A model generated the notes under the pieces. It saw only the letters and a program-made list of their open reading frames with translations. It had not been told where the DNA came from and searched no databases. 64,000 bases of DNA from a virus. How positions within the stretch are numbered: position 1 is the stretch's first letter; the number at the start of each line of letters is the position of its first letter. This document shows positions 1 to 64,000 of this stretch, one piece after another. The stretch lies in the IMG/VR virus record IMGVR_UViG_3300031992_000005, positions 96,001-160,000 of that record; one strand, 5' to 3'. A program made the translations under genes and the position numbers.

Positions 1-693
1 TTTTTTCAGATATTACAAAAACTCTTTCAGACAGAAAAACTATTGAAAAGTTTATAGATAAATATGGATTTGATTTTATAAATCGAATAAATCACGATAG
101 AAACGGAGGATGCTATGAAGATGGCTGCCCTAAAAGATTACACTTTGAAATGGGCATTAGTCATGGCGAAGCTGCACAATCTCCAGAAAAAGTTTTAAAA
201 ATAATATCCTATAATAATGATATTATTGGATTATTTTACAATCACCCTAACTATTGCAAAGGATTTTCTGATTACCCAGGTGGATATCCAGTAACATGTT
301 CCTGTTGGAAAGGAAAAATGTATATTCAATGCCTAGATAAGGTTTTTGATGATTTATATGGATGGGGAACTAGGGAAATTATTGCGAAGATTTTAGGTTG
401 TAACGATAATAGCAGTTTTAGAAGCATATATCGTGCTGAAGAAGAAGAACGATATAATTCAAAATATTAATAATTATATACAAAAAATAAATATAAATTA
501 ACAAAAACTAATCTTTATAACTTCAACGACTATCCCCAAAAGGGAGTAGGGTAGCAAGTCTATAACGGCTACTCGAAAGATACGACATCTGACCAGGTTA
601 AGCTGAAGATGAAAATATAGTCTGATCTGTATGGAGACATACAGGAGTTCATAAGAGAACCGGGAATTAGTGACGCAATTCTTGAACAACATG
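1..693 (+). mobile_element. Group I intron, td-like (IA2-type), 3' portion; the 5' end lies upstream of the window
   Basis: Positions 520-693 read AACGACTATCCCC..GGGAGTAGGGT..CTCGAAAGATA..GAAAATATAGTCTGATCTGTATGGAGACATACAG..CCGGGAATTAG..GAACAACATG. This is colinear with the phage T4 td intron 3' core as I recall it (AACGACTATCCC..GGGAGTAGGGT..CTCGAAACGATAG..GATATAGTCTGCTCTGCATGGTGACATGCAG..CCGGGGTAAG..GAACATAATG). The terminal G693 is followed in frame by Toprim codons. Confidence 0.75.
3..470 (+). CDS. Intron-encoded ORF, 5'-partial; possible homing endonuclease C-terminal DNA-binding part
   Basis: The reading frame is open from nt 3, so the ORF track's 150 is only the first internal ATG. 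It sits just upstream of the intron catalytic core, as I-TevI does in td. The C-terminal GTREIIAKILGCNDNSSFRSIYR resembles the NUMOD1/IENR1-type HTH seen in ORF 1071-2258. No catalytic motif is visible in the part present. Confidence 0.45.
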   Translation, partial: FSDITKTLSDRKTIEKFIDKYGFDFINRINHDRNGGCYEDGCPKRLHFEMGISHGEAAQSPEKVLKIISYNNDIIGLFYNHPNYCKGFSDYPGGYPVTCSCWKGKMYIQCLDKVFDDLYGWGTREIIAKILGCNDNSSFRSIYRAEEEERYNSKY

Positions 694-916
694 GCAGATG
701 GAGATGCAATCTTTAATGAAATAATATACTTATTCAGTAAATTCGCACGTTTCTTATTAGACCATCATATGGTATATCGTGCTATGTCTCCTCTTTTCAG
801 AGGAATCAGTAAGACAACAGGACAAGTAACTTATTATTATCCAGATGATAAGTTCGACAATAAGGGTATTCCAGTAGATCTTGATATAAAGAAACCATAT
901 GATCGCTGGAAAGGAT
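694..916 (+). CDS. DNA topoisomerase II, GyrB/T4 gp39-gp60-like subunit, internal exon (Toprim DxDxD to KGL)
   Basis: ADGDAIFNEIIYLFSKF..MSPLFRG..YDRWKG matches the GyrB pattern D-A-D-x-D-G-x-H-I...PPLxGK...RYKGLG. The upstream exon must supply the first D. The exon ends at U916, which forms a U-G wobble in a P1 helix (913-918 with 924-929). Confidence 0.75.
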
Positions 917-2455
917 TAGGAAATAGTCCTAGTATGTAGAAATACATACCGTATAATTCTATTAAAAGCGGGGAACTCCTGTTAGGCTAATAGTACTAGA
1001 GATAGTAACAATCTATTAGATAGGGACAATCCGCAGTTGATGAGATTAGTTAAAAAATTAAAATAAAAACATGTTAAGACAAGACCTGAAGAAACAATTA
1101 GAGAACAAAGACTTAGACAAAATTTTCTTACAACATCGAGATAACATAGATCCAGGAAATTATAGAGTCGGGGAAATAGGCGAAGAAGTAGTTGTCTGGA
1201 ACCCTGACACTAATGAAATAATGGACTATTTCTTTGATGATAGTAAGGAAGAATGGTTTTGTTTAAGTATGATAAATAAAAATTTAGGTAATTATTCTAT
1301 AAATAAAAAAGGGGAAGTTAAAAGCCCAAAAAAACTACTAAAAAAAGTAGAACATGAAAGTTATTTATGCTATTTTCCATCTTATATTATAAATAAGAAA
1401 AGAAAATCTGTTAATCTCTATATTCATAGAGTATTAGCGATGATATTTATTCCAAACATAGATCCAAAAAATAAGGTAGATGTAGATCATATTGATAGGA
1501 ATAGGCATAATTTTTCACTAACTAACTTAAGATGGGTAACTAAAAAAGAAAGTGCTGAAAATAAAGAACAACCGCGTTGGCACGGGGAATATTCATACAT
1601 AGCCTACAAAGATAAAGAAAAGACACAAATCGCTTTCAAGCTAAATGAAGAGGATTTCCTTAAGAAAGGCTTTAAAAAGAAGCCATTATATGGTGCTATC
1701 AAGAACAATCATAGGTCACAAGGATATTATTGGACTAGAGTAAATCTACAGTTAGCAGAGTATCTAAAAAAGTTTAATATGCAAGAACAAGATATTGATG
1801 ATACAGAATGGAAATTACATTATTCTGGAACATTCTGGGTACATCCGCTAGGTTTAGTAAAAAAAACAAAACATAGTCCAATTATTTCTCCTGGTTGTCT
1901 TGACAGGAAGCGGAAAGAACGTCATTCAGTTAAAAGATATAATGGTAAACTAGTTCATATTTTGGTGGCAGAGGTGTTTTTAAACGACAATAAACCAATA
2001 CCTAAGAAATATGAGGTGGACCATACATCTGGAGATTCTCTGGATAATAGAGCCTCGAATTTAAATATTTGCACACACATCAAGAATATGAATAACCCAA
2101 ATACTTTAAAAAAAAAATATAAAAAAATAATCAATCTTGATACTGGTGAAATCTATAATTCGATAGCAGAATGTGCAAATGTATCTAAAATACATCGTGC
2201 CACGGTGTATAGAAATATAAAAAAAGGAATAAGATTTAAATATTACAAAGAAAATTAACAAAAAACTAATCTCATCAACTTCAACGACTATCCCTTTATG
2301 GGAGTAGAATAGCAAGTCTACAATGGCTATTCGAAAGATAGAACATCTGACCAGGTTAAGCTGAAGATGAAAATATAGTCTAAGCACCGTAGAGATGCGG
2401 TGGAGAGTTTACTACTCTCGCGTTTAAAGTAGGCGATTAAACGTAAATATAACTG
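917..2455 (+). mobile_element. Group I intron, td-like, complete, carrying an HNH endonuclease ORF
   Basis: P1 is GGAU|UA..UAGUCC with a U916-G926 wobble. A P2 hairpin GTATGT/ACATAC lies at 932-949. AAAGCGGGGAAC and GGGACAATCC boxes resemble td AAACGGGGAAC and AGACAATCC. The 3' core at 2257-2380 is about 88 percent identical to 500-622. The terminal G is 2455. TAGGAA occurs at both 917-922 and 2456-2461, so splicing restores ..KGLGSLSPE.. in frame. Confidence 0.8.
1071..2258 (+). CDS. Intron-encoded HNH homing endonuclease, tandem NUMOD4-HNH modules plus C-terminal HTH
   Basis: Two HNH_3-like motifs are present: VDVDHIDRNRHNFSLTNLRWVTKKES and YEVDHTSGDSLDNRASNLNICTHIKN. Each is preceded by a NUMOD4-like W..G.Y.I...G.V segment. 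The C-terminal LDTGEIYNSIAECANVSKIHRATVYRNIKKG looks like a NUMOD1/IENR1 HTH. Confidence 0.85.
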   Translation: MLRQDLKKQLENKDLDKIFLQHRDNIDPGNYRVGEIGEEVVVWNPDTNEIMDYFFDDSKEEWFCLSMINKNLGNYSINKKGEVKSPKKLLKKVEHESYLCYFPSYIINKKRKSVNLYIHRVLAMIFIPNIDPKNKVDVDHIDRNRHNFSLTNLRWVTKKESAENKEQPRWHGEYSYIAYKDKEKTQIAFKLNEEDFLKKGFKKKPLYGAIKNNHRSQGYYWTRVNLQLAEYLKKFNMQEQDIDDTEWKLHYSGTFWVHPLGLVKKTKHSPIISPGCLDRKRKERHSVKRYNGKLVHILVAEVFLNDNKPIPKKYEVDHTSGDSLDNRASNLNICTHIKNMNNPNTLKKKYKKIINLDTGEIYNSIAECANVSKIHRATVYRNIKKGIRFKYYKEN

Positions 2456-2643
2456 TAGGAAGTCTTTCGCCTGAAACAGGTGAAGTATATGATTCCTTCT
2501 ATAACCCTTATACAAGAAGACTTGTCTTAGTAACTCCTGAGGACATTGATTATTCGATGAAACTCAACGAGGACATTGATAGTAGGAAAAAGCTATTATA
2601 TGATAAAAATATTATTAGTAATCCTTATAATTTTACAGATTAA
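2456..2643 (+). CDS. DNA topoisomerase II GyrB-like subunit, last exon
   Basis: After splicing the protein reads (KG)LGSLSPETGEVYDSFYNPYTRRLVLVTPEDI. This parallels the GyrB C-terminus GLGEMNPEQLWETTMDPE.R.L..V...DA. The stop TAA 2641-2643 overlaps the ATG of the next gene (TAATG). Confidence 0.75.
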
Positions 2644-3980
2644 TGCCTAGAAAGAAAAAAGAAATAGAAGAACCAGTATTAAGGCCAATAGAGGTACTGC
2701 CTATTGGAGAAGCTACTGAACAAGCTATTCTAAATGCAGCCTCATATATAGATAATCAAAGAGCCTTAGCCAATGTAAAGGATGGATGTAAGGTTAGCTA
2801 TAGGCGACTCATTTGGTCTGCATTGCAATTCCCTAGAGGAGTAATGCAGCCAAGTGTAGAAGTTATTAACAAAATGGCTTCTTATCATCCACATAGCCTT
2901 GACTCAATGAAACTATTATCTGCATCTTTTGTTAGGACTGGTATATTTTCAGGAACAGGTTCTTTTGGAACAACTTCTATCTTAGGAGATGTTAAGGAAC
3001 CAGCTGCTCCTAGATACACGCACATGAGGTTAAGCGATCTATATTATGACCAGATCGCACCACTCCTATCGTGCGTAGATATGGTAGAGTCTCCTGTGGG
3101 AGCTCTTGAAATAGACTACTGTCCACTGGCATTGCCACTATGTTTATCTTTAAAAGGATTAGTTAGTGGTATTGGTGTAGGTATTAGTACTGTATATCCT
3201 AACTTTTCACCAAAATCATTATACCTGGCTTATAAGAATAATAATCCACAACTACTAGAACCGAATGTAGATCTAATTATGGATAAAAATAATTCAGAAT
3301 TAGAATCCCTTTGGACAACTGGAAAAGGTAGAATAATATATTCTTATAAACTCAGTCCATATACAAATGAAGACGGAAAGCCAGGATTCTTATTTGAGGG
3401 CGATACCTGTATCTTCACGCCAAACTTGAGAAAGATAAATAAATATGTTGATCAAGGACAGGTATTTATTGAAGATATGACAGACATGAATGGCCCTAAA
3501 ATGTTCGTTGGTCTGATAAGCAATAGAGGTAATCTTAGAATAGAAGACCTAGAGAAGCTTTGTAGACAATGCTGCTTTGATGCCACTGTTTATCAATTAA
3601 ATGTAACAGATGGAACCACCTGTTATAGAATTCCTCTCTATGATTGGATAAACTATACTTATAGAAGATATATCAAACTTCTTGAGCGAGTTAATTTAGA
3701 GAAGATAGAGAAGGTTAAGTTCGAAATAAAAGTACAAGAATCTTTGCCTGAAATTGCGAATTACATTATAAACGTAAATCCAGGTGCAACAGATAAAGAA
3801 ATTTGTACAAACCTAGGAATTGAACCTGAAGTAGTATCAACAGTAATGTCTAAGCCAATAGGACAACTTAGAAAAAATAAAGATAATACTGGGAAAATAA
3901 AAGCATTAAAACAAAGACTAAAGGATCTCCTAGTATTTGATCCAGAACTTTATGTTAAAAATTTAATAGAAAAATTATGA
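2643..3980 (+). CDS. DNA topoisomerase II subunit A (GyrA/ParC/T4 gp52-like)
   Basis: RALANVKDGCKVSYRRLIWSAL matches RALPDVRDGLKPVHRR. ASYHPHSLDSM matches YHPHGD. AAPRYTHMRLS holds the catalytic Tyr in the AxRYTExRL context. The length of 445 aa is similar to T4 gp52. Confidence 0.85.
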   Translation: MPRKKKEIEEPVLRPIEVLPIGEATEQAILNAASYIDNQRALANVKDGCKVSYRRLIWSALQFPRGVMQPSVEVINKMASYHPHSLDSMKLLSASFVRTGIFSGTGSFGTTSILGDVKEPAAPRYTHMRLSDLYYDQIAPLLSCVDMVESPVGALEIDYCPLALPLCLSLKGLVSGIGVGISTVYPNFSPKSLYLAYKNNNPQLLEPNVDLIMDKNNSELESLWTTGKGRIIYSYKLSPYTNEDGKPGFLFEGDTCIFTPNLRKINKYVDQGQVFIEDMTDMNGPKMFVGLISNRGNLRIEDLEKLCRQCCFDATVYQLNVTDGTTCYRIPLYDWINYTYRRYIKLLERVNLEKIEKVKFEIKVQESLPEIANYIINVNPGATDKEICTNLGIEPEVVSTVMSKPIGQLRKNKDNTGKIKALKQRLKDLLVFDPELYVKNLIEKL

Positions 3981-4279
3981 ATCAAAAATATTTTACAATT
4001 CGTATCCCAGGCAACTTATTGTCTGATGCTGCAGGAAGTAATTTCCCAATATTATGGAAAAATCTTCCAAGTGAATTAAAGAAACGTCTCCCAGAGTATT
4101 TCCTTGAGAATCTTTTCGTAGTCGATTCAAATGGTGAACTAAAAGAAAAAACCTTTGTTTACTTACAAGAATTAGAGCTCGATGAAGATCTAACAGAAGA
4201 AGTGGTACTGAGAGATTGTCAAGTATTTGATGGAGGAAATATTAATTTCCTGATTGACCCAGAAGCAGATGAAATATGA
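3977..4279 (+). CDS. Hypothetical protein
   Basis: ORF with an ATGA overlap with the upstream gene. No recognisable motif. Confidence 0.7.
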   Translation: MNQKYFTIRIPGNLLSDAAGSNFPILWKNLPSELKKRLPEYFLENLFVVDSNGELKEKTFVYLQELELDEDLTEEVVLRDCQVFDGGNINFLIDPEADEI

Positions 4280-4830
4280 TATTAGGAAATTCGCTTGAAG
4301 CAATAGTTGAGGCATGTTACCTAGGAGAATCCCTAACAAAGAAAACAGGAAGAGCTAATATTCTTGTTAATCCTAAAGACTACCTCGACTATATAATTGG
4401 AAGAACTATTATTATCAATAGTAGTGTAATCCCAATTGATACAATCAGGACTCTACAAGAAAATAAGAACAAAATTATCTGTAGAGTTAAGCGTGAGGAT
4501 TTTCCCTATTATCCTTATGTACTTAGAGTTAATTTCAATGTAAGATGGAATGGGCAGGTTCTTGATTGCCCTAAAACCAATATTCCTGAAATTAGCTCTT
4601 GGATCTGGGGATCAGAGGACTTTGAATTGGAATTTGATACCGGCGAAAAACCTGTAATGTATTTCCCAAAAATAAAAGGAATACCAAAGGAACTTCTTAT
4701 AGATGAATGTGGAAATCTGAACTTCCTAGGATGGGTTCTACAACAGGTAGGAGTTAATGTGACACTGGAAACAAAATTTCATGACATGGATATTATAAAA
4801 ACAAAAAAGCTTGTAACATTACCAGAATGA
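4276..4830 (+). CDS. Hypothetical protein
   Basis: ORF with an ATGA overlap with the upstream gene. No recognisable motif. Confidence 0.7.
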   Translation: MILGNSLEAIVEACYLGESLTKKTGRANILVNPKDYLDYIIGRTIIINSSVIPIDTIRTLQENKNKIICRVKREDFPYYPYVLRVNFNVRWNGQVLDCPKTNIPEISSWIWGSEDFELEFDTGEKPVMYFPKIKGIPKELLIDECGNLNFLGWVLQQVGVNVTLETKFHDMDIIKTKKLVTLPE

Positions 4831-4853
4831 ATCCTCCTAAATCCTTATATATG
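4831..4853 (+). promoter_or_regulatory. Promoter-like motif, class A (ATCCnnnTAAAnCCTTATATATG)
   Basis: ATCCTCCTAAATCCTTATATATG lies immediately after a stop codon. It is followed by an ORF-less ~95-nt unit that ends at terminator 4912-4948. Confidence 0.4.
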
Positions 4854-4911
4854 AGCATCACTGACAATAGTGGTGAATTGCAATAATTAGTTTTATATTC
4901 AAATGAATTCA

Positions 4912-4948
4912 AGAGATCCGTTCGTGAGAATAGATCTCTCTTTTTTTT
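4912..4948 (+). terminator. Intrinsic terminator, GNRA-capped family
   Basis: AGAGATC-cg-TTC-GTGA-GAA-ta-GATCTCT followed by T9. Confidence 0.7.
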
Positions 4949-4950
4949 CT

Positions 4951-4971
4951 TCCCTGAAACCCTTAATAATG
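4951..4971 (+). promoter_or_regulatory. Promoter-like motif, class A
   Basis: TCCCTGAAACCCTTAATAATG, 21 nt upstream of ATG 4992. Confidence 0.45.
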
Positions 4972-4991
4972 TATTATTAAATAGAAAAATT

Positions 4992-5909
4992 ATGGATTCA
5001 AGACAAAAATTTTTAATGATAAAGCTAGCAGCTCTTGAGAAGAGAGAGTTAGAATTTATAAATCATTCAAACCGTGATTGTCCTCAATGTAAAAAAATCA
5101 AAGAGATTTTTCAGATGGATTTGAATTTGAGGGCCCAAATCTTAGACATGGAAGTATCAGAATTAGAGAAAACAGCGGATGAAATCCTGAAAAGACACAA
5201 CAATATATATCGTTGGCCTCCTAAGCGCTTTAGGGAAATTAAAAAGGAACCTGCCCCAGAGATAGAATCTTATACTGATCCTCTTGAAAAGGAAATAGTA
5301 GAACTGTTAAAAAATCGAGTTGGAATACATATTGTCGACGATGACTTATTAAAAGGTCTGATTGAAAATTCTAAATTAAATGATCATATATGTAAAAAAG
5401 TTGGAGAACCATCAGTACAAATAACTGACGCTGAATTGAGACTAGACTATCGTACCTATCAGATAGAAATGATTACTGAATTTAGTGCATGTAGTTATAA
5501 TAATGAACTGATAATTCCTATTAAAGGAATGTTTTCAGAGGATTTTAAGAAAAATCTGATAGACTACGTTAATAGGAGTGAGAAAATTGATGATGAAATC
5601 CGAGAACTTGGTTTTAGTAACAATGAAATAAAAGATAAGAGAAATATTCGAAAATTAGCGAAAGCTATGTCTTTGGATCAAATCCCAATTAACGTCCGTG
5701 TTTTGGGACTGGCAGTAATTGGTACAGAGTTGTGTTTAGATTTTGGTCCAATACATTTTAAAAACAATACGTCATTACGAATTTATTGGAATGATGAAGA
5801 TTGGGAAGACAACAATCGATATATCAAACTTAGAGACTTACCTATTAAGGTGAAAGAAATAATAGTTAACATCTTAAAACGTAAGAAGAAAAATGCCAAA
5901 CTGGTGTGA
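4992..5909 (+). CDS. Hypothetical protein
   Basis: Long ORF behind the promoter-like motif. It contains CPQC but no diagnostic domain. Confidence 0.75.
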   Translation: MDSRQKFLMIKLAALEKRELEFINHSNRDCPQCKKIKEIFQMDLNLRAQILDMEVSELEKTADEILKRHNNIYRWPPKRFREIKKEPAPEIESYTDPLEKEIVELLKNRVGIHIVDDDLLKGLIENSKLNDHICKKVGEPSVQITDAELRLDYRTYQIEMITEFSACSYNNELIIPIKGMFSEDFKKNLIDYVNRSEKIDDEIRELGFSNNEIKDKRNIRKLAKAMSLDQIPINVRVLGLAVIGTELCLDFGPIHFKNNTSLRIYWNDEDWEDNNRYIKLRDLPIKVKEIIVNILKRKKKNAKLV

Positions 5910-6501
5910 TACAACTTACATTTGTGTAGGAAATCCTATCGAGATTCGTCAATTGCATAAAGCAATAGTAACGAATATGAGAAGAAAAACTAGTCGTGTC
6001 AAGAATGATTTTGGCACTCTCTGGTTAGGCAACATTATTGATCAACTCGGCGGTAATTGGAAAGACTGGAATTGTAGAGGTTCAATTCTAAACTATTATA
6101 TAGAAAGAGCCTCTAAAGTTAATTCTAATAAACTTGTAAAACTTACTATTTACCAAACAACTGCTTGGAATGAACAGGAGGGATTTAGAAAATTTATTGA
6201 ACAGAAGTTTCCATCTATCAAAGTCTACTACTTGGAAATAGAACCAGAAGATTCAAGGTTTAGAACAAACGATGATACTGGTAATTATTTTCCAGATCGC
6301 TATCTTATAGATACTCATTGCGGAATTAAGATGTTTAATACTCTTAAAGAAGTAGCTGAATTTGCATCGAAGAAAGTAGAAAAAACAGTAGATGCTAACG
6401 TAGATGCTATAAAGAAAGCTTTAGATGATATTATATTTGATGTAGACAGTAACGAGGAAGACATCTTTTATGAATTTCATGAAATCCAAGTCATCCCCTG
6501 A
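5893..6501 (+). CDS. Hypothetical protein (N-terminus reminiscent of DUF1281/Api92-like family)
   Basis: It starts MPNWCDTTYICVG, which resembles the MPNWC.N N-termini I recall for DUF1281-type proteins. This family call is tentative. Confidence 0.65.
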   Translation: MPNWCDTTYICVGNPIEIRQLHKAIVTNMRRKTSRVKNDFGTLWLGNIIDQLGGNWKDWNCRGSILNYYIERASKVNSNKLVKLTIYQTTAWNEQEGFRKFIEQKFPSIKVYYLEIEPEDSRFRTNDDTGNYFPDRYLIDTHCGIKMFNTLKEVAEFASKKVEKTVDANVDAIKKALDDIIFDVDSNEEDIFYEFHEIQVIP

Positions 6502-6515
6502 AACCCTTATATATG
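6493..6515 (+). promoter_or_regulatory. Promoter-like motif, class A (unit 1 of array)
   Basis: ATCCCCTGAAACCCTTATATATG overlaps stop codon 6499-6501. Confidence 0.45.
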
Positions 6516-6582
6516 TACCCAGGTATATTATGCCAACCCCAATTACCTGGGTTTGCCAAATTAATCATGTTTTTTTATTAAG

Positions 6583-6614
6583 AAGACTTGCTCGTGAGAG
6601 TAGGTCTTTTTTTT
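6583..6614 (+). terminator. Intrinsic terminator, GNRA-capped family
   Basis: AAGAC-ttg-CTC-GTGA-GAG-tag-GTCTT followed by a T-run. Confidence 0.7.
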
Positions 6615-6637
6615 ATCCCCTTAAATCCTTATTAATG
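6615..6637 (+). promoter_or_regulatory. Promoter-like motif, class A (unit 2)
   Basis: ATCCCCTTAAATCCTTATTAATG directly abuts the preceding T-run. Confidence 0.45.
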
Positions 6638-6686
6638 TCTCAGAAAAAAGTTTTTTTATGTCATCTTGTATTTGATTTTTTAAATG

Positions 6687-6722
6687 AATGGCTTGCTCGT
6701 GATGAGTAGGCCATTTTTTTTT
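6687..6722 (+). terminator. Intrinsic terminator, same family
   Basis: AATGGC-ttg-CTC-GTGAT-GAG-tag-GCCATT followed by T9. Confidence 0.7.
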
Positions 6723-6745
6723 ATCCCCTTAAACCCTTATTAATG
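6723..6745 (+). promoter_or_regulatory. Promoter-like motif, class A (unit 3)
   Basis: ATCCCCTTAAACCCTTATTAATG. Confidence 0.45.
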
Positions 6746-6757
6746 AATATGTCTTTA

Positions 6758-6828
6758 GGGAGCCTCGGCAATAGTAACCCCGGTCTTAGGTTATCACTAG
6801 CCACGTGGTAACGGGTTACTGGGCTCCC
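6758..6828 (+). ncRNA. Candidate structured small RNA (Y-shaped, ~71 nt), paralog of 7060-7125
   Basis: A 7-bp closing stem GGGAGCC/GGCTCCC is followed by T7. An internal long hairpin reads GGC-aa-TAG-TAACC[9-nt loop]GGTTA-tca-CTA-GCC. A short hairpin GTAA-CGGG-TTAC follows it. The unit lies between a promoter-like motif and a T-run and has no meaningful ORF. Confidence 0.5.
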
Positions 6829-6835
6829 TTTTTTT

Positions 6836-6858
6836 ATCCCTTAAATTCCTTATAATTG
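6836..6858 (+). promoter_or_regulatory. Promoter-like motif, class A (unit 4)
   Basis: ATCCCTTAAATTCCTTATAATTG. Confidence 0.45.
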
Positions 6859-6896
6859 GATTAATACTCATATTTTGTTTTTTATTTAATACTAAA

Positions 6897-6929
6897 GGCC
6901 CACGTCTGTGAAGATATGGGTCTTTTTTT
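6897..6929 (+). terminator. Intrinsic terminator, same family
   Basis: GGCCCA-cg-TCT-GTGA-AGA-ta-TGGGTC followed by T7. Confidence 0.65.
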
Positions 6930-6952
6930 ATCCCTTTAGTTCCTTATATATG
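6930..6952 (+). promoter_or_regulatory. Promoter-like motif, class A (unit 5)
   Basis: ATCCCTTTAGTTCCTTATATATG. Confidence 0.45.
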
Positions 6953-6986
6953 AACATTTGTTAATAATATTTTAATTGTTAATGTG

Positions 6987-7017
6987 AATGGTTTGCCTGG
7001 GAAGGTAGACCATTTTT
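6987..7017 (+). terminator. Intrinsic terminator, same family
   Basis: AATGGT-ttg-CCT-GGGA-AGG-tag-ACCATT followed by T6. Confidence 0.65.
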
Positions 7018-7021
7018 TCAA

Positions 7022-7044
7022 ATCCCTTTAAACCCTTATATATG
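7022..7044 (+). promoter_or_regulatory. Promoter-like motif, class A (unit 6)
   Basis: ATCCCTTTAAACCCTTATATATG. Confidence 0.45.
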
Positions 7045-7059
7045 AGTTAGTCGTGAGAA

Positions 7060-7125
7060 GGGAGCCATTCGAGTAGTCCGGACCTTGAGACCGTCTACGG
7101 ACGGTAATGGGATTACAGGCTCCCC
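7060..7125 (+). ncRNA. Candidate structured small RNA (~66 nt), paralog of 6758-6828
   Basis: It has the same closing stem GGGAGCC/GGCTCCC followed by T10. The internal hairpin reads GTCCG-GAC[9-nt loop]GTC-ta-CGGAC. The short hairpin is GTAAT-GGG-ATTAC. It shares GGTAAyGGGwTTAC..GGCTCCC with the first copy. Confidence 0.5.
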
Positions 7126-7139
7126 ATTTTTTTTTTCAA

Positions 7140-7162
7140 ATCCCGTTAAATTCTTATATATG
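7140..7162 (+). promoter_or_regulatory. Promoter-like motif, class A (unit 7)
   Basis: ATCCCGTTAAATTCTTATATATG. Confidence 0.45.
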
Positions 7163-7195
7163 TTAAGAACATGGCATAGATTTTTTTAGCATTTA

Positions 7196-7240
7196 AAGGA
7201 AATTCGCTCGTGATGAGTAGATTTCCTTGCTTTTTTTTCT
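7196..7240 (+). terminator. Intrinsic terminator, same family
   Basis: AAGGAAAT-tcg-CTC-GTGAT-GAG-tag-ATTTCCTT, then GC and T8. Confidence 0.7.
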
Positions 7241-7241
7241 G

Positions 7242-7271
7242 TTCCCAGAGAAGGATTTCCTTATAAGTATG
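7242..7271 (+). promoter_or_regulatory. Promoter-like motif, long-spacer variant
   Basis: TTCCCAGAGAAGGATTTCCTTATAAGTATG, 23 nt upstream of ATG 7294. Confidence 0.4.
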
Positions 7272-7293
7272 AATAGTATAAATTTTAGGTTAT

Positions 7294-8343
7294 ATGTTAA
7301 CAATTGTACCAGATGTTGAACAGGTTGTGGAAGATATTTATATAGAACATATTCAAAAAGGTAAAGGAGTTGGATTGAATTATAGAATTTATCCACTTAC
7401 CCCTGATGGCGGCGATATTTATACAGATACGGGATATATACCAACTATATGTTTTAATAATAATCCATCCACAGCAAAAACATTACCGATCATAAACCTA
7501 GTTTCTTCGAGAATAGATAAATTTAAATCTGGGAATACGGGTAATGCTATGAACGTATTTAACTATTTGAAAAATGACTACAGTCCTAGTATAGGGGTTC
7601 CCGATCTAATATTGATTAGAGAATACCCAATTCCTATAGATAATCCCAACGTATGGAAGAAATATGTAATTAAAGAATTTAAAAATGATCTGAATAATCT
7701 AGATTTTAAATTCCTAAATAGAAGTTTTATTAGTTTAGACGTTTATTCACCACAGCAAAAATTAGCAATAGAAGCAGATTCTAGTAAATATCACTCTGGA
7801 ATTAATGAAAGAAAAGATTGGGTAAGGGACAGATATTTAGAAGACGTTGTTGGAATAGATACAATTCGAATTATGGACTTTATTCCTTCTTCTGAATATA
7901 ATATAAACGAATTTAAAAAGAAACTGGATAATTATAAGATCAATAAAACTAAAGACGCTTATTACCCAGAACCTAAAAAACTTGCTTCTACAGTTTTTAA
8001 TTATAATAATACCCCACTAGTAAAAGAAACTGTTAATTATATAAGAAATTTCGTATACAGGGAAAATCACTTAGAAGATAAGCCCTCTAATAACCTAGCT
8101 TATAGAATTTTATCCTATTTTATGAGTCTTGAACTTAAAATTAAATTTGTGGGAGAAAGTTTATTTACAATGGGAGATTATAAGAATAGAGCAAGAAACT
8201 TTCTAATGACAGTAAAAACTATCATAAATAAAACAATCAAAGATCCAACACTGGAATTTTTAATTTCCGATGAAGATGTCCAATATTATATTGACTGTAA
8301 TTATAAAAAAGGAATTCTGAAGCACTTAATTCCTTACAAATGA
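7294..8343 (+). CDS. Vsr/DUF559-like (restriction-endonuclease-fold) domain protein; possible free-standing homing endonuclease
   Basis: The central LDVYSPQQKLAIEADSSKYHSGINERKDWVRDRYLEDVVGIDTIRI fits the DUF559/Vsr pattern (D...l.iE.DG..H......D..R...L...G..v.R). It is paralogous to 46331-46903. Confidence 0.6.
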   Translation: MLTIVPDVEQVVEDIYIEHIQKGKGVGLNYRIYPLTPDGGDIYTDTGYIPTICFNNNPSTAKTLPIINLVSSRIDKFKSGNTGNAMNVFNYLKNDYSPSIGVPDLILIREYPIPIDNPNVWKKYVIKEFKNDLNNLDFKFLNRSFISLDVYSPQQKLAIEADSSKYHSGINERKDWVRDRYLEDVVGIDTIRIMDFIPSSEYNINEFKKKLDNYKINKTKDAYYPEPKKLASTVFNYNNTPLVKETVNYIRNFVYRENHLEDKPSNNLAYRILSYFMSLELKIKFVGESLFTMGDYKNRARNFLMTVKTIINKTIKDPTLEFLISDEDVQYYIDCNYKKGILKHLIPYK

Positions 8344-8508
8344 TAGTAGCTACAATATAAATATATTTATATAGAGCCGGGGAATAAGATCATTCGATAA
8401 AAAGAACCTTATTCGAAACACTCAATACATATATAAATATAAACAGAAGGGAATTATAAATTATCTCCGGCCGGCTTAAGAGATAATAAATAATTCCCTC
8501 ACTTTTTT

Positions 8509-8901
8509 TTACTCGATCATAATAGACTTCTTATTTGTCTTCTCATAATCCTTTGGAATAGTAATAGTTAGAACACCTAGTTCAACTTTTGCTTTAATAT
8601 TACCTAGGTCACACCCATAAGGAATCTCTATTCTCTTATTGATCTTATCCGGCCTAAATTCGTGTCTCAACCATTTATTGTTTTTATTAGTAGTGTCGGT
8701 CTTACTTTTAACGATTAAAACATCATCTTCAACAGAAATATCAATGTCTTCTTTATTGAGACCAGTTGCTCTTAATTCAATTACAAAAGAATCTTCAGTT
8801 TCGCTAAGATTCATTAGAGATGCGCTTACCCATGAAGTAGGAAAAAATAAATCTTCAAACATAATTATTATAAATTTTAAAGTTAAACGTATTGGGTACA
8901 T
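8509..8901 (-). CDS. Small heat-shock protein (Hsp20/alpha-crystallin family)
   Basis: FVIELRATGLNKEDIDISVEDDVLIVKSK...RHEFRPDKINKRIEIP...IKAKVELGVLTITIPK is a typical alpha-crystallin domain. The real start may be the internal ATG at 8862 (MFEDLFFP..). Confidence 0.85.
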   Translation of the reverse strand: MYPIRLTLKFIIIMFEDLFFPTSWVSASLMNLSETEDSFVIELRATGLNKEDIDISVEDDVLIVKSKTDTTNKNNKWLRHEFRPDKINKRIEIPYGCDLGNIKAKVELGVLTITIPKDYEKTNKKSIMIE

Positions 8902-9012
8902 AATCGGTACCCTCTACAGTTAATGCAAATCCCATACCAACCAACATTAACTGACAAAAAGTCAGTTCAGATGACATAAAGTCCTTATCTTTGTATTCTA
9001 AATTTAAAATAT

Positions 9013-10068
9013 ATGAGTGATTTATTAAAGCAACTAGTAAACATTCCATCTCCTACGGGAAATGAAGAAAGAATTACAGAATTCTTAAATTCCGAATTTA
9101 CTAAGAAAGGATTTGAGGTAGAGTTCCAGGACAAGTTTGGAAATATTGCATTTTCAATAGGCTCTAATTGCCCAGGAACAAAGATCCTACTATCCGCACA
9201 CCATGATGAATTAGGATTTATGGTTTGTCATATAACGGATAATGGAGGATGTAGATTGATGAGAACTAGTGGAGAAGATAGAAGAATTCTTCCTGGAGCA
9301 TCACTCTTAGTACTTACAGACAAAGGTCCAGTAACAGGAGTAATTGTTCATAAGCCAATTCATGTTCAAGATGATGAAGAATATGGCGAAGTTACTAAAA
9401 TGAAGGACCTTATCCTTGACCTTGGTTGTAGCAATAAGCAAGAGGTATTAGATATGGGTGTTCATGTAGGAACAAGAGCCGTATTTACAAGAGGACAAGA
9501 AATGATACATTTCGGAAGTTCAGGAAAATACATTTGTGCACCTGGCCTGGATGATAAGATCGGTGTATACTGTGTAATGAGAGCTATGATTTATGCACAG
9601 GAACACGAAGAAGATCTAATTAGAAAAGGTATCAGAATATACTTTGCATCTCTCAGTGGAGAAGAATCCGGTTTAAGAGGAGCTAGAGTAGCAGCTAGAA
9701 GAATTAATCCAGATTATTCCATTGACATCGATGTTACTCCATCTACAGAGGATGACATGGGAATCTCTAAGGATGAATTCGGAGATATCGAATTGGGTAA
9801 AGGCGTAGTAATTGCTTATGGACCAGACAAGAATCTTGAATTGACAGAACTTCTTAGATCTTTAGCTGGTGACAAAGTTCAATTAGAGGCTACTAGAGCA
9901 GGAAGTACTAACACTGCTAAAATACAAGAAAATGCTCTAGACTGCGCAACTGCCCTCTTAAGTATCCCTAATAAAAATATGCATCAACCATTTGAGATTT
10001 GTCACTGGGATGATGTAGAGGATTGTATAAGTTTGTTGGAAAAATATATTTCTCACATTGCAGAATAA
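9013..10068 (+). CDS. M42-family metallopeptidase (FrvX/glutamyl aminopeptidase-like)
   Basis: LLKQLVNIPSPTGNEE, SAHHDELGFMV, APGLDDKIGV and SGEESGLRGA match the conserved metal-ligand blocks of the M42 family. Confidence 0.8.
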   Translation: MSDLLKQLVNIPSPTGNEERITEFLNSEFTKKGFEVEFQDKFGNIAFSIGSNCPGTKILLSAHHDELGFMVCHITDNGGCRLMRTSGEDRRILPGASLLVLTDKGPVTGVIVHKPIHVQDDEEYGEVTKMKDLILDLGCSNKQEVLDMGVHVGTRAVFTRGQEMIHFGSSGKYICAPGLDDKIGVYCVMRAMIYAQEHEEDLIRKGIRIYFASLSGEESGLRGARVAARRINPDYSIDIDVTPSTEDDMGISKDEFGDIELGKGVVIAYGPDKNLELTELLRSLAGDKVQLEATRAGSTNTAKIQENALDCATALLSIPNKNMHQPFEICHWDDVEDCISLLEKYISHIAE

Positions 10069-10074
10069 AATACC

Positions 10075-10105
10075 TTCCCGAAGTAAGAATAATGCCTTAT
10101 ATATG
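10075..10105 (+). promoter_or_regulatory. Promoter-like motif, class B (..AATGCCTTATATATG)
   Basis: TTCCCGAAGTAAGAATAATGCCTTATATATG, 16 nt upstream of small ORF 10121. Confidence 0.4.
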
Positions 10106-10120
10106 TAATATATAAGAGAT

Positions 10121-10264
10121 ATGATAGGGATTATATTTTTAGCATGGGTCGCATTGATGATTGCGATTCGTTGCAATGCAGAGAGTATAATAAAGAAGAG
10201 CACTGATGTTCTTGAACAACTAAACTCTTCAAGTACACAACAACAAAATAAAGGGGATGCGTAA
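10121..10264 (+). CDS. Small predicted membrane protein (47 aa)
   Basis: The ORF reads MIGIIFLAWVALMIAIRCNAESIIKKSTDVLEQLNSSSTQQQNKGDA. It lies between a class B motif and terminator 10252-10286. It falls below the ORF-track length threshold. Confidence 0.35.
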   Translation: MIGIIFLAWVALMIAIRCNAESIIKKSTDVLEQLNSSSTQQQNKGDA

Positions 10265-10286
10265 TCGACTCCCCTAATTTTTTTTT
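10252..10286 (+). terminator. Intrinsic terminator
   Basis: AGGGGA..12-nt loop..TCCCCT, then AA and T9. Confidence 0.65.
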
Positions 10287-10309
10287 GCCCCGTCATATCC
10301 TTATTATTG
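10287..10309 (+). promoter_or_regulatory. Promoter-like motif, class A variant
   Basis: GCCCCGTCATATCCTTATTATTG, 21 nt upstream of ATG 10330. Confidence 0.4.
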
Positions 10310-10329
10310 TAGATATAAATTTTAGTGAT

Positions 10330-11382
10330 ATGGAAAGATTTTATGAATTAAGTGAAATTACATTATTACCAAAAGCAGTGAATCATGGTTTTCAAAGTAT
10401 TGAGAAATATGATTTTTATGTAGAAGATCTTGAGGATCATACTGGAATTTCAAGAACCTTGCCAATATTTACTGCTCCGAGAGAAAGTATTATCGGGAAG
10501 GATAATGCTAAGTTATTCCAGGATAAAGGAATCCGACCAATTCTTCCGGCATCAGAGGATATTAATGTAAGATTGGAGTATTGTCAATGGATTTTCTGTT
10601 CTTTCACTCTCGGGGAAATAAGAAAACATTTCTGTGAGAGAAAGGCAATATATGATGATAGAACACAACTACACGTCAATATTGAAACAGATAACGGCCA
10701 TTCTGAAGGTCTCCTAGCTATATGTAAAAACCTTCGCCGATTATATGGTGCACAGATTATAATTATGGCAGGTAATATAGGAAGAGATACTACTTACAAG
10801 GAATATTGTAATTCCGGAGTTGATTACATTAGAGTGGGAATAGGAACAAGCTCCTTAGAGGAAGGAGACAATTCAGGTTTTTATTTCCCACTAGGTAGTC
10901 TCTTGGATGCTATAAAAAACTATAAAAGAGTAAACAGTGCAATATTACCTAGACAAACAAAATTAGTGGTCGATGGAGGACTTGAATCTATCACAGATGT
11001 TATAAAGGCCTTTGCATTAGGGGCTGATTATGTCATGATCGGATTTATGTTTGCAGGACTCTTGGAAGCTGCAGGACCACTCAGAAAAAGCGATAAGAAT
11101 AAAGATGGTTCTACAAACTTCAATGTAGTTGATCCAAATTCATTGGCGGGCATGACAGGACCACAACTCAGATCTAATGGGCTCTGTAGACAATATTACG
11201 GGAATAATGAGTTTAATTTCCGAAAATTCTCTCCAAAATGGATCGGAGTAAAGAAAACGTTAGATGAATGGGTACAAGAATTTATCGAAAAATCTTACTA
11301 TGCATTTACTATGTCAGATGTATCTAATTGGGCAGATTTTGGAAGATCAACAACTTACGGAATATCTTTGGGAGGTAGATAA
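10330..11382 (+). CDS. IMPDH/GMP reductase (GuaC)-family TIM-barrel protein, apparently lacking the catalytic Cys
   Basis: IMAGNIGRDTTYKEYCNSGVDYIRVGIGTSS and LVVDGGLESITDVIKAFALGADYVMIGFMFAG align with GuaC [36 protein letters not shown] and [32 protein letters not shown]. The start is set at ATG 10330 because the TTG at 10285 lies inside the terminator/promoter cassette. Confidence 0.7.
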   Translation: MERFYELSEITLLPKAVNHGFQSIEKYDFYVEDLEDHTGISRTLPIFTAPRESIIGKDNAKLFQDKGIRPILPASEDINVRLEYCQWIFCSFTLGEIRKHFCERKAIYDDRTQLHVNIETDNGHSEGLLAICKNLRRLYGAQIIIMAGNIGRDTTYKEYCNSGVDYIRVGIGTSSLEEGDNSGFYFPLGSLLDAIKNYKRVNSAILPRQTKLVVDGGLESITDVIKAFALGADYVMIGFMFAGLLEAAGPLRKSDKNKDGSTNFNVVDPNSLAGMTGPQLRSNGLCRQYYGNNEFNFRKFSPKWIGVKKTLDEWVQEFIEKSYYAFTMSDVSNWADFGRSTTYGISLGGR

Positions 11383-11384
11383 TT

Positions 11385-11732
11385 ATGGAAGAGGATAAAT
11401 TATATTTTTTATTAGGATTATTCGAAGACGATACTCAGAAAGTGAAACATTTTCTAATCACCGCCAAGAATATTAATAGTGCAAGAAAAAAAGTAGTAGA
11501 TTATTATAACGATAATCTAACTACATACCCAAAAGCTCTTGACGCAGCAGGCATAAAATTTCTAAATCCAAGAATCTTAGATAAATATACTTATGGAAGA
11601 GACATGGACTTCTTAGAAGTTTGGAAAGATAAAGTACTGGAGGATGGGTCACATCAATTTACCTTAGGCCTGGATGGAGTATTAGTTGGCGAAATAGATC
11701 CAATAGAAGAAGAAGAATTAATTAGATTATAA
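11385..11732 (+). CDS. Hypothetical protein
   Basis: ORF 2 nt downstream of the previous stop. No motif recognised. Confidence 0.7.
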   Translation: MEEDKLYFLLGLFEDDTQKVKHFLITAKNINSARKKVVDYYNDNLTTYPKALDAAGIKFLNPRILDKYTYGRDMDFLEVWKDKVLEDGSHQFTLGLDGVLVGEIDPIEEEELIRL

Positions 11733-11738
11733 AAAAGG

Positions 11739-11756
11739 TGGGGACATTGCGTCCCC
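11739..11756. terminator. Bidirectional intrinsic terminator between convergent genes
   Basis: The GGGGAC-attgc-GTCCCC hairpin is flanked by A6 upstream and T10 downstream. Confidence 0.75.
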
Positions 11757-11763
11757 TTTTTTT

Positions 11764-14097
11764 TTATTGTTCAACTATAGTCCAACCATATTTTCCTAAA
11801 TAATAATTTCCCGTTCCCATCCAAGTGTCGTAGCCTGTAGAACCAGCTGGAACTGTTAAAGTACCATTGGACTTAATATAATAAAAGGTACTAGAACTTA
11901 TACTTGGGGCTGTAGTTGCAAGAGAAGTAATATTAACTAGATGAGTACAGTATTCGAATGCGTGGTTACCAATACTAGTCACTGAATTACCTATTGTAAC
12001 AGAAGTTAAAGAACTACAATAAACAAATGCATTAATTCCAATACTAGTAACTAAATCTGGAATTGTAATAGAGGTTAGAGAAGAACAACTTCGAAATGCA
12101 CCGGCACCAATACTAGTTACTGAATCTGGTATTATAACAGAAGTTAGAGAGGTACAACTTTCAAATGCAGCGCCACCAATACTAGTAACTGAATCTGGTA
12201 TTGTAACAGAAGTTAGAGAGGTACAAGTCCGAAATGTAAAATCACTAATACTAGTAACTGAACTAGGAATTGTAATAGATGTTAAAGAAGTACAATTATA
12301 AAATGCACTATTACCAATACTAGTAACTAAATTTGGAATTGTAATAGATGTTAAAGAAGTACAATTATAAAATGCACTACTACCAATCCTAGTAACTGAA
12401 TCTCCTATTATGATAGAAGTTAGAGAAGTACAGTTTTGAAACGCATAATTATCAATACTAGTAACTGAACTAGGAATTGTGATAGAAGTTAAAGAAGTAC
12501 AACCATTAAATGCACTATTACCAATACTAGTAACTGATTCTGGAATTGTGATAGAGGTTAAAGCAGAACAATCACTAAATGCACTACTTCCAATACTAGT
12601 AACTGAACTTGGAATTATAATAGAAGTTAAGGAAATACAACCAGCAAATGCATTATTATCAATACTAGTAACTGAATTTGGAATTATAGTGTTCTTACAA
12701 CCAGTAATTAATTTATTACTAGATTTTCCTATAATTGCGTTACAATCATTTCTAGAGTCATAATAAGAATTATTTGGATCAACTACTATTACTTCAATAC
12801 TACTGCATCCATAAAATGCATACTGACCAATATTAGTAACTGAACTAGGAATTGTGATAGAAGTTAAAGAAGTACAACCATTAAATGCACTATTACCAAT
12901 ACTAGTAACTGATTCTGGAATTGTGATAGAAGTTAGGGAAGTGCAGCTCTGAAATGCCTGACCACTAATACCAACAACCGAATCTGGAATTATTACATCT
13001 AAGTTTATACCTCTATAACGATAGACTATGTTATTTTTTATACATAACCCGTCAATCTCCAAATCTATTATAGTAGCTCCCCAATAACTGTACACTGTCT
13101 CATCAAGAGAGCTATTATTAACAAAATTATTAGATAAAAATAAGCAACCAGCAAATGCACCCTGACCAATACTAGTGACTGATTCTGGAATTATGATAGA
13201 AGTTAATCCAGTACATCCAGCAAATGCACCACTACCAAGACTAGTGATTGAATCTGGAATTGTAACGGAAGATAAAGAAAAACAATTATTAAATGCACCA
13301 TTACCCATACTAGTAATTGAATTACCTAGCGTAAGACTAGTTAGTTCATGACAGCCAGAAAATTCTTGTCCACCGATGGCAGGAACGGAATCTCCTATAA
13401 TTAATGTTTTTAATTTTCGACAAAAACTAGAACCATTAGAACTAAAAATACCTGATAATGGCGCTTGTGCATTATAATTAATATACTCTAAATTAATACA
13501 CCTAGCAAATGCACCACTAAGACTAGTAACTGATTCTGGTATTGTAATAGAAGTTAAAGAAGTACAACTACTAAATGCACCATAATTAACCTCAATTACT
13601 GATTCTGGTATTGTAATAGAAGTTAGAGAAGTACAATTCTGAAATGCACTATTATTAATTTTAGTAACACTACTTCCGATAACAAGATTAACCAGTTTAG
13701 GACAATTATTAAATGCACCATTAGTAATAGTTGTTACAGAATCTCCTATGATTGCTGTTACAAGTTCTGGAGAATTAGAAAAAGATGAATTACTAATACT
13801 AGTACACAATTTACCTATTTCAGCTTTAACACAATTACTATTATATTCACCCAGTCCGGATGCAGTTAACTCACCTTCGCCCTCTATTTCAATAACACTT
13901 CCATCTATTAAGGTTAATTTGCAGAATCCTTCATAAGGAGGTTCTTCGCTATCACCCCCCCCCCCTTGGCCGATTAGGTCTTCACTATTAAGTGATGGGA
14001 AGTAGTCACTCTTAGTCTTCTTTTTCACATTTGAATAAATATATTCACTTAGTGTATCCCCACCTAATTCATGAGAGAAACAATCATTTACATTCAT
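11764..14097 (-). CDS. BspA-type leucine-rich-repeat (LRR_5) protein, putative tail fibre/receptor-binding protein, class I N-terminal module
   Basis: About 25 repeats of the type SLTSITIPxSVTSIGxxAFxxCT. The N-terminal MNVNDCFSHELGGDTLSEYIYSNVKKKTKSDYFPSLNSEDLIGQGGGGDSEEP is shared with ORFs at 51953, 57309 and 59707. The C-terminal NGTLTVPAGSTGYDTWM..GWTIVEQ is shared with 51953. Confidence 0.8.
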   Translation of the reverse strand: MNVNDCFSHELGGDTLSEYIYSNVKKKTKSDYFPSLNSEDLIGQGGGGDSEEPPYEGFCKLTLIDGSVIEIEGEGELTASGLGEYNSNCVKAEIGKLCTSISNSSFSNSPELVTAIIGDSVTTITNGAFNNCPKLVNLVIGSSVTKINNSAFQNCTSLTSITIPESVIEVNYGAFSSCTSLTSITIPESVTSLSGAFARCINLEYINYNAQAPLSGIFSSNGSSFCRKLKTLIIGDSVPAIGGQEFSGCHELTSLTLGNSITSMGNGAFNNCFSLSSVTIPDSITSLGSGAFAGCTGLTSIIIPESVTSIGQGAFAGCLFLSNNFVNNSSLDETVYSYWGATIIDLEIDGLCIKNNIVYRYRGINLDVIIPDSVVGISGQAFQSCTSLTSITIPESVTSIGNSAFNGCTSLTSITIPSSVTNIGQYAFYGCSSIEVIVVDPNNSYYDSRNDCNAIIGKSSNKLITGCKNTIIPNSVTSIDNNAFAGCISLTSIIIPSSVTSIGSSAFSDCSALTSITIPESVTSIGNSAFNGCTSLTSITIPSSVTSIDNYAFQNCTSLTSIIIGDSVTRIGSSAFYNCTSLTSITIPNLVTSIGNSAFYNCTSLTSITIPSSVTSISDFTFRTCTSLTSVTIPDSVTSIGGAAFESCTSLTSVIIPDSVTSIGAGAFRSCSSLTSITIPDLVTSIGINAFVYCSSLTSVTIGNSVTSIGNHAFEYCTHLVNITSLATTAPSISSSTFYYIKSNGTLTVPAGSTGYDTWMGTGNYYLGKYGWTIVEQ

Positions 14098-14113
14098 AAT
14101 TTAAGTATTTTTT

Positions 14114-15472
14114 TTAATTCATTGTTACTTTTATCCAGCCTCCTGGTAATGAGTTCATCCAGGTATCATAGCCTCTAGCACCTTGCGGAACATATAATGT
14201 ACCGTTAGGACAGATGTCTTTAAATGGGTTAAAGCCACTTGGGAAAGTTGGTGCAATTGCTGGTTTTGCTACTATTTCACATAAGTTACTACAATAAACA
14301 AATGTATCTTGACCAATAGATGTAATACTACCAGGTATTATTATACGAGATAAACCTGCACATCCAAGAAATACACCATGATCAATAGTAGTCAGTGAAC
14401 TATATTCAGGTAAATTAATTTCAATTAGCCTGTAACAATGGGAAAATGCATAAGAACCAATACTACTTAGATTATCCCCTAAGACAACTTTTTTCAAACC
14501 ACCACAACCATCGAACTTATCACCGGTGATACTAGTGACACCTTTTAAGACTACTGTTTCCAATGTATTAATTGCTCTGAAAAATCCATATTCAATACTT
14601 GTCACGGAATCCCCTAAGATTAATGTCTCTAGAGTTCTATGATTACCAAAAGTTTCTGTACTGAAATTAACCTGTGCATCATAATTAATATACTTAATAT
14701 TTGCACAATTCTTAAACGCATTACTTCCAATACTAGTAACTGAATGTGGAACTGTTATGTTAGCTAGGTTTGTACATCCGTCAAATGCATTATCTCCAAT
14801 ACTAGCTACTCCATCCTCTATTACTACATCAGTTAAGCTAGTACAACCTTGAAAGGTGGAGCTATTAATATTAGTTAACTTACCAGGGATTTCTATACTA
14901 ATTAAGCTAGTGCAGCCATAAAATGCACTACTACCTAAGGTAGTTAGATTCTTAGGCAACCTCACATTAACTAAGCTATTACAATTATATAAAGCCTGAT
15001 CACCAATACTAGTAACGGTATTAGGTATTACCACCTTGGTTAAATTATTACATCCATATAATGCAAATTTACCTATAGAAGTTACACCATCAGGTATAAT
15101 TAATTCCACCAATGCACCACTAAAGAAAATTGGAGCTGTCCCGCCCAAAGTGCCACTTGGATTAGTCAATTCAAACCTAATTGTATGTATTCCTGTAGTA
15201 TTAAAGGTATAGGTTACTACTATAGGATTATCCCCCGTTTGAAGTACTCCATCAATTTCAGTAGCTTTAATCACATCAGGTCCAGTATAACCAGATGTTA
15301 TAACAGTAGGTGAAGTAGTACTAGTGACATTATACTTACCTATCATCCATGCACTAGGCTTATTATAATGTACCTCATTTTCTGCTTCACAGTATACTAC
15401 ATTAGGTCCTTGGATGCTATCTTTTTGTTCTTCATACTCGGTATGAGTATTAAATTTCTTTAAATATTTCAT
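14114..15472 (-). CDS. BspA-type LRR protein, putative tail fibre, class II N-terminal module
   Basis: LRR_5-type repeats are present (VTSIGxxAFxxCxxL). The start is set at MKYLKKFNTHTEYEEQKDSIQGPNVVYCE because it aligns with the N-terminus of ORF 55986 (KYFNLFDSHNDYISAKNNLKKPNISYCE). The ORF-track start 15571 would run into the upstream gene's end. Confidence 0.75.
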   Translation of the reverse strand: MKYLKKFNTHTEYEEQKDSIQGPNVVYCEAENEVHYNKPSAWMIGKYNVTSTTSPTVITSGYTGPDVIKATEIDGVLQTGDNPIVVTYTFNTTGIHTIRFELTNPSGTLGGTAPIFFSGALVELIIPDGVTSIGKFALYGCNNLTKVVIPNTVTSIGDQALYNCNSLVNVRLPKNLTTLGSSAFYGCTSLISIEIPGKLTNINSSTFQGCTSLTDVVIEDGVASIGDNAFDGCTNLANITVPHSVTSIGSNAFKNCANIKYINYDAQVNFSTETFGNHRTLETLILGDSVTSIEYGFFRAINTLETVVLKGVTSITGDKFDGCGGLKKVVLGDNLSSIGSYAFSHCYRLIEINLPEYSSLTTIDHGVFLGCAGLSRIIIPGSITSIGQDTFVYCSNLCEIVAKPAIAPTFPSGFNPFKDICPNGTLYVPQGARGYDTWMNSLPGGWIKVTMN

Positions 15473-15518
15473 ATTAGAAAAAATAGAGCAACTCTCTCTC
15501 AAGTTGCTCATTTTAATT

Positions 15519-15905
15519 TTATAGTAAGTTCGTAAGTTTTTCAAAAAGACGATCGAGTTTAGCCATATCAAGAAGAGCCGTATAGCCTTTATGTGCTATT
15601 ACTTTTCCCTTGAACTGAACTAATGGATACATACCACCATCCCAGATATCAAGTCGTCTTTCATCAGGGATATATACGATTTCGCCCAGAGGGGTTTTTC
15701 TATGATCCTGACTACGAATTACGTATTTATATACATCGACACCTTCTGCGATTAGCATTGTTAATGTATTTAATCCAAACAATATCTTTATATTATCATA
15801 GATGGATTTTACTTTAAGGGCATTCTTATGCGTTTCATCCTTAAAGAATCCTGTAACATTCTTAACTTCCGCAAAAGGTAATCCTTGATAACTAAGCCTT
15901 AACAT
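15519..15905 (-). CDS. Hypothetical protein
   Basis: ORF in an operon-like minus-strand array. No motif recognised. Confidence 0.65.
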   Translation of the reverse strand: MLRLSYQGLPFAEVKNVTGFFKDETHKNALKVKSIYDNIKILFGLNTLTMLIAEGVDVYKYVIRSQDHRKTPLGEIVYIPDERRLDIWDGGMYPLVQFKGKVIAHKGYTALLDMAKLDRLFEKLTNLL

Positions 15906-16497
15906 CTGTTTGTAATTTTTGTTGTGCTAAATTTAAAGCCGAATTATAGTAGCAATTATTGCCCAGAGGATTATAACTCATATAATCAAGATTTCTGTTC
16001 AACGTTACTTTAGACACGATATTTCTTACCTCCAGTAGAATATCTTCAGGGTCTCCTAGAAAATTATACCAACCAGGGTCAGCAAATATCATTAGTTCCT
16101 TTGAAGTCAATTTCACAAACAAGTTAATCTCTGATACCCAAGCCTCAGGTAATGCTGTTAACCCAAATTCAATGTCTTTATTAAGAGAGCTTTGATCAAA
16201 ATTTCTCTGTACATCAACTAGAGTAAAATCCTTTATTTTATCAAATACTAGGTCATTCAATACAAAAAGCTTACTCTCTTCAATGATATCCTTGTAGTCC
16301 TTCACAACAAAGTCTCTATAATAAGACGGATAAAATGAGTCATAATAATAGTTTTTACTTAAAGTATCAATGCAAGAACTCAAGCTACTTGATAAATCAG
16401 TAGTAACACCAGTTATTTTAGAGAATGCATCATTAAGAACTATCTTTGATAAGCTACTTACTACTCCATTTTCATCTTTCATTTTTTCTTCCATCAT
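15892..16497 (-). CDS. Hypothetical protein
   Basis: ORF with a 4-nt overlap with the upstream nuclease gene. No motif recognised. Confidence 0.7.
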   Translation of the reverse strand: MMEEKMKDENGVVSSLSKIVLNDAFSKITGVTTDLSSSLSSCIDTLSKNYYYDSFYPSYYRDFVVKDYKDIIEESKLFVLNDLVFDKIKDFTLVDVQRNFDQSSLNKDIEFGLTALPEAWVSEINLFVKLTSKELMIFADPGWYNFLGDPEDILLEVRNIVSKVTLNRNLDYMSYNPLGNNCYYNSALNLAQQKLQTDVKA

Positions 16498-19214
16498 TTT
16501 ACTAAAACATTAGTTATTGCTGAATCATTTAATGTTAATTGAATGGACTTATTATTAAAGCTTGGAACAGAATCCATATGACTACATAATATTACGCAAT
16601 CAACCTTCATCTCTTTAATCAAGTCTAATACAATATCATGATTTTCTGAATCGAGGTGCTTTAAGAATTCATCCATAATTAAGAATCCCATTCCAGTTAC
16701 GATTTTCTGAAGAAAATCCACGTCAAGAATAGTTCTCTGACCATCACTACAGTTGATATAAGGCACTTCATTTCCCCTAAGATTATAAAAACTATCCAAG
16801 CTAAGATGTTCTTTTCCCCTAAAGGTAAAGTGATTTGTCTTATAAGTTACTCTATTGTCACTAAATTCTCCTGCAAGACGTTTCATAATCTCTTCATATA
16901 TATCACCGGTCGGACCAGTTAGTTTTATATACCTCTGGAAATCTTCCATGAGAGAAGAGGTTTTTTCAATCTCACTTTCGTAGGCTTTTATTTTTTCTTC
17001 TTCCTTAGATTTATCTAGAACTAGAGTATTGTACTGATTCCATGTACCAATCTCTGCCTCTATAAAACCGAGTTGTTCAATGAAACCCTCTGGAAGTTCA
17101 GGCTTCTCCGGGATATTACCAAGATTGGATAGATCTTCCTCTACCTTTTTCAGATCTTGCCTTACTTTATCATACTCAATACTAGTGAGAGTATTATTTT
17201 GTTTCTCTGTATAAAGTCTAGCAATACTGTTATTTAATTCAGCTTTTGCCTTATCATCCCAACCCAAGAGAACTTGATTTTGTTCCTGAATAGCCCTATC
17301 TACAGAGAAAATGCGCTGTTCAAATTCCTGAATATGACTTCCCGGATTTTTCTTAATAGGTTGGCCACATGTAGGACATATCGCACCGGCCATTAATTGA
17401 TCCTTTTCCCTAATTAACTTATCTTTTTCTACATTGAGTGAATAAAATTTCATATATTCAGCCTCAACCCAAGATTGTTGTTTCTTAAGTCGTTCTATTT
17501 CAGAATCAATAGTAGGAAAATCCCTAAAGGAGTCTAACTTTTGCTTCAATTCAGCTAATCTGAAAGTATCATTTTCCTTCCTGGCCATTAAGGAAGCACT
17601 TCTTTCTATAAAATCGTTATAAGCGATCAGTTTCTTTTGTAAAGATCTTCCATAATCTCTTTTAACAATCAAAGAATCTAGTGATTCTTGTGGAAGAACA
17701 ATACCTTGTAGTTTGGTTTCAATAAACCTAAGAACTTCTTTAGATTTATCGATACCCTCCAGCCACTTACTACTACCTCTCACCAACTGCTCGAGGAGTA
17801 CCTTAGCATGATCATTGTAGGTATCGATCCTATCCATCTTGAAAAACCTACTAATGATCTCAGATTTTCTCTCTGGAGTAATATCCCCAATGAATCTAGG
17901 GTGATCTGAGTCAAAGAAACATACATCCATGAAGTCTATGAAAGGAAATCTAATATGCATATCCTTTTCAAACTCTGCCTTCTTATTATATTTCTGTGGC
18001 TCACCTTCAATCCAAAAACCATACTTCTTACTACCTCTCTGAATTCTATAATTCACACCTTGATATATAAAATCTACTTCGGTTATACATTCTTTTGCTC
18101 CAAATTGAACAAAATCCTTGTAATGTGGATTTTCTACAAAGGCATACTTAATAGCAGATAAGAGACTAGATTTACCAGAACCATTATGTCCCGTCAAGAG
18201 GATTCTATCTCCTGCACCGAGATAAAGTTCTGCTTCTTCTATACTTCTCCAATTCTTACAATAGAATCTGGTGATAGTAAAGTTAAAATCTACCTCATTG
18301 GCATCTAAGTTTGGAATAGTTTTTATTACTTCAGAATGAATGTTCTCTAATTTTTCTCGAACTAATACATTTTCTATTAAGTGACCTATTTCTTCCCAAG
18401 CTGGGATATTGATATTTCTTACGCCACTATTTACTACGTGATTACTCGGCTTATATACATACCAAGTCTTATCTAATTCATTCCAACCCTCAAGATCCCT
18501 TTGTTCCGTATATTGAAACTTGATAAGATTATCATGAGGATTAAGATTTACCCAATAGCACTTACTTTCTACACAATCCACTATTACACCAGTACAGTAC
18601 TCTGAATCAGACATCCTACAACGTTGTGGAATACCTATACTCATATACTTACCACTGTTGGCTGGCTTATGTATATCTCCGCAAATAGCGAGTTTAAACT
18701 TGCTTTCATCTAGAACTTGGCTATGGAAATTATCTTCCCTCGAATAAGATATAGTAGCATGCGTAAATAAGATATCAAGCTGCCCATTTACCCAAGATAG
18801 GTCAAACTCAGGTCTCCAATTATAAAACCCTATTCTCTTGCCATCTACATTAATCTCCTTCATATCTGCATAATAAAGGTTCTTTGGTAGCATGACAGAT
18901 AATGCACAGTCAGTAAATTCAGAATTAACTCCCTTGTTATCCTGATCGTGATTTCCCCAGATTATAAAACCCATCTTAAAATGAGCCATTACAGTATCTA
19001 AGAAATTCTTTACTTCTGCCTGAACATAGGGTCTATTTAAAAAATTATCTACAGTATCTCCAGCGATAACTAAGATATCAGCCCCTTCAGACTCAGCAAC
19101 CTCTATTATATTAGAGGCTACTGTTCTAGTCTGATAGAGTCTATATTTATTTGTTGGATTTCTTTGTGGATAATCGTGTATATGAAGATCCGAAATTGCA
19201 AGAATTTTACTCAT
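16494..19214 (-). CDS. Fused Mre11/SbcD-like nuclease and Rad50/SbcC-like ATPase (T4 gp47+gp46 equivalents in one polypeptide)
   Basis: The N-terminus has phosphoesterase motifs ISDLHIHD, VIAGDTVDN, WGNHD and CGDIHKP. These are followed by Walker A LTGHNGSGKSSLLSAIKYAF, a long coiled-coil with a CPTCGQ zinc hook, the signature-like CSDGQRT, Walker B FLIMDEF and the H-loop LCSHM. Confidence 0.85.
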   Translation of the reverse strand: MSKILAISDLHIHDYPQRNPTNKYRLYQTRTVASNIIEVAESEGADILVIAGDTVDNFLNRPYVQAEVKNFLDTVMAHFKMGFIIWGNHDQDNKGVNSEFTDCALSVMLPKNLYYADMKEINVDGKRIGFYNWRPEFDLSWVNGQLDILFTHATISYSREDNFHSQVLDESKFKLAICGDIHKPANSGKYMSIGIPQRCRMSDSEYCTGVIVDCVESKCYWVNLNPHDNLIKFQYTEQRDLEGWNELDKTWYVYKPSNHVVNSGVRNINIPAWEEIGHLIENVLVREKLENIHSEVIKTIPNLDANEVDFNFTITRFYCKNWRSIEEAELYLGAGDRILLTGHNGSGKSSLLSAIKYAFVENPHYKDFVQFGAKECITEVDFIYQGVNYRIQRGSKKYGFWIEGEPQKYNKKAEFEKDMHIRFPFIDFMDVCFFDSDHPRFIGDITPERKSEIISRFFKMDRIDTYNDHAKVLLEQLVRGSSKWLEGIDKSKEVLRFIETKLQGIVLPQESLDSLIVKRDYGRSLQKKLIAYNDFIERSASLMARKENDTFRLAELKQKLDSFRDFPTIDSEIERLKKQQSWVEAEYMKFYSLNVEKDKLIREKDQLMAGAICPTCGQPIKKNPGSHIQEFEQRIFSVDRAIQEQNQVLLGWDDKAKAELNNSIARLYTEKQNNTLTSIEYDKVRQDLKKVEEDLSNLGNIPEKPELPEGFIEQLGFIEAEIGTWNQYNTLVLDKSKEEEKIKAYESEIEKTSSLMEDFQRYIKLTGPTGDIYEEIMKRLAGEFSDNRVTYKTNHFTFRGKEHLSLDSFYNLRGNEVPYINCSDGQRTILDVDFLQKIVTGMGFLIMDEFLKHLDSENHDIVLDLIKEMKVDCVILCSHMDSVPSFNNKSIQLTLNDSAITNVLVK

Positions 19215-19729
19215 TATATTGTCTTCATTATTGCCTGATAATTAGACATAACCCAAGATAAAGCTGCATATGCATGCTTACATAATGTAGTTACACCAGC
19301 TTTTCCCTTTGGGGCATCAGACAATGCTTGTCCTAATACAGTTTTTATTCGATCATTATTAAATAATGAATCTCTCTTAGATAAGATATAACTAGACCGA
19401 TATTTAAAGTCAGCGCAATCACAGTATATGCGAACTTGATTATTTCCCCAATTCCTAAGAGAAAAATCTGGCTCTAATTGAATAAATACATAATGAGTAT
19501 TGCCCGTATTGCTCTGAACCTTTAACTTTAACGTAATATAGAATACTTTAATAATATCGGTCTTAAAGAATTGTCGAATCTTAGCGGATAAACTTTCTTC
19601 CTTTAAGGTGAAAAATGTATCCGCCAATGAAACAGTACAACCACTTGCTCTAGCAGTTCTCTGTTCATCTATGCTCATTAATTCTCCAATTGTATACCTC
19701 TTACCAAATAGGTTATCTAATAGTCCCAT
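19214..19729 (-). CDS. SWIM zinc-finger protein
   Basis: RIYCDCADFKYR...TLCKHAY gives the CxCx(n)CxH SWIM signature. The stop overlaps the downstream ATG by 1 nt. Confidence 0.6.
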   Translation of the reverse strand: MGLLDNLFGKRYTIGELMSIDEQRTARASGCTVSLADTFFTLKEESLSAKIRQFFKTDIIKVFYITLKLKVQSNTGNTHYVFIQLEPDFSLRNWGNNQVRIYCDCADFKYRSSYILSKRDSLFNNDRIKTVLGQALSDAPKGKAGVTTLCKHAYAALSWVMSNYQAIMKTI

Positions 19730-19733
19730 AATA

Positions 19734-19961
19734 TTATCTGATTGAATTAATATCTACTACAGGTTTACTATTCCCTGAGAGGGTGATAATTGTATTAGTA
19801 GACTTTACATACAGTCCACTAAAAATAGGGACGTTCTCTTCAGAATTACCACTGAAAACAGGCTCCACATCAGATCTAGGTACATATTCACCGTCCTTGA
19901 AGAGTCTCTGTGTGGTTTCATCATAAGAGAATTTTCCTATACTTGAATTAATGTATATCAT
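19734..19961 (-). CDS. Hypothetical small protein
   Basis: 75-aa ORF tightly packed in the operon. Confidence 0.55.
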   Translation of the reverse strand: MIYINSSIGKFSYDETTQRLFKDGEYVPRSDVEPVFSGNSEENVPIFSGLYVKSTNTIITLSGNSKPVVDINSIR

Positions 19962-21016
19962 CTTCCTGAATATAATGTAGGATCAAACCTACTAATGAAT
20001 TCTGTAAAATATCTATCACTAATTCTAGTGATCCCATACTTACCGCAGAATTTATGAAACTCATCTAGTGTTCCTAATTTTCCTGCAGTTGGGAGATGAT
20101 CCGTTATCATTCTTTTTGCTTCCTCTAATCTAGGATACTTTGAAAGATCAAATGTTTCCATCTGTTTCTGAAATAATTCCGGATCCTCTAAGTCTGATAA
20201 GTCACCAGATACTATGTGTTGAATAGCCTCTACTTGATTAACATGTTCCTTAGCAGTTCTTCTCATAGCATTATGCCCAAATCCGAGAGAATCACTATAA
20301 GATTTATATGCATAAAGAGACATTCCGAGGTCTTTCATTTCCTGTGGCATCTCACTATACATTCTCTCATAAGTAATAAACTCTGGATCAGATTTACCAA
20401 TAGGCATTCTGAATTGGAGCATCTTAGGGGAAGTGAAATATGAAATATCACTGTCCTTAGTTACCATGACACTAGGCTTAGCATCTGGTTCATATAACAT
20501 CATTGAAGCCAAGTACATTAAGTTATCTGCTTCATATCCAGGTACAAATATTGAAGGTACACCAAACTTATCAAATTCATACATTAATGCAAACTTAGCC
20601 TTCTGCTTAGTCTCATTAAAGTATAATTTTTTATAAGCCTCCTGAATAACATCTTCAGTGACACCTGGAGTATTCTTTAATTCTTCAAATTTCTCCTTAG
20701 TCATGTATGTACTAAGAGGATCTTTATTTCCTCTGTTCCCTTCAATGTCACCTCTATTATCCTTATACCCACCACCTAGGAGATATGTTGTATAATACCC
20801 ATTCCATTCTGGATCCCACTTATCTGCTACAAAGACATATTTATCGGCCAAGACTTTATAATCTCGAGCAAACTTATTCAAAGACCAGATTGTCATCTGT
20901 ATCACATCTCCTGGAGTATATTCTCCTGGTTCTTTATCCTTACTTACAACAAAGCATGATCTATATAATAACATGCTTAAGTCTATAAGCGCGTATTTAA
21001 ACGTATTACTAATCAT
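19958..21016 (-). CDS. 5'-3' exonuclease / flap endonuclease (FEN, T4 RNase H-like)
   Basis: ALIDLSMLLYRSCF, FVADKWD, GGGYKDNRG and VMVTKDSDISYF correspond to the PIN-like FEN acidic-residue blocks (liDg..l.yr, FD, YK..R, D.D). Confidence 0.7.
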   Translation of the reverse strand: MISNTFKYALIDLSMLLYRSCFVVSKDKEPGEYTPGDVIQMTIWSLNKFARDYKVLADKYVFVADKWDPEWNGYYTTYLLGGGYKDNRGDIEGNRGNKDPLSTYMTKEKFEELKNTPGVTEDVIQEAYKKLYFNETKQKAKFALMYEFDKFGVPSIFVPGYEADNLMYLASMMLYEPDAKPSVMVTKDSDISYFTSPKMLQFRMPIGKSDPEFITYERMYSEMPQEMKDLGMSLYAYKSYSDSLGFGHNAMRRTAKEHVNQVEAIQHIVSGDLSDLEDPELFQKQMETFDLSKYPRLEEAKRMITDHLPTAGKLGTLDEFHKFCGKYGITRISDRYFTEFISRFDPTLYSGR

Positions 21017-21082
21017 GTATGAAATTAAAGGGGAGAGCTGAATGAGAAATCATCAACCCTCCCAATTTTATTTGAGTATTCC

Positions 21083-22393
21083 TTAGAAACTTACACCACT
21101 ACCCCAAGCACTGGTCTTTGCAAAATCAGGCTTAGTAAATGTTGTAGCACCACTATTACCACCGCCAACAGGACTTCCACTAATTGGATCATAATGACCT
21201 GCAGGAGGATTTGTGTACGGATTAGTATTCTTAGCAGCAATCTCTTCTGGATTTCTTGGTATATTAGTATTACCATAAGCTCCATTTGAAATCTGTGCTT
21301 GCTCATTCTTAGCAGCTTGTTCTGCCATCTGAGCTAAGATCGGATCATTTGTTTGCTGACCTCGAGTATTCGTAGGTTGCTGCTTCTTAATAATCATCTC
21401 ATTTGTGGCACTAATGGCTTCCTGGATGCTGGTCTTATTCTGCTTTGCCATTCTGATTCTTACAATCTGATCAGTCATGTACTGAATGGCCTCCTCAATG
21501 AGAGGACGATTAAACAGCCTCTTCTGTGAATGATCTGGCTGAGCATCATCCTTATTTGCTTGCCAACCAAGGAAAGTCTCTACTGGATTTTGCATGAGCT
21601 CCAAGTCCTCTTCTGGAATAACATAGCTACCAGTAATATTGCCAGTACCTATCTGATGGTTTACTGAAATATTAAATCCAGGACCATCAGCCTTATTGAC
21701 TGATAACATAACTAATCCAGTTCGACCTGTTGAGTTTCTGTTATAAATCTCATCAATCCAATTAGGATTTCCCTGACCAATCAAGAAATTGGTGTCATTA
21801 ATACTGTTATTAACAATGTCTAAGAAATTCTTAGCCGTTATAATAAACAGTGCGCAGAAGTTTTGACGAGATGGACTTCTCATATCACCACCAGCTGACC
21901 AGAACATAGTAGCCATTGCATGGAAGATAGTGTAGTTCTTCCTTCTAATAAGTTTACTAATAACTGGATCGAGGGCATTGTTCCTTCCATCTACTTCCTG
22001 ATAAAGCTCTTCCCATGTAGCATAAGCTCTTCTAAGAAGCTCTTCGTCTGAAGCAGTTAAACTAGATACTTCACGACCACTACTAGGATCTTTAATTGTA
22101 TAAGCTGACTCTGGAAGTAATTTAATCCAAGAATAGTATACGGTCTCTTGACCATCACTGCTCAAATTCTTTCTTGGCATATTAATCTCCCTAGTATTCT
22201 TCAAAAATACATAAGGGAAACCATCACTAATGGTGCTTGTAATTGGAAGTAACTGATACTTTCCAAAAGCCCCTGGGAAAGAACAATAAATCTTTTCAAT
22301 TAATCTCTTTTTCTCAAATTGTACTTGTTTGTTCGAAGGAGAAATACTTTGAAGCTTTCCTAAAAACTGCTCTAAACCGTTTGAATTACTCAT
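21083..22393 (-). CDS. Hypothetical protein with a long disordered N/Q/P/G-rich C-terminal tail; possible ssDNA-binding protein
   Basis: It lies in the replication block. It has its own promoter-like motif with a ~110-nt leader. The last ~110 aa are low-complexity and end in ..WGSGVSF. The SSB assignment is context-based speculation only. Confidence 0.6.
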   Translation of the reverse strand: MSNSNGLEQFLGKLQSISPSNKQVQFEKKRLIEKIYCSFPGAFGKYQLLPITSTISDGFPYVFLKNTREINMPRKNLSSDGQETVYYSWIKLLPESAYTIKDPSSGREVSSLTASDEELLRRAYATWEELYQEVDGRNNALDPVISKLIRRKNYTIFHAMATMFWSAGGDMRSPSRQNFCALFIITAKNFLDIVNNSINDTNFLIGQGNPNWIDEIYNRNSTGRTGLVMLSVNKADGPGFNISVNHQIGTGNITGSYVIPEEDLELMQNPVETFLGWQANKDDAQPDHSQKRLFNRPLIEEAIQYMTDQIVRIRMAKQNKTSIQEAISATNEMIIKKQQPTNTRGQQTNDPILAQMAEQAAKNEQAQISNGAYGNTNIPRNPEEIAAKNTNPYTNPPAGHYDPISGSPVGGGNSGATTFTKPDFAKTSAWGSGVSF

Positions 22394-22506
22394 AAAATTA
22401 ATGAAATTAAAATTAAATTAAATATAAAATTAGAAATTTTTATTATGTCTGCTAGAACAAAACTAACAGAATTTATCATCAAAGATAAGATTTTAAAGTG
22501 ATTTCA

Positions 22507-22526
22507 CATTAATAAAGAGTTCCCTG
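22507..22526 (-). promoter_or_regulatory. Promoter-like motif, class A variant (minus strand)
   Basis: The reverse complement reads CAGGGAACTCTTTATTAATG. It is preceded on that strand by terminator TTCCCTGGGAAAATTCCCGGGGAA followed by T8. Confidence 0.35.
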
Positions 22527-22603
22527 CTTCTAAACTCCGTTTTTTACATGTAGAAAAAAAATTCCCCGGGAATTTTCCCAGGGAACACAGATATATACAA
22601 CGA

Positions 22604-23341
22604 TTATTTCTTCACGGATAATGAGCTCTTAAATCCATGAAGTTTTTTCAAATTCTCATCTGACAGAGGGCTACTAGTTCTAATAACCCTCTTGACAATA
22701 TTGTAGGAGCCATGATTCTCGATATTTGATGGCGGCTTCAAAAGACCTAACTGAATCTTAGCAGCCTTATCACCCGAAGCGTTTACCTCATTATAGAAAG
22801 TTTTGAGCGCAATCAATGCCTCAAAGGAGATATAGATGCAATCACCACTCTCCAATGGCAATGCACAAGCTCGAGTGCCCTTCACCGTCTCAATAGGGAA
22901 ATTCAGGTCAAACCTTCTGAGAGCCTTGTTCTCTTCTTCACCGAACTCAGTCTTTCCTTGCTTTGACATTCTTTCCTGTATCTTCTTAATCTGGTTCTTA
23001 CGATCCTTGTGATACTTTTCAATGCTATCAAGGTCAGATAGACGAATATTCAAGATAGGACATCTTGCTATATTGTTCACCTTCAACTGTGGATCAAGCT
23101 TCTTAATGAGGAATGTGCCAAGATCCTTCTTATCAGTTACTTGGCCAACCACTTTGAAAAGGAACCTGATATACTTCAGTTTTCCTCCACCAGCCTCAAT
23201 CAGATCAGCAATCTTCAAGATGGCCTCTTGAGCTTTCACCAGGTCAAAAGGATGTTTTCCTGCTGCATCCCACTTAGTGTCTTCTTCTAGACAATATTTC
23301 TCCTTAATGGAGAGAAACACACTTTTCCTTTTCTTTATCAT
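22604..23341 (-). CDS. Hypothetical protein
   Basis: 245-aa ORF with its own promoter-like motif and terminator. Confidence 0.7.
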   Translation of the reverse strand: MIKKRKSVFLSIKEKYCLEEDTKWDAAGKHPFDLVKAQEAILKIADLIEAGGGKLKYIRFLFKVVGQVTDKKDLGTFLIKKLDPQLKVNNIARCPILNIRLSDLDSIEKYHKDRKNQIKKIQERMSKQGKTEFGEEENKALRRFDLNFPIETVKGTRACALPLESGDCIYISFEALIALKTFYNEVNASGDKAAKIQLGLLKPPSNIENHGSYNIVKRVIRTSSPLSDENLKKLHGFKSSLSVKK

Positions 23342-23367
23342 ACTCTTTTAATTATTAAAAATTAATA

Positions 23368-23390
23368 CATATATAAGATTTTAAAGGGAA
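23368..23390 (-). promoter_or_regulatory. Promoter-like motif, class A (minus strand)
   Basis: The reverse complement reads TTCCCTTTAAAATCTTATATATG. It is preceded by a UUCG-capped terminator (GCC-TTCG-GGC plus T-run). Confidence 0.45.
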
Positions 23391-23444
23391 GAAAAAAGAA
23401 AAGGCCCGAAGGCACTTTTCTTATGCTACCGGAAGAGAGTTGTG

Positions 23445-23750
23445 TTACTTTTTCTCTTCTTCCTTGTTGTTCTTTTCCTGCTGACCTTGACCTGGTTCTG
23501 GTTTTTGTTCAGGTTGTTCAGTCGTTGGAAACCTCTTATCGAGGCCCCTTTTTGCAGATTTCATTGTGTCACCAATAGCATCGGTAACTTTGTCCATCGC
23601 TGCGTTAGCTACAATCGCTACTAAGATAGCGGCTCCGACCAATGTACCTGCGGCAATAATGCCGAGGATGATCATAATGATCGACTTCACCACTTTGTTA
23701 ATGCTACGTTTCTGAGCAGTCTTGATCTGTTTTTTGTTAATCTTTTCCAT
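23445..23750 (-). CDS. Small membrane protein (one TM helix, charged C-terminal tail)
   Basis: The TM segment is IIMIILGIIAAGTLVGAAILVAIVANAA. The tail is rich in K, E, Q and P. It forms a monocistronic unit with a class B motif and a terminator. Confidence 0.65.
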   Translation of the reverse strand: MEKINKKQIKTAQKRSINKVVKSIIMIILGIIAAGTLVGAAILVAIVANAAMDKVTDAIGDTMKSAKRGLDKRFPTTEQPEQKPEPGQGQQEKNNKEEEKK

Positions 23751-23792
23751 GATTTCTTAAGTTTTAAAGTTGAACATAAAATTTAACTGTTT

Positions 23793-23828
23793 CTATATAT
23801 AAGGCATTTTTCCTCTTTTAGGAAGGAA
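23793..23828 (-). promoter_or_regulatory. Promoter-like motif, class B (minus strand)
   Basis: The reverse complement reads TTCCTTCCTAAAAGAGGAAAAATGCCTTATATATAG. It is preceded by terminator GGGCGGAATTTCCGCCC plus a T-run. Confidence 0.4.
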
Positions 23829-23858
23829 AAAATAAAGGGCGGAAATTCCGCCCACCTT

Positions 23859-23930
23859 TTAAAAATAGAAGATTTTCTGGAGAAAACCTGATATGATTGG
23901 CCAGATTACTTCGTCAAATACTCTAAACAT
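23859..23930 (-). CDS. Micro-ORF (23 aa, hydrophobic)
   Basis: MFRVFDEVIWPIISGFLQKIFYF. Its ATG lies 1 nt after the stop of the preceding micro-ORF. Confidence 0.25.
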   Translation of the reverse strand: MFRVFDEVIWPIISGFLQKIFYF

Positions 23931-23931
23931 A

Positions 23932-24081
23932 TTAATACAACGTTTTTTTTAAGTTAGACATAAATCTTTTAAAACCATAATCTTGTATAGCTCTCATCAA
24001 GTCATACGTCTGATCACCTATTGCTGTGCCATGATGTCCACATATATATGCAGATAATCCAGTTAAAATCTTCATAATCAT
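23932..24081 (-). CDS. Micro-ORF (49 aa)
   Basis: MIMKILTGLSAYICGHHGTAIGDQTYDLMRAIQDYGFKRFMSNLKKTLY. It has an ATGA-type overlap with the preceding micro-ORF. Confidence 0.3.
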   Translation of the reverse strand: MIMKILTGLSAYICGHHGTAIGDQTYDLMRAIQDYGFKRFMSNLKKTLY

Positions 24082-24221
24082 AATCCTCTGCTGTTTCTAA
24101 TTTTTTCATCAGCCTTTCTTCCAAAAGCTGAATCTAAATAATATCGATATAAAATTTCGGTACCAATCGCCGCTACTGCAGCTTCCATACCTACTACAAT
24201 AATTGTTGCTAAATAATACAT
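24078..24221 (-). CDS. Micro-ORF (47 aa, N-terminal TM helix)
   Basis: MYYLATIIVVGMEAAVAAIGTEILYRYYLDSAFGRKADEKIRNSRGL. It is the first cistron behind class B motif 24264-24293. Confidence 0.3.
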   Translation of the reverse strand: MYYLATIIVVGMEAAVAAIGTEILYRYYLDSAFGRKADEKIRNSRGL

Positions 24222-24263
24222 AATGTTGTTTATTTTTAAAATTGTTAGAAATTATTAATATTT

Positions 24264-24293
24264 ATATATATAAGGCATTAAAAGGACGAGCAA
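24264..24293 (-). promoter_or_regulatory. Promoter-like motif, class B (minus strand)
   Basis: The reverse complement reads TTGCTCGTCCTTTTAATGCCTTATATATAT, downstream of a hairpin plus T-run. Confidence 0.4.
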
Positions 24294-24346
24294 AAAAGAA
24301 AGGGAGGCAATCCCTGCTTCCTTTCTTTTGATGTGTTCAGATGAAC

Positions 24347-24733
24347 TTAACCCCTTTTCTTTCCGTGGGGTTGCTTACGATGATTCTTCCTATACTTAAG
24401 ACTTAATCCCAATCGGGTCTTGCGACCGAAGGTTTTGATCTCTTCCTCTGTCAAATCTTCATCCATGTGCTTTATCGTTGACATAAGACGCTTTCCCAGC
24501 ACTTCGACTGGGGTCTTGATGTCTACAAAGAATCTTGCGGTTGCCCTAATTGCACGGACAACTGCAAAGAATTTCTGTAAAAATGGGATTTTTGAATCCC
24601 TATCCCTTCTTTTCCAGACGAACTTCCACATCTGGATTAGTAAATTGACCCTTTCGATCAGGCCAACCAAAAAGTTACTCACTACGTATATGATCATAAT
24701 GACCGAATACACGAAGTTAAATTTCTTTTTCAT
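24347..24733 (-). CDS. Membrane protein (N-terminal TM helix, basic C-terminus)
   Basis: The TM segment is FVYSVIMIIYVVSNFLVGLI. It forms a monocistronic unit with class B motif 24774-24809. Confidence 0.65.
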   Translation of the reverse strand: MKKKFNFVYSVIMIIYVVSNFLVGLIERVNLLIQMWKFVWKRRDRDSKIPFLQKFFAVVRAIRATARFFVDIKTPVEVLGKRLMSTIKHMDEDLTEEEIKTFGRKTRLGLSLKYRKNHRKQPHGKKRG

Positions 24734-24773
24734 AATTTTTTGAAATTAAAAGTTAGACATTTTTTAATTAACT

Positions 24774-24809
24774 CTATATATAAGGCATTTTCCCTCTTTT
24801 GGGAAGGAA
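24774..24809 (-). promoter_or_regulatory. Promoter-like motif, class B (minus strand)
   Basis: The reverse complement reads TTCCTTCCCAAAAGAGGGAAAATGCCTTATATATAG, nearly identical to 23793-23828. It is preceded by terminator GGTGGGTAAAACCACC plus a T-run. Confidence 0.4.
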
Positions 24810-24839
24810 AAATAAAAGGTGGTTTTACCCACCTTCTTT

Positions 24840-25376
24840 TTAGAAGAAATCCACTATTATATAAGAAACAGAATTATATACAGGCCTTCTATACAACAAT
24901 TTATTCCAGATCCAAGGAATAGGTAATAAACAATACCAGAAGTGCTTTTTATCTATTTCTGGAAAATAGTTATGTGATGTAATATCAGACGTTGTAATAA
25001 AATTCCACTTAGGCTTTTTTATTGCAATAAAACCTACCTTACAACCTTCTGGTATCCAACCTGCAACTAGGTTAATAAAATCCTCAGGATAAGAATGCCA
25101 ATCTCCCTCATAAGTAAAGTTAAGAATACACTCATGACCCTTAAAGAGATTCATTGCTTCTTTAACTGTCATCTTACTTCTCCAAAGACCATGAGCAAAT
25201 ACCCACGTATCTCCCTTTTCTTTTACTCTAAGATCAAACCAGGTAATACCACTATTAAGCTGTTCTGACAAAGTTTTTCTTTGACACTTAGCAAAGATCT
25301 TACCTAGTCGACTTAAAAACCCAGAACTTTTCTCACCTGTCGCACTATTATGCGTTCCGATTTTCAATGAATTCAT
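24840..25376 (-). CDS. PI-PLC X-domain-like phosphodiesterase
   Basis: IGTHNSATG...QRKTLSEQLNSGITWFDLRV...FAHGLW fits the PLC-X pattern (GTHdS ... Q..i..QL..G.R.fDlRv ... HG). Confidence 0.5.
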   Translation of the reverse strand: MNSLKIGTHNSATGEKSSGFLSRLGKIFAKCQRKTLSEQLNSGITWFDLRVKEKGDTWVFAHGLWRSKMTVKEAMNLFKGHECILNFTYEGDWHSYPEDFINLVAGWIPEGCKVGFIAIKKPKWNFITTSDITSHNYFPEIDKKHFWYCLLPIPWIWNKLLYRRPVYNSVSYIIVDFF

Positions 25377-26727
25377 TATATTTAATTTTAATAAAATTTT
25401 CCAAAGCCTCAGGAGTATTTTCTAACACTCCATCTAAAACTGCCTCTTTCATAGCATTTTTTATTAGACCGACCATTCTTCCTTTTCCAATACCTAGGAT
25501 TTCCATTATCTCATTTCCTCCAAGGCATGGTTGAAAAAGCCGAACGAGATCTTTTTCTTGCAGGTCACTAATCATCTTTCTTAACTTATCATAGTGATCC
25601 TGTAACCTCATTCTTTTCGAGGGTCTTCTCGAAGTTACGTCAGATTCACAAAGGAGTAGTAGGTCTTCTAAATCTTCTCCAGCATCATAAATAAGCCTTC
25701 TAACAGCACTATCAGTAATAACTGAAGTACTAATCATAGCTGGCCTCATGTGCATATCAACCAGCTTTTGAACATAGTCTTTCTTACCTATCCTAAGCCT
25801 ATCAAGAACTCCTGGTATTAAGTTAGCCCCAATATGTTCATGATTATAGAAGGTCCACTCTCCTGTAGTAGGATCAAATCTCTGAGTAGAAGCTTTTCCA
25901 ATATCATGAAGAAGAGCCGCTATTCTAAGGTAAGGATTAGTTGTTTTCCCCACAATATTTCTCAAAACCTGTAAAGAATGCTTATAATTATCCTTATGTC
26001 CTTCAAGATCATTTCCTGCTTTAAGGGCAGTTAACTCAGGGAGAATCATTTCAAGGAGTTCAGCTGCATCTAGGAGTTCAATTCCTGCAACTGGATCGGG
26101 AGAAGCCATGATTTTTAGAAATTCCGTGCCAATCCTATCAGGGGTTAGAATTTTTATTCTATCCTTCAAAACCTTCATTGCATCAATTAGTCTCGAATCT
26201 ATGAGAAAACCCAATTTACACGTGAATCTAATAGCTCTGAACATGCGCAATGGATCATCCTTGAAAGTAATCATGGGATCCGTTGGTGTCATTATAATCT
26301 TACTTTTTAAATACTTTCGTCCATCAAACGGATCAACATACTCCCCAAAATGCTTCTCATTAAGACACATGGCAATAGTATTTATAGTAAAATCCCTTCT
26401 CATCTGATCATCATATAATGTACCTGGTACTACAGAAGGTTTTCTACTATCTGGGCTATAGGATTCTTTCCTAGCCCCAACAAATTCTACTTCTAGGTTA
26501 TTATACTTTACTGCGGCAGTTCCATAACGTTCATATCTGAGAACCTTACTCTGATGAATCTCCTTGGCAAATTCATCCGCCATCTTTACACCATCACCGA
26601 CGACAACAATATCAATGTCGTCATTTTCTATACCTAGAAGCTTATCTCTTACGTATCCACCTATAACATAACATGGTAGATTAATTTTGTCTGCTACTTT
26701 TCCAATTAATTTTAATAAGTCTTCCAT
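25348..26727 (-). CDS. cca: tRNA nucleotidyltransferase (CCA-adding enzyme) with HD domain
   Basis: YVIGGYVRDKLLG..DDIDIVVVGDG holds the Pol-beta nucleotidyltransferase GG/DxD. RRDFTINTIAM and DPLRMFRAIRF are head/neck motifs. LLHDIGK is the HD domain. Confidence 0.85.
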   Translation of the reverse strand: MEDLLKLIGKVADKINLPCYVIGGYVRDKLLGIENDDIDIVVVGDGVKMADEFAKEIHQSKVLRYERYGTAAVKYNNLEVEFVGARKESYSPDSRKPSVVPGTLYDDQMRRDFTINTIAMCLNEKHFGEYVDPFDGRKYLKSKIIMTPTDPMITFKDDPLRMFRAIRFTCKLGFLIDSRLIDAMKVLKDRIKILTPDRIGTEFLKIMASPDPVAGIELLDAAELLEMILPELTALKAGNDLEGHKDNYKHSLQVLRNIVGKTTNPYLRIAALLHDIGKASTQRFDPTTGEWTFYNHEHIGANLIPGVLDRLRIGKKDYVQKLVDMHMRPAMISTSVITDSAVRRLIYDAGEDLEDLLLLCESDVTSRRPSKRMRLQDHYDKLRKMISDLQEKDLVRLFQPCLGGNEIMEILGIGKGRMVGLIKNAMKEAVLDGVLENTPEALENFIKIKYNEFIENRNA

Positions 26728-26747
26728 AATTTTTCTTTTTAATTATA

Positions 26748-26770
26748 CATATATAAGGAAAATAAAGGGA
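26748..26770 (-). promoter_or_regulatory. Promoter-like motif, class A variant (minus strand)
   Basis: The reverse complement reads TCCCTTTATTTTCCTTATATATG, 20 nt upstream of the cca ATG. Confidence 0.4.
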
Positions 26771-26941
26771 GGCATTTCGCTATTAGGAGAGTTGAGCCTA
26801 AGTATCTTCACCTCATACTCAGACCCAAACTCCTAATAATAGATAAGACTTTCCAGTCTCACCGACCAAGACCCCTCCATTAATGGGCCTTAAGCGAAAT
26901 CCTCATTAGTAAGGGGATAATGGGTAGTGAAGTGAGTTTTT

Positions 26942-26966
26942 ATTCCCTTTAATGCCTTATATATAG
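26942..26966 (+). promoter_or_regulatory. Promoter-like motif, class B
   Basis: ATTCCCTTTAATGCCTTATATATAG. It is followed by a ~65-nt ORF-less unit ending at terminator 27002-27035. Confidence 0.4.
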
Positions 26967-27001
26967 CTAGAAAGCATTTTATTATTATTAATACTGCAGA
27001 A

Positions 27002-27035
27002 AGAGTCGGTCCGGGATGGATAGACTCTTTTTTTT
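27002..27035 (+). terminator. Intrinsic terminator
   Basis: AGAGTC..GGTCCGGGATGGATA..GACTCT followed by T9. Confidence 0.65.
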
Positions 27036-27060
27036 ATTCCCGTTAAAACCTTATTAAAAG
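27036..27060 (+). promoter_or_regulatory. Promoter-like motif, class A
   Basis: ATTCCCGTTAAAACCTTATTAAAAG, 17 nt upstream of ATG 27077. Confidence 0.4.
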
Positions 27061-27076
27061 AAATAAAATAAAATAA

Positions 27077-27532
27077 ATGGGAACAAATGGTTTTTTCGAG
27101 AAAATGAAAAGAGGTTTTAGAGAACCTACAAAACTCGAATGGGAAAATAATCAACCGTCGACCCAGGGACAGAGAGTAGATGAGAATAAAGAAAAAGACT
27201 CATCTAATGAAGAACCCCTCCCCGTATTTGGAACAATATATTTATCGGGATTAGGGAAAGAACAGAGATCTATGAAAAGAGTATCTGGATCAGAGGTAAG
27301 ACTTCTTCATTCAACCGGAAAGTTATTTGTAGATATTCCGGGATTCTCTCAAGTAGATTCGAGTATATGGGTAATAGGTGACAGATATAGATTCATACCC
27401 ACATCTAAGTTACCGGGTCGATTTAACAATCTCTTATTCGAAGTGAAACACTTTGATGGAGATTTGATTAATGCTAGACTAATAACAAATGACGGCGAAT
27501 TACTCGTCGGAAAAGTATTGGTTAGGCTATGA
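27077..27532 (+). CDS. Hypothetical protein
   Basis: 151-aa ORF. No motif recognised. Confidence 0.7.
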   Translation: MGTNGFFEKMKRGFREPTKLEWENNQPSTQGQRVDENKEKDSSNEEPLPVFGTIYLSGLGKEQRSMKRVSGSEVRLLHSTGKLFVDIPGFSQVDSSIWVIGDRYRFIPTSKLPGRFNNLLFEVKHFDGDLINARLITNDGELLVGKVLVRL

Positions 27533-27554
27533 ACAAAACTAATCTTAATTATAT

Positions 27555-27884
27555 ATGGAAAATAAGAATAACGTACTATATAACATACTAATCTTAATCA
27601 TAGTACTAATCTTGATCACAGTTTGTTCAAAATTTATTTTTTTTAAGTGGGAAAAAAGTAAGTTGAACGAAGAATGTGATCAGCTTTACGGAGATTATGA
27701 ACGCGAAGCAAATGCTATAAAAAATATAGTAGATACTATTGATAAGAAAAAGAAACAAGGCGCAACAAAGGATGACCTTGTAGACTTAAATAATGAGATA
27801 AATATACACGAACAAAACTTAAGTGAAATATTTAAAAAATATGAATCTACAATTGAAAAACGTAACAGTAGCTTTCGACTTTAA
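27555..27884 (+). CDS. Hypothetical membrane-anchored protein
   Basis: N-terminal TM segment LYNILILIIVLILITVCSKFIFF followed by a coiled-coil-like tail. Confidence 0.65.
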   Translation: MENKNNVLYNILILIIVLILITVCSKFIFFKWEKSKLNEECDQLYGDYEREANAIKNIVDTIDKKKKQGATKDDLVDLNNEINIHEQNLSEIFKKYESTIEKRNSSFRL

Positions 27885-28428
27885 AAGTTCATCCGTAAAC
27901 GTGAAATTCAACCCATTTGAACGCGTTGATGAGAAAAAGAGGGCTAAAGAATTCGCAAGAATTTGTAAGAAAGTGAGTAAACACACTACTGTAAAAGAAA
28001 ACGAGATTGCTATCGTGAAGTGTAAGGTCTGGGATAAGGATGAGAGTAAACCTCTCTTCTATATTGACATTCCTGCCTTGACTAATAAGCTGGAAAGAAA
28101 AAAGGAGGGCGACATTCTCCGCATTAAGTGGGATGGAAAAATATACCACTTAGTCTTGAAGCAGCTTGGTACCCGGAATGGATACGCTACGTTTGAGCAA
28201 ACCGTTGGATCTTTTTCATCTATATTTTCAAAACTCTATAAAAGAGAGCAAGCCCAAAAGGATGTTCTTAGGGAGAAGAGAGCCAAGATACAAGATGAAA
28301 AAGAAGCTAGAGAAAAGAAAATGAAAGAAGAAAGGATGAGGAAGAAGCAGGTAGAAAAACTTATAAGAAGGGCAGAATTTCTACATCCTTGGGAAATTGA
28401 TAACGAATTCTTTTCTCGAATTCACTAA
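27823..28428 (+). CDS. Hypothetical protein, lysine/glutamate-rich C-terminus
   Basis: The ORF overlaps the previous gene. The start is uncertain, with ATG 27841 as an alternative. Confidence 0.6.
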   Translation: MKYLKNMNLQLKNVTVAFDFKSSSVNVKFNPFERVDEKKRAKEFARICKKVSKHTTVKENEIAIVKCKVWDKDESKPLFYIDIPALTNKLERKKEGDILRIKWDGKIYHLVLKQLGTRNGYATFEQTVGSFSSIFSKLYKREQAQKDVLREKRAKIQDEKEAREKKMKEERMRKKQVEKLIRRAEFLHPWEIDNEFFSRIH

Positions 28429-28527
28429 AAGATTGGGGAATAATTCCCCTTTCTTTTTTTTTCTAACTTAAAAAACTCCACTCAGAACCTAGGAATTCCC
28501 TATAAGTGAAATTTAAATTCAGATTTT

Positions 28528-28791
28528 ATGAAAACAATAGATTCAAAAATTTTAGTAAAAAAAGTCGAAGAAGACGGTGTTGAAGATTATACTGAAAAAG
28601 TAGGTAATCTTGTCATTCCGAATAGAAATAAGCAGACTGAAAAGTATGAAGTTATTTCTGTTGGGGAGAAAATTACTTCCTTGAAGGAAGGAGATGTTGT
28701 TATTACATTTCCTAATCCAGGGACAACAGTAAAGCATGACGGAGTAGATTACCGTGTTATATCAATACCAGACATTCTTATTGTACTTTAA
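28528..28791 (+). CDS. groES: Co-chaperonin GroES (Cpn10)
   Basis: At 87 aa, ILVKKVEE..GNLVIP...YEVISVGEKITSLKEGDVVIF....V.HDGVDYRVISIPDILIVL follows the Cpn10 pattern. It lies immediately upstream of groEL. Confidence 0.8.
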   Translation: MKTIDSKILVKKVEEDGVEDYTEKVGNLVIPNRNKQTEKYEVISVGEKITSLKEGDVVITFPNPGTTVKHDGVDYRVISIPDILIVL

Positions 28792-28803
28792 AATTTAAAA
28801 AAA

Positions 28804-30438
28804 ATGGATAGTAAAATTATTAGAAAAGGCGATGGTGTTCAAGAGAAGATCATCGCTGGTGTATCAGAATCAGTTAAAGCAATTAAAACAACTCTTGGTC
28901 CAAGTGGAAAAGGAGTAGCACTAGATGAAGGTGATATGTTAGGAATAACTATCACACGAGATGGGGCTACTGTTGCTAAAGCTATTCACCTAAAAGATAG
29001 AGAGGAAAATATTGGCGCAGAACTCGTTAAGAAAGCTGCCACTATGACTGAAGATCTGGCGGGTGATGGAACATCCACGACATCAATTCTCATAGAAGAA
29101 TTTTGTAAGAAAGGTCAGAAAGCAGTAAATGCCGGAGCTAATGTAAATGAGCTCAAAAGTGGTATGCTGAAAGCCGGTAAGTGGATGGAGAACTTTATCA
29201 AGGATAACGCCATTGAAATTGATGGTGACTTAACTAAGATTGAAAAAGTTGCTACATTATCAGCAAACAATGATCCTGAAATAGGTAGATTAGTAGTGAA
29301 AGGTCTTAGCGAAGTTGGTCTTAATGGTCTTATTACGGCTGACTTAGCATCCGGACTTGACACTATTATTGATATTACTACTGGTATGAAATTAGATAAA
29401 GGTTGGGCAAGTCCACAATATGTGACCGAACCTGAAACAGGAAAATGTATCCTAGAGGATCCTTATGTCTATGTGGTAGGTGAAAAGATTAGTTCAGTAT
29501 CTCAGATAATGAACTTCTTAGAGTCTTATCAAAATTCCGGTGGTGGTCGTCCATTACTCATTGTATGTGATGATATGGATGATAATGTTAATAGTATGCT
29601 GGTAATCAATACTTTACGTGGAGCTCTCAGATGCTGTGTAGTAAAAGGAATTGATTTTGGTGATGGTAGAAAGAATGCTATGGCTGACTTAGCAGTAGCA
29701 GTTAATGCTAATTATATCTGCCCTGATAATAACTCTGACCTAAGTAAGAGTACTATTGGAGATGCAGGTTTTGCTAAGAAGGTAGTTGTTAGTAGAGACT
29801 CTTGTATTATCTTTGAAGGCTATGGTGATCCACAGGCTATTAAAGATAGAGCTAATATCATTAAGGCTAGACTAGAAAGCAATGAAATTAGTGACTATGA
29901 CAAGAAGAAGTTCGAAAAACGCTTAGCCAACTTAACGGGCGGTATTGCAGTCATTCGAGCTGGTGGAGCTGTTGAATCTGAAAAGAGAAACAGAAAAGCA
30001 ACTATTGAAGATGCTGTCCTAGCTGCTAAGAGTGCTATTGAAGAAGGATGTTGTCCTGGTGGTGGATATGTTTTCTGGAAAGGAAGTATTGAAGCTAAGG
30101 AAGACAGGGAGTTTTGGAAAAAACTCACAGAAGATGAAGCACAAGGAGCTAAGATTGTATTCGATTCACTACCAATTATCCTAAAGACCGTGGCAGAAAA
30201 TGCCGGTGTCTCTGGAGATGTAGTTCTGAATGAGATGGTTAAGTCTAAGAAGAAAGAAAACTATGGCTTTAATGCTAAAACTAAGAACTTCGGTAACTTA
30301 GTAGATACTGGAATTCTTGATAGTGCTAAAGTTCTTAGAGTTAGCCTAGAAAATAGTATCAGTACAGCATCAATGATTCTCTTGATTGACTGTACTATTA
30401 TACAGGAAGAAGAAAATAAGGAAAACAGTGGACAATAA
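28804..30438 (+). CDS. groEL: Chaperonin GroEL (Cpn60)
   Basis: TLGPSGKGVALD, ITRDGATVAKAI, EENIGAELVKKAA, DLAGDGTSTTSILI, AVIRAGGAVESE and GCCPGGG are present. It is 544 aa long. Confidence 0.9.
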   Translation: MDSKIIRKGDGVQEKIIAGVSESVKAIKTTLGPSGKGVALDEGDMLGITITRDGATVAKAIHLKDREENIGAELVKKAATMTEDLAGDGTSTTSILIEEFCKKGQKAVNAGANVNELKSGMLKAGKWMENFIKDNAIEIDGDLTKIEKVATLSANNDPEIGRLVVKGLSEVGLNGLITADLASGLDTIIDITTGMKLDKGWASPQYVTEPETGKCILEDPYVYVVGEKISSVSQIMNFLESYQNSGGGRPLLIVCDDMDDNVNSMLVINTLRGALRCCVVKGIDFGDGRKNAMADLAVAVNANYICPDNNSDLSKSTIGDAGFAKKVVVSRDSCIIFEGYGDPQAIKDRANIIKARLESNEISDYDKKKFEKRLANLTGGIAVIRAGGAVESEKRNRKATIEDAVLAAKSAIEEGCCPGGGYVFWKGSIEAKEDREFWKKLTEDEAQGAKIVFDSLPIILKTVAENAGVSGDVVLNEMVKSKKKENYGFNAKTKNFGNLVDTGILDSAKVLRVSLENSISTASMILLIDCTIIQEEENKENSGQ

Positions 30439-30766
30439 TTCAGAAGAAGACTATAACGGCTATTTACCGGAGAACATAGAGAGAGCGGATGATGGAACCT
30501 GCTCTCTTTATGACTCCATCTTAGCCTTATCTCTCATGCCAAGACCTTTTGGTGTGGTATGGAGCTTAGATAAGATAGAGGAATTCTTAACGAAAAGAGG
30601 CTACCTAATAATAACCAGGTATACAGATGATGATGATGAATATAAATATGCTGTAAAACCCGATGAAGACCTTATACCTGATAATGGAAAATCCAATATA
30701 ATGGAAACTTTCAGACAAGAAGTAGAAGGTATAATGTTTAACTGGTTATTAAAAATAGCAAAATGA
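30386..30766 (+). CDS. Hypothetical protein (start uncertain)
   Basis: The ORF-track start is a TTG inside the groEL 3' end. The body has a clear coding look, and its end overlaps the next gene by ATGA. Confidence 0.5.
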   Translation: MTVLLYRKKKIRKTVDNNSEEDYNGYLPENIERADDGTCSLYDSILALSLMPRPFGVVWSLDKIEEFLTKRGYLIITRYTDDDDEYKYAVKPDEDLIPDNGKSNIMETFRQEVEGIMFNWLLKIAK

Positions 30767-32259
30767 TTGTAGAACAAGCAGTTTTAGACAAGTGGTCAGG
30801 ACTTATCGATTGTGCTAAGAGGTATTGGATAGATTCATTACCAACTGGCATATCGGATGGTGATTTCGACGAACTCGAAAGAAAAGCTATCATTGAGGAT
30901 AAGTTTTATGTACGAGATTATGTCTTAGAAACCTACTTAAAAGGTACTAGGACACAGAATAAGTACATTGAGAAGATCACAAAATTTAAAGTCGTAGGAA
31001 AATCAATGCTTCAGGGAATGATAGACTCAGCCAAGGAATTAAGTATTCCTGCGGAAGAACTCTATTGTGACCTAAAGTACGATGGATCTAGTATAGCAAT
31101 ATACTTAAATCCAGAAAAAGGAACAGTTGAAAGAATCGTAACCGTTGGAAATTTAAATCTTGATGGTTATGGTATCGATCAAACTTGGAAATTAATAAAC
31201 CATGTTCCTAAAAAGTTCCCACTAGGTATTGCTGCCATTCAATGCGAAGCTCTCATTGATCTCACTAGATATTCTGGTGATGTTGAAAGGGCTAGACAAA
31301 AGGCAAATGGCCTAATTAACTCTAAGTATTGTGACAGTGATGTTAATAATCTCTTGACCTTAAGAGCTTATCGATATTACTTAGCAAAAACTCAAGATGG
31401 ATATACATTGTCTACCAGAGGTTACAAAGGAGTTATAGAATCATTACCAACAGTAAAATCTCCTTGTGATGGCCATATTCTGTTTAGTCCAGCACAAGTT
31501 TGGACATTGGCAGACTTAATGGCTAAAGGAGGTGATTTTACAGAAACCGATCGAGTAGTAACTAATACTGGAACATTCTTATGTGATGGTTGGGTTCTCT
31601 ACAACAAAGCGGGAATCTGTCAGAGAGCATTAAAGTTTTCTGGTGCTGGTAGTGGGACAGAAGCAATAAAAACTACAGTTAAGAGTATTCTCTGGAATGA
31701 TCAATCTCCTAAGGGAAAAGATTCCTGGTCAGCTAATGTTATTATTGATCCAGTCACTATAAAAGGTTGTACTATCACAAAACCTAGTGCTGGTAGTGTA
31801 TCAAAGCTGATCAAAGGAAACTGTACTCCAGGGGCTAGTGTAGGCATTATCCTAGCAAACAGTACTATTCCAATGGTAGGAGAAATATTCTCCCCTGGGG
31901 ATGGTAATTATTCATGGCCAACATGTGGTTGTGGATATAAGTTAGGACCTGGTGATATATACGGTAGTCTCCTGAAGTGTGGAAATCCAGAGTGTACGGA
32001 AAGACTGAGTAGGATGAGACAATATCTTAGCGGTATATCAAACTTCGAAGACATTGACCTAAATAAACTACTAGTGTTAGATAGATTTAAATGGGAAAAT
32101 GTTAACGTAAGCCTGGATAAATTACTAGGAATAGTAAAAGCTGATAAGATAGATGATTATCATGCATACTTAGAATCATTCTTAACTACGGATCTTCAAA
32201 AAAGAAACCTGAACTTGGTTTATAGGACTAGCTTTAAAGCACTGAAAGAAAAATGGTAG
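30763..32259 (+). CDS. DNA ligase, NAD-dependent (LigA)-like, truncated architecture
   Basis: The Ia-like segment is RYWIDSLPTGISDGDFDELERKAI. Adenylation motif I is CDLKYDGSSIAIY (KxDG). ERARQKANGLINS is similar to motif IV, and LTLRAYRY is also present. A C4 zinc finger reads CGCGYKLGPGDIYGSLLKCGNPEC. No BRCT domain is present. Confidence 0.7.
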   Translation: MIVEQAVLDKWSGLIDCAKRYWIDSLPTGISDGDFDELERKAIIEDKFYVRDYVLETYLKGTRTQNKYIEKITKFKVVGKSMLQGMIDSAKELSIPAEELYCDLKYDGSSIAIYLNPEKGTVERIVTVGNLNLDGYGIDQTWKLINHVPKKFPLGIAAIQCEALIDLTRYSGDVERARQKANGLINSKYCDSDVNNLLTLRAYRYYLAKTQDGYTLSTRGYKGVIESLPTVKSPCDGHILFSPAQVWTLADLMAKGGDFTETDRVVTNTGTFLCDGWVLYNKAGICQRALKFSGAGSGTEAIKTTVKSILWNDQSPKGKDSWSANVIIDPVTIKGCTITKPSAGSVSKLIKGNCTPGASVGIILANSTIPMVGEIFSPGDGNYSWPTCGCGYKLGPGDIYGSLLKCGNPECTERLSRMRQYLSGISNFEDIDLNKLLVLDRFKWENVNVSLDKLLGIVKADKIDDYHAYLESFLTTDLQKRNLNLVYRTSFKALKEKW

Positions 32260-32645
32260 AGTCATATGTGAAAACTAGATATGACAACGACCTAGAGAAT
32301 GATGATGTCGTAAGAAGCACTTACAAGTTAATTGTAGGTGCTTTTTATCCAAACATAAGAATATCTTCGTTTATGGAAATGCTAAAGAGAGCGTTTTACA
32401 TAGATGAATGGTTACTGTTTGATCCAAAGACCACAGATAACTATAAGATCGAGGCATATCTTATGGATAGGTTGAAAGATTTCATAGACGGAAAACCTAT
32501 CGACTTTGTTACTATCTATAATAAATTAATAGACGAGTGTGATTTTCTTGAATCAGAGAAATTTCAATTCACTGAAGGTAACGTAGAAAAGCGGATCTAC
32601 GCTATTTACCTAGCACTTGTTGATCCGCATAAAAAATTAATATGA
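32253..32645 (+). CDS. Hypothetical protein
   Basis: ORF overlapping both neighbours by a few nt. Confidence 0.65.
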   Translation: MVESYVKTRYDNDLENDDVVRSTYKLIVGAFYPNIRISSFMEMLKRAFYIDEWLLFDPKTTDNYKIEAYLMDRLKDFIDGKPIDFVTIYNKLIDECDFLESEKFQFTEGNVEKRIYAIYLALVDPHKKLI

Positions 32646-33268
32646 TTGAAGTAAGTTTATATTCAGTTCCCACTGGTAGCGATGTTAATGTATCTATGGG
32701 AAAGTGTCTTGACCGTGTCCGCTATGATAAAGAAAAGATGGGCACAGGTGTAATGTCTTTTGTTAAGGGATTCTTGAAGGCAAATATTCAATCCATTGAA
32801 CCAGCTCTTGGTAATAACAAGGATATTACAGAATTTATTACATCCGACACTGCAATGACCACAAAGGACTTAGCTAGTATCAATTATTTCTTGGCTAAGG
32901 GTGGACTCTTGGTAAAGGTAGTTAATGTAACTGAAGATGAAGAGAATCCAACTGGTCCATCTGCAGAAACAGCTGAATGGAATATAATTGATTATAATTT
33001 CATCCAGAATGAATATCCAACTGCAGTAAAGATCATCCCAGGTACAGGAATGGATGTAGTTAGTGTTCTTAAGCAAGTAGTAGATAATTCTGATCTTTTC
33101 GATCCTAGTAAGTTTGGTGAGGATATCAAGAACCCTCTTAAAGAAACTGTTAGAAGACTTGAACTCGCTAAGGAAAAGTTGGGTCGCATTGAACCAGGTC
33201 TTGCTACTAAGATTTACGAAATTCTTGAACAAACAGGCTTTAAGGTATTCCTAGCAACTGGTGAATAA
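32642..33268 (+). CDS. Hypothetical protein
   Basis: 208-aa ORF. No motif recognised. Confidence 0.7.
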   Translation: MIEVSLYSVPTGSDVNVSMGKCLDRVRYDKEKMGTGVMSFVKGFLKANIQSIEPALGNNKDITEFITSDTAMTTKDLASINYFLAKGGLLVKVVNVTEDEENPTGPSAETAEWNIIDYNFIQNEYPTAVKIIPGTGMDVVSVLKQVVDNSDLFDPSKFGEDIKNPLKETVRRLELAKEKLGRIEPGLATKIYEILEQTGFKVFLATGE

Positions 33269-33720
33269 TGTTAGCATTACAGAATGACCTACTAGAGATT
33301 TATAACAACTTAGTAATATTCAGTAAAACTACCGTTCAATCCAGTAACCCAATTCCCATCACAGTAAGAGTAGAAAATGGTCAATACGGATCCCCCATTG
33401 TATTTGAACAAGGGGGAATTTCCGTCAGACTAAGACTTCCTATCTATTATTGCCTGGGATTTGATACATTAACAAAGCCAACATATCTTCTTCCTAGGGA
33501 TTATGATTTTATGATGTCATCCTTACAAAGTCTTATTGCTAATGATAAGATCCTGGAAGATAGAACATGTCTTAGCCCAGAAAATTACGGATTTGATGTC
33601 TATTCTGTTGATTATAAGGACTTTTGGAAAGGTCCTAATATCATAGGAAGCGTAAGGTTCATTTCTGGAAATTCTTGGCTATTCAGAACATACGTAAAAT
33701 GGAAGTACAAGTTAAAGTGA
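33268..33720 (+). CDS. Hypothetical protein
   Basis: TAATG junction with the upstream gene. No motif recognised. Confidence 0.7.
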
Positions 33721-33737
33721 TAAGTGAAAAAATAAAT

Positions 33738-34178
33738 ATGAGTAAACCTTGTGTAAAAGTAGTAAATACTTCTAATTACCCACTCCCAGAGTATAAAACT
33801 CCAGGCAGCGCCGGTATGGACCTTATAAATGTGGGGAATCAAGTTATCCTTGAGCCAGGAAAACGGGCTCTTTTCCCAACTGGACTCTGCATTGAACTTC
33901 CACAAGGAATGGAAGCACAGGTTAGACCTAGAAGTGGACTTGCCTTAAAGCAAGGAATAACTGTTTTAAATACCCCAGGAACAATAGATTCAGATTATAG
34001 AGGCGAAATAGGAGTAATTCTTATTAACCTTGGAGAAGAACCTGTTACTATTAATCCTGGAGATCGTATTGCTCAGCTTGTATTTTCATGGGTTAATCAA
34101 GTTGATTGGATTCCCTCTAATACATTAGGGGAAACTGATCGAGGAGCTGGTGGATATGGACATACAGGGAAGCAATGA
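33738..34178 (+). CDS. dut: dUTP diphosphatase (trimeric dUTPase)
   Basis: [52 protein letters not shown] and the C-terminal [11 protein letters not shown] are present. The start is set at ATG 33738, after the previous stop. Confidence 0.9.
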
Positions 34179-34515
34179 AATCTCTAGACTCCTAGGGATG
34201 AGAGGTTATAAGCGACTGGAAGTAGATGATGATATAACACAAAGACTATTAGGATTTGATTATTCATTACTTCCAGGCTTAAACCTAAGATTCTTAGAGA
34301 CAAAGAAAAAAGAAAATGATTGGACTGAGTACTTAATACTCTATCAAGTCCAAAAATACAGAGATACCACACAATACTTTAAACATATTTTTGATATCCT
34401 ATCAGTGATATCAAAAGAGCTTGCCAAAATTACGGATATCGATTCCATTGGCATTCAAGAAGTAGAGTGTGGACTAACAAATTATTATTACTTTTTAATT
34501 TATATTTTAAAATGA
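34150..34515 (+). CDS. Hypothetical protein (start uncertain; 34198 is an alternative)
   Basis: The ORF overlaps the dut 3' end. The in-frame ATG at 34198 lies 20 nt after the dut stop. Confidence 0.55.
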
Positions 34516-34931
34516 AAAGACTTAATGAAGAAGGACAAGTAGTAAATCCAATTTTAGCTGAATTTGAAGAAGACTCCGATAAGGAAAGAGCAGATCAGAT
34601 TGTACTTGGTTGGAATAATGTAGAAGAAGCCGCTAAGGAAATTCTTAGTACAGTACTAAGCAGACTAGTATCTCCAGAGACAATCCCAGTATTTCTTTGG
34701 AAAAATACAGATTCAAACTCTGACCTACAACAGATCGTAGTTGTAGATAATAATACAGGATCAGATGATTTCGGATTAGGTATTATTCATGCAGGATATA
34801 CAATGGTTTTGCCACACATCCCTTTCTCCTACTTAGAAACAGATGTCATTACTGACATGAAGAAGTATAAGATTGGTAAGGATATTATTACGGCATATGA
34901 AAAAATTCTAAACAGATGGAGAAAAGAATGA
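34512..34931 (+). CDS. Hypothetical acidic protein
   Basis: The start is set at ATG 34512 (ATGA overlap with the previous stop). No motif recognised. Confidence 0.65.
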   Translation: MKRLNEEGQVVNPILAEFEEDSDKERADQIVLGWNNVEEAAKEILSTVLSRLVSPETIPVFLWKNTDSNSDLQQIVVVDNNTGSDDFGLGIIHAGYTMVLPHIPFSYLETDVITDMKKYKIGKDIITAYEKILNRWRKE

Positions 34932-35944
34932 GAATATTAGCCCTAGATCTTGGATATTCCGCTCTCAAATATACTTACATAGATGAGAACGGAAAAATGG
35001 TCAGTGATAAGATTATTTCTGCTGCAGCTAAACTACCTGAAGCTCCTATCGAAGTGGATAACGATGAACTGTTCAGACTAGGCACAGATTGGTACCTCCT
35101 AGGACCAAGTGCTCTTAGGACAGCTAGAAGTTATCTCCTTCCTTTGGAGACATTTGATGATATGCTGGCAGTTTATCCAGCATGGATTAGCTATCTCCTA
35201 AAGAAGCTTGAACATATTAAGTTTGATAAAGTAACAATCGGCCTATCATTTGCATTTGTAAATGAAGCCGATAGACTTCTTACTCACTTATACGATACCC
35301 TAATGATAGATCCTAGTACGAAATTCTTCGTATGCTTACCACAAGCATTATCTGCTAGACGTGGCTTAGTGAAATACGGAGTTAGTATTAAGGACAATGC
35401 AGCAAATGCAACAAAAGCCTCTGACTTTCAATCTTTTGTAATTATCGATGTAGGTCAGAATACAGTTGATGGTTGTAGTGTGATTAATGGAAAATCTGCT
35501 GCGGGTGCAAACTTAGGTATAGCTGATTCTGGTGTAATTGTTGTAGCTAGAAATATCGCAGATTATATCTATAAGAAATATGAATATAGAATCTCCATTA
35601 AAGAGGCACAGACAGTTGTAGATACAGGTATCTTAACTAGACGTGGCCGAGAAATTGACTTGACGGATATCGTTAAGCAATTGAAGAAGAGATACTTAAT
35701 TGATCTTCTTAACCTAATTGAAGAAAGGTATGGAGAATTCTTAGATGCTGCTGATAATCTTGTTATTATTGGCGGAGGAGCATACTTATTTAATCAAATG
35801 CTAGGGGATAAGGATTTCTGCGCAGAAGTAGAAAAGCATTTCCCAGTTAGCTTTATCATTACGCCAAAGGATAGTAGTGAATATTATAACAGTATATCTT
35901 ATTTATTAATTACGGAGGATCTTGTAAATTCGGGAAAGATTTAA
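34928..35944 (+). CDS. Actin-like ATPase (ParM/Alp family)
   Basis: Phosphate-1 is ILALDLGYSALKY. Phosphate-2 is FVIIDVGQNTVDG. The adenosine motif is LVIIGGGAYLF. The start is at the ATGA overlap (34928). Confidence 0.7.
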   Translation: MRILALDLGYSALKYTYIDENGKMVSDKIISAAAKLPEAPIEVDNDELFRLGTDWYLLGPSALRTARSYLLPLETFDDMLAVYPAWISYLLKKLEHIKFDKVTIGLSFAFVNEADRLLTHLYDTLMIDPSTKFFVCLPQALSARRGLVKYGVSIKDNAANATKASDFQSFVIIDVGQNTVDGCSVINGKSAAGANLGIADSGVIVVARNIADYIYKKYEYRISIKEAQTVVDTGILTRRGREIDLTDIVKQLKKRYLIDLLNLIEERYGEFLDAADNLVIIGGGAYLFNQMLGDKDFCAEVEKHFPVSFIITPKDSSEYYNSISYLLITEDLVNSGKI

Positions 35945-36023
35945 ATTTTAATTAAACACAGGAGAGCATGACATAGTTCTTGTTGATAGAGGACTACCTG
36001 TCATGCTTTTCATTTTCTAATAT

Positions 36024-36527
36024 ATGGAGACAAAGATTATTAAAGGACAAGCATGGATCGTTGGTGATAAGCTTGTTCAGGATCAAACAATGTTTACTAC
36101 AACTGGTGCAGTTAGTTCAAATATTGTTCCCCTGATAAATAATATATGGGATGACTTGTTGAGTGCTAATGGTACATTCAAGTGCAATTCCAAGAAAAAT
36201 TTCTTCTACTGGGAGTATAAAATGACAGATTCAACAGATGATACTCTTGAAGTAGATGTCATAATTGAATGTCCTAGACCTAAACCTGGCATTTTTACTG
36301 AACCTTACGACCCTGAAAATGGTACAAGTGATTGGGCTAAGTATTGGCTAGGAAGATTGAAGACTACTTATGATAATGCAAAGAAAGCTTACACAATTCA
36401 GCCTCAGGAAGTTATTTTTCCAGGCACAGAATATGTAGCTCCAACAGGGGAAATTGTTACAGTTGAAGAAAATACAGTAGTAAGAGATGATTTGGGTGAT
36501 ATTACAAATCTTCTTATATCATTTTAA
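36024..36527 (+). CDS. Hypothetical protein
   Basis: 167-aa ORF between two hairpin terminator-like elements. Confidence 0.7.
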   Translation: METKIIKGQAWIVGDKLVQDQTMFTTTGAVSSNIVPLINNIWDDLLSANGTFKCNSKKNFFYWEYKMTDSTDDTLEVDVIIECPRPKPGIFTEPYDPENGTSDWAKYWLGRLKTTYDNAKKAYTIQPQEVIFPGTEYVAPTGEIVTVEENTVVRDDLGDITNLLISF

Positions 36528-36600
36528 TTAAAAGGCCGGGGATTTAGTAATAACCTTGGCCTAAATTTTTCACAACAGAGCCACTCATTTCTTTATCTAT

Positions 36601-38106
36601 ATGATAAATTCACGGAATTATAAATTTAAGATCAATGTAAGCGCAGAAGCTTATACTAGTAAAATAGAAGCTAGAGCCTGTTTAACGCAAGAAAGTGCCA
36701 AAAAAATTGGAAGATCCAAGATGGCATTTAAAGAACAGTGGTTAACTGTAGATGAATTTCTAGAAAAAGCTACATCAGGTTATTGTTTCTGTAATATCTT
36801 TGAATTTGATCCTAATGTAATGTACAAGATATCAACAAGTCGCTCTAAAGTTTGGAAGATCTATCCAGTTTATAAAACCGGAGTTAACGCGGGTTGTATG
36901 AAATTAGGATTCAAAAGAGATGAGTTCTTTAAGGAAAGTTATGCGGTTTTTGTTGATATAGATTCCACCAGATTTCAGAGAGTTGATGCTTATATTAATA
37001 AGTTAACTTTTAAGCCAACTTGCGTATACATGTCTTATAGTGATGGTCTTGAGAAAAATGAAGTCACTAGTAGAAGATTTCACTTAATATATGTATTTGA
37101 TTCTCCCTTAGGAAAGCAAGATTTTCTTAAAGTATCTGAAATAATAACAAGGCAAATAGAAGAGGATACTGGGGAAATAGTTGAAGATTACTGTGGAACT
37201 AGACTCAGCCAATACATGAATGGTTGTTTTGGAAATCAAGAAGTGTACAAAACATACCTAGTTTATTCAATCTTAGATATCTTAGAGAAAGCAGAAAAAT
37301 TTTCTATTCCAATTATTGTCAAAGAAAAGCCTTCAATTAGTTTTAATGAATGGGTACTTATCGATTTTGATAATTTTGAAGAAGAGGAATTTAAATCAAA
37401 GCCTTGTTGGATAAACTGTTTGAGTACTTATACTTATCTTTGGAGAATAACAAAACCTGAATGGATCAATGGTGCTTATCAATTTGTTGATCCTGGTTAC
37501 TTTAGGCTTTTTTTCTATCCAGAAAAAGTTGAGGATGGAAATAAAAGAAGAAGAAAGCTATATGAAAGAATGTGTCTCAGGCGAATTATGAAGCCAGAGA
37601 TAACATCAGAGGAATTACAGTTTAATACAATAATGGATGTGCTTAAGTTTTTCGATAATAGCGATAGAGTAATAGATTCGGATTTTATTAAAAGAAATAT
37701 TACAAATTGTTTTAGTTATTCTGTTGAAGAGTTAATAGAACAATATTCTACAGAAATAGAATATCTTAGAAAAATATTCTATCCTAGGAGAGGAATTATT
37801 TATAGAACAAGATCTCATCATACCAGAGATATTACTTGGTGTATCCTAGATGAAATGTTTAATGATAATTTATCAGTTAGGGAAAATTTTGAAAATATTA
37901 ATAATGATGGATTTCCTATTAGTTTGAGATCTTTATATGATTACATAAATGATAGGGGTATTGTTATTAAAGGAAAAATAAGAGATGATGAATTACAAAA
38001 CCTAATTAATCCTAATTTATCGGGAAGAGAAAATTATAAGCTTTTAAGGGAGAAAGGATATAAAGTAGATATTCGAAGAATTAATGAATTACTAAAACGT
38101 AAATAA
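36601..38106 (+). CDS. Putative AEP-superfamily primase / replication initiator
   Basis: AVFVDIDSTRF is DxD-like and TSRRFHLIYVFDSPL is sxH-like, arranged as in archaeo-eukaryotic primase/prim-pol catalytic modules. The gene lies immediately upstream of the iteron array. The assignment is tentative. Confidence 0.4.
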   Translation: MINSRNYKFKINVSAEAYTSKIEARACLTQESAKKIGRSKMAFKEQWLTVDEFLEKATSGYCFCNIFEFDPNVMYKISTSRSKVWKIYPVYKTGVNAGCMKLGFKRDEFFKESYAVFVDIDSTRFQRVDAYINKLTFKPTCVYMSYSDGLEKNEVTSRRFHLIYVFDSPLGKQDFLKVSEIITRQIEEDTGEIVEDYCGTRLSQYMNGCFGNQEVYKTYLVYSILDILEKAEKFSIPIIVKEKPSISFNEWVLIDFDNFEEEEFKSKPCWINCLSTYTYLWRITKPEWINGAYQFVDPGYFRLFFYPEKVEDGNKRRRKLYERMCLRRIMKPEITSEELQFNTIMDVLKFFDNSDRVIDSDFIKRNITNCFSYSVEELIEQYSTEIEYLRKIFYPRRGIIYRTRSHHTRDITWCILDEMFNDNLSVRENFENINNDGFPISLRSLYDYINDRGIVIKGKIRDDELQNLINPNLSGRENYKLLREKGYKVDIRRINELLKRK

Positions 38107-38110
38107 TACA

Positions 38111-38213
38111 ATGCAACAAATGTTACATTGGAATGCAACAAATGTTACATCAGAGTTTAATTAAAAAAGAACTATGCAACAAATGTTACATTAGGATGCA
38201 ACAAATGTTACAT
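38111..38213 (+). repeat. Four direct copies of the 18-mer ATGCAACAAATGTTACAT, arranged as two pairs
   Basis: Copies lie at 38111-38128, 38133-38150, 38174-38191 and 38196-38213. Spacing within pairs is 22 nt and between pairs 63 nt. Confidence 0.95.
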
Positions 38214-38223
38214 TAATGGTTTA

Positions 38224-38356
38224 ATGTTACAAATTCAAAAATATGTTACAAATTCAAAAATATGTTACAAATTCAAAAATATGTTACAAATTCAAAAATA
38301 TGTTACAAATTCAAAAATATGTTACAAATTCAAAAATATGAAATTTTGTAACAAAT
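38224..38356 (+). repeat. Six perfect tandem copies of the 19-mer ATGTTACAAATTCAAAAAT plus an inverted core copy
   Basis: Copies start at 38224, 38243, 38262, 38281, 38300 and 38319. The core TGTTACA is shared with the 18-mer repeats. TTGTAACAAAT at 38346-38356 carries the inverted core. Confidence 0.95.
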
Positions 38357-38381
38357 AAAAAAATCGCTAAATAAAAGATAG

Positions 38382-38527
38382 TATAATATATATTATTAAA
38401 TATAAATATAATAAATAATATAATATATATAATTATTATTAAATATAAATATAATAATTAATATAATATAAATAATATAAATATAATAAATATAAATATA
38501 TATAATATAATATAATATATATATATA
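38382..38527. other. 146-nt tract of pure A/T; candidate DNA-unwinding element
   Basis: There is no G or C between 38382 and 38527. The tract is built from ATAATA/TATAAA-type short repeats and lies directly after the iteron-like arrays. Confidence 0.6.
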
Positions 38528-38638
38528 CAACACCAACCAACCTTTAATCTTAAATTGCAAAAACGCATCACCTTTATAAAACACTGAAATAGAAGGACTT
38601 AAAGCCTTACTTATGTTTATAAATTTAAAATAAGGGTT

Positions 38639-39487
38639 ATGATATTTACAGTATTAGAACAGATGTACAAATGTGGATGTGAAAAGGGCGTAGCAGACCT
38701 AATATCTGAAGGAATACTAGACAAGATCAATGATTTAGCTGAATGGGATTTATGTAGATTCCCTTCTAAAGAAATTGAAAGACGTCAGATTACATTTCCA
38801 ATCTATCTTGATGAGACTGGAACAGTATCTGCCGAATCTAAAGTAGAAACAAAACCCATCTATGAAGAGAATAGGAAGTTCTTAGGAGAGACACCAAAAC
38901 TTGCTCCCGGGAATTGTATCTTAGTAGATGGGCAGGTTATTGCAATAGATAGGCCGGATAGATTAGTCCTAGTTGTGTCCAAGACTGGTGGAAGAGCATT
39001 GACTAGAATTTACGATGAGATCATAACTCCTGAGTATGAGTTGTACCATAGTAAGAATACATCTCTTAAGTTTACTTGGGATTCACCTGGAGTAGAAATA
39101 CCAAAGGAATTTGATGGGGAATATAGAGTTCCTTATTCTAAGTATAAATATTGGAAGGAGTTTTTTGTTAGGGGAAGAGATCTCACTCCAGACCCTAATG
39201 GAAACTTGGCAATCTTAGTTAATATAGATTATATATTTCCGGTAGAACTATACTTTACTCCTTGGACGGTTAAGTTTAAGAAAACTGATTTCGAAGAAGG
39301 GGAAGAGTCTTTGGTTGAATATCTTGTAGATTCTGTTCTTCGGGATTTTTGTGTAGGATATACAAGACTTGTGAACCCATTAGGAGAATTTCCAACTCCA
39401 GCTGAACAAGTACAGAGATTATTGGAGTTTGACAAGCAGGTTCAGATTAATCAATTCAAGCTAATGAATGGAGCAAAAAATTTATAA
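38639..39487 (+). CDS. Hypothetical protein
   Basis: 282-aa ORF. No motif recognised. Confidence 0.7.
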   Translation: MIFTVLEQMYKCGCEKGVADLISEGILDKINDLAEWDLCRFPSKEIERRQITFPIYLDETGTVSAESKVETKPIYEENRKFLGETPKLAPGNCILVDGQVIAIDRPDRLVLVVSKTGGRALTRIYDEIITPEYELYHSKNTSLKFTWDSPGVEIPKEFDGEYRVPYSKYKYWKEFFVRGRDLTPDPNGNLAILVNIDYIFPVELYFTPWTVKFKKTDFEEGEESLVEYLVDSVLRDFCVGYTRLVNPLGEFPTPAEQVQRLLEFDKQVQINQFKLMNGAKNL

Positions 39488-39496
39488 AAATAAAAA

Positions 39497-39513
39497 GTAG
39501 GCCAAGTGCCTAC
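39497..39513. terminator. Bidirectional intrinsic terminator between convergent genes
   Basis: The GTAGGC-caagt-GCCTAC hairpin is flanked by A5 upstream and T8 downstream. Confidence 0.7.
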
Positions 39514-39519
39514 CTTTTT

Positions 39520-40221
39520 TTAACTTAGTTTGTCTGTGATATTATCAATGAGCCCGAATTTTCCATATCGACCTGGAAGACATTCTTCTGCCTTAAGATA
39601 ATGATCTCGACTTGCATCATTCTTAACTTCTACTAGATCTTTTCCAGAAGCATCGGCTAAGATTTGCATAAGTTCTTCGTTGAGGGTTTTTGTCTCTCTT
39701 GTCATGATTTCTAGGTCGGGATATGTAATTCTATCGCTACCAGTGGAAACTGAGTGAATCATAATCCTACTGTGTTCTAGGGCAGATCTATTTCCTATAG
39801 TTCCGCCGACCATTAGGATACTTCCCATACTAGCAGCTAGACCTAAACAAGTAGTACTCAAAGTACAATCTTGTTTTACAAGTTGCATTGTATCATACAG
39901 GGCTAAGCCATGATAAACGGAACCTCCTCCAGTACTAAGATACATCCTAATACCTTCGTTTTTATCTATGGCGTGAAGATATAATAATTGACTGAGGGCT
40001 ATATTTGCCGAGTCTGAGGTTACTTCATCGCCGAAGAAAATAATTCTGTTACTCATGAGCTCTGAGAATACATCAACTTGTACCATTCTCTCTTGGCTCT
40101 CTTTTGTAATGTAAGGGGTAATAATACCATTCTGAAACTTAGCATAATCATCAACTACGCTTGTGCTAACTGTTTTCTTACTCTTACAAAACTTTCTGAA
40201 ATCTTTGAATAAATTAAACAT
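39520..40221 (-). CDS. clpP: ATP-dependent Clp protease proteolytic subunit (ClpP)
   Basis: RIIFFGDEVTSDSANIALSQLLYL, YLSTGGGSVYHGLALYDTMQ, GLAASMGSILMVGG (catalytic Ser) and SRIMIHSV (catalytic His) are present. Confidence 0.85.
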   Translation of the reverse strand: MFNLFKDFRKFCKSKKTVSTSVVDDYAKFQNGIITPYITKESQERMVQVDVFSELMSNRIIFFGDEVTSDSANIALSQLLYLHAIDKNEGIRMYLSTGGGSVYHGLALYDTMQLVKQDCTLSTTCLGLAASMGSILMVGGTIGNRSALEHSRIMIHSVSTGSDRITYPDLEIMTRETKTLNEELMQILADASGKDLVEVKNDASRDHYLKAEECLPGRYGKFGLIDNITDKLS

Positions 40222-40309
40222 AAGTTAATAGTTTTTGGAACAATACATTTGTAAGGATTTGAAGCGTAGTTTTTGCTGATCTCTGCCCATAGAAACCTTA
40301 TCTTTGATT

Positions 40310-41029
40310 ATGAAAACTTTATATATTTGTGGTGACATTCATGGAGAATTAGTACCATTAGTGAATGATGCCGCCAAGGAGATAAAAGATGCCTCAATTC
40401 TTATCGTTGGAGATTTTGGGGCTGGTTTTGGCGGAACAATAGAGAGTTATAAGAAAATAGAAAAGAACTTGGAAGAACGGAATATTGAACTCTATGCTAT
40501 TAGAGGAAATCACGATGACCCTTCTTGGTTTATTGATGGAAGTCATGATCTTCCAAGGTTAAAGTTTTTGAAAGACCACACGTTGATTGACATATGTGGT
40601 TATTCAATTTATCCGGTGGGTGGGGCTACTTCGGTTGACATTGACTTGCCAGATTTCTCTGGAAAAACAAGAAGACAGAGAAACAATGACCTAATAAGAT
40701 ATAGATCTCATAAGAGAGTCTGGTGGCCGGGGGAAGTTATTGACACAAGTGTAGAAACTTTTCCTATTAAGGTGGATATTATTGTTTCTCATGATGCCCC
40801 TCTTGGTTTTGAACCTATTCCAACTAGGACAGAATATATGTCTTTAGAAACATGGAATAGTGTACTGGAGGGAAGAAAGTATCTAGACAAAGTCTTGAAG
40901 GAGATTAATTGTAAGAGATGGTTTTATGGACATCATCATAAATCTTATTCAGGACATGTTGGAGATTTGTTATACAGATGTTTAGGAATACAAGAATTAT
41001 ATCAAGTACCAGAAAAGGAAAAAGAATGA
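40310..41029 (+). CDS. Calcineurin-like metallophosphoesterase
   Basis: YICGDIHGE, IVGDFG, IRGNHD, VSHDAP and YGHHH are present. The start is set at the first ATG (40310). Confidence 0.8.
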   Translation: MKTLYICGDIHGELVPLVNDAAKEIKDASILIVGDFGAGFGGTIESYKKIEKNLEERNIELYAIRGNHDDPSWFIDGSHDLPRLKFLKDHTLIDICGYSIYPVGGATSVDIDLPDFSGKTRRQRNNDLIRYRSHKRVWWPGEVIDTSVETFPIKVDIIVSHDAPLGFEPIPTRTEYMSLETWNSVLEGRKYLDKVLKEINCKRWFYGHHHKSYSGHVGDLLYRCLGIQELYQVPEKEKE

Positions 41030-41835
41030 AAAGGAAAGTTTTATACCTAGTTATCGGTCTTATACTAGGATTAATTGCAGGTAATCAAGTAATTGGTTGT
41101 TCTGGAGAAGAAAACAGTGATCTTCCTTCTTTCAGAGAATGGAAATATGCTATTGAAGTTCCAGACTCGAAGACAGATAAAATGGTAATTAGCCATACTG
41201 GATTTACTGTCTCTTATAATCCCGATACCAATTGTCCCTCTTGGGTAGCTTGGAACTTAACAAAGGAAGAAGTAGAGCTTAAAAATGTACCGAGGAGTGA
41301 TGAGTTTTTACCAGACCCAGATCTTCTCCCAGAATACAGAGTAGTCACTTCAGATTATACTGGGAGTGGATATGATCGAGGTCATATGTGTCCTGCAGCA
41401 GATATGAGATGGAGTAAGGACGCAATGAGGGACTGCTTTTATATGTCAAATATCTGTCCACAAATTCCTGTCTTGAATAGACAATGGTGGGAACATGCTG
41501 AAGAAGCTTGTAGAAGATGGGCAGTATCTGAAGGCAGTGTTTATATTTGTTGTGGTCCTATTTATGATCCAGACCTAGTTCCAGTTTATATAAGAAAGAG
41601 TCACTCCATTAGAGTACCAGATGGATTCTTTAAAGTTGTCTTATCTTTAAGACCTGGACATGAAAAAGCAATAGGATTTATTTATAGTAATACCGATTCG
41701 CGTCAGCCTATGGAAGATGTAGCCATGACGGTTGATAATGTAGAGGAAGCTGTTGGCATAGACTTCTTCTATTATCTACCTGATAGCTTAGAATCTAGAT
41801 TAGAAGCTGAGTATAACCTTAATTCCTGGAACTGA
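41026..41835 (+). CDS. Secreted lipoprotein, DNA/RNA non-specific endonuclease (NucA/EndoG family)
   Basis: A signal peptide plus lipobox reads MKRKVLYLVIGLILGLIAGNQVIGC. The active-site block is GSGYDRGHMCPAADM, followed by NICPQ. The start is at an ATGA overlap. Confidence 0.8.
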   Translation: MKRKVLYLVIGLILGLIAGNQVIGCSGEENSDLPSFREWKYAIEVPDSKTDKMVISHTGFTVSYNPDTNCPSWVAWNLTKEEVELKNVPRSDEFLPDPDLLPEYRVVTSDYTGSGYDRGHMCPAADMRWSKDAMRDCFYMSNICPQIPVLNRQWWEHAEEACRRWAVSEGSVYICCGPIYDPDLVPVYIRKSHSIRVPDGFFKVVLSLRPGHEKAIGFIYSNTDSRQPMEDVAMTVDNVEEAVGIDFFYYLPDSLESRLEAEYNLNSWN

Positions 41836-42044
41836 TGGAGAGGTATTACAAGCATTATAAGGGGAATATCTATAAGTTTATTCTTGAATGTATAAATTCG
41901 GAGACCTTAGAGCCTATGATTGTCTATCAAGCAACATATGGAGATCATCAGGTCTGGGTCCGGCCAAAAAGGATGTTTGATGAGATGGTTACTCTTCCTA
42001 ATGGTGAGACAGTCAAGAGATTTACTGAAATTCCCCCAGATTAA
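41835..42044 (+). CDS. DUF1653-like small protein
   Basis: YKHYKGNIYKFILECINSETLEPMIVYQATYGDHQVWVRPKRMF matches the Y.HYKG..Y......hsET.e..VvY.....WvRP..mF pattern as I recall it. Confidence 0.55.
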   Translation: MERYYKHYKGNIYKFILECINSETLEPMIVYQATYGDHQVWVRPKRMFDEMVTLPNGETVKRFTEIPPD

Positions 42045-42074
42045 TTTATTTATTTTTAAAACCCTTAAGTTATT

Positions 42075-42239
42075 ATGAGCATGGAATCTATGGCCAAGAA
42101 AATACTTGGTAATGAAGGAGCTATCAAAGATCTCATTAAGAAGATGGAAAAGTTAGGTAAAAAAATAAGTCTCATGGCTAGTGAGATAACTCATCTAAAG
42201 AGAGAGAACAAAGACTTAAGGCGAAGACTATCGGATTAG
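42075..42239 (+). CDS. Small coiled-coil protein (54 aa)
   Basis: MSMESMAKKILGNEGAIKDLIKKMEKLGKKISLMASEITHLKRENKDLRRRLSD. It falls below the ORF-track threshold and is followed by a GGGCTG..CAGCCC hairpin. Confidence 0.45.
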   Translation: MSMESMAKKILGNEGAIKDLIKKMEKLGKKISLMASEITHLKRENKDLRRRLSD

Positions 42240-42293
42240 AAAAATACGGGCTGGGGATGTCATGCTGGATACCTTCAGCCCCTTATTCATGTT

Positions 42294-42983
42294 ATGAAGC
42301 AGAATAAATCTATTTTACTGATTAAGAGTAATCGTTCTTTTCCTGGTTTCTTATCAACGGAAGAAGTGATTATATATAATCTTGTGTTTTCTGAACCGTC
42401 GTTAAGTATATATAACCTACAAAATATACACTTAATAGGGGACGGTGACCGTATATTAAGAGATACAATAAATAAATTAATTGGAGGTAGGGGATGGGTA
42501 CCGGTATATTCTGAATCTTCATTGAAGAATTTTGATGAAGAGAAATTTGTATCATTTCTTGAAAAATATCGTCCCGAATTTACAACAAAGTTGGGACGGA
42601 TTAAGACGAAGCTGGAGATTAGTTTCGCAACGAGATCTAAAGTTAAACTAGTCAGAGTAGAAAGATTGCTTAACATAATTAAGATTCCAGGGAGAGTAGC
42701 AGTTCATACTATAAATAAGAAGTTATATAGGAGCTTAAAGGCCACAGGGCCAGAAGTAGATCCTAATAGCTATTTATTAAGTTTCCCTGATGATGAAAGT
42801 TTAGCAAAATTTTCTAAGAGATTTGTGGATTACTGTTGGAAAGAAGTATTACCAGATTTATCTTGGTACTTAGGTTACATCAGAAACAAGGATAGTTGTT
42901 TTGGTTTACCACATGATCCTTATGTTCGATTGGAATTGCTTGGAGCAGTAATTACAGCTTGGTATGAAAAGAATCCCCTTTAA
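42294..42983 (+). CDS. Hypothetical protein
   Basis: 229-aa ORF on the locally dominant strand. I prefer it over the antisense ORF 42287-42676. Confidence 0.65.
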   Translation: MKQNKSILLIKSNRSFPGFLSTEEVIIYNLVFSEPSLSIYNLQNIHLIGDGDRILRDTINKLIGGRGWVPVYSESSLKNFDEEKFVSFLEKYRPEFTTKLGRIKTKLEISFATRSKVKLVRVERLLNIIKIPGRVAVHTINKKLYRSLKATGPEVDPNSYLLSFPDDESLAKFSKRFVDYCWKEVLPDLSWYLGYIRNKDSCFGLPHDPYVRLELLGAVITAWYEKNPL

Positions 42984-42997
42984 AACCTTATAGATAT
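42973..42997 (+). promoter_or_regulatory. Promoter-like motif, class A
   Basis: ATCCCCTTTAAAACCTTATAGATAT overlaps stop 42981-42983. It heads the 646-nt non-coding region. Confidence 0.35.
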
Positions 42998-43630
42998 AAG
43001 GGTGAAGTGTAGAGTTAATTAAAATTTATATTAATCTCTAATTATGTAATATTGTTTGAAGAAAAAAAACACTTCACCTTAACTACTATCAAATCCTAGG
43101 AGCCTTTCCGTGGCATAGTAGATCAGTACTACTAAAGTTAGGAAGCTAATGCCTAGGCGATGGCATTATTAGAAATAATTTTGCCGGAGTATGGTGACAT
43201 TCGAGATTTATTATTAAATGTCAATTTGCCTAAACACAATAACAACTTATAGACATATGAAAACAACAATGAATATTAAAATGAGTTATAAACAGAACAG
43301 TAACAACGATTATGTTGATTATTATTCATAGTAATCAACTGATCCAAATACTTCTATCTTTATATTATGATTATTAATTGTGGAGACTATTAAAAAGAAT
43401 TTTGAAAGATAAAAAGGTTTGGATAGTTGGGGCAATTACTTTAAAGCGGGAAAACCAATTACTATGAATAATTCTACAGAAATTACAAATAATGTTCACG
43501 AGTCTTCTGGGCTTATTTGATTGAAATTTCTGTAGAAATGACGAGGAAACATTACGTTTCCCTTTATTTTTGCTCTTCCCAGCCAGGAAATTCCTTACGG
43601 ATGAATGATAAAATGTAAATTAAAGGTATT

Positions 43631-45154
43631 ATGTTTATAGATATAGAACAATTATTAGACTACGATTGTATGCCACTCCCAAATAAGTTAGTGGTATATG
43701 CAGTAGGTAAAACTCCTCCAGGTGCAGTTAAATCTGCTTACACTGAACTGTTTGATGTGAACAATGTGGTTCCATTAGCAATTTCTCCAGATTATAGAGC
43801 ATCTAGGGATAAGAAGAGTAAATTGAGTGTACTTACATCGCTTCTTGGAATATCCGAACCTTGTTGGTGGGTGAATCCAGATTTTGGTATGAAAACTTTT
43901 CAGATTGAAAATAAAAATATCAAAATCGGCTTACCTAAGTTAAAAGTAAATGCTGGGGATGATCTGAAATATTTATGGTATTGTTCCGGAGCAGGAATCC
44001 CAAATAACTATTTATCTATCGTTAGTATAACTTCTCCTGAATTAGAGAAAATTTTTCCGGGGAAACAGTTTATCTTAGGCTTAACTGGTGATATCTTTAT
44101 GAAATTAATTTATTCACAAAGGACTATGATAGATGGATGGTATCCCATAAATTTTTCATTTTATCCAGCTAGGGGAAATAATTGTGTAATGTTTCCTATT
44201 ATTCAAGATGATAGGAGTAAGATTCAAAATACTCTTCGTGGCTATGCTGAGAAATTATCTCACAAAATTGAGAAAACTCTTATTCCGGGTCACTTATATA
44301 TTAGGAAGGACTTAAAAAACTTTGTTTATCTCTACCTAGGGAAAATAAAGAATACCTTAATCAGTCGGCCTTTCTTTGGAGGGCATCCTATTTATTATAA
44401 TTTCACTGATGTCAAGCTCAATGCTTGGGATAATCCTTATTATGATTATAGTCATAGAAAATTATCAGGTGACTTGTTCTTGAAGTATACCTGGGAAGAA
44501 GGTTATGGGACAAAATGTATAATAGATTTTGAAAGAAAAAGAAAAATAGATTTCCTAAGGTTTATTGATACATACATATTTATGCCCTATGCAGATTGTA
44601 TGAAGAACAACCTGTATCTTTCATCTGAAAATTCTAATATCGGATGTGTAGATCTTGGAGAAGTTTTTGAGTTTGATGATAGCATGCATGACTTAGATTC
44701 TTATCTTAAGGGAAAATCAAAGAAAGCCGCATTGGAGGCTTTACATTCTCTCCGCTCAGATGAGAAGTCGATTAAGAGTATTAATTTCTTTAAGAAATGG
44801 TATTTTGCTTGGTATCCAGATATTATTAACGAAAACCCTGACCTTAAGTCTTTATATATAGAAGTAATCTCAGATGAACTCTTTATACGACTGGCTAATA
44901 TGTTAGGTCATAAGATAAGTTCAATGGTATATAGTGCCCCTGATATTATGTCTAAAGCATACGACAAATTCTTTGAAGTTGATGAAATTAGTCAATTGGA
45001 AAAAATTTGGAAATCTGATATGGAAGACTTTTTCAGTAATATAATGATTAATTTAACGGAGAAAGAGAAGATTAACGTTCTAAACTCTGTTAGAGATAGA
45101 GGAATAGATTATGTAAAAACTAAGAGACAGCAAATTTCAAAAATAAATGAATGA
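43631..45154 (+). CDS. Hypothetical protein
   Basis: 507-aa ORF. No motif recognised. Confidence 0.75.
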   Translation: MFIDIEQLLDYDCMPLPNKLVVYAVGKTPPGAVKSAYTELFDVNNVVPLAISPDYRASRDKKSKLSVLTSLLGISEPCWWVNPDFGMKTFQIENKNIKIGLPKLKVNAGDDLKYLWYCSGAGIPNNYLSIVSITSPELEKIFPGKQFILGLTGDIFMKLIYSQRTMIDGWYPINFSFYPARGNNCVMFPIIQDDRSKIQNTLRGYAEKLSHKIEKTLIPGHLYIRKDLKNFVYLYLGKIKNTLISRPFFGGHPIYYNFTDVKLNAWDNPYYDYSHRKLSGDLFLKYTWEEGYGTKCIIDFERKRKIDFLRFIDTYIFMPYADCMKNNLYLSSENSNIGCVDLGEVFEFDDSMHDLDSYLKGKSKKAALEALHSLRSDEKSIKSINFFKKWYFAWYPDIINENPDLKSLYIEVISDELFIRLANMLGHKISSMVYSAPDIMSKAYDKFFEVDEISQLEKIWKSDMEDFFSNIMINLTEKEKINVLNSVRDRGIDYVKTKRQQISKINE

Positions 45155-45455
45155 TTATACTGTAATTATAAAAGTTTTTGCAAAAGAGGGTGAACAAGAT
45201 ATATCTGTATCTAATGTATCTAGGGAAGACTTAGAACTATTAAGTCCTCTAATAATAGAAATTAGAAATCATAAAGGATGGTTTCCTCACAATATGGTAG
45301 GTCCGGAGAGATTTCCAACGGCAGAGGAATTGTATTGTAAGTTTCCTGCACTTGAAATACTAAACTCAATGGTACCAGAACCTCTATCTGGTTTCAATAC
45401 TATCATCTTCTTAAAAGTGTTTAGTGAAGATCCGCAAGAAATTGTAATGGTCTAA
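45147..45455 (+). CDS. Hypothetical protein
   Basis: ORF with an 8-nt overlap with the upstream gene. Confidence 0.65.
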   Translation: MNDYTVIIKVFAKEGEQDISVSNVSREDLELLSPLIIEIRNHKGWFPHNMVGPERFPTAEELYCKFPALEILNSMVPEPLSGFNTIIFLKVFSEDPQEIVMV

Positions 45456-45491
45456 AAACCTTATATGTGTATTACAACAAACACACTATAT

Positions 45492-45605
45492 ATGGCTATG
45501 GCTAACAACTTTCAAAAAGAAGATGCACCAATTGAAATAGCAAATCAGGGTGCGGGTAATGAAACAACAACAATGGTAGGATATCCAGAAATTTATCTAC
45601 CATAG
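45492..45605 (+). CDS. Micro-ORF (37 aa)
   Basis: MAMANNFQKEDAPIEIANQGAGNETTTMVGYPEIYLP. It lies 21 nt after the motif AAAACCTTATATGTG and is followed by terminator GTGAGGT..ACCTCAC plus T5. Confidence 0.3.
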   Translation: MAMANNFQKEDAPIEIANQGAGNETTTMVGYPEIYLP

Positions 45606-45666
45606 TTATTAGAGTGAGGTATTTTCTATTATTGGGAAAACCTCACTTTTTAAATCTTTAAATTTT

Positions 45667-46218
45667 ATGGGAAATTTTAAAGAAGCAATAGATCAGTTAA
45701 CCGGAAAAACCTCTAAAGAGATAATAGAGAACTTAACTCCTAGGACAGACCTAAGTAATCAAGAGAAAACGATTGTATATACTTACTTATGTCCAGAGCC
45801 ATTAAGCGATAGGGAATTACCTAATGTTCTCTTGGCCGGTAGAGGAGATCATAAGGAAGGATTTTTATCTGAGAATTTTGGAGAGATCATGTCATTACTC
45901 AGAGCATATAGATCACCGCAATATAATAGGTTTATCTTACACTTACTTCATTCCTATGTACAGAATCAATCCAGTATTTACATAGTGAATGAACAGGATA
46001 ATGCAAACTGTTGTGTATGTGGAAAACCATTATATGCGCATGATGTTTGGTCAAAGAAATGCGCAGAGAATCCATCCTTTGGTGAACAAGATAGAAAAGA
46101 ATACCTAGAATATGCCAGTTCACAAAGCACACTTAGAATATGCTTAAACTGCGCATTACAATTAGCAGGACTTCATCGATTATTAACTATCGTAGAGGGT
46201 CCTGGATATCTACACTAA
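45667..46218 (+). CDS. Hypothetical Cys-rich (zinc-binding?) protein
   Basis: It contains CCVCGKP...H and CLNC pairs. Confidence 0.65.
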   Translation: MGNFKEAIDQLTGKTSKEIIENLTPRTDLSNQEKTIVYTYLCPEPLSDRELPNVLLAGRGDHKEGFLSENFGEIMSLLRAYRSPQYNRFILHLLHSYVQNQSSIYIVNEQDNANCCVCGKPLYAHDVWSKKCAENPSFGEQDRKEYLEYASSQSTLRICLNCALQLAGLHRLLTIVEGPGYLH

Positions 46219-46330
46219 AGTGAAAAAACGCAGTTCTTGAGGCATAAATACCTTAAGGTTGAAAGAGCGTTTGTTAAGGTTGAGTCTAAACAATGATGTT
46301 CTTGGACTCAGCCCTTCTTTTATTTATCTT

Positions 46331-46903
46331 ATGAAAATTGAAGAGTTTTATTTCCCTGATATTCCATATCAGCCGTACCCAGTACATCTCATTTCTTCTA
46401 GTGGAAGATTAACCAATTTCAAATCAATAATATATCCTAGTGCATCGTCGGCCAAGAGATATACTAGGAATAAGCAGTTAAAGCATAGAAGCTTACAGGC
46501 TAAGATATTTGACTCATTGATAAATATTGGTTATTTTGATCCACTCATAGTCTATAGAGAATTTCCAGTGCCAGTTCAGAATTGCTATAGACTTCAAGGG
46601 CAGAAGAGATTATATTATATATGTGATTACTATTTTCCTACTTTAAAATTAGCGGTAGAACTTGATTCAGACTATCATGACAATCAAGTAAAAGATACTG
46701 ATGAGATTAGAGATCGTTACCTAAAGGAGGTTCATGGAGTTTCTGTTTTTAGAATAAGAGATTTTCAGAAAAGTACTGTTCAGAAAACTAAGTTCTTAGA
46801 GCTTAGGAATCTTATGAAATCATTGGTACCTTTAGAAAAACCTGAGGTCCTGATTTTCACTACGGATTTATGTAAGTTCTATAGTGAAAAAAGTAATCCC
46901 TGA
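46331..46903 (+). CDS. Vsr/DUF559-like endonuclease domain protein (paralog of 7294-8343)
   Basis: ICDYYFPTLKLAVELDSDYHDNQVKDTDEIRDRYLKEVHGVSVFRI has the same block as in 7294-8343. The start is set at ATG 46331, because the TTG at 46259 lies in a hairpin-rich leader. Confidence 0.6.
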   Translation: MKIEEFYFPDIPYQPYPVHLISSSGRLTNFKSIIYPSASSAKRYTRNKQLKHRSLQAKIFDSLINIGYFDPLIVYREFPVPVQNCYRLQGQKRLYYICDYYFPTLKLAVELDSDYHDNQVKDTDEIRDRYLKEVHGVSVFRIRDFQKSTVQKTKFLELRNLMKSLVPLEKPEVLIFTTDLCKFYSEKSNP

Positions 46904-46924
46904 ACCGTCTAATACCTTATAGAA
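46896..46924 (+). promoter_or_regulatory. Promoter-like motif, long-spacer variant
   Basis: ATCCCTGAACCGTCTAATACCTTATAGAA, 27 nt upstream of ATG 46951. Confidence 0.35.
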
Positions 46925-46950
46925 GAAATATTAATTTGTAGATCGTAATT

Positions 46951-47574
46951 ATGGTAAAAGTTACAGCCGGAATTGATGCTAGTAACGGAACATTCTTTTG
47001 TGTGTCCGTAGATACAAATTTATTGAAGAGCTTTTATAATAATCTGCACGGGATGTTAGTAAATACTAAAAATATCCCTGAAGGATTAAAATTGGAGAGA
47101 ACCAGCCAGCACTCTGTTCTCATTACGTTCCCTATAAAAGAGGAATCGTTAAAGAGAAGTAGTGGTAATGATAAGATGGTTGGTGTATCTGATGAAGTTC
47201 AGAGCTCGTATGATAGAATTATAGAAGTGATACAGAAATTCTGTAGTGAATCTATCAAGCATATGATGAAGCGGGTTGAGTTTATACCTCTATTCGATTT
47301 TGACGGTGTCGGAAAAGCGAAAGATTATTCCCTTGAACAGATGAGAGGGGATGTTGAAAATGCAAATAAGAAGCATAGAGATATATGCATAATTCGCAGT
47401 TATGATCAATTCCTTAATATGGTGGATAGACACTATACATTTGATCAGCATTATATTTGCTATAAGGAAGATAGTAATGAGTATACTGACTTTGTACTTG
47501 ACGTGCATTGCGGCAAGTTAAAGGAGTTGAGAAAGAAATATAAAGGAAAATTGAAAACATTAAATTGGGTTTAA
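46951..47574 (+). CDS. Hypothetical protein
   Basis: 207-aa ORF followed by terminator GTGAGAGAAG..TCTTTTCTCAC plus a T-run. Confidence 0.7.
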   Translation: MVKVTAGIDASNGTFFCVSVDTNLLKSFYNNLHGMLVNTKNIPEGLKLERTSQHSVLITFPIKEESLKRSSGNDKMVGVSDEVQSSYDRIIEVIQKFCSESIKHMMKRVEFIPLFDFDGVGKAKDYSLEQMRGDVENANKKHRDICIIRSYDQFLNMVDRHYTFDQHYICYKEDSNEYTDFVLDVHCGKLKELRKKYKGKLKTLNWV

Positions 47575-47637
47575 AGATAAGTGAGAGAAGAAAAATGATG
47601 AGTTTCTTTTCTCACTTTTTAATTATATGAAAATTAT

Positions 47638-48246
47638 ATGATAACGTTAGCAGATCGAGGTGCCAGTAATATAACAGTAATGACAACGGGGGAACCATTA
47701 CCTCCAGATGGAACTGACGATTACATCAAGATTGCTCTCTTAGGATCAACTGATATGATCGATGGGGGCGAGTTAGACTGGTATCAGAAATTTTGTACAG
47801 GCTTGGCTATTATAGCAGGCCGAGAATCCAGTAGAGGAGTAAATATATTTAAGAGTCTTAATTACTTAATCTTTAATTGTAAGACTCCACCAGTACCAGA
47901 CGGTACTATGTCTGTTAATAATCCAGCTTTTGTTAACCACCTTAGCTGGTGTTGTGACGTAGCTACTGCAGCAGATGGTATATTTGTTAATTTCTTGAAG
48001 AATAGTCAAAGTGTAATGCCAGTGTATTGGTTTTCGCTTTTTGCACAATCAGGGAAGCTAGTATGTAGAGTTCCCCTAGAGCAAGATTATATCTTTTCGG
48101 GACTAGTAAATACTACGTGCCAACGCTTTAATATTCCATGTTTCCCAGGGAAAATGGGAAATGTAATGTCAGTCATTCAGGCATTTTTCAACTTTGTGCC
48201 TAAAATGCAAATCCTTAGTAATCCAGCAATACAGTTACCTGAATGA
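47638..48246 (+). CDS. Hypothetical protein (weak resemblance to nucleoside 2-deoxyribosyltransferase-like fold)
   Basis: IKIALLGS...LDWYQKF and W..DVATAADGIFVNF are vaguely like the Nuc_deoxyri_tr2 pattern. The functional call has low confidence. Confidence 0.6.
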   Translation: MITLADRGASNITVMTTGEPLPPDGTDDYIKIALLGSTDMIDGGELDWYQKFCTGLAIIAGRESSRGVNIFKSLNYLIFNCKTPPVPDGTMSVNNPAFVNHLSWCCDVATAADGIFVNFLKNSQSVMPVYWFSLFAQSGKLVCRVPLEQDYIFSGLVNTTCQRFNIPCFPGKMGNVMSVIQAFFNFVPKMQILSNPAIQLPE

Positions 48247-49451
48247 GAAGCCTTATCATATTGAAGGGCTTAGTTAAATCAGATAAACAGAATTGGGTGA
48301 AAAGGGAAGGCCTTATGAACTTTTTCTTAGACATTGATTATATTAAGAAACTATTCTATAGGCCAGATTATAAGGGGAGCAAAGAATTCCTAACGAGATC
48401 TTTTGATGATGTAGTTTATAAAGTATTTCTTCAGGCACTTTGCTCCCGTTTATCAACGGGGACCTTAGTGGTCGTTGATATTGATAATGATTCTGTCTCT
48501 TCGATAGAAGACTTAGCGTTTATATTTGGATATACTGTTTTTTATCATGTTGAATCAACACCATACGATTACGTTGGAAAGAATAAAAAATATTGTAATT
48601 TTCAATATATAGTACCGACTAAAGATACATTGAAGAGGGAAGTATTGGATTTTAATAATATTGATTATACAGGAAAAAACCTAATTAATAATTATGCAGA
48701 TATAGAGGATTATTGGAAACCTTTGACACGAACAACAATAATTGATAAGAATGATACGGTTCTACATATATCAGACCTACATTCACATTGGAATTTACTT
48801 AACACTAAAGTACCTAAATTTTCCAAATATCCTCTAGTCGTGTTTGCCGGAGATTACATAGATGGACCAGAAAAAGGTGGTAGCAGAAGATTAATAGAAC
48901 AAATCCTTGGGTATAAAGGAACGAATGCTATTTTCCTGGAGGGAAATCATGAACTTCGACTTAGAAAATACTTGGGTTATACCTATATCAAAGGAAAAGG
49001 AAAGAAAATAGTATCTGAAGTTTTATTAAATGAATTATCAGAAGAATTTCTTCAAAAAACGGCAGATGAATTCTCAGACTTAAAAATGCTAGATTCATAT
49101 GAAATGTTGTTGGGGATGAATAATATATTCAGAGAATCTTTTATTTATGAAAGAGGAAAAGATACATATATTTGTACTCATGCGGGTCTTAGATGGATAG
49201 ATCAGATAAGCCCAAAATTTATAGGAAATGTAATATATTCAAATAAGAATACCGAGAGAGTAGATCTTGCTTTCTCTGAGAGATATAATCAAGATAATAT
49301 ATGGTCAATTCATGGACATTGTAAGTATAATGTCATGGAGTTCTGCCGATTCCCTGGAGTCATTAACTTTGATACCGAGGATGAAACTAAGGTAAACTAT
49401 TTTATAAATTATCCGAATAAAAAAATTAAAGTATGTGTAGTAAAAGATTAG
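48243..49451 (+). CDS. Two-domain protein: P-loop-kinase-like N-domain (degenerate Walker A) plus metallophosphoesterase C-domain; Pnkp-like end-healing enzyme?
   Basis: The C-domain has HISDLHSHW, VFAGDYIDGPEKGG, LEGNHE, THAG and IHGHC. The N-domain has LIILKGLVKSDKQ in place of GxxGxGKS/T, and TLVVVDIDN like the kinase Walker B/lid region. Confidence 0.6.
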   Translation: MRSLIILKGLVKSDKQNWVKREGLMNFFLDIDYIKKLFYRPDYKGSKEFLTRSFDDVVYKVFLQALCSRLSTGTLVVVDIDNDSVSSIEDLAFIFGYTVFYHVESTPYDYVGKNKKYCNFQYIVPTKDTLKREVLDFNNIDYTGKNLINNYADIEDYWKPLTRTTIIDKNDTVLHISDLHSHWNLLNTKVPKFSKYPLVVFAGDYIDGPEKGGSRRLIEQILGYKGTNAIFLEGNHELRLRKYLGYTYIKGKGKKIVSEVLLNELSEEFLQKTADEFSDLKMLDSYEMLLGMNNIFRESFIYERGKDTYICTHAGLRWIDQISPKFIGNVIYSNKNTERVDLAFSERYNQDNIWSIHGHCKYNVMEFCRFPGVINFDTEDETKVNYFINYPNKKIKVCVVKD

Positions 49452-50137
49452 TAAAACTGAGACTTAAGGCGAGAGATTTCTATAGTATAGAAAAAGCTCT
49501 TGGCCTAATACAAGCTAAGGAGTATAATGATGAAATTGAGTTTGAGGCTGAAATTCCAGATGATAAGAAAACTATGGAATTCCTAGTAACTTCTCCAGAG
49601 GTATTACATTGGGATTTTATTGAACAGCCTAAACCTAGGGAATATACTATTCCTAGTGGAGATGCTGTATCTGCCTCTGTACATGAACCTGGAGTAGATG
49701 AACCTAAGGTAGTATTTTCATATTCAGGTGGAGATGTACAAGGACAACTTGACCCAGAAGATCCAGAGAATGTGATTGGGCTGTTAATGGAAAAGTATGG
49801 TTCCGAGTACTTGACAGTGGCTAGTATTCTTAGGATAGTTCTTCAATTTAAGAAATTTTATACAAAAAGTCCTGCCCTGAGATTTACTTCAAATATTATC
49901 ACTTCTTATGTTATCAAGGTTGATGTTGAGGCTGAGTTTGAAGAATTCAGAAGTTCACATAAAGACTTAGTGGATAAGCTCATAGTACATCTTAGAAATG
50001 AATGTACGGGAGAACCAAATGCTTATTATGACTATCAGTATCTGATCAGAACATTGAAAAAGTTTTGGTTACTTGGGAAATTATCTAAGGAGAATGTTGA
50101 TGAACTCCTAACTAATATTTATGGAGTCTTAGAATGA
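49433..50137 (+). CDS. Hypothetical protein
   Basis: 234-aa ORF. Confidence 0.65.
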   Translation: MCSKRLVKLRLKARDFYSIEKALGLIQAKEYNDEIEFEAEIPDDKKTMEFLVTSPEVLHWDFIEQPKPREYTIPSGDAVSASVHEPGVDEPKVVFSYSGGDVQGQLDPEDPENVIGLLMEKYGSEYLTVASILRIVLQFKKFYTKSPALRFTSNIITSYVIKVDVEAEFEEFRSSHKDLVDKLIVHLRNECTGEPNAYYDYQYLIRTLKKFWLLGKLSKENVDELLTNIYGVLE

Positions 50138-50469
50138 TTACATTAACTCCTGGCATTAAGTCCTCTCTCTTATTAGCTAGAATCAAGAATATAATTTATT
50201 ATAGACTTGAAGTTGAGCCTAAAGATCCTGAGAGAATAAGATGTCAATATCAACCTGTCTTAAGAAAACTTAGGAAGGATATCTTGGATATCCTACCTGA
50301 GATAATGGATGATAAGGAAACTTATCAAATATTGGATGAAGTAGTCCAAACAATACCTCCTATGGTAAAAACTGAGAATTGCTTGGAAGTTATTCAAGAA
50401 CTATGTCAAGTGATAAGAAAAAAGAACGAAGAAAACAGAGACATGACAAACATGTCAAAGAAGAATTAA
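50134..50469 (+). CDS. Hypothetical protein
   Basis: ATGA overlap with the upstream gene. Confidence 0.65.
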   Translation: MITLTPGIKSSLLLARIKNIIYYRLEVEPKDPERIRCQYQPVLRKLRKDILDILPEIMDDKETYQILDEVVQTIPPMVKTENCLEVIQELCQVIRKKNEENRDMTNMSKKN

Positions 50470-50798
50470 CTTATAAACAGGAAGCATGGGAAGCTGGGAA
50501 ATTGATTATGGAAAATCATAACCAGAGTCAGTTTTCACCAACCTTTACTTCGAAGTTAACTGATAGATTATATTCCTATATCCTGGGGGAACGTAATTCC
50601 TGTAAGTCAGCAGAGGATTTTGTTGTGGGCTTCAGAAAATATAAAGCCGCTATACAAGAACTATTGATCTACTGGAATCCTACATGTAACAAAGGTAGTG
50701 AATATGATTATCTCAAGAGACTCCTGGAAGTATACTGGGATGAAGTTAGGGATAAACAAAATCCTATGGCCTTATTAGATTCTGCTTATGATCAATGA
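50379..50798 (+). CDS. Hypothetical protein (start uncertain)
   Basis: The ORF overlaps the previous gene by up to 91 nt. Internal ATGs at 50403 and 50505 are alternative starts. Confidence 0.55.
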   Translation: MLGSYSRTMSSDKKKERRKQRHDKHVKEELTYKQEAWEAGKLIMENHNQSQFSPTFTSKLTDRLYSYILGERNSCKSAEDFVVGFRKYKAAIQELLIYWNPTCNKGSEYDYLKRLLEVYWDEVRDKQNPMALLDSAYDQ

Positions 50799-51246
50799 TG
50801 AAAGATTAATCCGACTTGTTAGATCAAGAGGACATAAGAGCGATTGGCCAGAAGCAGTGTGGGATATGAAACAGAGAATTCTAGAACAACATCTAGGGTT
50901 TCCTGGACTTGGTGATCCACACCTATCTATCCTCGAATTCTCCAAAATACAAGAAGGAGATCTCTTTATCTGGGATCCTTATCTGGAGTCTAGTGAAAGA
51001 GGTGATGCTGCTCCCACTATGTATAAATTACTCCCAGGAAATATGGGGTATGTTGAGGGAATTGGCTGTGGATTAGATATGGATAGAGATCCATCCAGAA
51101 CTCTCATTCGGTGGGGTGATACTGTTAAACTCCCGGACATAGATCCTATGGAATTAGTAATGCGAGTTGACGTTAAACCCTCATTAATAACAGGAGGTCC
51201 TGGATATTACTATTTCTACAAAGCTTATAGAGATTGGAGATATTAA
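50788..51246 (+). CDS. Hypothetical protein
   Basis: 152-aa ORF. Confidence 0.65.
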   Translation: MINDERLIRLVRSRGHKSDWPEAVWDMKQRILEQHLGFPGLGDPHLSILEFSKIQEGDLFIWDPYLESSERGDAAPTMYKLLPGNMGYVEGIGCGLDMDRDPSRTLIRWGDTVKLPDIDPMELVMRVDVKPSLITGGPGYYYFYKAYRDWRY

Positions 51247-51264
51247 CTTAATAATTTTAAGATT

Positions 51265-51894
51265 ATGAAAAAGAATTTGTTTTTAGGTTTCTTGCTTGCG
51301 ATAGCTTGCATTATGACCACGGGCTGTTCCTCTTGTAAGTCCGAAAATAAGAATCAGGAGATTAGCGAAGTAAAAACATTGGAACTTGTACCTGAAAATG
51401 TTATCAGTGCAGACCGTGAAGTAATGTATTTCCGTACACCAAAGGGATCGGATCTTAGGTGGATGGAATCTACAGCTGTATCAACTGCTTTCCTTACAGA
51501 TGATAGCGCAGCTGATGCTACATTCATGGAAGTAACTAATAGTTTTCAGACAGTAACTTGGTATGAGACTAGTGGTGATTCAAAGGTTACTATCATTACT
51601 ACCAATACAATGACAACTGATTCCCTCGTAACTAGTGGCTTTTTCCTAGATGATGAACCACTTAATGAGAAGGAAATCGTCCTGACATTCGCAGAAGCAC
51701 GTGAAGCAGCTCTTAAGGCAAATTGTCCAAAGCCTCAGACTCGTATCTGCGTCCTACGTTGTCCAATTGGTCCATATGATGTAGAAGATGCATACTACAT
51801 CTTTGGTAATGGTGATGAAGATACACCTATGATCTATGTAAATTCTCGTACTGGCGAAGTACTTACTCAAGATCCATCTTATATTAAACCTTAA
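51265..51894 (+). CDS. Lipoprotein
   Basis: The signal peptide and lipobox read MKKNLFLGFLLAIACIMTTGCSSC. Confidence 0.75.
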   Translation: MKKNLFLGFLLAIACIMTTGCSSCKSENKNQEISEVKTLELVPENVISADREVMYFRTPKGSDLRWMESTAVSTAFLTDDSAADATFMEVTNSFQTVTWYETSGDSKVTIITTNTMTTDSLVTSGFFLDDEPLNEKEIVLTFAEAREAALKANCPKPQTRICVLRCPIGPYDVEDAYYIFGNGDEDTPMIYVNSRTGEVLTQDPSYIKP

Positions 51895-51952
51895 ATAGAA
51901 CTTTCCTAGAGTGATGAAAATTTCACTCTAGGATTTTATTTTTACTTAAATT

Positions 51953-53467
51953 ATGAATGTAAATGATAGTTTTTCCCATAAACTTGGGGGAGATACACTG
52001 AATGAGTATATTTATTCAAATGTGAAGAAGAAGGTGAAGGAGGATAAGTTTCCTGCTAAGAATAGTAGAGACCTAATTGGAGATGGTGTAGTAGATGAGG
52101 ATATGGGCGAAGCTATAGAGCCAATTGATCCTATTAGGTTTGTTGCAAAGGTTAACGTAACTGACACATCAAGTCCTACTAAACTGTTTAATAATCCAAG
52201 TAATCTGGCGGCAATCGAGATAGATGGTGTTGTGTATGAAGGTAATGATATATCTAGTAATCTTAATCATACCTTTGATAGTGTTGGAATACATACAGTG
52301 AAGTATACACTTAAAGATGGAATGACTACTATTAATGATGGCAGTTGTTTTCAATTTATAACTGCCTTAGTTAGTATAACAATACCAGAAAGTATTACTA
52401 GTATTGGTGGTGGTGCATTTAGTAGTTGTTATTCTTTATCTTCCGTTACAATTCCTGGTTCAGTTACTAGTATTGGTAGTGGTGCATTTGGTAGTTGTAC
52501 TTCCTTAACCTCTATTACAATCCCTGGTTCAGTTACTGAGATTGGTGGTAGTGCATTTAGTGGTTGTACTAATTTAACAAATGTAGTAGTAAGTGATTAT
52601 GAAGGTGGTAATACAACTATTACTAATGCTGCATTTTCAGGTTGTACTGGATTAGTTTCCCTGATTTTGGGAAATTCCGTGACAACTATTACTAATTCAG
52701 CATTTGCTAGTTGCGCTGGACTGGTTTCCTTGACATTGGAAAATTCCGTGACAACTATTAGTAATGGTGCATTTAATGGTTGTATTAGTTTAGCTAAAGT
52801 TAATATTCCCAATTCTGTTATTAATCTTAGTAATAGTCCATTTGCAGGTTGTATTCGACTGACTAGATTAACAATACCTAGTTCCGTTGTTCATTTAAAT
52901 AATATTGGAGGACATTTTAAGTTTAATGATATTAAATTTAGAACAATTAATCCGGATGCTGATTTTACCCGTGATGCTACAAATAAAGTAATCCTTGATA
53001 AGACGGGTACTATATTATTATGGGGATTCGAAGATACAGTAGCAATTCCGAATACAGTAACTAGTATTGGTCAGAGAGCATTTAGTGATTGTACTTCTCT
53101 AACTTCCATTACAATACCAGATTCAGTAACTAGTATTGGTGAGTATGCATTTCAGAAGTGTACCTCCCTAACTTCTATTACAATTCCTAGTTCAGTTACT
53201 AGTATTGGTGGTAGTGCATTTTATAATTGTACTTCCCTAACCTCTATTACTATTCCAGGTTCAGTTACTAGTATTGGTAGTCAAGCATTTTATAGTTGTA
53301 CTTCTCTAATTTCTATAACATCATTAGCGACAACTGCTCCGACGATTAGCTCTTATACTTTTTGGGAAATCAAATCTAATGGTACTCTAACAGTCCCTGC
53401 CGGTTCTACAGGTTACGATGCCTGGATGGAACAATTACCTAGTGGTTGGACTCTAGTTGAGCAATAA
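51953..53467 (+). CDS. BspA-type LRR protein, putative tail fibre, class I N-terminal module
   Basis: The N-terminus is MNVNDSFSHKLGGDTLNEYIYSNVKKKVKEDKFPAKNSRDLIG. LRR_5 repeats are present. The C-terminal ATTAPTISSYTFWEIKSNGTLTVPAGSTGYDAWM..GWTLVEQ is homologous to the C-terminus of 11764-14097. Confidence 0.8.
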   Translation: MNVNDSFSHKLGGDTLNEYIYSNVKKKVKEDKFPAKNSRDLIGDGVVDEDMGEAIEPIDPIRFVAKVNVTDTSSPTKLFNNPSNLAAIEIDGVVYEGNDISSNLNHTFDSVGIHTVKYTLKDGMTTINDGSCFQFITALVSITIPESITSIGGGAFSSCYSLSSVTIPGSVTSIGSGAFGSCTSLTSITIPGSVTEIGGSAFSGCTNLTNVVVSDYEGGNTTITNAAFSGCTGLVSLILGNSVTTITNSAFASCAGLVSLTLENSVTTISNGAFNGCISLAKVNIPNSVINLSNSPFAGCIRLTRLTIPSSVVHLNNIGGHFKFNDIKFRTINPDADFTRDATNKVILDKTGTILLWGFEDTVAIPNTVTSIGQRAFSDCTSLTSITIPDSVTSIGEYAFQKCTSLTSITIPSSVTSIGGSAFYNCTSLTSITIPGSVTSIGSQAFYSCTSLISITSLATTAPTISSYTFWEIKSNGTLTVPAGSTGYDAWMEQLPSGWTLVEQ

Positions 53468-53481
53468 TTTAATTTTAACAT

Positions 53482-54153
53482 ATGATAATTAAAAAGAGGC
53501 AGGTGGGTATAGATAGGATGATAACATTAAATCCCGTTCTTGGTTGTCCGATTGGCTGTCCTTATTGTTATGCCAGGAAGATGAATCAGAGATTTAAGTT
53601 TACGCCAGACTTTTCTATACCTACTAAGATGCCTAATGCCCTGAATAGGTTAAAGACTATTCATAACAAAGATATATTCATGACCTCCATGTCAGATTTC
53701 AGTTATTGGGATCCGGAGTGGAGAGAGCAAGTTTTTGAAGAAATGAAGAAAAATACTAGTAACCAATACTTATTCCTAACAAAGAACCCAAAAGGCTTAG
53801 CAGGTTTTGACTGCTCTACCTTCCCGAATGTTTGGATAGGCGTGACGGTTACTAGGAATATGGATTTACATAGATTAACTGAAATCCTAAGTTCAGTTAA
53901 GGCTAGACATTATTGGATTACTTTCGAGCCACTTCATGAAGATATTAACCCAATTCCCCTTAATGTAAAGAAGAGGTTTGATTGGATCGTAATTGGAGAT
54001 GAAACGGGTAATAGAGCGGGGAAGATTGTGGCAAAGGATAGTTGGATTTTGAACCTGGCCAATCAATTCCCTAATACACCTGTTTGTATGAAGGAAAGAC
54101 TACAAGATAGCCTTGGTGATGAGTGGAGAAACGAATATCCTAGCGAGTTTTAA
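53482..54153 (+). CDS. DUF5131 (phage Gp37/Gp68) family protein with CX3CX2C motif
   Basis: TLNPVLGCPIGCPYCYARKMNQRF matches the family N-terminal signature (WNP..GC...S.GC..CYA) as I recall it. Cys spacing is C-x3-C-x2-C. Confidence 0.65.
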   Translation: MIIKKRQVGIDRMITLNPVLGCPIGCPYCYARKMNQRFKFTPDFSIPTKMPNALNRLKTIHNKDIFMTSMSDFSYWDPEWREQVFEEMKKNTSNQYLFLTKNPKGLAGFDCSTFPNVWIGVTVTRNMDLHRLTEILSSVKARHYWITFEPLHEDINPIPLNVKKRFDWIVIGDETGNRAGKIVAKDSWILNLANQFPNTPVCMKERLQDSLGDEWRNEYPSEF

Positions 54154-54157
54154 GAAA

Positions 54158-54868
54158 ATGGTAATATTCAGAGAGCTTGATTTTAAAAAAGTATTAAGCT
54201 ATGTAAAACAGTATAAGTCAGTCCCTGTTTTTGCCTTTACTTACAAAGGAGGAGTGACTTCAACTGGTTTATGGATGGAAGGGAACTATACTCCAGATAT
54301 GAAGGAGTTTGTGAAAGGACTTTTGGAGAAATTTGATTATCAATTCTGTTATGGTTGGGTAAACGAAACTATATATAAGTTTTGTGATGTATATTCTTTG
54401 ATTGATCCAGAGAAAAGACAACCTGGAGATAAAGTGAAGTTATTGTTCCAGCCGACGGGGAGAGTTAAGCTTACGCCTCTTACTGAATTTAAACCAGAAC
54501 ATTTCTTATTTCACTGTACAAGCAAAGAAAATTTAAAGTCCATTCAGGATAATGGTTTAATACCTATGGCGAGAGATAGGGGATACAAATACCCACCTCT
54601 TGTGCATCTGTTAATTAAGCCGTACCACATGGTGAGTCTCTCTGGAAATAAATTGGTCGGTGTAAGTAATTGGAAAACAGACTTAATTTTATTTAAAGTT
54701 AATCCTAATAATTATAAGTTTATGCCGGATCCTGCTTTTGAGTGGGGGCTAATTACGAAAGATAGAATCTTACCAGAGGATATCGAATTAATTTCACCAA
54801 AAGAATATAAGTATTATTTTAATTATAATAACTACGATAATACTCTTTTGACAAAAGTTAGATTATAA
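54158..54868 (+). CDS. Hypothetical protein; C-terminal part weakly similar to the Tpt1/KptA NAD-binding (ADP-ribosyltransferase-fold) lobe
   Basis: FLFHCTSKENLKSIQDNGLIPMARDRGYKYPPLVHL compares with KptA [28 protein letters not shown]. The N-terminal RNA lobe motifs (RH.P, QGHS) are not evident. Confidence 0.6.
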   Translation: MVIFRELDFKKVLSYVKQYKSVPVFAFTYKGGVTSTGLWMEGNYTPDMKEFVKGLLEKFDYQFCYGWVNETIYKFCDVYSLIDPEKRQPGDKVKLLFQPTGRVKLTPLTEFKPEHFLFHCTSKENLKSIQDNGLIPMARDRGYKYPPLVHLLIKPYHMVSLSGNKLVGVSNWKTDLILFKVNPNNYKFMPDPAFEWGLITKDRILPEDIELISPKEYKYYFNYNNYDNTLLTKVRL

Positions 54869-55971
54869 TGAGTGATTTTAGGAGAAGAACAGTTATAGCG
54901 AAAAAGCCTTATGATGCTGAGATTGAGTATTTGGAGACTACTGGAACACAATGGATCGATACACTAATTGTCCCTACAGTAAACGAGAATACTGAAGTAA
55001 TTGCAATTGTTTGTCCAACAGCTACAGGTTCATACTATTTTGGTTCTAATTTTAACTTAAATGTTCAAGCATCGACGGAAGGATGGAGAGTAAATGGTTA
55101 TCAGACGGATCATAGTGTTTTGATAGATTCTTTTACAACAATTTCCCTTAAGCAAACTACTTCTGGACGTTATTATAATATAAATAATACAACAGAAGGG
55201 TATGGTAATAAACAAGCGGGTGCAAATAATTTTATAATAGGTGCTTTAGGAGGTGCTGTTGGACAATATAAATTTAAGGGGAAATTTAGAGGTGTTATAA
55301 TTAAAGAGAATGAAATCGTAGTTCGTGATTTAATTCCCGTTAGAATAGGTCAAGTTGGCTATATGTATGACAAAGTAAGTGGTCAACTATTCGGCAATAG
55401 TGGAACGGGGGATTTTGTGTTGGGAGAAGATATTGTAGAGATTGAATATCTTGAGACTACGGGAACTCAGCAGATTATGACGAATTTTGTAGTAGATAAT
55501 ACCATAGATATTGATACTTCTGTTATGTTCTTAGATTTATCCAAACAGTCGAGTATTTGTTTTTCGTTTAATGAAGAGAATAGAACTTGTTTTGGTGTAT
55601 TTAAAAGTGCATCTACTAATATTGGGTTTTACTTTGGTAATAGTAATGCAGTAAATCTATTTACTCCAACAGTTAATACTAAGTATAAATTTTCGACGAA
55701 TAAGAACATATTATATATAAATGATACACGTAAATCTACATTAACAGACAATACATTCGTTGGTTTTACTCCTTTGGGTTTATTGCAAAATAATATTCAA
55801 AATATACAAGCAAGTTTTAGGATGTATTATTTTAAAGCAACCTCCGATAATGGTAATTTAGATTTTAAACCAGTCCGCTTAGGCACCATTGGTTATATGT
55901 ACGATAAAGTTTCCCACCAACTTTTCGGCAATAGTGGCACAGGCAATTTCATTCTTGGTCCCGACTTATAA
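54868..55971 (+). CDS. Tail-fibre-like protein made of two tandem homologous domains
   Basis: Each half begins (A/V)EIEYLETTGTQ(W/Q)I. Each half ends P-V-R-(I/L)-G-x-(V/I)-GYMYDKVS-x-QLFGNSGTG-x-F-(V/I)-LG. Confidence 0.7.
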   Translation: MSDFRRRTVIAKKPYDAEIEYLETTGTQWIDTLIVPTVNENTEVIAIVCPTATGSYYFGSNFNLNVQASTEGWRVNGYQTDHSVLIDSFTTISLKQTTSGRYYNINNTTEGYGNKQAGANNFIIGALGGAVGQYKFKGKFRGVIIKENEIVVRDLIPVRIGQVGYMYDKVSGQLFGNSGTGDFVLGEDIVEIEYLETTGTQQIMTNFVVDNTIDIDTSVMFLDLSKQSSICFSFNEENRTCFGVFKSASTNIGFYFGNSNAVNLFTPTVNTKYKFSTNKNILYINDTRKSTLTDNTFVGFTPLGLLQNNIQNIQASFRMYYFKATSDNGNLDFKPVRLGTIGYMYDKVSHQLFGNSGTGNFILGPDL

Positions 55972-55985
55972 TCTTGATATAATAT

Positions 55986-57305
55986 ATGAATAGAGATAAA
56001 TATTTCAATCTTTTTGATTCGCACAATGATTATATTAGTGCGAAGAATAATTTAAAGAAGCCAAATATAAGTTATTGTGAGGATGTAGGTGTACTATACA
56101 ATCCTTGGACTTGGGAAGAGGAATATTTAACTACGGAGGCGCTTGAGAGCGGTACGATTTCTTTTGAGATAGGAAAGAATGTAACGGTTAATGACTTAGC
56201 TTCCGTTTCTTATTCCAAAGATTCTGGTGAAACATGGACTACCACAGAAAATACTAGGGGAAGAACAAATACTCTCACAATTTCAGTATCAGTTGTTGCT
56301 GGTGATAATGTAATATGGAAAGGTTCAGGGGATCGAGTATCAGTTGGAGAAGGAATTGGAAGTTATTCTAGGTTTGGAACAACTGGAAATATAAATGTAA
56401 AGGGAAATATAATGTCGCTTATTTATGGCGATGATTATAAGGGCCAGACCGACCTTAGTGGGAAGATTGATTGTTTTACTAAGCTTTTCACAAGTTCTAA
56501 AGTAGTTAGTGCTGAGAATTTATCCTTACCTGCCATGACATTGGAAGAGAATTGTTATAAGAAACTGTTTTCTTCCTGTGGTAGCTTAGTAACGGCACCT
56601 AAACTCCCGGCTACAACATTAGCAACTAACTGTTATAATAGTATATTTGATGGTTGTACTAGTTTAACGTCAGTACCAGAACTTCCTGCTACAACATTAG
56701 CAAGTGGCTGTTATAGTTACATGTTTAGCGATTGCTCCAGTCTTGTTGAAGCCCCAGAATTACCAGCCCTTACCTTAGCAGATAATTGTTATAATGGCAT
56801 GTTTAGTGGATGTTCTGGTCTTATAAAGGCGCCTAGACTTATTGCCAATGAATTAGAGATGGGCTGTTATAGTTCTATGTTCGCTGATTGTACCAGTTTA
56901 GTGGTAGCTCCTAAACTCCCAGCTACAGTAATGGAATGGGGATGCTATACGGAAATGTTCGTAGGCTGTACTAGTTTAGTAGAGGCCCCACAACTTCCAG
57001 CCATGACTTTGGAGGAAGATTGCTATGGCAGTATGTTCATGGATTGTACAAGCCTAGTTAAAGCTCCAGACCTACCTGCTACTGTATTGGCAAATTATTG
57101 CTATATGTCCATGTTCTTTGGATGTACTAGCCTAAATTACATTAAGGTAATGGCAACGAGTATTAATCGAGATGTGCACTTAGGCGAAGAATGGATGGGA
57201 GATGTTCCAGCAACAGGAACATTTGTGAGAAATAAAGATGCAACGTGGCCAATTCAACCTAATTATGGTATTGTGCCACGAGGATGGACCGTAATAAATG
57301 AATAA
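55986..57305 (+). CDS. LRR-like repeat protein, putative tail fibre, class II N-terminal module
   Basis: About 9 repeats of ~24 aa read LPATTLAxNCYxxMFxGCTSLVxAPx. The N-terminus is homologous to that of 14114-15472. Confidence 0.75.
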   Translation: MNRDKYFNLFDSHNDYISAKNNLKKPNISYCEDVGVLYNPWTWEEEYLTTEALESGTISFEIGKNVTVNDLASVSYSKDSGETWTTTENTRGRTNTLTISVSVVAGDNVIWKGSGDRVSVGEGIGSYSRFGTTGNINVKGNIMSLIYGDDYKGQTDLSGKIDCFTKLFTSSKVVSAENLSLPAMTLEENCYKKLFSSCGSLVTAPKLPATTLATNCYNSIFDGCTSLTSVPELPATTLASGCYSYMFSDCSSLVEAPELPALTLADNCYNGMFSGCSGLIKAPRLIANELEMGCYSSMFADCTSLVVAPKLPATVMEWGCYTEMFVGCTSLVEAPQLPAMTLEEDCYGSMFMDCTSLVKAPDLPATVLANYCYMSMFFGCTSLNYIKVMATSINRDVHLGEEWMGDVPATGTFVRNKDATWPIQPNYGIVPRGWTVINE

Positions 57306-57308
57306 AAT

Positions 57309-58484
57309 ATGAATGTAAATGATTGTTTCTCCCATGAATTAGGTGGAGATACTTTAAGTGAATATATCTATTCAAATGTGAAGAAAAGAACAAAAGGAGA
57401 TTACTTCCCAGCTAAAAATAGCGAAGACCTGATCGGAGAAGGGGGAGGGGGAGATAGTGAAGAACCCATAGAAACTGTACCTAATAATATGATTAGGTAT
57501 TATGCCCCTGAAATATTACCAGAAACAACAAGTAATAAAAATGTAGGAATTCACATTAATGCCTTCAATACTACTGTTATCTCACATACATTTGAAGATG
57601 GGGTTGGTATAGTAGAATTTGAAGGAGATGTAACAGATATTGGAGATAAGGCGTTTTATCAATGTGGAAATATAACAAAATTAGTCTTACCAAAAAGTAT
57701 AACTAGTATTGGGAATAGTTCTATAAGTGGCTGTCAAAAATTAATAAGTATTAATATTCCAAACGGTGTTACTAGTATTGGTGATGGTGCGTTTCATTAT
57801 TGTTGGAGACTGACTAAGATCATAATTCCAACTAGTGTTACTAGTATTGGTAGTAGTGCATTTAGTCAAGATTTTTTTTATGTAGGTAATTTCATTAATA
57901 ACAGTTCTCTTGATGCAGAAGCTAATAACTATTGGAAAGCTACTTTAGCGGATATTGAAATGAACGACGGTATATTAATGAAAAATAATGAAATTGTATT
58001 GTTTAGAGGTAATAATACGGATATTATAATACCTAGTGGTGTAACTAGTATTGGTGAGTATGCATTTAGTGGTGATTCGTATGGTGGTGGTGATCTTGTA
58101 AGCATAACAATACCAAACAGTGTTACAAATATAGCTGCTTCTGCATTTAATACTTGCAAAAGTTTGACTAGTATAACAATTCCTAATTCTGTAACTAGTA
58201 TTGGTTATAATGCATTCGGTGGTTGTAGAAACATGACAGCAGTAGTTATTGGAACTAGTGTAACTGATATGGGTGAAATGGTATTTTGTGATTGTAATAA
58301 TTTATCTAGTGTAACAGTATTAGCTACAACTCCACCCACACTTGGGTCATATCATGGTCAATACTCGAATTTTTCTAATACAAACGATTGCCCTATCTAT
58401 GTTCCAGCTGCCAGTGTAGATGCGTATAAATCTGCCCAAGGCTGGAGTACCTATGCTAGTAGAATTCAAGCAATTTCAGAATAA
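57309..58484 (+). CDS. BspA-type LRR protein, putative tail fibre, class I N-terminal module
   Basis: MNVNDCFSHELGGDTLSEYIYSNVKKRTKGDYFPAKNSEDLIGEGGGGDSEEP is nearly identical to the N-terminus of 11764-14097. LRR_5 repeats are present. Confidence 0.8.
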   Translation: MNVNDCFSHELGGDTLSEYIYSNVKKRTKGDYFPAKNSEDLIGEGGGGDSEEPIETVPNNMIRYYAPEILPETTSNKNVGIHINAFNTTVISHTFEDGVGIVEFEGDVTDIGDKAFYQCGNITKLVLPKSITSIGNSSISGCQKLISINIPNGVTSIGDGAFHYCWRLTKIIIPTSVTSIGSSAFSQDFFYVGNFINNSSLDAEANNYWKATLADIEMNDGILMKNNEIVLFRGNNTDIIIPSGVTSIGEYAFSGDSYGGGDLVSITIPNSVTNIAASAFNTCKSLTSITIPNSVTSIGYNAFGGCRNMTAVVIGTSVTDMGEMVFCDCNNLSSVTVLATTPPTLGSYHGQYSNFSNTNDCPIYVPAASVDAYKSAQGWSTYASRIQAISE

Positions 58485-58488
58485 TTAA

Positions 58489-59058
58489 ATGAAAATACGT
58501 TATATGAATTCCCAGATAGAGTTTCATGAAAAATATATGGATGATTTTTTAAATGCCGATGAAGAAGGCATGAAGATCGCCGTAATGGATCGAACAGAAG
58601 CTCTATATGGTGGAGATTGGACCATAGATAAAGAGTGGTGTGATGAGAATGGAGTACCGTATTCACAAGGTAAACTTATTCAAAATACTGGATGTATTAT
58701 TGCAGTGAAAGGAAACGTTCTTCTTGATATAAAAAAGAAGTTTACTGGTGGGGAGTGTCTTTGTGATATTTTCTCCAAGAAGCTTGTTCAGTATTTTAAA
58801 GACAGGGGCATGAATTCGGTAAGGCAAGATAATAATGATGTATTGGTGGATGACTTTAAGGTTGCTAGTGGTGCTGAGGTTACTTTACCTGGGGGATATC
58901 ATTATATAGCTTACCAGATTTCAATAAATCAGGACCTTGATATAATAAAACACGCTTGCTTAAAGCCAATGGTGAAAGTACCAAAAGCATTAAGTGAGTA
59001 TGGTATTACTACAGAGGAAATGGTTAAGTTTTGTGAAGATTATTGGTTAAATGTTTAA
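58489..59058 (+). CDS. Hypothetical protein, weak similarity to BPL/LplA/LipB catalytic fold
   Basis: RQDNNDVLVDDFKVASGA resembles LplA GRNDLxxxxxKxSGSA. NTGCIIAVKGNVLLDI is similar to GGGAVxHDxGNxxF. The functional call is tentative. Confidence 0.55.
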   Translation: MKIRYMNSQIEFHEKYMDDFLNADEEGMKIAVMDRTEALYGGDWTIDKEWCDENGVPYSQGKLIQNTGCIIAVKGNVLLDIKKKFTGGECLCDIFSKKLVQYFKDRGMNSVRQDNNDVLVDDFKVASGAEVTLPGGYHYIAYQISINQDLDIIKHACLKPMVKVPKALSEYGITTEEMVKFCEDYWLNV

Positions 59059-59701
59059 TTTTGATTATAAAGGTTATAATTTTAGGTGTGATATAGGAAC
59101 AATGACACCCAAACAATATGAAAGACTAATCGATTTATTGGAGGACTTTAAGCCAAGAAATATATGTGAAATGGGTAGTGGTGAGTCTACTAAGATTTTT
59201 GAGAATTATAAATCAAGGACTGGTGCATCACTTTACTCAATCGAACATGATAAATTTTATGCTAGGGGGAATGCAGTTGTGTTTCCCCTAGTAGAAAAAA
59301 TAAACTTTAAAATCGGGGGAATTGATTTTGGAGATTGTTCAATTTATCGTGGCTTTGAAGAATGGCTAGGGTTACAGGGTAAGTTTGATTTAGTCTTTTC
59401 AGATGGGCCAAATGATACGTTGCCATATAATTATAATAACTTAGTTTATTCTAGAATTCAGGTTGTCGATTTTCCTATTCTAGATAAATTAAGTGATAAG
59501 TCTATAGTGATGTATCATGATTGTCAGTTGACAGAAGCAAAAAATACCTTAGAAAAATTTGAAGACGAATTATTAAAACGAGGATTTGCATTTAGTAAGG
59601 AGGAGATTGTTGAGGATAATATGGAAGTTGTTAAATACAATGAGAACATATTAGGCTTTTGCCCTAATCTCTTAATCTATAAATGTAATCGTGAAAATTA
59701 A
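59051..59701 (+). CDS. Class I SAM-dependent methyltransferase-like protein
   Basis: NICEMGSGESTKIF is motif I (E/DxGxGxS). DLVFSDGP is the post-II/III block, as in Methyltransf_24-type enzymes. Confidence 0.55.
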   Translation: MFNFDYKGYNFRCDIGTMTPKQYERLIDLLEDFKPRNICEMGSGESTKIFENYKSRTGASLYSIEHDKFYARGNAVVFPLVEKINFKIGGIDFGDCSIYRGFEEWLGLQGKFDLVFSDGPNDTLPYNYNNLVYSRIQVVDFPILDKLSDKSIVMYHDCQLTEAKNTLEKFEDELLKRGFAFSKEEIVEDNMEVVKYNENILGFCPNLLIYKCNREN

Positions 59702-59706
59702 TAGCA

Positions 59707-60699
59707 ATGATTATAAACGATAATTTTACAAGTAATTCTTGTGGGAACAATGTTCTAACAGAATATTATTACGATAAAGTAAGGCGTCATCTTAAGGGTG
59801 ACTACTTTCCTCCAAAGAACAGCGAGGACTTAATTGGTTATGTCGCTGGTGAAGGGGAAGAAGGTGAAGGTGAAAATAATGGCCCACAATTATTAGATTA
59901 CCTCTTCACTGATGGAACTTTCGGTTCTGAGATTGGAGATAAGGTGCCAGTTGGTATATGTGTAGCCCCTGCCAGTCATTTTGCTGATGGTAAGGCTAGA
60001 TTTATGTCATTGAAAGAAATGTCGGCCAGTGATACAGCTGGAACCACTGAACATACTAGCCTAGGATGGGGAACTGCTAATACAGATGCTGGTTTGACTA
60101 AGTATTCATCTGTGGCAGTTGTTGACAGTGAAGGTGCACTTAAAGGTGTTAACCAGAATTATGGTTTTATTCCTTCCAAGAGAGCTGAATGGAGTTCTGC
60201 TTCACAGCCGGCAGCAAGACCAGTTGAAGGAGTATATTATGCAGGTAATATGGACCCTAATAATCCATCTCCTTATCCATTCTTGGCTGATGGTTCATTA
60301 AATCCCGATTATTCTGCTACAGAATTTGATGGTTCGCCAATTGTGAATATGCTGAGTGATGTCAATGGTGCTGCAAATACTACAACCTTGGTAGGTTTGG
60401 GCAGTGATTATGTAGCTGCCAATGCATGTCATAATTTCGCCCCAGGAGTACATGATGGAGAATGGTATCTCCCAGCAATAGGTGAGCTTGGATATATGAT
60501 AGCATTATACGATGACATTAATGCTAAGATTACAGCTGCTGGAGAAGGTAATGGAGTTGTAGTTGCTCCTAGTAACTTTTATTGGTCTTCTACTGGGGTT
60601 AGTGAGAGTGGTGCTTGCAATCTGCGTATGAATAACGGTTACGTGGGCAACCTCGATAAGACGGGTACGCCTTACGTTCGTGCCTTTTTAGCTCTATAA
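59707..60699 (+). CDS. Tail-fibre-like protein: class I N-terminal module plus DUF1566 (Lcl-like) C-terminal domain
   Basis: The N-terminal MIINDNFTSNSCGNNVLTEYYYDKVRRHLKGDYFPPKNSEDLIG is homologous to the class I module. The C-terminal GEWYLPAIGELGYM...FYWSSTGVSESGA...YVRAFLAL fits the DUF1566 pattern (W.LP...EL ... yWSS ... vR). Confidence 0.7.
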   Translation: MIINDNFTSNSCGNNVLTEYYYDKVRRHLKGDYFPPKNSEDLIGYVAGEGEEGEGENNGPQLLDYLFTDGTFGSEIGDKVPVGICVAPASHFADGKARFMSLKEMSASDTAGTTEHTSLGWGTANTDAGLTKYSSVAVVDSEGALKGVNQNYGFIPSKRAEWSSASQPAARPVEGVYYAGNMDPNNPSPYPFLADGSLNPDYSATEFDGSPIVNMLSDVNGAANTTTLVGLGSDYVAANACHNFAPGVHDGEWYLPAIGELGYMIALYDDINAKITAAGEGNGVVVAPSNFYWSSTGVSESGACNLRMNNGYVGNLDKTGTPYVRAFLAL

Positions 60700-60712
60700 G
60701 ATTTAAAGAATT

Positions 60713-60985
60713 ATGTTACAGAATATTTTAGGTTGTAGATTTTTATCTGCAATTATATCCTTCATTGTCACTTTCCTTGTGGTTGGTGAGCAGGCAGGAT
60801 ATACAGAAACAGCTCCTAATATAACTTTTGGCTTAGTTCTAGGAGCATGTATTAGTGTTTTTATAGAATTTGCCAGATGGGGAGTTCTTGATAACTTAAT
60901 GGCTGGTAAATTTCAAGCAACAAACTTATTACTTGGCTTATTGGGTGCTGGCTTAGGTTCAGCACTAGCAGTACTTATTAACTAA
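60713..60985 (+). CDS. Small membrane protein (about 3 TM helices); holin candidate
   Basis: Three hydrophobic segments are present in 90 aa. It is paired with the next membrane ORF. Confidence 0.6.
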   Translation: MLQNILGCRFLSAIISFIVTFLVVGEQAGYTETAPNITFGLVLGACISVFIEFARWGVLDNLMAGKFQATNLLLGLLGAGLGSALAVLIN

Positions 60986-61005
60986 TAACTTAAAGGGTGT
61001 CAATT

Positions 61006-61359
61006 ATGAAACGTATTAAGCAATTTTTCAGGGATCTTATAAATTACCTTGGCACCTTCCCAAATGTATTTAGTGAAAATAGTACAAAGTTATTAGCTCT
61101 CTTAATCTCTGCAATAACTGGTGGTTTTCTCGTAGCCATTGTAATTCCACTAATCCTAATTTGGGATGTAGCAGTTAATGGTTATATTAAGACTGATCTT
61201 ATTGACCTTGGTATCTTTTTGCTTTGTGTTGGGGGATATGTTTTTGGTGCAGGAGCTACAGTAAAGGTTCCTGACTTAGAGAATCTCAACAAAGAGAGTA
61301 AGAGGCATCGGAGATTAAAGGAGGAAGTAGAAGACACTTGTGAAGGGGAAGATGAATAA
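61006..61359 (+). CDS. Small membrane protein (2 TM helices, charged C-terminus); holin/antiholin candidate
   Basis: The start is set at ATG 61006. TM segments are LLALLISAITGGFLVAIVIPLILIW and LGIFLLCVGGYVFGAGA. The tail is acidic/basic. Confidence 0.6.
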   Translation: MKRIKQFFRDLINYLGTFPNVFSENSTKLLALLISAITGGFLVAIVIPLILIWDVAVNGYIKTDLIDLGIFLLCVGGYVFGAGATVKVPDLENLNKESKRHRRLKEEVEDTCEGEDE

Positions 61360-61472
61360 GATCCCGGGGAGATAGTTCTTAGTGATAAGGACTATTTCTC
61401 TTTTCCCCGAAACGTAAAAAACTCCGGTATCCTCCGGGGAAGCTCTTATTTATAGTTATAAATTTTAGTTTT

Positions 61473-62069
61473 ATGGGAATTAGAAAAATATATTATGGTA
61501 TGAGTGGAGCATTTAAAGGTTCTACAATAAGACATGACTTAAAATTAAATCCCGACACTCAGGTAATGTATTCCGGCATAAAATCATGGAAGAAATTTCA
61601 TGAAAGCTTATTTAAAGACCTATTACCTCAGAGCGATCTTCATTTCAGCCTATTACACTTAGTTAGATTGGAGGAATTTATGTCGGGAAAACCAGAGAAT
61701 TTCATCATTGAGAGGGGTGTAACCGACTCCTTATTTTACAATTTATACAATGATGAGTATAATTCTAGCAAACCCTCAGAAGAGACAATTAAGAAGACTG
61801 TTGAGGCGGAGCAGAGTCTATTAGGGGGCATTGATAATTTAGAGAGGGTACTCTTAATTCAAGAGGATGTTGATTTTGTAAAGAACATTGTCTTTAAAGA
61901 AGAGTCTCGTGCAAAAACATTTAACTATGATCCAGACTATTATTTCCAACTCCAGAAAACCTATGTAGAGTTTACGATGACTCACAATAAAGTTGATAAT
62001 GTTGTCAGGATTAAGGATGCAAGAGAGTATATTCTTAATACTCTAGAAGAACAAATTAAATTTTTCTAA
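61473..62069 (+). CDS. Hypothetical protein, possibly nucleoside/nucleotide kinase-like with degenerate P-loop
   Basis: YYGMSGAFKGST is P-loop-like and IIERGVTDSLFY resembles the dNK ERS..sd..F block. It lies adjacent to nrdD. The functional call has low confidence. Confidence 0.55.
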   Translation: MGIRKIYYGMSGAFKGSTIRHDLKLNPDTQVMYSGIKSWKKFHESLFKDLLPQSDLHFSLLHLVRLEEFMSGKPENFIIERGVTDSLFYNLYNDEYNSSKPSEETIKKTVEAEQSLLGGIDNLERVLLIQEDVDFVKNIVFKEESRAKTFNYDPDYYFQLQKTYVEFTMTHNKVDNVVRIKDAREYILNTLEEQIKFF

Positions 62070-62071
62070 TT

Positions 62072-64000
62072 ATGACGGTAATCAAAGTAGATGAGTCAAA
62101 AGAGCCTTTTGATATTATCAAAATTCATAAGGCCCTAGAAAAAGTTTTCTCTCAATGCGGAGAAGATTTAACAGAAGAGATCTTAACTAACCTGGATGAA
62201 TATGTCAAGAAATCGTTAGACACTGAAGCAGATGTTGAGATTGAGGTGGATGATATTCACAACCTAGTTGAGCAATTTCTTATGTTGAATAACTTCTTTG
62301 CTGCATCTAAGTCTTATATCTTAGGACGATATAAGAAGGCCTTAGAGAGAGCAGAGAACAAAATGTATATTAAAAGTTTATCAGAAAAATTAAGTGCAAT
62401 TGATGTAGCTAATCAAAATGCAAACGTAGATGAGAAGAGCTTTGGTGGTAGAATAGGTGAGGCTAGTAGATATGTTGTAAAAGACTTTGCCTTGAACTAT
62501 TGTATGAGCCGAAAATCAAAGAACAATCATCTTAATAATGAAATCTATATTCACGACCTCGATTCTTACACAATTGGTTCTCATAATTGCGCCCATGGTA
62601 AGTCATGGGTTAAGATAAAACATGGTGGCAAAATTCATTTAACTCGTATTGAAGATCTTGCTAAAGAAGTTGGTTTGACTGATGGTAAACTAGCTGATGT
62701 ATCAAAAGACTGTTGGCAGATTTTGTCACGTGATGGATGGACAAAGCTCAAGAATATTTCCCAGAGAAAATTAAGGGAAGATGAAGAGCTTTTTACAATT
62801 AAGACAAGAACAGGCATACCACTTAAATTGACTGGTGAGCATAGATTGCCTATTCTAGATGAAAACGGTGAAGAAAAAGTAGTGAAGGTTAAGAACCTAA
62901 AGGTAGGTGATTCTCTGCTTGATATAGGGAATATTCGTTTTTCAGAGGAAGATTTGAATGAGTCTTTCTTGAACTTATTAGAACTTAACGACGATGTTGT
63001 AGATATTAGGATAACTAATCTATCTTCATTAAAAAGCTATTTGGAGTATCATTATGGTATTAATTTTACGGAGTTTGCTAGAAAGAATAATTTTGCAATA
63101 GATCCTAGGGCAAAAACGATGAAATTATGCGATTTCGTAAAGTTAACAAGAGAATATCCAATTTCATTTGAAGTTTATAGTAATTTATTAATTAAGTCCA
63201 GTGGTTCAAAGCATACTTATCCACTTCACATACCGTATACACCACAATTAGCTAAACTTTATGCTTATATTTATGCAGATGGTGGAGTATATGTGAATGA
63301 GGAGAAAAGCATGTTTCAGATTACTTTTACAAATACTAATGAGAAGCTTTTGGATGATTTCATTGATTGCTATGAAGATGTATTTGGATATAGACTTAAC
63401 AAATCGTATCCAGGTGCTACGGCAACTTCTCCTTGTATTAGAGTAACTGACGGAACCAGACTCATAGTAAAGATCTTTAGAGATTTTGCTGGGGCTAGAA
63501 AAAATGGATCCAATAATATCTCGGTACCAGACTTTGTTATTAATGGAACAAATGAGATCAAGTATGCATATTTATCTGCTTGTATAGATACTGACGGTTG
63601 TCTCAATAATAATAGAATTACCTATCACTCCTGTTGTGAAAGATATTGTCAGCAGTTAGCAATTATGTTAAACTCGCTTGGTTATCATCCAACCGTAGTA
63701 CAGTCAGGTAAAGCAGGTGAAGAATATCATTTCGGAAATAAGGTCGGAAAAAGAAACTTTGATTCTTTTGCAGTTGCGTTGTCGCGTAAAGATGAACTTG
63801 CTGCATTACAGTCAAAATTATCTTGCCTTAAGCACAATGATACTTATGTGTATCGTGGACTTAAGGATAAGTATGTTGAGAATAGGATTGTATCTATTTC
63901 AACCAGTTATGAAGATTGTTCCGTATATGATATGGAAACTGCTTCACATTGGTATATTATAAATAATTATGTCAGTCATAATTGTCTCACAATTCCATTT
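62072..64000 (+). CDS. nrdD: Anaerobic ribonucleoside-triphosphate reductase (NrdD), 3'-partial, interrupted by an intein
   Basis: The ATP-cone is MTVIKVDESKEPFDIIKIHKALEKVF. QNANVDEKSFGGR and EIYIHDLDSYTIGSHN-C parallel E. coli NrdD ENANKD... and IHYHDLD...MFNC. The frame is open to the window end; the ORF is absent from the track only because it has no stop. Confidence 0.8.
   Translation, partial: MTVIKVDESKEPFDIIKIHKALEKVFSQCGEDLTEEILTNLDEYVKKSLDTEADVEIEVDDIHNLVEQFLMLNNFFAASKSYILGRYKKALERAENKMYIKSLSEKLSAIDVANQNANVDEKSFGGRIGEASRYVVKDFALNYCMSRKSKNNHLNNEIYIHDLDSYTIGSHNCAHGKSWVKIKHGGKIHLTRIEDLAKEVGLTDGKLADVSKDCWQILSRDGWTKLKNISQRKLREDEELFTIKTRTGIPLKLTGEHRLPILDENGEEKVVKVKNLKVGDSLLDIGNIRFSEEDLNESFLNLLELNDDVVDIRITNLSSLKSYLEYHYGINFTEFARKNNFAIDPRAKTMKLCDFVKLTREYPISFEVYSNLLIKSSGSKHTYPLHIPYTPQLAKLYAYIYADGGVYVNEEKSMFQITFTNTNEKLLDDFIDCYEDVFGYRLNKSYPGATATSPCIRVTDGTRLIVKIFRDFAGARKNGSNNISVPDFVINGTNEIKYAYLSACIDTDGCLNNNRITYHSCCERYCQQLAIMLNSLGYHPTVVQSGKAGEEYHFGNKVGKRNFDSFAVALSRKDELAALQSKLSCLKHNDTYVYRGLKDKYVENRIVSISTSYEDCSVYDMETASHWYIINNYVSHNCLTIPF
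62588..63982 (+). mobile_element. Intein (465 aa) with LAGLIDADG homing endonuclease domain, inserted before the conserved NrdD Cys
   Basis: It starts at Cys1 (CAHGKSWVKI). Block B is LTGEHRL. LAGLIDADG motifs are LAKLYAYIYADGGVY and IKYAYLSACIDTDGCL. Block F is VYDMETASHWYII. It ends ..YVSHN followed by the +1 Cys (CLTIPF). Confidence 0.85.

Follow-up and report, generated by a model that had tools for sequence, protein, structure and literature searches.

A G11 tract in an LRR-protein gene of a rumen jumbo phage is a probable contingency locus

We suggest that a run of 11 G in the coding strand of a 777-aa ORF (11764..14097 (-)) is probably a contingency locus, at which slipped-strand mispairing would switch one of four paralogues that have an N-terminal module in common. 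The ORF lies in a 64-kb window, the whole stretch of DNA that was analysed, from the 353,905-nt contig of a rumen phage (~354 kb). The + strand reads ...tatcaCCCCCCCCCCCttgg..., with a C run at 13955-13965 whose length is exactly 11; the coding (-) strand is GGC CAA GGG GGG GGG GGT GAT (G Q G G G G D, residues 43-49), and the tract codons 45-48 (GGG GGG GGG GGT) encode Gly4 in the linker of the protein. The first-pass annotation had reported this tract, encoding QGGGG, with exact coordinates and length, and the AT-rich background it had judged by eye is borne out by a window G+C of 34%. Under a first-order Markov model, about 7.3 G/C runs of six or more are expected in the window and the only one observed is G11 itself; for runs of at least 11 the expectation is ~0.003. 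The window also has an A10 run (2108-2117) and a T10 run (7127-7136). GGG makes up 9.7% of the Gly codons of the window and, among the 11 peptide runs of three or more Gly in its ORFs, repeated GGG occurs only at the G11 site and its paralogous site, the remaining Gly3 runs being built from GGT/GGA. The run is real and far from chance. An uninterrupted mononucleotide tract within an ORF, longer than composition predicts, is a mark of contingency loci, and G11 is such a tract. We rejected a poly-G read-end artefact as its origin, since three contigs cross the tract cleanly into a full-length ORF, and also an intramolecular G-quadruplex, as G11 is one single G run.

The gain or loss of one G would cut the protein right after its N-terminal module, as had been proposed from the first reading of the DNA. 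In silico, G12 gives an immediate TGA (13952..13954 (-), taken from GGT GAT and in frame upon +1 G) and a product of 48 aa, whereas with G10 the shifted frame runs on for 13 codons before it stops, for a product of 60 aa; G8 and G14 keep the frame. Such a premature stop on a change of one nucleotide is a second property of contingency loci. The TGAT directly 3' of the tract is also present in the related metagenome contigs L001, L002, L003, L015 and L020. No conserved extended product of the dnaX or tail chaperone G/GT type is found in the shifted frames, where stops come after 0 and 13 codons, and programmed frameshifting to an alternative long product was rejected on this ground; because both shifted frames stop so soon, the tract would be a switch and not a route to such a product. 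Internal re-initiation past the frameshift was rejected for the window gene, which runs for more than 200 codons with no in-frame Met.

In the mechanism we propose, the tract sits in a flexible Gly/acidic linker between a 43-aa module and a BspA-type LRR binding domain, and replication of the ~354-kb phage would lead, by slipped-strand mispairing, to changes in tract length. Lengths of 8, 11 or 14 G would be ON, differing in the number of linker glycines alone, and other lengths would be OFF, giving a truncated, module-only peptide of 48-60 aa. With the state set by length in this way, the phage population would be a mix of virions with and without this LRR protein. The sister paralogues would be locked ON via tract interruption or, in other strains, would each have a tract of their own. 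Bet-hedging in host adsorption or surface binding would be the likely advantage. What we infer from the DNA and its translations is that replication slippage is the cause, that it is reversible, that phages of one population switch, and that the protein binds a receptor.

The 777-aa protein consists of the N-module, the Gly/acidic linker, a BspA-type LRR_5 solenoid and a conserved C-terminal cap (TLTVPAGSTGYDTWM...GWTIVEQ) that is common to the genes at 51953 and 14114. Pfam PF13306 (LRR_5) matches it over six stretches (E=9.3e-172, 562.6 bits vs a cut-off of 27.7), above the gathering threshold by which membership is assigned, and we conclude that it is a BspA-type LRR protein; LRR_5/LRR_8 are its only Pfam matches. 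The first-pass annotation had called it a tail fibre, a label that these results do not sustain. The relatives in the PDB are bacterial cell-surface LRR proteins (4fs7, 4gt6 and TpLRR, 6mlx), the PHROG matches (35892 and 18805) are families annotated as unknown function, a search with the full protein matched uncultured gut-phage LRR proteins only, and no known tail-fibre family or fold was found in Pfam, PHROGs, the PDB or BFVD. Nor were capsid, portal, tail or baseplate families found among the ~35 largest ORFs of the window, where the neighbours are SbcCD, an IMPDH-like enzyme, a peptidase, GroEL, a ligase and a CCA-adding enzyme. Inside the gene lies a tandem array of 10.4 copies of a 69-nt (23-aa LRR) unit (11966..12685 (-)), a second source of length variation. 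A bidirectional terminator-like hairpin (GGGGAC...GTCCCC, 11740..11756), with T/A runs on either side, sits between the stop of the gene and a convergent 115-aa gene. Upstream and in the same orientation is an LRR_5 gene that lacks the N-module (14114..15571 (-); 485 aa from TTG, 465 aa from ATG), which we used as the synteny anchor for locating orthologous loci.

The N-module, MNVNDCFSHELGGDTLSEYIYSNVKKKTKSDYFPSLNSEDLIG (residues 1-43; 13969..14097 (-)), is a putative docking or targeting module. The conserved N-terminal module described by the first-pass annotation is present, with the tract at its linker, at a length of ~43 aa and not the ~50 aa given there. It is found at the start of four ORFs, at 11764-14097(-), 51953-53467, 57309-58484 and 59707-60699, the identity to the tract gene being 91% for the 57309 gene, 78% for 51953 and 48% for 59707. 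The 391-aa paralogue (57309..58484 (+)) has the same linker and, at the homologous position, the interrupted tract GGGGGAGGGGGA that had been noted earlier; 57441-57452 reads GGG GGA GGG GGA (G5AG5A), presumably a locked-ON allele. The 504-aa LRR paralogue (51953..53467 (+)) has an acidic linker without a G tract, and the divergent 330-aa paralogue (59707..60699 (+)), also without a tract, ends in a weak match to the lectin-like Lcl_C (PF07603, E=1.3e-4, below cut-off). An AF2 single-sequence model of the 391-aa paralogue has a mean pLDDT of 59, with values below 50 over its N-terminal 92 residues, and a BFVD search with this low-confidence model returned unnamed generic LRR proteins only. The module is rare, occurring in 9 of 1.84 billion representative proteins; a profile search against the PDB gave noise only (E of 0.3 or more), and no match was obtained by tblastn of the first 96 aa (module and linker) against INPHARED (50,697 phage records), by megablast of the tract gene against phage records, in two IMG/VR scans or in a GTDB genome scan with a degenerate 23-mer. 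Four ORFs thus have one N-module, the N-terminal part being of low AF2 confidence (pLDDT <50), and differing C-termini. The module may serve for attachment, and it is this combination of a common N-module with variable C-terminal domains that suggests a putative receptor-binding role for the LRR protein.

A comparison of the tract across related genomes, recommended by the first-pass annotation, shows that its length varies. An uninterrupted tract is present at the same linker in ten related contigs, all short-read metagenome assemblies, with lengths of 10, 10, 11, 11, 14, 14 and 16 and three contigs that end inside it (L006, L018 and L024). L020 has an in-frame G11 like the window, and L015 has G14 in an intact orthologue of 730 aa, the gap to the 777 aa of the window corresponding to about two repeats plus one linker codon; L005/L017 has G14 and L016 has G16. 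In L003, an in-frame G11 lies in a 94-aa module-only ORF, a free-standing module comparable to the 48-60-aa peptide predicted for the OFF state. L001 and L002 have G10 and are out of frame, L002 being an orthologue of the window's 57309 gene. With one G restored, L001 has 14 identical, 7 synonymous and 2 nonsynonymous codons relative to the window, and the frame of L002 is open for 90 codons. These short-read assemblies thus display length polymorphism that includes OFF lengths in otherwise intact genes, as contingency loci do. Judged by their open and conserved downstream frames, the OFF alleles are not decayed; they could be early pseudogenes, and G10 may have been miscalled in both cases. 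Five of the ten contigs stop within the tract or shortly past it. Sequencing evidently has difficulty here, and the pattern fits mixed lengths in one population and is equally explained by sequencing failure. We set aside L007-L012 (distant homologues of a 209-aa neighbour gene) as different phages without N-module genes; L013 has half of the N-module only and no tract.

The tract also differs from its surroundings in how it is maintained. Of the 32 module codons whose amino acid is constant across five tract-bearing sequences, 20 differ synonymously, and the control Gly codons 12 and 13 appear as GGA, GGT and GGG, whereas all five sequences use GGG for the linker codons. The tract is, on this comparison, kept as a pure G run while adjacent synonymous sites vary freely. 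Pure and interrupted versions occur in pairs: G5AG5A in the window's 57309 gene vs G10 in its L002 orthologue, and G7AG3A in L022 vs at least G11 in L024, at 99.8% identity.

It is possible to read the linker as a passive GGGG stretch overlaid by a sequencing artefact, such that the lengths in relatives would be homopolymer or assembly errors and the true alleles in frame and stable. We consider this unlikely. In its favour, the sequence just past the tract is degraded in L005 and L016 and the contigs L006, L018 and L024 terminate within it, the three contigs that go well past the tract with a full-length ORF (the window, L020 and L015) each keep the frame, and L002 and L022 are small contigs of low coverage (3.1 for L022). 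In addition, L004, an orthologue of a tract-less paralogue, is frameshifted by 1 nt in its linker where there is no homopolymer, so that a frameshift in these assemblies is no specific mark of the tract. An artefact would, however, leave unexplained why every lineage uses three or four consecutive copies of the rare GGG codon (9.7%) while nearby Gly codons and 62% of synonymous sites change. The two G10 calls were made in separate studies and on different paralogues, and clean sequence follows each. Runs of G11-G14 are, moreover, intrinsically prone to slippage, as far as is known in every measured system; for phages, slippage has been measured at A runs of 9 (PMC12633550).

A more ambitious version of the switch deserves mention, although we regard it as quite unlikely in full. 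There could be a family of LRR adhesins in ~350-400-kb rumen jumbo phages, each cassette gated by its own poly-G switch at the 43-aa docking module, with the switch live, locked or absent according to paralogue and strain, so that combinatorial virion surfaces would result; the OFF peptide could have a function of its own, such as capping the docking site to exclude or admit other paralogues, and the tract could double as a breakpoint for cassette shuffling.

Shuffling of cassettes could also be the primary role of the site, with the N-module and G-rich linker offering the homology or microhomology at whose boundary C-terminal LRR cassettes are exchanged between paralogues and strains, and with tract instability as a by-product. 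Homology between paralogues does stop at the linker, and one genomic slot holds cassettes of 777, 730, 505 or 247 aa or nothing: L014 has a 247-aa cassette without the tract at the locus and the gene is absent from L019, so relatives, by this comparison, can do without the tract gene or replace it. A cassette like the window's 14097 gene occupies, in L001/L006, the slot of the 51953 gene. Yet linkers without a tract (51953, L014 and 59707) are found at the same module boundary, which indicates that exchange does not need the tract, and the purity of the G run is left without an explanation. As a sole account we think this very unlikely, and it is in any case compatible with a contingency locus rather than exclusive of it.

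Recoding at the level of expression, in which RNA polymerase or the ribosome would slip on G11 to give, from one genotype, a fixed ratio of the full-length protein to the 48-/60-aa peptide, and partial rescue of G10 genomes, strikes us as highly improbable: G GGG GGG should permit re-pairing of tRNA-Gly in the -1 frame, and the module-only ORF of L003 with its in-frame G11 hints that a short peptide may be tolerated or useful, but the early stops in both alternative frames leave no conserved extension, the genomic length differences exist regardless, and the transcriptional slippage that the first-pass annotation had offered as a route is less likely given transcriptome data in which slippage insertions occur mainly at A/T, not G/C, runs (PMC5574713).

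The tract also carries a lesson for annotation. All but three database entries of this gene family stop at 55-94 aa or at a contig end, and we attribute these truncated or cut entries to the tract; it follows that tract-bearing genes are systematically mis-annotated and under-assembled in viromes.

The proposed outcome, heterogeneity of host-binding proteins in a population derived from one genome, is known from other systems with other mechanisms. The diversity-generating retroelement of Bordetella BPP-1 acts by reverse-transcriptase mutagenesis and the invertible G/C segments of Mu/P1 by site-specific inversion, both wholly different from tract slippage; in a scan of the genes near the locus, not dedicated to such elements, neither a retroelement nor an invertible segment was noticed. 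Closer are the bacterial contingency loci, where homopolymeric tracts phase-vary surface genes in, for example, Campylobacter, Neisseria and Haemophilus. Both there and in the phage gene, an uninterrupted G tract of at least 8 lies early in the ORF of a surface protein, alleles that are out of frame retain an intact frame further downstream, and relatives have "locked" alleles in which the tract is interrupted; the phage locus differs in being viral, and switching would occur per replication burst and act on virion composition, not on a cell surface. In T2/T4, homopolymer slippage during phage DNA replication produces reversible frameshifts interpreted as bet-hedging (Gomez, Barrick and Waters, 2025 preprint, PMC12633550), the kind of event we propose here. 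The T2/T4 tracts are stretches of 6-9 A, found for instance in agt and rIIA and numbering hundreds per genome (PMC12633550), whereas the rumen phage tract is a single G run, much longer and strongly at odds with the base composition around it.

The nearest parallel is Fletchervirus, a group of Campylobacter phages in which, according to papers that describe Sorensen et al. 2021, Cell Rep 35:109214 (PMC8713573, PMC10579305 and PMC11959909), two of up to four RBPs are phase-variable via polyG tracts. As in our phage, with its four N-module paralogues, the polyG tract lies within the coding sequence for one protein out of a set of several, a change of +/-1 switches the gene ON or OFF (here predicted in silico) with other members of the set constitutive, and G runs are conspicuous in an AT-rich genome. 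The two are nevertheless distinct: tblastn of the first 96 aa against INPHARED (50,697 phage records) found no homology to Fletchervirus RBP genes, ours is a jumbo phage of an uncultured rumen host, possibly one of the Bacteroidota, and not of Campylobacter, the binding domain is a BspA-type LRR, and the tract is located exactly at the junction of module and linker. Switching and receptor binding are demonstrated in Fletchervirus, whereas for the rumen phage both are predicted from sequence. PolyG phase variation of host-binding proteins has been demonstrated in that one phage group only and was called "an exceptional case" in a 2025 review (PMC11959909). The rumen phage tract would be a second, unrelated instance, with natural length variants across independent metagenomes, and would suggest that the polyG strategy of Fletchervirus is general among phages with AT-rich genomes.

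The plus strand carries 11 consecutive C at 13955-13965, and on the coding (minus) strand of ORF 11764-14097 (777 aa) the tract reads GGC CAA GGG GGG GGG GGT GAT (G43 Q G G G G D49), in the linker that follows a 43-residue N-terminal module (N-module). The window is 34% G+C, and the tract is its only G or C run of six or more; under a first-order Markov model, about 7.3 runs of at least six and about 0.003 of 11 or more would be expected. GGG makes up 9.7% of glycine codons in the long ORFs, nine of the 11 peptide runs of three or more glycines are mixtures of GGT, GGA and GGC, and repeated GGG within such runs occurs only here and at the paralogous site 57441-57452 of ORF 57309-58484, which reads GGG GGA GGG GGA. 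The tract is a real, strongly non-random feature. The first-pass annotation had described a G11 tract and an interrupted version in the paralogue; the former is borne out in every detail by the sequence and the ORF reading, and the latter is an exact match. Its prediction that a change of one G would truncate the protein also holds in silico: a gained G (G12) creates GGG TGA, an immediate stop (48-aa product), a lost G (G10) leaves 60 aa, and G8 and G14 keep the frame. Elsewhere, the longest A run of the window, A10 at 2108-2117 within the HNH-endonuclease ORF 1071-2258, is a further potentially slippery tract in coding sequence.

The proposed comparison of the tract in related genomes was run on metagenome contigs from short-read assemblies (handles L001-L024). 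The N-terminal query matched only five database proteins, each of 55-94 aa; we used their contigs and more that were reached via neighbouring genes. In ten contigs the corresponding linker holds a tract free of interruptions, with lengths of G10, G11, G14 and G16, some of them out of frame. G11 is in frame in L020 (100% identical to the window over 9,348 nt) and in L003, inside a 94-aa module-only ORF; L015, an 88-kb contig of a 96.5% identical strain, has G14 in an intact 730-aa ORF. The tracts of L005/L017 (G14) and L016 (G16) lead into degraded sequence and then the contig end, and L018, L006 and L024 end within a tract of at least G11. G10 is out of frame in L001 and in L002, an orthologue of the 57309 paralogue. 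With one G put back, L001 differs from the window downstream by 7 synonymous and 2 nonsynonymous codons (14 identical), and L002 stays open for 90 codons; as far as the sequences tell, these OFF alleles are intact downstream of the tract. Interrupted and pure forms also occur as pairs (window 57309 gene, G5AG5A, with L002, G10; at 99.8% identity L022, G7AG3A, with L024, at least G11). The linkers of 51953, 59707, L004 and L014 are tract-less, and in L019 the gene is absent from its slot. The length differences could be a sequencing artefact, as short-read sequencing fails at the tract (half of the contigs stop there) and the L004 linker has a 1-nt frameshift unrelated to it; we regard this as unlikely.

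Linker tracts account for every G or C run of at least seven bases in twelve related loci (about 75 kb), and likewise in the other related loci, whose one additional run, a G7 in L022, is also at the linker. Among five tract-bearing sequences, 20 of the 32 N-module codons with an invariant amino acid differ synonymously, and GGA, GGT and GGG all occur at two control Gly codons; only GGG is found at the linker codons in all five. This variation at synonymous sites beside constant linker codons suggests that selection acts on the G run itself. The 94-aa ORF of L003 (147-431) is free-standing, consisting of the N-module, the tract and a short tail, and is followed by an unrelated gene without homologue in the window; it is possibly a remnant reduced to the module, or else a small protein that is functional. 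L013 (1-637; 637 nt) may be circular or a repeat, since some 35 nt at one end recur at the other; the N-module is represented in its 51-aa ORF by the first half only.

The product of ORF 11764-14097 matches Pfam BspA-type LRR_5 (E=9.3e-172, six stretches) and PHROG families of unknown function, and its relatives in the PDB are LRR proteins of bacterial cell surfaces (4fs7, 4gt6, 4h09 and TpLRR 6mlx). The N-module also starts ORFs 57309 (91% identity), 51953 (78%) and 59707 (48%), two of them LRR_5 proteins and one with a weak lectin-like Lcl_C match. It is present in just 9 of 1.84 billion representative proteins, a profile search found no PDB relative, and its structure model is not confident. 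The earlier tail-fibre label failed both on homology and on structural-module context within the window; it is drawn from the architecture, a constant N-module with several alternative binding domains. We therefore call the product a putative virion-docked LRR adhesin. In front of the ORF is an LRR gene (14114-15571) that lacks the N-module, and a bidirectional terminator-like hairpin follows the ORF. A 69-nt LRR tandem array lies at 11966-12685 (10.4 copies, 79% match); the difference between 777 aa and 730 aa in L015 equals about two such repeats, and change in repeat number is thus another way in which the gene varies. An exact-sequence look-up found nine neighbouring proteins in the protein collection and not the 777-aa product, a bookkeeping discrepancy with the 777-aa gene call at 4880-7213 of L020, on DNA identical to the window. 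A hairpin with T-run at 51905-51932 (cctagagtgatgaaaatttcactctagg), just upstream of the 51953 gene, is kept upstream of N-module genes in L001, L003, L004 and L006.

No structural protein was recognisable among the roughly 35 large ORFs scanned, which include HNH endonuclease, topoisomerase II, SbcCD, exonuclease, CCA-adding enzyme, GroEL, DNA ligase, RNA-ligase/phosphatase and an IMPDH-like enzyme. A 353,905-nt JGI contig carries exact copies of nine window proteins, and we therefore assign the window to a jumbo phage. The related samples bear rumen and buffalo study labels (TONG22, STEW19, SHIW14), and the best phage-database match is from yak. Neither tRNA nor Rfam families were found in the 64-kb window; gene starts have A/T-rich stretches in front and no obvious Shine-Dalgarno. 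In the intergenic gap 38106-38639, a perfect 19-nt tandem repeat (38224-38340, 6.2 copies, ATGTTACAAATTCAAAAAT) is followed by AT-rich repeats (38371-38527); possibly this is an iteron/origin-like region.

Among relatives, a cassette hot spot occupies the slot (window 11764-14097) that is flanked by the 485-aa LRR gene on one side and the 115-aa convergent gene on the other. Across the window, L014, L015, L019 and L022/L024 it holds an N-module protein of 777, 730, 505 or 247 aa, or none, and cassettes change slots in L001/L006. Such traffic would fit a tract that serves as a recombination junction; tract-less linkers behave likewise, however, and we consider this role improbable. In L004 (1170-1216; window 52080-52130), a 1-nt insertion (gatgaAgga) at a non-homopolymer site of the acidic linker splits the orthologue of the tract-less 51953 gene, and an in-frame ATG directly downstream opens a second ORF. 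Slippage during expression is very doubtful, since both shifted frames stop at once and transcriptional insertions favour A/T runs (PMC5574713).

We think it probable that the tract is a contingency locus, the best-supported reading. Replication slippage would alter its length; at 8, 11 or 14 the frame would be kept and only the number of glycines in a tolerant, flexible linker would differ, and at other lengths translation would abort right after the N-module. Alleles found in nature are ON, OFF with the frame preserved, or locked through an interruption, a pattern that matches this proposal at the level of sequence, and on three sequence-level counts the tract belongs with homopolymer contingency loci. 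Slippage, reversibility, mixed populations and a role in binding are its putative steps. The tract-length prediction is directly checkable in existing read sets, and we note that tracts of this sort break gene calls and assemblies.

In Campylobacter Fletchervirus phages, polyG tracts are reported to make two of up to four receptor-binding proteins phase-variable (Sorensen 2021, via PMC8713573, PMC10579305 and PMC11959909). A tblastn search with the first 96 aa (N-module and linker) against INPHARED phage records found no homology to the Fletchervirus genes; the mechanism proposed here is the same. This mechanism agrees, too, with phage contingency loci at large (PMC12633550), and the tract would extend switching by polyG to a jumbo-phage lineage that is uncultured and unrelated to those phages.

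Follow-up and report, generated by a model that had tools for sequence, protein, structure and literature searches.

A polyG tract is located at a fixed position in several members of a family of phage genes, directly behind a conserved N-terminal module and in front of a variable distal domain. Comparison of related metagenome contigs shows that the length of this tract sets the predicted reading frame and differs between closely related genomes. The tract also marks the edge of segments that appear to be exchanged. These results make it reasonably probable that the family combines polyG contingency loci with cassette exchange of binding domains; docking of the proteins on the virion is the weakest step of this reading. 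The source element is uncultured, ~350 kb in size and probably a jumbo phage, and the window, the whole stretch of 64 kb that was analysed, is a part of it. The GC content of its genome is 33%, at which stop codons are frequent.

Six ORFs of the family (A to F) are present in the window where the sequence-only reading had placed them, as determined by ORF calling. Gene A (11764-14097, minus strand, 777 aa) consists of a class I N-module (13966-14097, codons 1-44, MNVNDCFSHELGGDTLSEYIYSNVKKKTKSDYFPSLNSEDLIGQ), a G11 tract (13955-13965, uninterrupted on the sense strand and C11 on the plus strand, coding for GGGG), an acidic linker, a long BspA-type LRR and a C-terminal cap (11767-11931, ITSLATTAPSISS…GTLTVPAGSTGYDTWM…GWTIVEQ), and is in frame (ON). 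Gene B (14114-15472, minus strand) lies immediately upstream of A with a gap of 16 nt. It encodes ~452 aa if it starts with MKYLKKF at 15472, and its longest ORF extends to 15571; a class II N-module (~15350-15472) is followed by a BspA-type LRR. Gene C (51953-53467, plus strand, 504 aa) contains a class I N-module (51953-52084), an acidic linker without a G tract, a medium LRR and the cap shared with A (53303-53464). Gene D (55986-57305, plus strand, 439 aa) contains a class II N-module (~55986-56114), a beta-rich region and LPATTLxxxCYxxMFxxCTSL repeats. It is followed, after a gap of 3 nt, by gene E (57309-58484, plus strand, 391 aa), in which a class I N-module (57309-57440) precedes an interrupted tract, G5AG5 (57441-57451, 11 nt, in frame), and a short LRR. 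Gene F (59707-60699, plus strand, 330 aa) contains a diverged class I N-module (59707-59841), a Gly/Glu linker without a tract and a region with a weak match to Lcl_C/DUF1566; it is missing in the relative L004. The element contains at least five class I paralogues; the window includes four of them (A, C, E and F), and another follows a DUF488 gene elsewhere in the genome. The gene at 54868-55971 is unmatched in phage records, and megablast of positions 50000-62000 of the window against phages gives zero matches.

The predicted proteins are built on a three-part plan, with a 44-aa N-module that stays constant, then a short Gly/acidic linker and then a variable distal domain. Alignment of the N-termini confirms that A, C, E and F have a class I module of 44-45 aa in common; 21 of the 53 alignment columns are invariant, and the identity to A is 91% (E), 66% (C) and 47% (F). 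The second N-module proposed for B and D is borne out as well, with 16 of 41 positions identical and a pairwise E-value of 1e-8. The order of class II then class I occurs in both clusters as had been noticed, B to A on the minus strand and D to E on the plus strand. The description of these pairs as a duplicated two-gene cassette is nevertheless overstated, because the whole proteins are only ~24% (B and D) and ~41% (A and E) identical and the likeness at the DNA level is confined to the N-module. This likeness had been estimated by eye as 85-90%; it is present, but amounts to 83.5% identity over 158 nt for the A and E N-modules, with 24 nt as the longest exact common run. Comparison of the window with itself gives an inverted repeat of 174 nt with 82% identity (13940-14113 and 57293-57466). 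The A and E N-modules differ by 13-17 synonymous and 4-5 non-synonymous codon changes. The synonymous changes indicate that the similarity is old and argue against a recent gene conversion between the two N-modules, and the predominance of synonymous over non-synonymous changes suggests that selection on the N-module acts at the protein level.

The shared C-termini of A and C are confirmed, with 68% identity over ~100 aa. This segment recurs in B, E and relatives, and therefore looks like the usual end of the family rather than a special module. The class I N-module gives no match in IMG/VR, GTDB genomes and 50,697 phage records, one locus in JGI metagenomes and eight matches among 1.84 billion representative proteins. 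As judged from these searches, it is lineage-restricted. In an AlphaFold2 model of E built from a 5-sequence alignment, the mean pLDDT is 62, that of residues 1-79 is about 33, and the N-module has no predicted fold. A search with the class II N-module gives a single match, the distant gene L021, which lacks a G tract but contains TAG codons in frame; the polyG switch is absent from the class II genes.

Three kinds of distal domain occur, namely BspA-type LRR solenoids that vary in length, the repeat domain of the D type and an Lcl_C-like domain. The Pfam LRR_5 profile (PF13306) matches A, C and E with E-values of 9e-172, 2e-83 and 7e-50 respectively. The scores of A (562.6 bits), B (241.7), C (277.1) and E (168.6) are all far over the curated gathering cutoff of 27.7, as for BspA-type LRR surface proteins; the score of D, 25.3, is just below it, and F has no LRR_5 match in the profile search. 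The modular architecture proposed by the sequence-only reading, with constant N-modules and variable distal domains, is thus upheld by the alignment and the Pfam search. Its assignment of LRR domains to A, C and E stands, but that of DUF1566 to F remains below the cutoff (22.7 against 34.9 bits). A search of solved-structure sequences with F and D gives a generic LRR match and noise, and nothing else. Unlike BspA-type surface proteins, the members of this family are phage-encoded, carry a lineage-specific N-module and have neither a signal peptide in the protein sequences nor a cell-surface anchor. They are regarded as putative, non-secreted binding proteins.

The G11 tract of A lies directly behind the N-module, and no other G or C run in the window exceeds 5 nt; E carries G5AG5 at the same position. 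Both had been overlooked by the sequence-only reading. In 160 kb of the window and its relatives, all 16 G runs of at least 7 nt are located directly behind an N-module, and in several family members an unbroken stretch of 7-14 G supplies the codons for the linker glycines. GGG accounts for only 8.9% of the Gly codons, which suggests that the run is maintained as a nucleotide sequence. In the window, A is ON with G11, E is ON with a G-to-A interruption, and C and F are tract-less. The tract of A is probably unstable, and E probably represents a stabilised ON allele. With 11 contigs encoding exactly the E protein, this putatively stabilised allele is widespread.

The tract lengths at the junction in related metagenome contigs, read from consensus sequences that represent the majority state only, are G7, G10, G11, G12 and G13; G9 can be deduced from one truncated protein that ends with GGGRI before the stop. 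At one syntenic locus, G7 (three JGI samples), G10 (three independent sources), G11 and G13 (two ENA samples) all occur, and the G11 allele gives an intact ORF of 439 aa. The loci of the window vary likewise. G11 of A corresponds to G12 in L006, G5AG5 of E to an uninterrupted and out-of-frame G10 in the L004 orthologue, and the tract-less C to G10 in L007. A tract length of 2 mod 3 gives one full-length ORF (11 is observed intact; 8 or 14 would do so by arithmetic). At other lengths, translation stops 2-15 codons past the run, leaving an N-module ORF of ~50 aa and a body that is otherwise intact and out of frame. Addition of one G in silico restores a single intact ORF in L001 (459 aa), L004 (437 aa) and L014 (358 aa), and removal of one G restores the frame in L006. 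The out-of-frame bodies remain open for 312-412 codons (312 in L014), which argues against pseudogene decay of the OFF copies. Approximately seven OFF states are one base short of the in-frame length and approximately two are in the other OFF frame. The word-indexed protein search favoured short truncated ORFs and missed the full-length proteins of the window itself, so that ON/OFF counts based on it are biased. Sequence near long G runs is error-prone. In L005, the sequence is garbled behind a G14 run, several contigs end at or just after the tract, and L008 contains a frameshift outside any G run.

Homology between syntenic loci, 88-98%, reaches as far as the tract or breaks off a few bases short of it. 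At the A locus, the homology to L006 stops at the G11 tract, and L006 has a D-type body behind its class I N-module. At the C locus, L007 has an A-type body. A third locus, beyond the window, is represented by L001 and L014. Their identity is 97.9% as far as the tract, past which they are unrelated except for generic repeat similarity and have different distal domains. They become 96.5% identical again from ~85 nt before the stop codon, and this is the sole locus with downstream sequence; the equivalent of the C-terminal cap in relatives is thus the 3' edge of the swapped cassette. Because the N-module and, at one locus, the C-terminal cap flank segments that differ among relatives, the distal domains are concluded to be exchanged between loci and genomes. 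The earlier proposal of cassette exchange is therefore backed by L006, L007 and the L001/L014 pair.

The preferred reading proposes that the tract length changes by polymerase slippage during phage DNA replication, so that each tract would be a reversible and heritable ON/OFF switch, namely a contingency locus, and different ON/OFF combinations would coexist in a phage population. Exchange would proceed by homologous recombination within the conserved N-module and C-terminal ends. The N-module may dock the binders on a shared virion site, which is the weakest step, and switch and exchange together would vary what the particle can bind. A more elaborate form is offered only tentatively. The phage may hold a bank of at least five anchor-tagged binders, several with their own polyG switch between anchor and binding domain, so that particle lineages display different combinations. 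The free 44-aa anchor peptide of the OFF state might occupy or regulate the docking site, and the same junction would be the swap edge between loci and genomes.

The length differences could instead stem from faulty sequencing or assembly of a homopolymer, or the copies that are out of frame could be pseudogenes. The corruption of L005, the contigs that break at the tract and the frameshift in L008 are of this kind. However, identical copies of the G10, G7 and G13 alleles recur, cleanly flanked, in independent datasets, two or three for each allele, the lengths range from 7 to 13, far beyond one-base miscalls, and bodies open for more than 300 codons at this GC content do not look like decay. 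This explanation is very improbable. The excess of one-base-short OFF states would also fit programmed slippage. A run one base short would then be the normal state, and transcriptional slippage or -1 ribosomal frameshifting would yield a fixed ratio of free N-module peptide to full-length fusion, as in the lambda tail-assembly proteins G and GT. The commonest OFF states, G7, G10 and G13, are indeed one base short and unchanged across independent samples, and the downstream bodies remain intact. A programmed site would require a conserved tract length, whereas the length varies; some alleles (G11, and G5AG5, which is on 11 contigs) and the tract-less paralogues C, F and P0010 are in frame, and the other OFF frame is also seen (G12, and probably G9). 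Programmed recoding is accordingly considered improbable, if less so than artefact.

Two further explanations concern what the proteins do. According to the sequence-only reading, they are tail fibres with a common baseplate anchor, a gene pair has been duplicated in inverted orientation, and the repeats 43 kb apart mediate inversion as well as cassette exchange. The common N-module with differing distal domains, the class order seen twice, the inverted repeat and the exchange seen in relatives all agree with it, as do the in-frame TAG codons of L021, since recoded stops in phages tend toward late genes. The inversion itself is unsupported. The repeat is diverged (83%, with many synonymous differences and no exact run beyond 24 nt), no recombinase, resolvase or integrase family is detected among the ~55 larger window ORFs that were scanned, and a 107,732-bp contig from another sample, ERZ27257202, has A and E in the orientations of the window at about the same spacing; the opposite orientation is not found in this one further assembly. 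A reverse transcriptase match is likewise absent from the scanned ORFs, and no template/variable-type repeat pair stands out in the self-comparison. The Gin/G segment of Mu (its invertible tail-fibre segment is cited in PMC12823448), the Cin/C segment of P1 and plasmid shufflons also join a constant N-terminal part to alternative C-terminal parts, with inverted repeats at the junction. In contrast to these systems, an invertase is not found here, the repeats are 43 kb apart, 83% identical and coding, the switch is a frameshift, and the assembly from the other sample keeps the same orientation. The low identity of B and D also disagrees with a duplicated pair. Moreover, LRR solenoids are usually monomeric binders and not trimeric fibres.

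Fibre, spike or baseplate homology is not detected, as Pfam gives only LRR_5, LRR_8 and Lcl_C, and every PHROG match is to a family without an assigned function, none being a tail-fibre family. The neighbours in the window are GroEL, DNA and RNA ligase-like proteins, SbcCD, a DUF5131 radical-SAM protein, nucleases, ClpP and a CCA-adding/poly(A) polymerase-type nucleotidyltransferase, and in relatives the family genes adjoin DUF488, RNase H and NrdD. The surroundings are genes of replication, repair and metabolism and not a structural (tail) module, which is weak evidence, because jumbo phage structural genes can be scattered. A place of these proteins among tail fibres is thus not supported by the sequence and context tests that were run, and the fibre model as a whole is unlikely. 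It is also conceivable, and less doubtful than the fibre model, that the same switch and exchange act on proteins that work off the virion, either in the infected cell or after being packaged and injected. Such proteins might help in host takeover, counter host defences or be recognised by them, and the N-module would serve as a tag for packaging or targeting. Two points argue against an off-virion role: BspA-type LRR and Lcl_C-like domains typically do their binding outside the cell, and paralogues with one short N-module and swappable binding domains are the usual layout of phage receptor-binding proteins. In its favour, the genes are scattered among non-structural genes, their products lack a signal peptide, an LRR_5 gene of an unrelated phage is also located among replication genes, and the contingency loci of T2 and T4 are described as serving escape from host defence (PMC12633550).

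Phase variation by slippage at simple repeats is a classic bacterial strategy. The genes described here contain a homopolymer in coding sequence that is far longer than chance would give, the length of which varies among close relatives and toggles the frame of an intact gene, as in a contingency locus. Hypermutable polyG tracts are reported in genes of Campylobacter Fletchervirus phages (Sorensen 2021, Cell Rep 35:109214, PMID 34107245, as cited in PMC12823448 and PMC10877375). According to these accounts, long G runs within phage coding sequences toggle the frame by length changes, as here, where several genes per genome carry them, and phage populations of mixed phenotype are expected to result. 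The proteins are unrelated, as judged from tblastn rather than from direct protein comparison, and the likeness is one of mechanism and not of ancestry; Campylobacter phages are absent from the tallied or listed tblastn matches of E and the N-module in the 50,697 phage records. The present family also differs in that the tract occupies one fixed point, between a common N-module and a swappable LRR domain, and in that the element is ~350 kb and uncultured and the protein role putative. In coliphages T2 and T4, reversible slippage frameshifts at simple repeats in phage genes are likewise described as contingency loci and read as bet-hedging (Gomez, Barrick and Waters, bioRxiv 2025, PMC12633550). 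In contrast to these phages, a single type of tract, G of 7-14 nt, is confined here to one gene family and coupled to domain exchange.

Ackermannviridae tailspikes and Klebsiella jumbo phage depolymerases combine a conserved N-terminal anchor with exchangeable distal domains. The present family resembles these sets in its paralogues with a common N-terminus, their distal differences and the mosaic boundary at the junction. It differs from them in its short N-module of 44 aa, which lacks detectable homologues beyond the lineage, in having LRR solenoids instead of beta-helix trimers as distal domains, in the dispersal of its genes among non-structural ones, and in that the virion location is putative.

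Gene callers split such genes into an ORF of 46-58 aa and an N-terminally truncated LRR ORF, or call no ORF, so that the family is largely invisible in protein databases. The phage cases of such switching found documented are only those of Campylobacter phages and, recently, T-even phages. Probable polyG switching is now seen in an unrelated, uncultured phage of ~350 kb, for which many metagenomes supply naturally occurring ON and OFF alleles, and the putative switch is located at a fixed architectural position across a gene family, coinciding with the edge of the exchanged cassettes. If these proteins decide what the particle binds, each genome would have two layers of variation, a fast and reversible switching and a slower exchange of domains.

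All six ORFs that the sequence-only reading grouped as one family are present in the window: A (11764-14097) and B (14114-15571, probable start 15472) on the minus strand, and C (51953-53467), D (55986-57305), E (57309-58484) and F (59707-60699) on the plus strand. A, B, C and E match LRR_5, the BspA-type LRR model of Pfam, far above the cutoff, D matches it just below the cutoff, and F gives only a sub-threshold match to Lcl_C/DUF1566. The class I N-module is common to A, C, E and F, with 21 of 53 alignment columns invariant, and its identity to that of A is 91% in E, 66% in C and 47% in F. The class II module is shared by B and D (16/41 identical, pairwise E 1e-8). The order class II then class I occurs twice, as proposed, in B then A (16-nt gap) and in D then E (3-nt gap), and the C-termini of A and C are alike (68% over roughly 100 aa). 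Between C and D, ORF 54868-55971 (367 aa) is an internal duplication, both halves of which start with YLETTGTQ and end with GYMYDKVSxQLFGNSGTGxFxLGxD; it has no match in Pfam, PHROG or phage records.

The modules are also alike as DNA. An inverted repeat of 174 nt pairs 13940-14113 with 57293-57466 (82%), and a direct repeat pairs 51947-52091 with 57303-57447 (76%). The similarity of A and E over their first 158 nt, noticed earlier by eye, is real, but at 83.5% it is slightly below the estimate made then. A and E differ in this region by 13-17 synonymous and 4-5 non-synonymous codons, indicating that the N-module is kept by selection on the protein and not by recent copying. The term duplicated cassette is too strong, because overall identity is only about 24% between B and D and about 41% between A and E, and no recent duplication is evident. 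The suggestion that the repeats mediate a 43-kb inversion is likewise unsupported: exact matches between the modules of A and E extend to 24 nt at most, no recombinase family is found among roughly 55 window ORFs scanned, and in an assembly from another sample (107,732-bp contig) A and E are oriented as in the window at about equal spacing. Gin/Cin-type inversion systems are a known class of phage switch; their defining features were looked for in this family and were not found. The Mu system of this kind is cited in PMC12823448.

Directly 3' of its N-module, gene A contains an uninterrupted G11 tract at 13955-13965 (C11 on the plus strand), which the sequence-only reading did not note; no other G or C run in the window exceeds 5 nt. 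Gene E carries G5AG5 at the equivalent position (57441-57451), and the Gly/acidic linkers of C and F contain no G run. Among the glycine codons of 26 long window ORFs, GGG is infrequent (8.9%), so that three GGG codons in succession indicate selection on the nucleotide run itself. In 160 kb comprising the window and the related loci fetched, every G/C run that reaches 7 nt (16/16) lies directly 3' of an N-module.

When a profile of the N-module was searched in a large protein collection, it matched exclusively short proteins of 46-94 aa, every one of which stops just past the Gly run, and their tails correspond to what the window genes have after the run, translated in a shifted frame. The encoding contigs were then fetched and their DNA was read. 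At a fifth family locus, which follows a DUF488 gene outside the window, the tract is G7 in L014-L016 (three JGI samples), G10 in L001-L003 (ENA, Logan, JGI) and G13 in L017 and L018, and the body, namely the protein downstream of the tract, is out of frame in all of them (OFF); it is G11 in L019, where N-module and body form a single intact 439-aa ORF (ON). A protein from this locus that ends in GGGRI implies G9, OFF. At the A locus, G11 in the window is ON and G12 in L006 is OFF; at the E locus, G5AG5 in the window is ON and G10 in L004 is OFF; at the C locus, the tract-free window gene is ON and G10 in L007 is OFF. All readable cases except L009 obey one rule: the N-module is in frame with the body at run lengths equal to 2 mod 3. 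In L009, G11 is in frame, yet the ORF ends at 94 aa. With one G added in silico, L001, L004 and L014 each have a single ORF, of 459, 437 and 358 aa, respectively, and removal of one G restores the frame of L006.

The out-of-frame bodies are open for 312-412 codons, which in a genome of 33% GC excludes pseudogene decay of the OFF genes. The exact A protein is found on 2 contigs and the exact E protein on 11 (JGI, Logan, ENA), suggesting that the interrupted allele of E is stable. One contig of 353,905 bp encodes exact C, D, E and F, and probably A as well, together with a G10 out-of-frame copy of the DUF488-locus gene, so that ON and OFF members occur together in one genome.

It is unlikely that the differences in tract length are sequencing errors, because identical alleles recur across independent datasets and the lengths range from 7 to 13, although L005 shows that sequence past long G runs can be corrupted. 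This contig has many substitutions after its G14 run, and several contigs (L005 2673-2771; L007 5647-5729; proteins P0051 and P0053) end in the polyG tract or within about 80 nt past it; assemblies evidently break, or reads degrade, at the tracts. In L008 (1160-1216), a C orthologue has a 1-nt insertion outside any homopolymer (GATGAAGGATATGG versus GATGAGGATATGG at window 52075-52110) that cuts the ORF to 58 aa and may be either a genuine frameshift or an artefact of assembly. The tract may act through programmed frameshifting or transcriptional slippage, since most OFF states are one base short of in-frame (about 7 versus 2). The existence of in-frame alleles, of paralogues that have no tract and of OFF states in the remaining frame argues against an obligatory recoding site.

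The tract also marks an edge of exchange. At the A locus, L006 and the window are 88.5% identical between 17748 and 13955, where the tract ends; similarity is lost there, and L006 has a D-type body fused to the class I N-module. At the C locus, L007 is 92% identical up to 52074 (codon 41 of C) and then continues into an A-type body. At the DUF488 locus, L001 and L014 are 97.9% identical in the 2.1 kb that lead up to the tract, have nothing in common past it but generic repeat similarity, and match again at 96.5% from a point about 85 nt ahead of the stop codon onward. The exchanged unit at this locus is bounded by the N-module and tract at its 5' edge and by a C-terminal cap at its 3' edge, which directly supports the earlier description of conserved ends with variable middles. 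Gene F (N-module plus Lcl_C-like domain) is cleanly missing from L004 (4100-4140), where a 216-aa gene is directly followed by the small membrane-protein ORF of window 60713-60985. In the D orthologue of L004 (295-1584), the last 325 aa are 91% identical and the first 104 aa, including the class II N-module, are swapped for a PglD_N-like N-terminus; this junction is either another mosaic junction or that of a chimeric scaffold.

Contigs with family genes measure 107,732, 185,181 and 353,905 bp, and their gene content is phage-like. The nearest GroEL homologues among isolated phages are those of Bacteroides phages DAC16-23 (40% identity), and the sample labels STEW18 and PRJEB21624 presumably denote cow rumen. 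The element encodes its own GroEL (28804-30438) and ClpP protease (39520-40221), and the last 1.4 kb of the window (62561-64000) aligns with an L004 stretch in which an NrdD gene is split by an intein, with an HNH gene nearby. Genes of this kind are unusual, but other jumbo phages with them are known. No tRNA gene is found in the window. A 148-nt direct repeat (476-623 and 2234-2381, 82%) flanks or overlaps an HNH endonuclease ORF (1071-2258). The intergenic region that follows ORF 36601-38106, some 2.2 kb beyond the end of a ParB-like gene (34916-35944), contains four copies of ATGCAACAAATGTTACAT and then seven or eight tandem 19-nt units of ATGTTACAAATTCAAAAAT (38101-38375), which look like an iteron array or a partition site. 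About ten copies of an intergenic motif, TCCC[CT]TTAAA.CCTTAT[AT][AT]ATG, mostly just past a T-run, occur at 4842-7162 (plus), with five or six at 6.6-7.2 kb about 100 nt apart, and at 26748-26759 (minus) and 26934-27059 (plus); a related motif, CTATATATAAGGCATT, occurs at 23765-24819. The motif may be a phage-specific promoter.

In Pfam and PHROG, the family, read earlier as fibre genes, matches no family of fibre, spike or baseplate proteins. Its window neighbours encode GroEL, DNA-ligase-like, ParB-like and RNA-ligase/phosphatase-like proteins, SbcCD, a 5'-3' exonuclease-like protein, a CCA-adding/poly(A) polymerase-type nucleotidyltransferase, ClpP, a non-specific endonuclease, a DUF5131 radical-SAM protein, topoisomerase II and HNH endonucleases, and members in relatives adjoin DUF488, RNase H and NrdD genes. 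LRR_5 genes are scarce in phage records (29/50,697); an unrelated Lachnospiraceae phage has one that likewise lies among replication genes. AlphaFold2 predicts the LRR segments of E confidently and residues 1-79 without a fold (pLDDT about 33). The family proteins, as read from sequence, lack a signal peptide. Such domains usually have an extracellular role, and from this and the family layout, we infer virion display of the family proteins. A distant class II N-module gene in L021 (2868-3160) contains two TAG codons in frame, at sites that are sense codons in D and L006, suggesting that this relative recodes TAG; past the gene, the contig is GC-rich and unrelated. Phage stop-codon recoding tends to affect late genes, and these codons are a weak hint of late expression.

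Sets of receptor-binding proteins with a common N-terminal anchor exist and are alike in layout to this family, whose virion association is putative. The hypermutable polyG tracts that Campylobacter Fletchervirus phages carry (Sorensen 2021, as cited in PMC12823448 and PMC10877375) and the contingency loci of T2/T4 (PMC12633550) share the mechanism proposed here, but the proteins are unrelated. The genes of this family are best read as contingency loci. Replication slippage on the G run would alter its length, so that each gene would alternate between encoding the full-length fusion and encoding the N-module peptide alone. In E, the G-to-A interruption would stabilise the ON state, and C and F, having no tract, would be unable to switch by this route.

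Follow-up and report, generated by a model that had tools for sequence, protein, structure and literature searches.

A repeat array and an A/T-only tract beside a gene for a predicted AEP-fold protein as a candidate replication origin in a likely very large phage of Bacteroidales

Organization of the locus and its genomic context

The window, the entire 64-kb stretch of viral DNA that we analyzed, has a G+C content of ~34% and carries, at positions 36601 to 38106 on the plus strand, a gene for a 501-aa putative initiator with an AEP (primase-polymerase) fold in its structural model. The stop codon of this gene is followed by two classes of direct repeats with a common core, an inverted copy of that core, and a long tract that consists of A and T only. 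Positions 38528 to 38638 (plus strand) then make up the leader and probable promoter region of the downstream gene, which encodes a 282-aa protein (p282). Upstream of the putative initiator gene, at positions 34916 to 35944, lies a gene for a ParM/actin-like protein, whose start is overlapped by the ORF 5′ of it. A ParM-like protein had been part of the original prediction, and profile searches bear out an actin fold (Pfam MreB-like_C, 8.4e−13; a weak match to ParM_N; phrog_691, “partition protein,” 3.8e−17). Elsewhere, the window encodes GroES/GroEL, a ligase-like protein, dUTPase, ClpP, a metallophosphatase, and an NS-type nuclease, as well as SbcC-like and exonuclease proteins, topoisomerase II, a CCA-adding enzyme, HNH endonucleases, and BspA-type LRR proteins.

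Ten contigs carry the exact 501-aa protein; two of them belong to the 0.2- to 1-Mb class, and one is 107.7 kb long. Given the contigs of the 0.2- to 1-Mb class, we assign the window to a very large phage with a genome of >200 kb. Because nearly all relatives of the 501-aa protein come from Bacteroidales (Prevotellaceae, Muribaculaceae, and others), its host range probably lies in Bacteroidales as well. The likely source of the window is a very large phage that infects Bacteroidales of the gut or rumen.

Two classes of repeats share one core

The first class of iterons occupies positions 38111 to 38213 (plus strand) and comprises four identical semi-palindromic 18-mers (ATGCAACAAATGTTACAT) in two pairs (38111 to 38128 and 38133 to 38150; 38174 to 38191 and 38196 to 38213), the first copy being located 4 nt past the TAA stop codon (38104 to 38106) of the putative initiator gene. 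The starts of the four copies are 22, 41, and 22 nt apart, so that the spacing is 22 bp inside a pair and 63 bp between pairs. These distances are close to two and six helical turns and would place the class-1 sites on one face of the helix. No further copy of the 18-mer with up to 3 mismatches is present in the window (4 found versus 0.13 expected). Each 18-mer is a semi-palindrome, ATGCAAC-AAAT-GTTACAT, and holds a second, degenerate, inverted core (TGCAACA) centered 9 bp from the TGTTACA core; the core, as TGTnACA, is also palindromic in itself.

The second class, at positions 38224 to 38337 (plus strand), consists of six perfect tandem 19-mers (ATGTTACAAATTCAAAAAT), which TRF reports as 6.2 copies with 100% matches and a score of 234, and which are a recent expansion of one unit. 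A second exact copy of ATGTTACAAAT was not found in the window. Of the 25 TGTTACA cores in the window (9.7 expected), 11 fall within the 233 nt between positions 38121 and 38353, ten of them on the plus strand and one inverted (38347 to 38353). The core of the fourth 18-mer continues the 19-bp phase of the class-2 array, so that seven cores in total are phased at this distance. The inverted core copy (TTTGTAACAAAT; 38345 to 38356, minus strand) closes the array as an inverted repeat of 12 to 13 bp with the last 19-mer.

The A/T-only tract, a candidate DNA unwinding element, begins 25 to 28 nt beyond the inverted core that ends the array. It extends over 146 nt (38382 to 38527) and contains ~3 copies of a ~43-nt unit. 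The second-longest A/T-only run in the window measures 29 nt, and the least stable 100-mer of the window (nearest-neighbor free energy, z = 7) falls within the tract. The region thus has the features expected of an iteron-type origin in its direct repeats (three or more, of ~17 to 22 bp, with a conserved core and regular spacing) and in an adjacent A+T-rich element that is predicted to unwind. The original prediction had described four 18-mers at 22-nt spacing in pairs 63 nt apart, six perfect 19-bp tandem repeats, ten direct TGTTACA cores with one inverted copy, and 146 nt without G or C; all of these recur in our analysis at the positions given above, the tandem repeats in both TRF and a repeat finder and the core numbers in a direct count.

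Some packaging (pac) sites are generally known to hold repeated short motifs and bent A/T-rich DNA, and the region could accordingly be read as a packaging recognition site or as DNA near a genome terminus. Against this speak the neighborhood, which is one of DNA and nucleotide metabolism and in which terminase or structural genes were not recognized, and the link of the repeats to the putative initiator gene that is described below. We consider a packaging function extremely unlikely. We dropped an RNA-gene reading: Rfam searches of the region (E ≤ 1) and of the entire window (gathering thresholds) returned no families, and scans for tRNA and tmRNA genes were negative.

The adjacent gene encodes a protein with a predicted AEP fold

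The 501-aa protein has no match in Pfam, PHROG, NCBIfam, or PDB sequences, and a profile of its 37-sequence family likewise has no match to curated AEP sequence families (Pfam/NCBIfam/PHROG). Megablast of positions 36 to 40 kb against GenBank phages and tblastn of the protein against phages and PLSDB plasmids also returned no hits. The protein has at least 293 homologues, none of them annotated. In an AlphaFold2 model built on 37 homologues (pLDDT 86.6), an N-terminal AEP fold is followed by a helical middle domain and by two C-terminal three-helix (HTH-like) units. The top Foldseek match in the PDB is the AEP domain of the cyanophage S-2L PrimPol (6zp9; E = 1.6e−4, probability 1.0, TM score of 0.48 on the target), and the next is the LigD polymerase domain (E = 0.05). 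In BFVD, there are 44 matches at E ≤ 1e−3, many of which are annotated as primase, PriCT-1/2, VirE, or primase-helicase. The model and its structural matches support an AEP fold in the 501-aa protein and, at this level, the “AEP-like” label that the ORF had received in the original prediction. Residues D119 and D121 (the DxD in “VFVDIDxT”) and D196 are invariant across the 37 homologues and fit a candidate AEP metal-binding triad. The histidine of AEP motif II is H161 here and an arginine in most of the family, which we count against a role in an origin.

Residues 400 to 501 form the two three-helix units of the model. Homologues show sub-threshold matches to HTH_7 and HTH_17 at the equivalent of residues ~425 to 455, and one BFVD match to the C-terminal part is annotated as arginine repressor (E = 3e−5). 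Given the helix pattern, the sub-threshold Pfam matches, and the BFVD match, we predict that the C-terminal part binds DNA, and sequence-specific DNA binding by the 501-aa protein is plausible. Two findings count against its service at an origin. When modeled alone (pLDDT 83.5), the C-terminal 102 residues have no significant fold match in the PDB, and the domain bears a weak, partial resemblance to the wHTH domains of Fur, Zur, and ArgR (E ≥ 1). In addition, neither the model nor the family searches contain a P-loop or helicase domain, and further factors would therefore be required.

The AEP gene and the repeats differ together between closely related phages

A 28-kb sister contig (L001) has the same phage background as the window. 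Amino acid identity between the two is 99.1% for the ParM-like protein, 98.8% for p167, 98.7% for p154, and 94.7% for p282, and the flanking DNA is 93 to 99% identical on both sides. DNA identity drops between positions ~36800 and ~38570, which delimits a divergent rep-ori cassette. Within it, the AEP gene is 70 to 79% identical at the DNA level and 73% identical at the amino acid level, and the ~270-nt iteron block is entirely absent from L001, so that the repeat region cannot be aligned. The stop codon of the L001 gene is followed by an A/T-only tract at the position equivalent to that of the window’s tract, and the alignment restarts at ~38573, within the leader region of p282. In the 21.5 kb of L001 that were scanned, there is no enrichment of TGTTACA and no other tandem array.

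Synonymous divergence between L001 and the window is much higher for the AEP gene (dS = 1.12) than for six neighboring genes (dS of 0.07 to 0.24). The dN/dS ratio of the AEP gene is 0.15, and dN peaks (0.24) in the C-terminal 100 residues. Given these dS and dN/dS values, we interpret the L001 copy as an old functional allele that arrived via recombination and not as a decaying gene. The comparison shows that, at the level of sequence, the AEP gene and the repeat block are replaced together, in the manner of a single cassette.

This exchange bears on the alternative role that the original prediction had offered for the repeats, namely, a parC-like centromere for the ParM-like protein. An adaptor would bind the tandem repeats and couple them to ParM/actin-like filaments, and phage DNA would thereby be segregated or positioned. 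In type II centromeres, short repeats are arrayed in tandem (10 × 11 bp in R1 and 4 × 20 bp in pSK41), and the window resembles the ParMRC type II loci of R1 (parC) and pSK41 in having such repeats and a nearby gene for an actin-like ATPase, 2.2 kb upstream of the array. Unlike in ParMRC loci, however, the repeats are not directly upstream of parM and do not overlap its promoter; they are located 2.2 kb downstream of the ParM-like gene, with two genes between, and a ParR-like protein was not recognized in profile searches. Moreover, the ParM-like protein, p167, and p154 of L001 are ~99% identical to those of the window, yet the repeat block is gone. Because the repeats vary with the AEP gene and do not travel with the ParM-like gene, we favor a function as an origin or initiator-binding site over a centromere, which we judge to be very improbable.

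Copy number and spacers of the repeats vary among strains

Among strain variants, the number of class-1 copies is 4, 3, or 2, and the number of 19-mers ranges from 2 to 6 among near-identical strains. A variant with an identical 501-aa protein (L059) has four 18-mers and only two 19-mers. Of two variants with 96% amino acid identity, one (L005) has two perfect 18-mers and a degenerate third copy that retains the AAATGTTACAT half, its contig stopping inside the 19-mers, and the other (L006) has two 18-mers and four 19-bp units (ATGTTACAAATTTAACAGA, ATGTTACAAAATTGATAGA, ATGTTACAAATTCAAAAAT, and ATGTTACAAATTCGAAAAT). Positions 1 to 10 of the L006 units are invariant, the core ATGTTACAAA is found in 4 of 4, variation is seen at six of the nine spacer positions, and the units follow one another at exactly 19 bp. 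The chance that 6 variable positions of 19 all fall in the spacer is C(9,6)/C(19,6) = 0.003 (hypergeometric). An invariant core combined with a varying spacer fits a protein-binding core at fixed spacing. The inverted core copy is mutated to TTTGCACAAAT in L006.

The range of 2 to 6 copies and the six perfect 19-mers also fit a slippage-prone VNTR, and the whole region could be a functionless tandem repeat with low-complexity A/T DNA, situated in a recombination hot spot between two genes. The breaks of assemblies within the array and the absence of the block from L001 are in line with this reading. It does not account for one core common to two repeat classes, for class-1 copies that are identical though not in tandem, or for the retention of core and phase in L006 while the spacers diverge. 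In addition, a position by the stop codon of an AEP/HTH gene recurs across the protein family with different repeats (see below). We find a lack of function quite improbable.

Variation of the 19-mer number among strains with an identical protein would also be expected of a dosage-type element. The repeats could form a control or incompatibility locus, at which the AEP/HTH protein would bind for titration, handcuffing, or autoregulation of the transcription of adjacent genes, with initiation taking place in the A/T tract alone or elsewhere. L001, which retains the A/T tract but no iterons, agrees with such a locus, and the semi-palindromic class-1 sites resemble dimer operators. On the other hand, the array is located 3′ of the gene and not at its promoter, with the A/T tract intervening before the next gene; the seven phased cores close to the A/T tract also represent the usual layout of iterons and an unwinding element. 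We regard a locus of this kind, without a part in initiation, as unlikely. The covariation of gene and repeats applies equally to a control locus and to an origin. We do count the sister allele, which has an A/T tract alone and no recognizable iterons, against the origin interpretation: given this allele, the repeats may be accessory, with a role in copy control or incompatibility, rather than the site of initiation.

Repeats often adjoin homologous genes

At least three direct 12-mers (≤1 mismatch) are present in the 500 nt past the stop codon at 14 of 41 homologue loci, compared to 16 of 909 background windows (Fisher’s test, P = 6e−13; the loci are not independent of each other by descent, and coding sequence makes up most of the background). 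The repeats of the family usually begin 85 to 130 nt past the stop codon and are spaced 54 to 66 or 31 bp apart. Their motifs follow the clades of the protein, being different between clades and common within them (TATTATAGYAGA, GAAAATTTACAA, and ATGGCAAAAACT). In a small phage (L066), three sites followed by three inverted ones (TATTTATCTSAG) at a spacing of 56 to 59 bp occupy the gap upstream of the homologue. Three other low-GC viral contigs with homologues have no comparable repeats downstream, which counts against the origin interpretation.

Chromosomal homologues are located in small Bacteroidales islands together with DUF3871, DUF3853, and a serine recombinase. No ParM-like gene is present in the homologue-bearing chromosomal islands that were examined. 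AEP homologues thus adjoin repeats in islands without a ParM-like gene, which is a further argument against a centromere.

Comparison with known replication systems

Iterons are 19 bp long in F ori2 and P1 oriR and 22 bp long in R6K and pPS10, and the lambda origin has four semi-palindromic ~19-bp sites and an AT-rich region. The locus resembles the iteron-containing theta origins of plasmids and phages (reviewed in PMC4980987) in its direct repeats of 18 to 22 bp, which have a conserved core and fixed spacing and lie beside an AT-rich region and a putative initiator gene. Related palindromic and direct forms of one site occur together, a feature shared with mini-F and pPS10. Unlike in these origins, the putative initiator has an AEP fold and is not a winged-helix Rep/RepE/Pi protein or lambda O, DnaA boxes are absent, the A/T tract stands out by its length (146 nt) and purity, and the phage genome exceeds 200 kb. 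Semi-palindromic direct repeats are also used by RepA_N initiators (PMC7145576).

In SaPIs, iterons are situated directly downstream of rep, together with an AT-rich region (PMC9371898). The locus shares with the pri-rep modules of SaPI/PICI elements the position of the iterons directly 3′ of the replication ORF, the AT-rich region, and a primase-associated initiator. Similarity extends to the allele specificity of origin and Rep, and homologues of the window’s protein are also found in chromosomal islands. SaPI iterons, however, are 5 to 6 nt long and lie on both sides of the AT region, whereas the repeats here are 18 to 19 bp long and lie on one side only. Furthermore, the Rep protein that binds SaPI iterons is a self-loading helicase carrying a winged helix at its C terminus, whereas the window’s protein lacks a helicase domain.

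The AEPs of bacterial plasmids include ColE2 Rep, which binds and primes at its own origin, and the RSF1010 primase RepB′, whose C-terminal domain is helical (PMC4538821). The 501-aa protein resembles both in having an AEP-fold catalytic domain joined to a helical C-terminal part, for which DNA recognition is putative here; sequence similarity to ColE2 Rep or RepB′ is not detectable. In contrast to the array in the window, ColE2 has an origin made up of one short site and no iterons. RepB′ recognizes ssi hairpins and needs a separate initiator, RepC. Hairpins of the ssi type were rejected as candidate priming sites here, because the single-stranded DNA folds of the region are weak (−5 to −8 kcal/mol; best z = −2.75).

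The origins of pIP501 and pAMβ1 lie just downstream of the rep gene (PMC4981023). The locus resembles these Inc18 plasmids (RepE/RepR) in the position directly 3′ of rep, and their initiator binds double-stranded DNA beside the start site. Unlike the window, the minimal Inc18 origin is ~52 bp long and has one inverted repeat and no iteron arrays.

A candidate origin and a proposed mechanism

Our preferred reading, which we consider moderately probable, is that positions 38107 to 38527 constitute the cis-acting replication origin of the phage, or one of several, served by the adjacent 501-aa protein. The original prediction had proposed an origin on the basis of its architecture, and in our analysis the repeats and the unwinding-type tract are indeed unique in the window and located beside an AEP-fold gene, from which we infer origin activity.

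Two further results count against this interpretation. No DnaA box (TTATCCACA) with up to 1 mismatch occurs between positions 35061 and 42824, and the number of boxes in the whole window is at the level expected by chance. DnaA boxes are common in proteobacterial iteron plasmids and are not universal. In addition, GC skew, computed for the window and therefore for part of the genome, has no sign change at 38 kb. Within the window, it switches only at ~12 to 13 kb and ~26.9 kb, matching changes in gene strand (minus from 11.8 to 26.7 kb and plus from 27.1 kb onward). Because skew tracks gene strand, it is uninformative here.

We propose that the C-terminal HTH-like units of the 501-aa protein would bind the TGTTACA core; the covariation of gene and repeats and the recurrence of repeats in the family lend such binding indirect support. 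The protein would fill the four semi-palindromic 18-mers, with two cores each on one helical face, and then polymerize along the seven cores phased at 19 bp. The resulting nucleoprotein array could distort the DNA and melt the adjacent 146-nt A/T-only tract, whereupon the N-terminal AEP domain would synthesize the initial primer on the exposed strand before a helicase and a polymerase of the phage or the host take over. In Inc18 plasmids, transcription that reads through rep into the origin has a part in initiation, and transcription from the putative initiator gene into the repeats may likewise aid opening, as there is no terminator after the gene. The protein binding, melting, priming, and origin activity that we propose for positions 38107 to 38527 are deduced from the sequence features and the structural model. 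The single terminator reported by the searches is a palindromic class-1 site without a T run and was discarded, and a scan for sigma-70 promoters found fewer sites than in shuffled sequences.

Novelty and wider implications

The layout itself is textbook, and precedents exist for each of its elements. New are the family of AEP-fold putative initiators, which is without a curated name and is widespread in mobile elements of Bacteroidales, and the setting in a phage of >200 kb. Also new is the swapping of the putative initiator and the repeats as a cassette between near-identical genomes, for which the comparison with L001 provides clear sequence evidence.

To our knowledge, replication origins of very large gut and rumen phages of Bacteroidales are essentially unmapped. 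If confirmed, the locus would provide a defined pair of origin and initiator for a huge phage and a first experimental entry into the function of a widespread AEP/HTH family from mobile elements of Bacteroidales. It would also offer a natural experiment on the specificity of initiators for iterons, with two alleles in one genome background. As a compact rep-ori module, it could seed replicating vectors for Prevotella and Bacteroidales.

The chromosomal islands with an AEP/HTH gene, repeats, DUF3871, DUF3853, and a resolvase could be phage satellites or hitchers tied to such initiators. If they are satellites, allele swapping by the phage would amount to an arms race over origin specificity, through escape from hijacking or through incompatibility of coinfecting genomes. 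The phage might also be maintained as a plasmid-like episome, given the proximity of the ParM-like gene. It is unlikely that the locus is at once a specificity cassette with at least two ancient alleles in one huge-phage species, a relative of island modules or satellites, a target of an arms race, and part of an episome.

Genes for ClpP and a metallophosphatase are found near both the phage gene and one of the island homologues; we take this shared neighborhood to be a coincidence, as the proteins are only ~30% identical. The exact class-1 18-mer has 3 matches in IMG/VR and 110 in JGI metagenomes, nearly all of them single copies. We take these matches to be due to chance and not to represent further arrays, and those from IMG/VR that were read lie within unrelated coding sequence. 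One contig contains the exact 18-mer twice, with the two copies far apart.

Repeats adjoining homologues of the 501-aa protein

In chromosomal islands of Bacteroidales with a gene for a homologue of the putative initiator, the 501-aa protein, there are three direct repeats, or in some cases four, of 54 to 66 bp or 31 bp. The repeats begin approximately 85 to 130 nt past the homologue gene, within a local low-GC stretch, and are located at positions 7745-7924 in contig L047, 7776-7933 in L055, 7805-7971 in L021 and 7856-8043 in L056, while those of L031, L029 and L058 have 31-bp units. Together, the homologue gene and the repeats look like rep-ori modules, that is, an initiator gene with an adjacent candidate origin. 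Alongside DUF3871 and DUF3853, the same islands encode a serine recombinase; we suggest that the islands may be satellites or mobilizable elements.

Repeats are also found beside the homologue in other phages. In L066, a small tailed-phage contig with terminase, protease and capsid genes close by, three TATTTATCTSAG sites are followed by three inverted copies at a spacing of 56 to 59 bp (positions 3261-3722), and these sites lie in the 500-nt gap upstream of the homologue gene. In phage contig L064, a 10-bp tandem repeat (AGAAAGAAAA / AGAAACAAAA; positions 6725-6774) is situated approximately 150 nt past the homologue gene, and the contig stops inside the repeat. L064 is a further case in which repeats adjoining the 501-aa gene family break the assembly.

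Genes and repeats elsewhere in the window

In one co-directional block, the gene of a ParM/actin-like ATPase (34916-35944) is preceded by a dUTPase gene and followed by the rep-ori cassette. In this huge-phage setting, the ATPase may position DNA or support plasmid-like maintenance; neither an adaptor nor a centromere for it was identified. Directly downstream of the cassette is a 282-aa gene (38639-39487), whose product had no match in family searches. Between the window and the sister contig L001, this gene has a dN of 0.029 (94.7% amino acid identity), compared to about 0.005 for the other flanking genes. The gene may lie partly within the recombined segment, or it may be functionally tied to that segment.

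A GC-richer island (26760-26910, minus strand) occupies the divergent gap between the minus-strand gene for the CCA-adding enzyme (tRNA nucleotidyltransferase; 25348-26727) and the plus-strand gene block. For its minus strand, the predicted fold is a three-stem junction (−65 kcal/mol; z = −4.15 relative to shuffled sequences), and the plus-strand fold has a z of −0.9 by the same measure. Rfam, tRNA and tmRNA searches of the island returned no match. The minus-strand element is put forward as a possible structured RNA or 5′ leader of the CCA-adding enzyme gene. Past the divergent region, within or close to the first ORFs of the plus strand, 2.1 copies of the 18-bp unit TACTAATCTTAATCACAG are conserved in both the window (27586-27622) and L001 (982-1018).

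Several large BspA-type leucine-rich-repeat proteins are encoded at 11764-14097 (minus strand), 51953-53467 and 57309-58484, and are built of 69-bp (23-aa) BspA-type repeats detected as TRF arrays; the product of 57309-58484 matches Pfam LRR_5 (7e−50). These proteins, of a kind that typifies Bacteroidales and gut-associated phages, may serve in host recognition.
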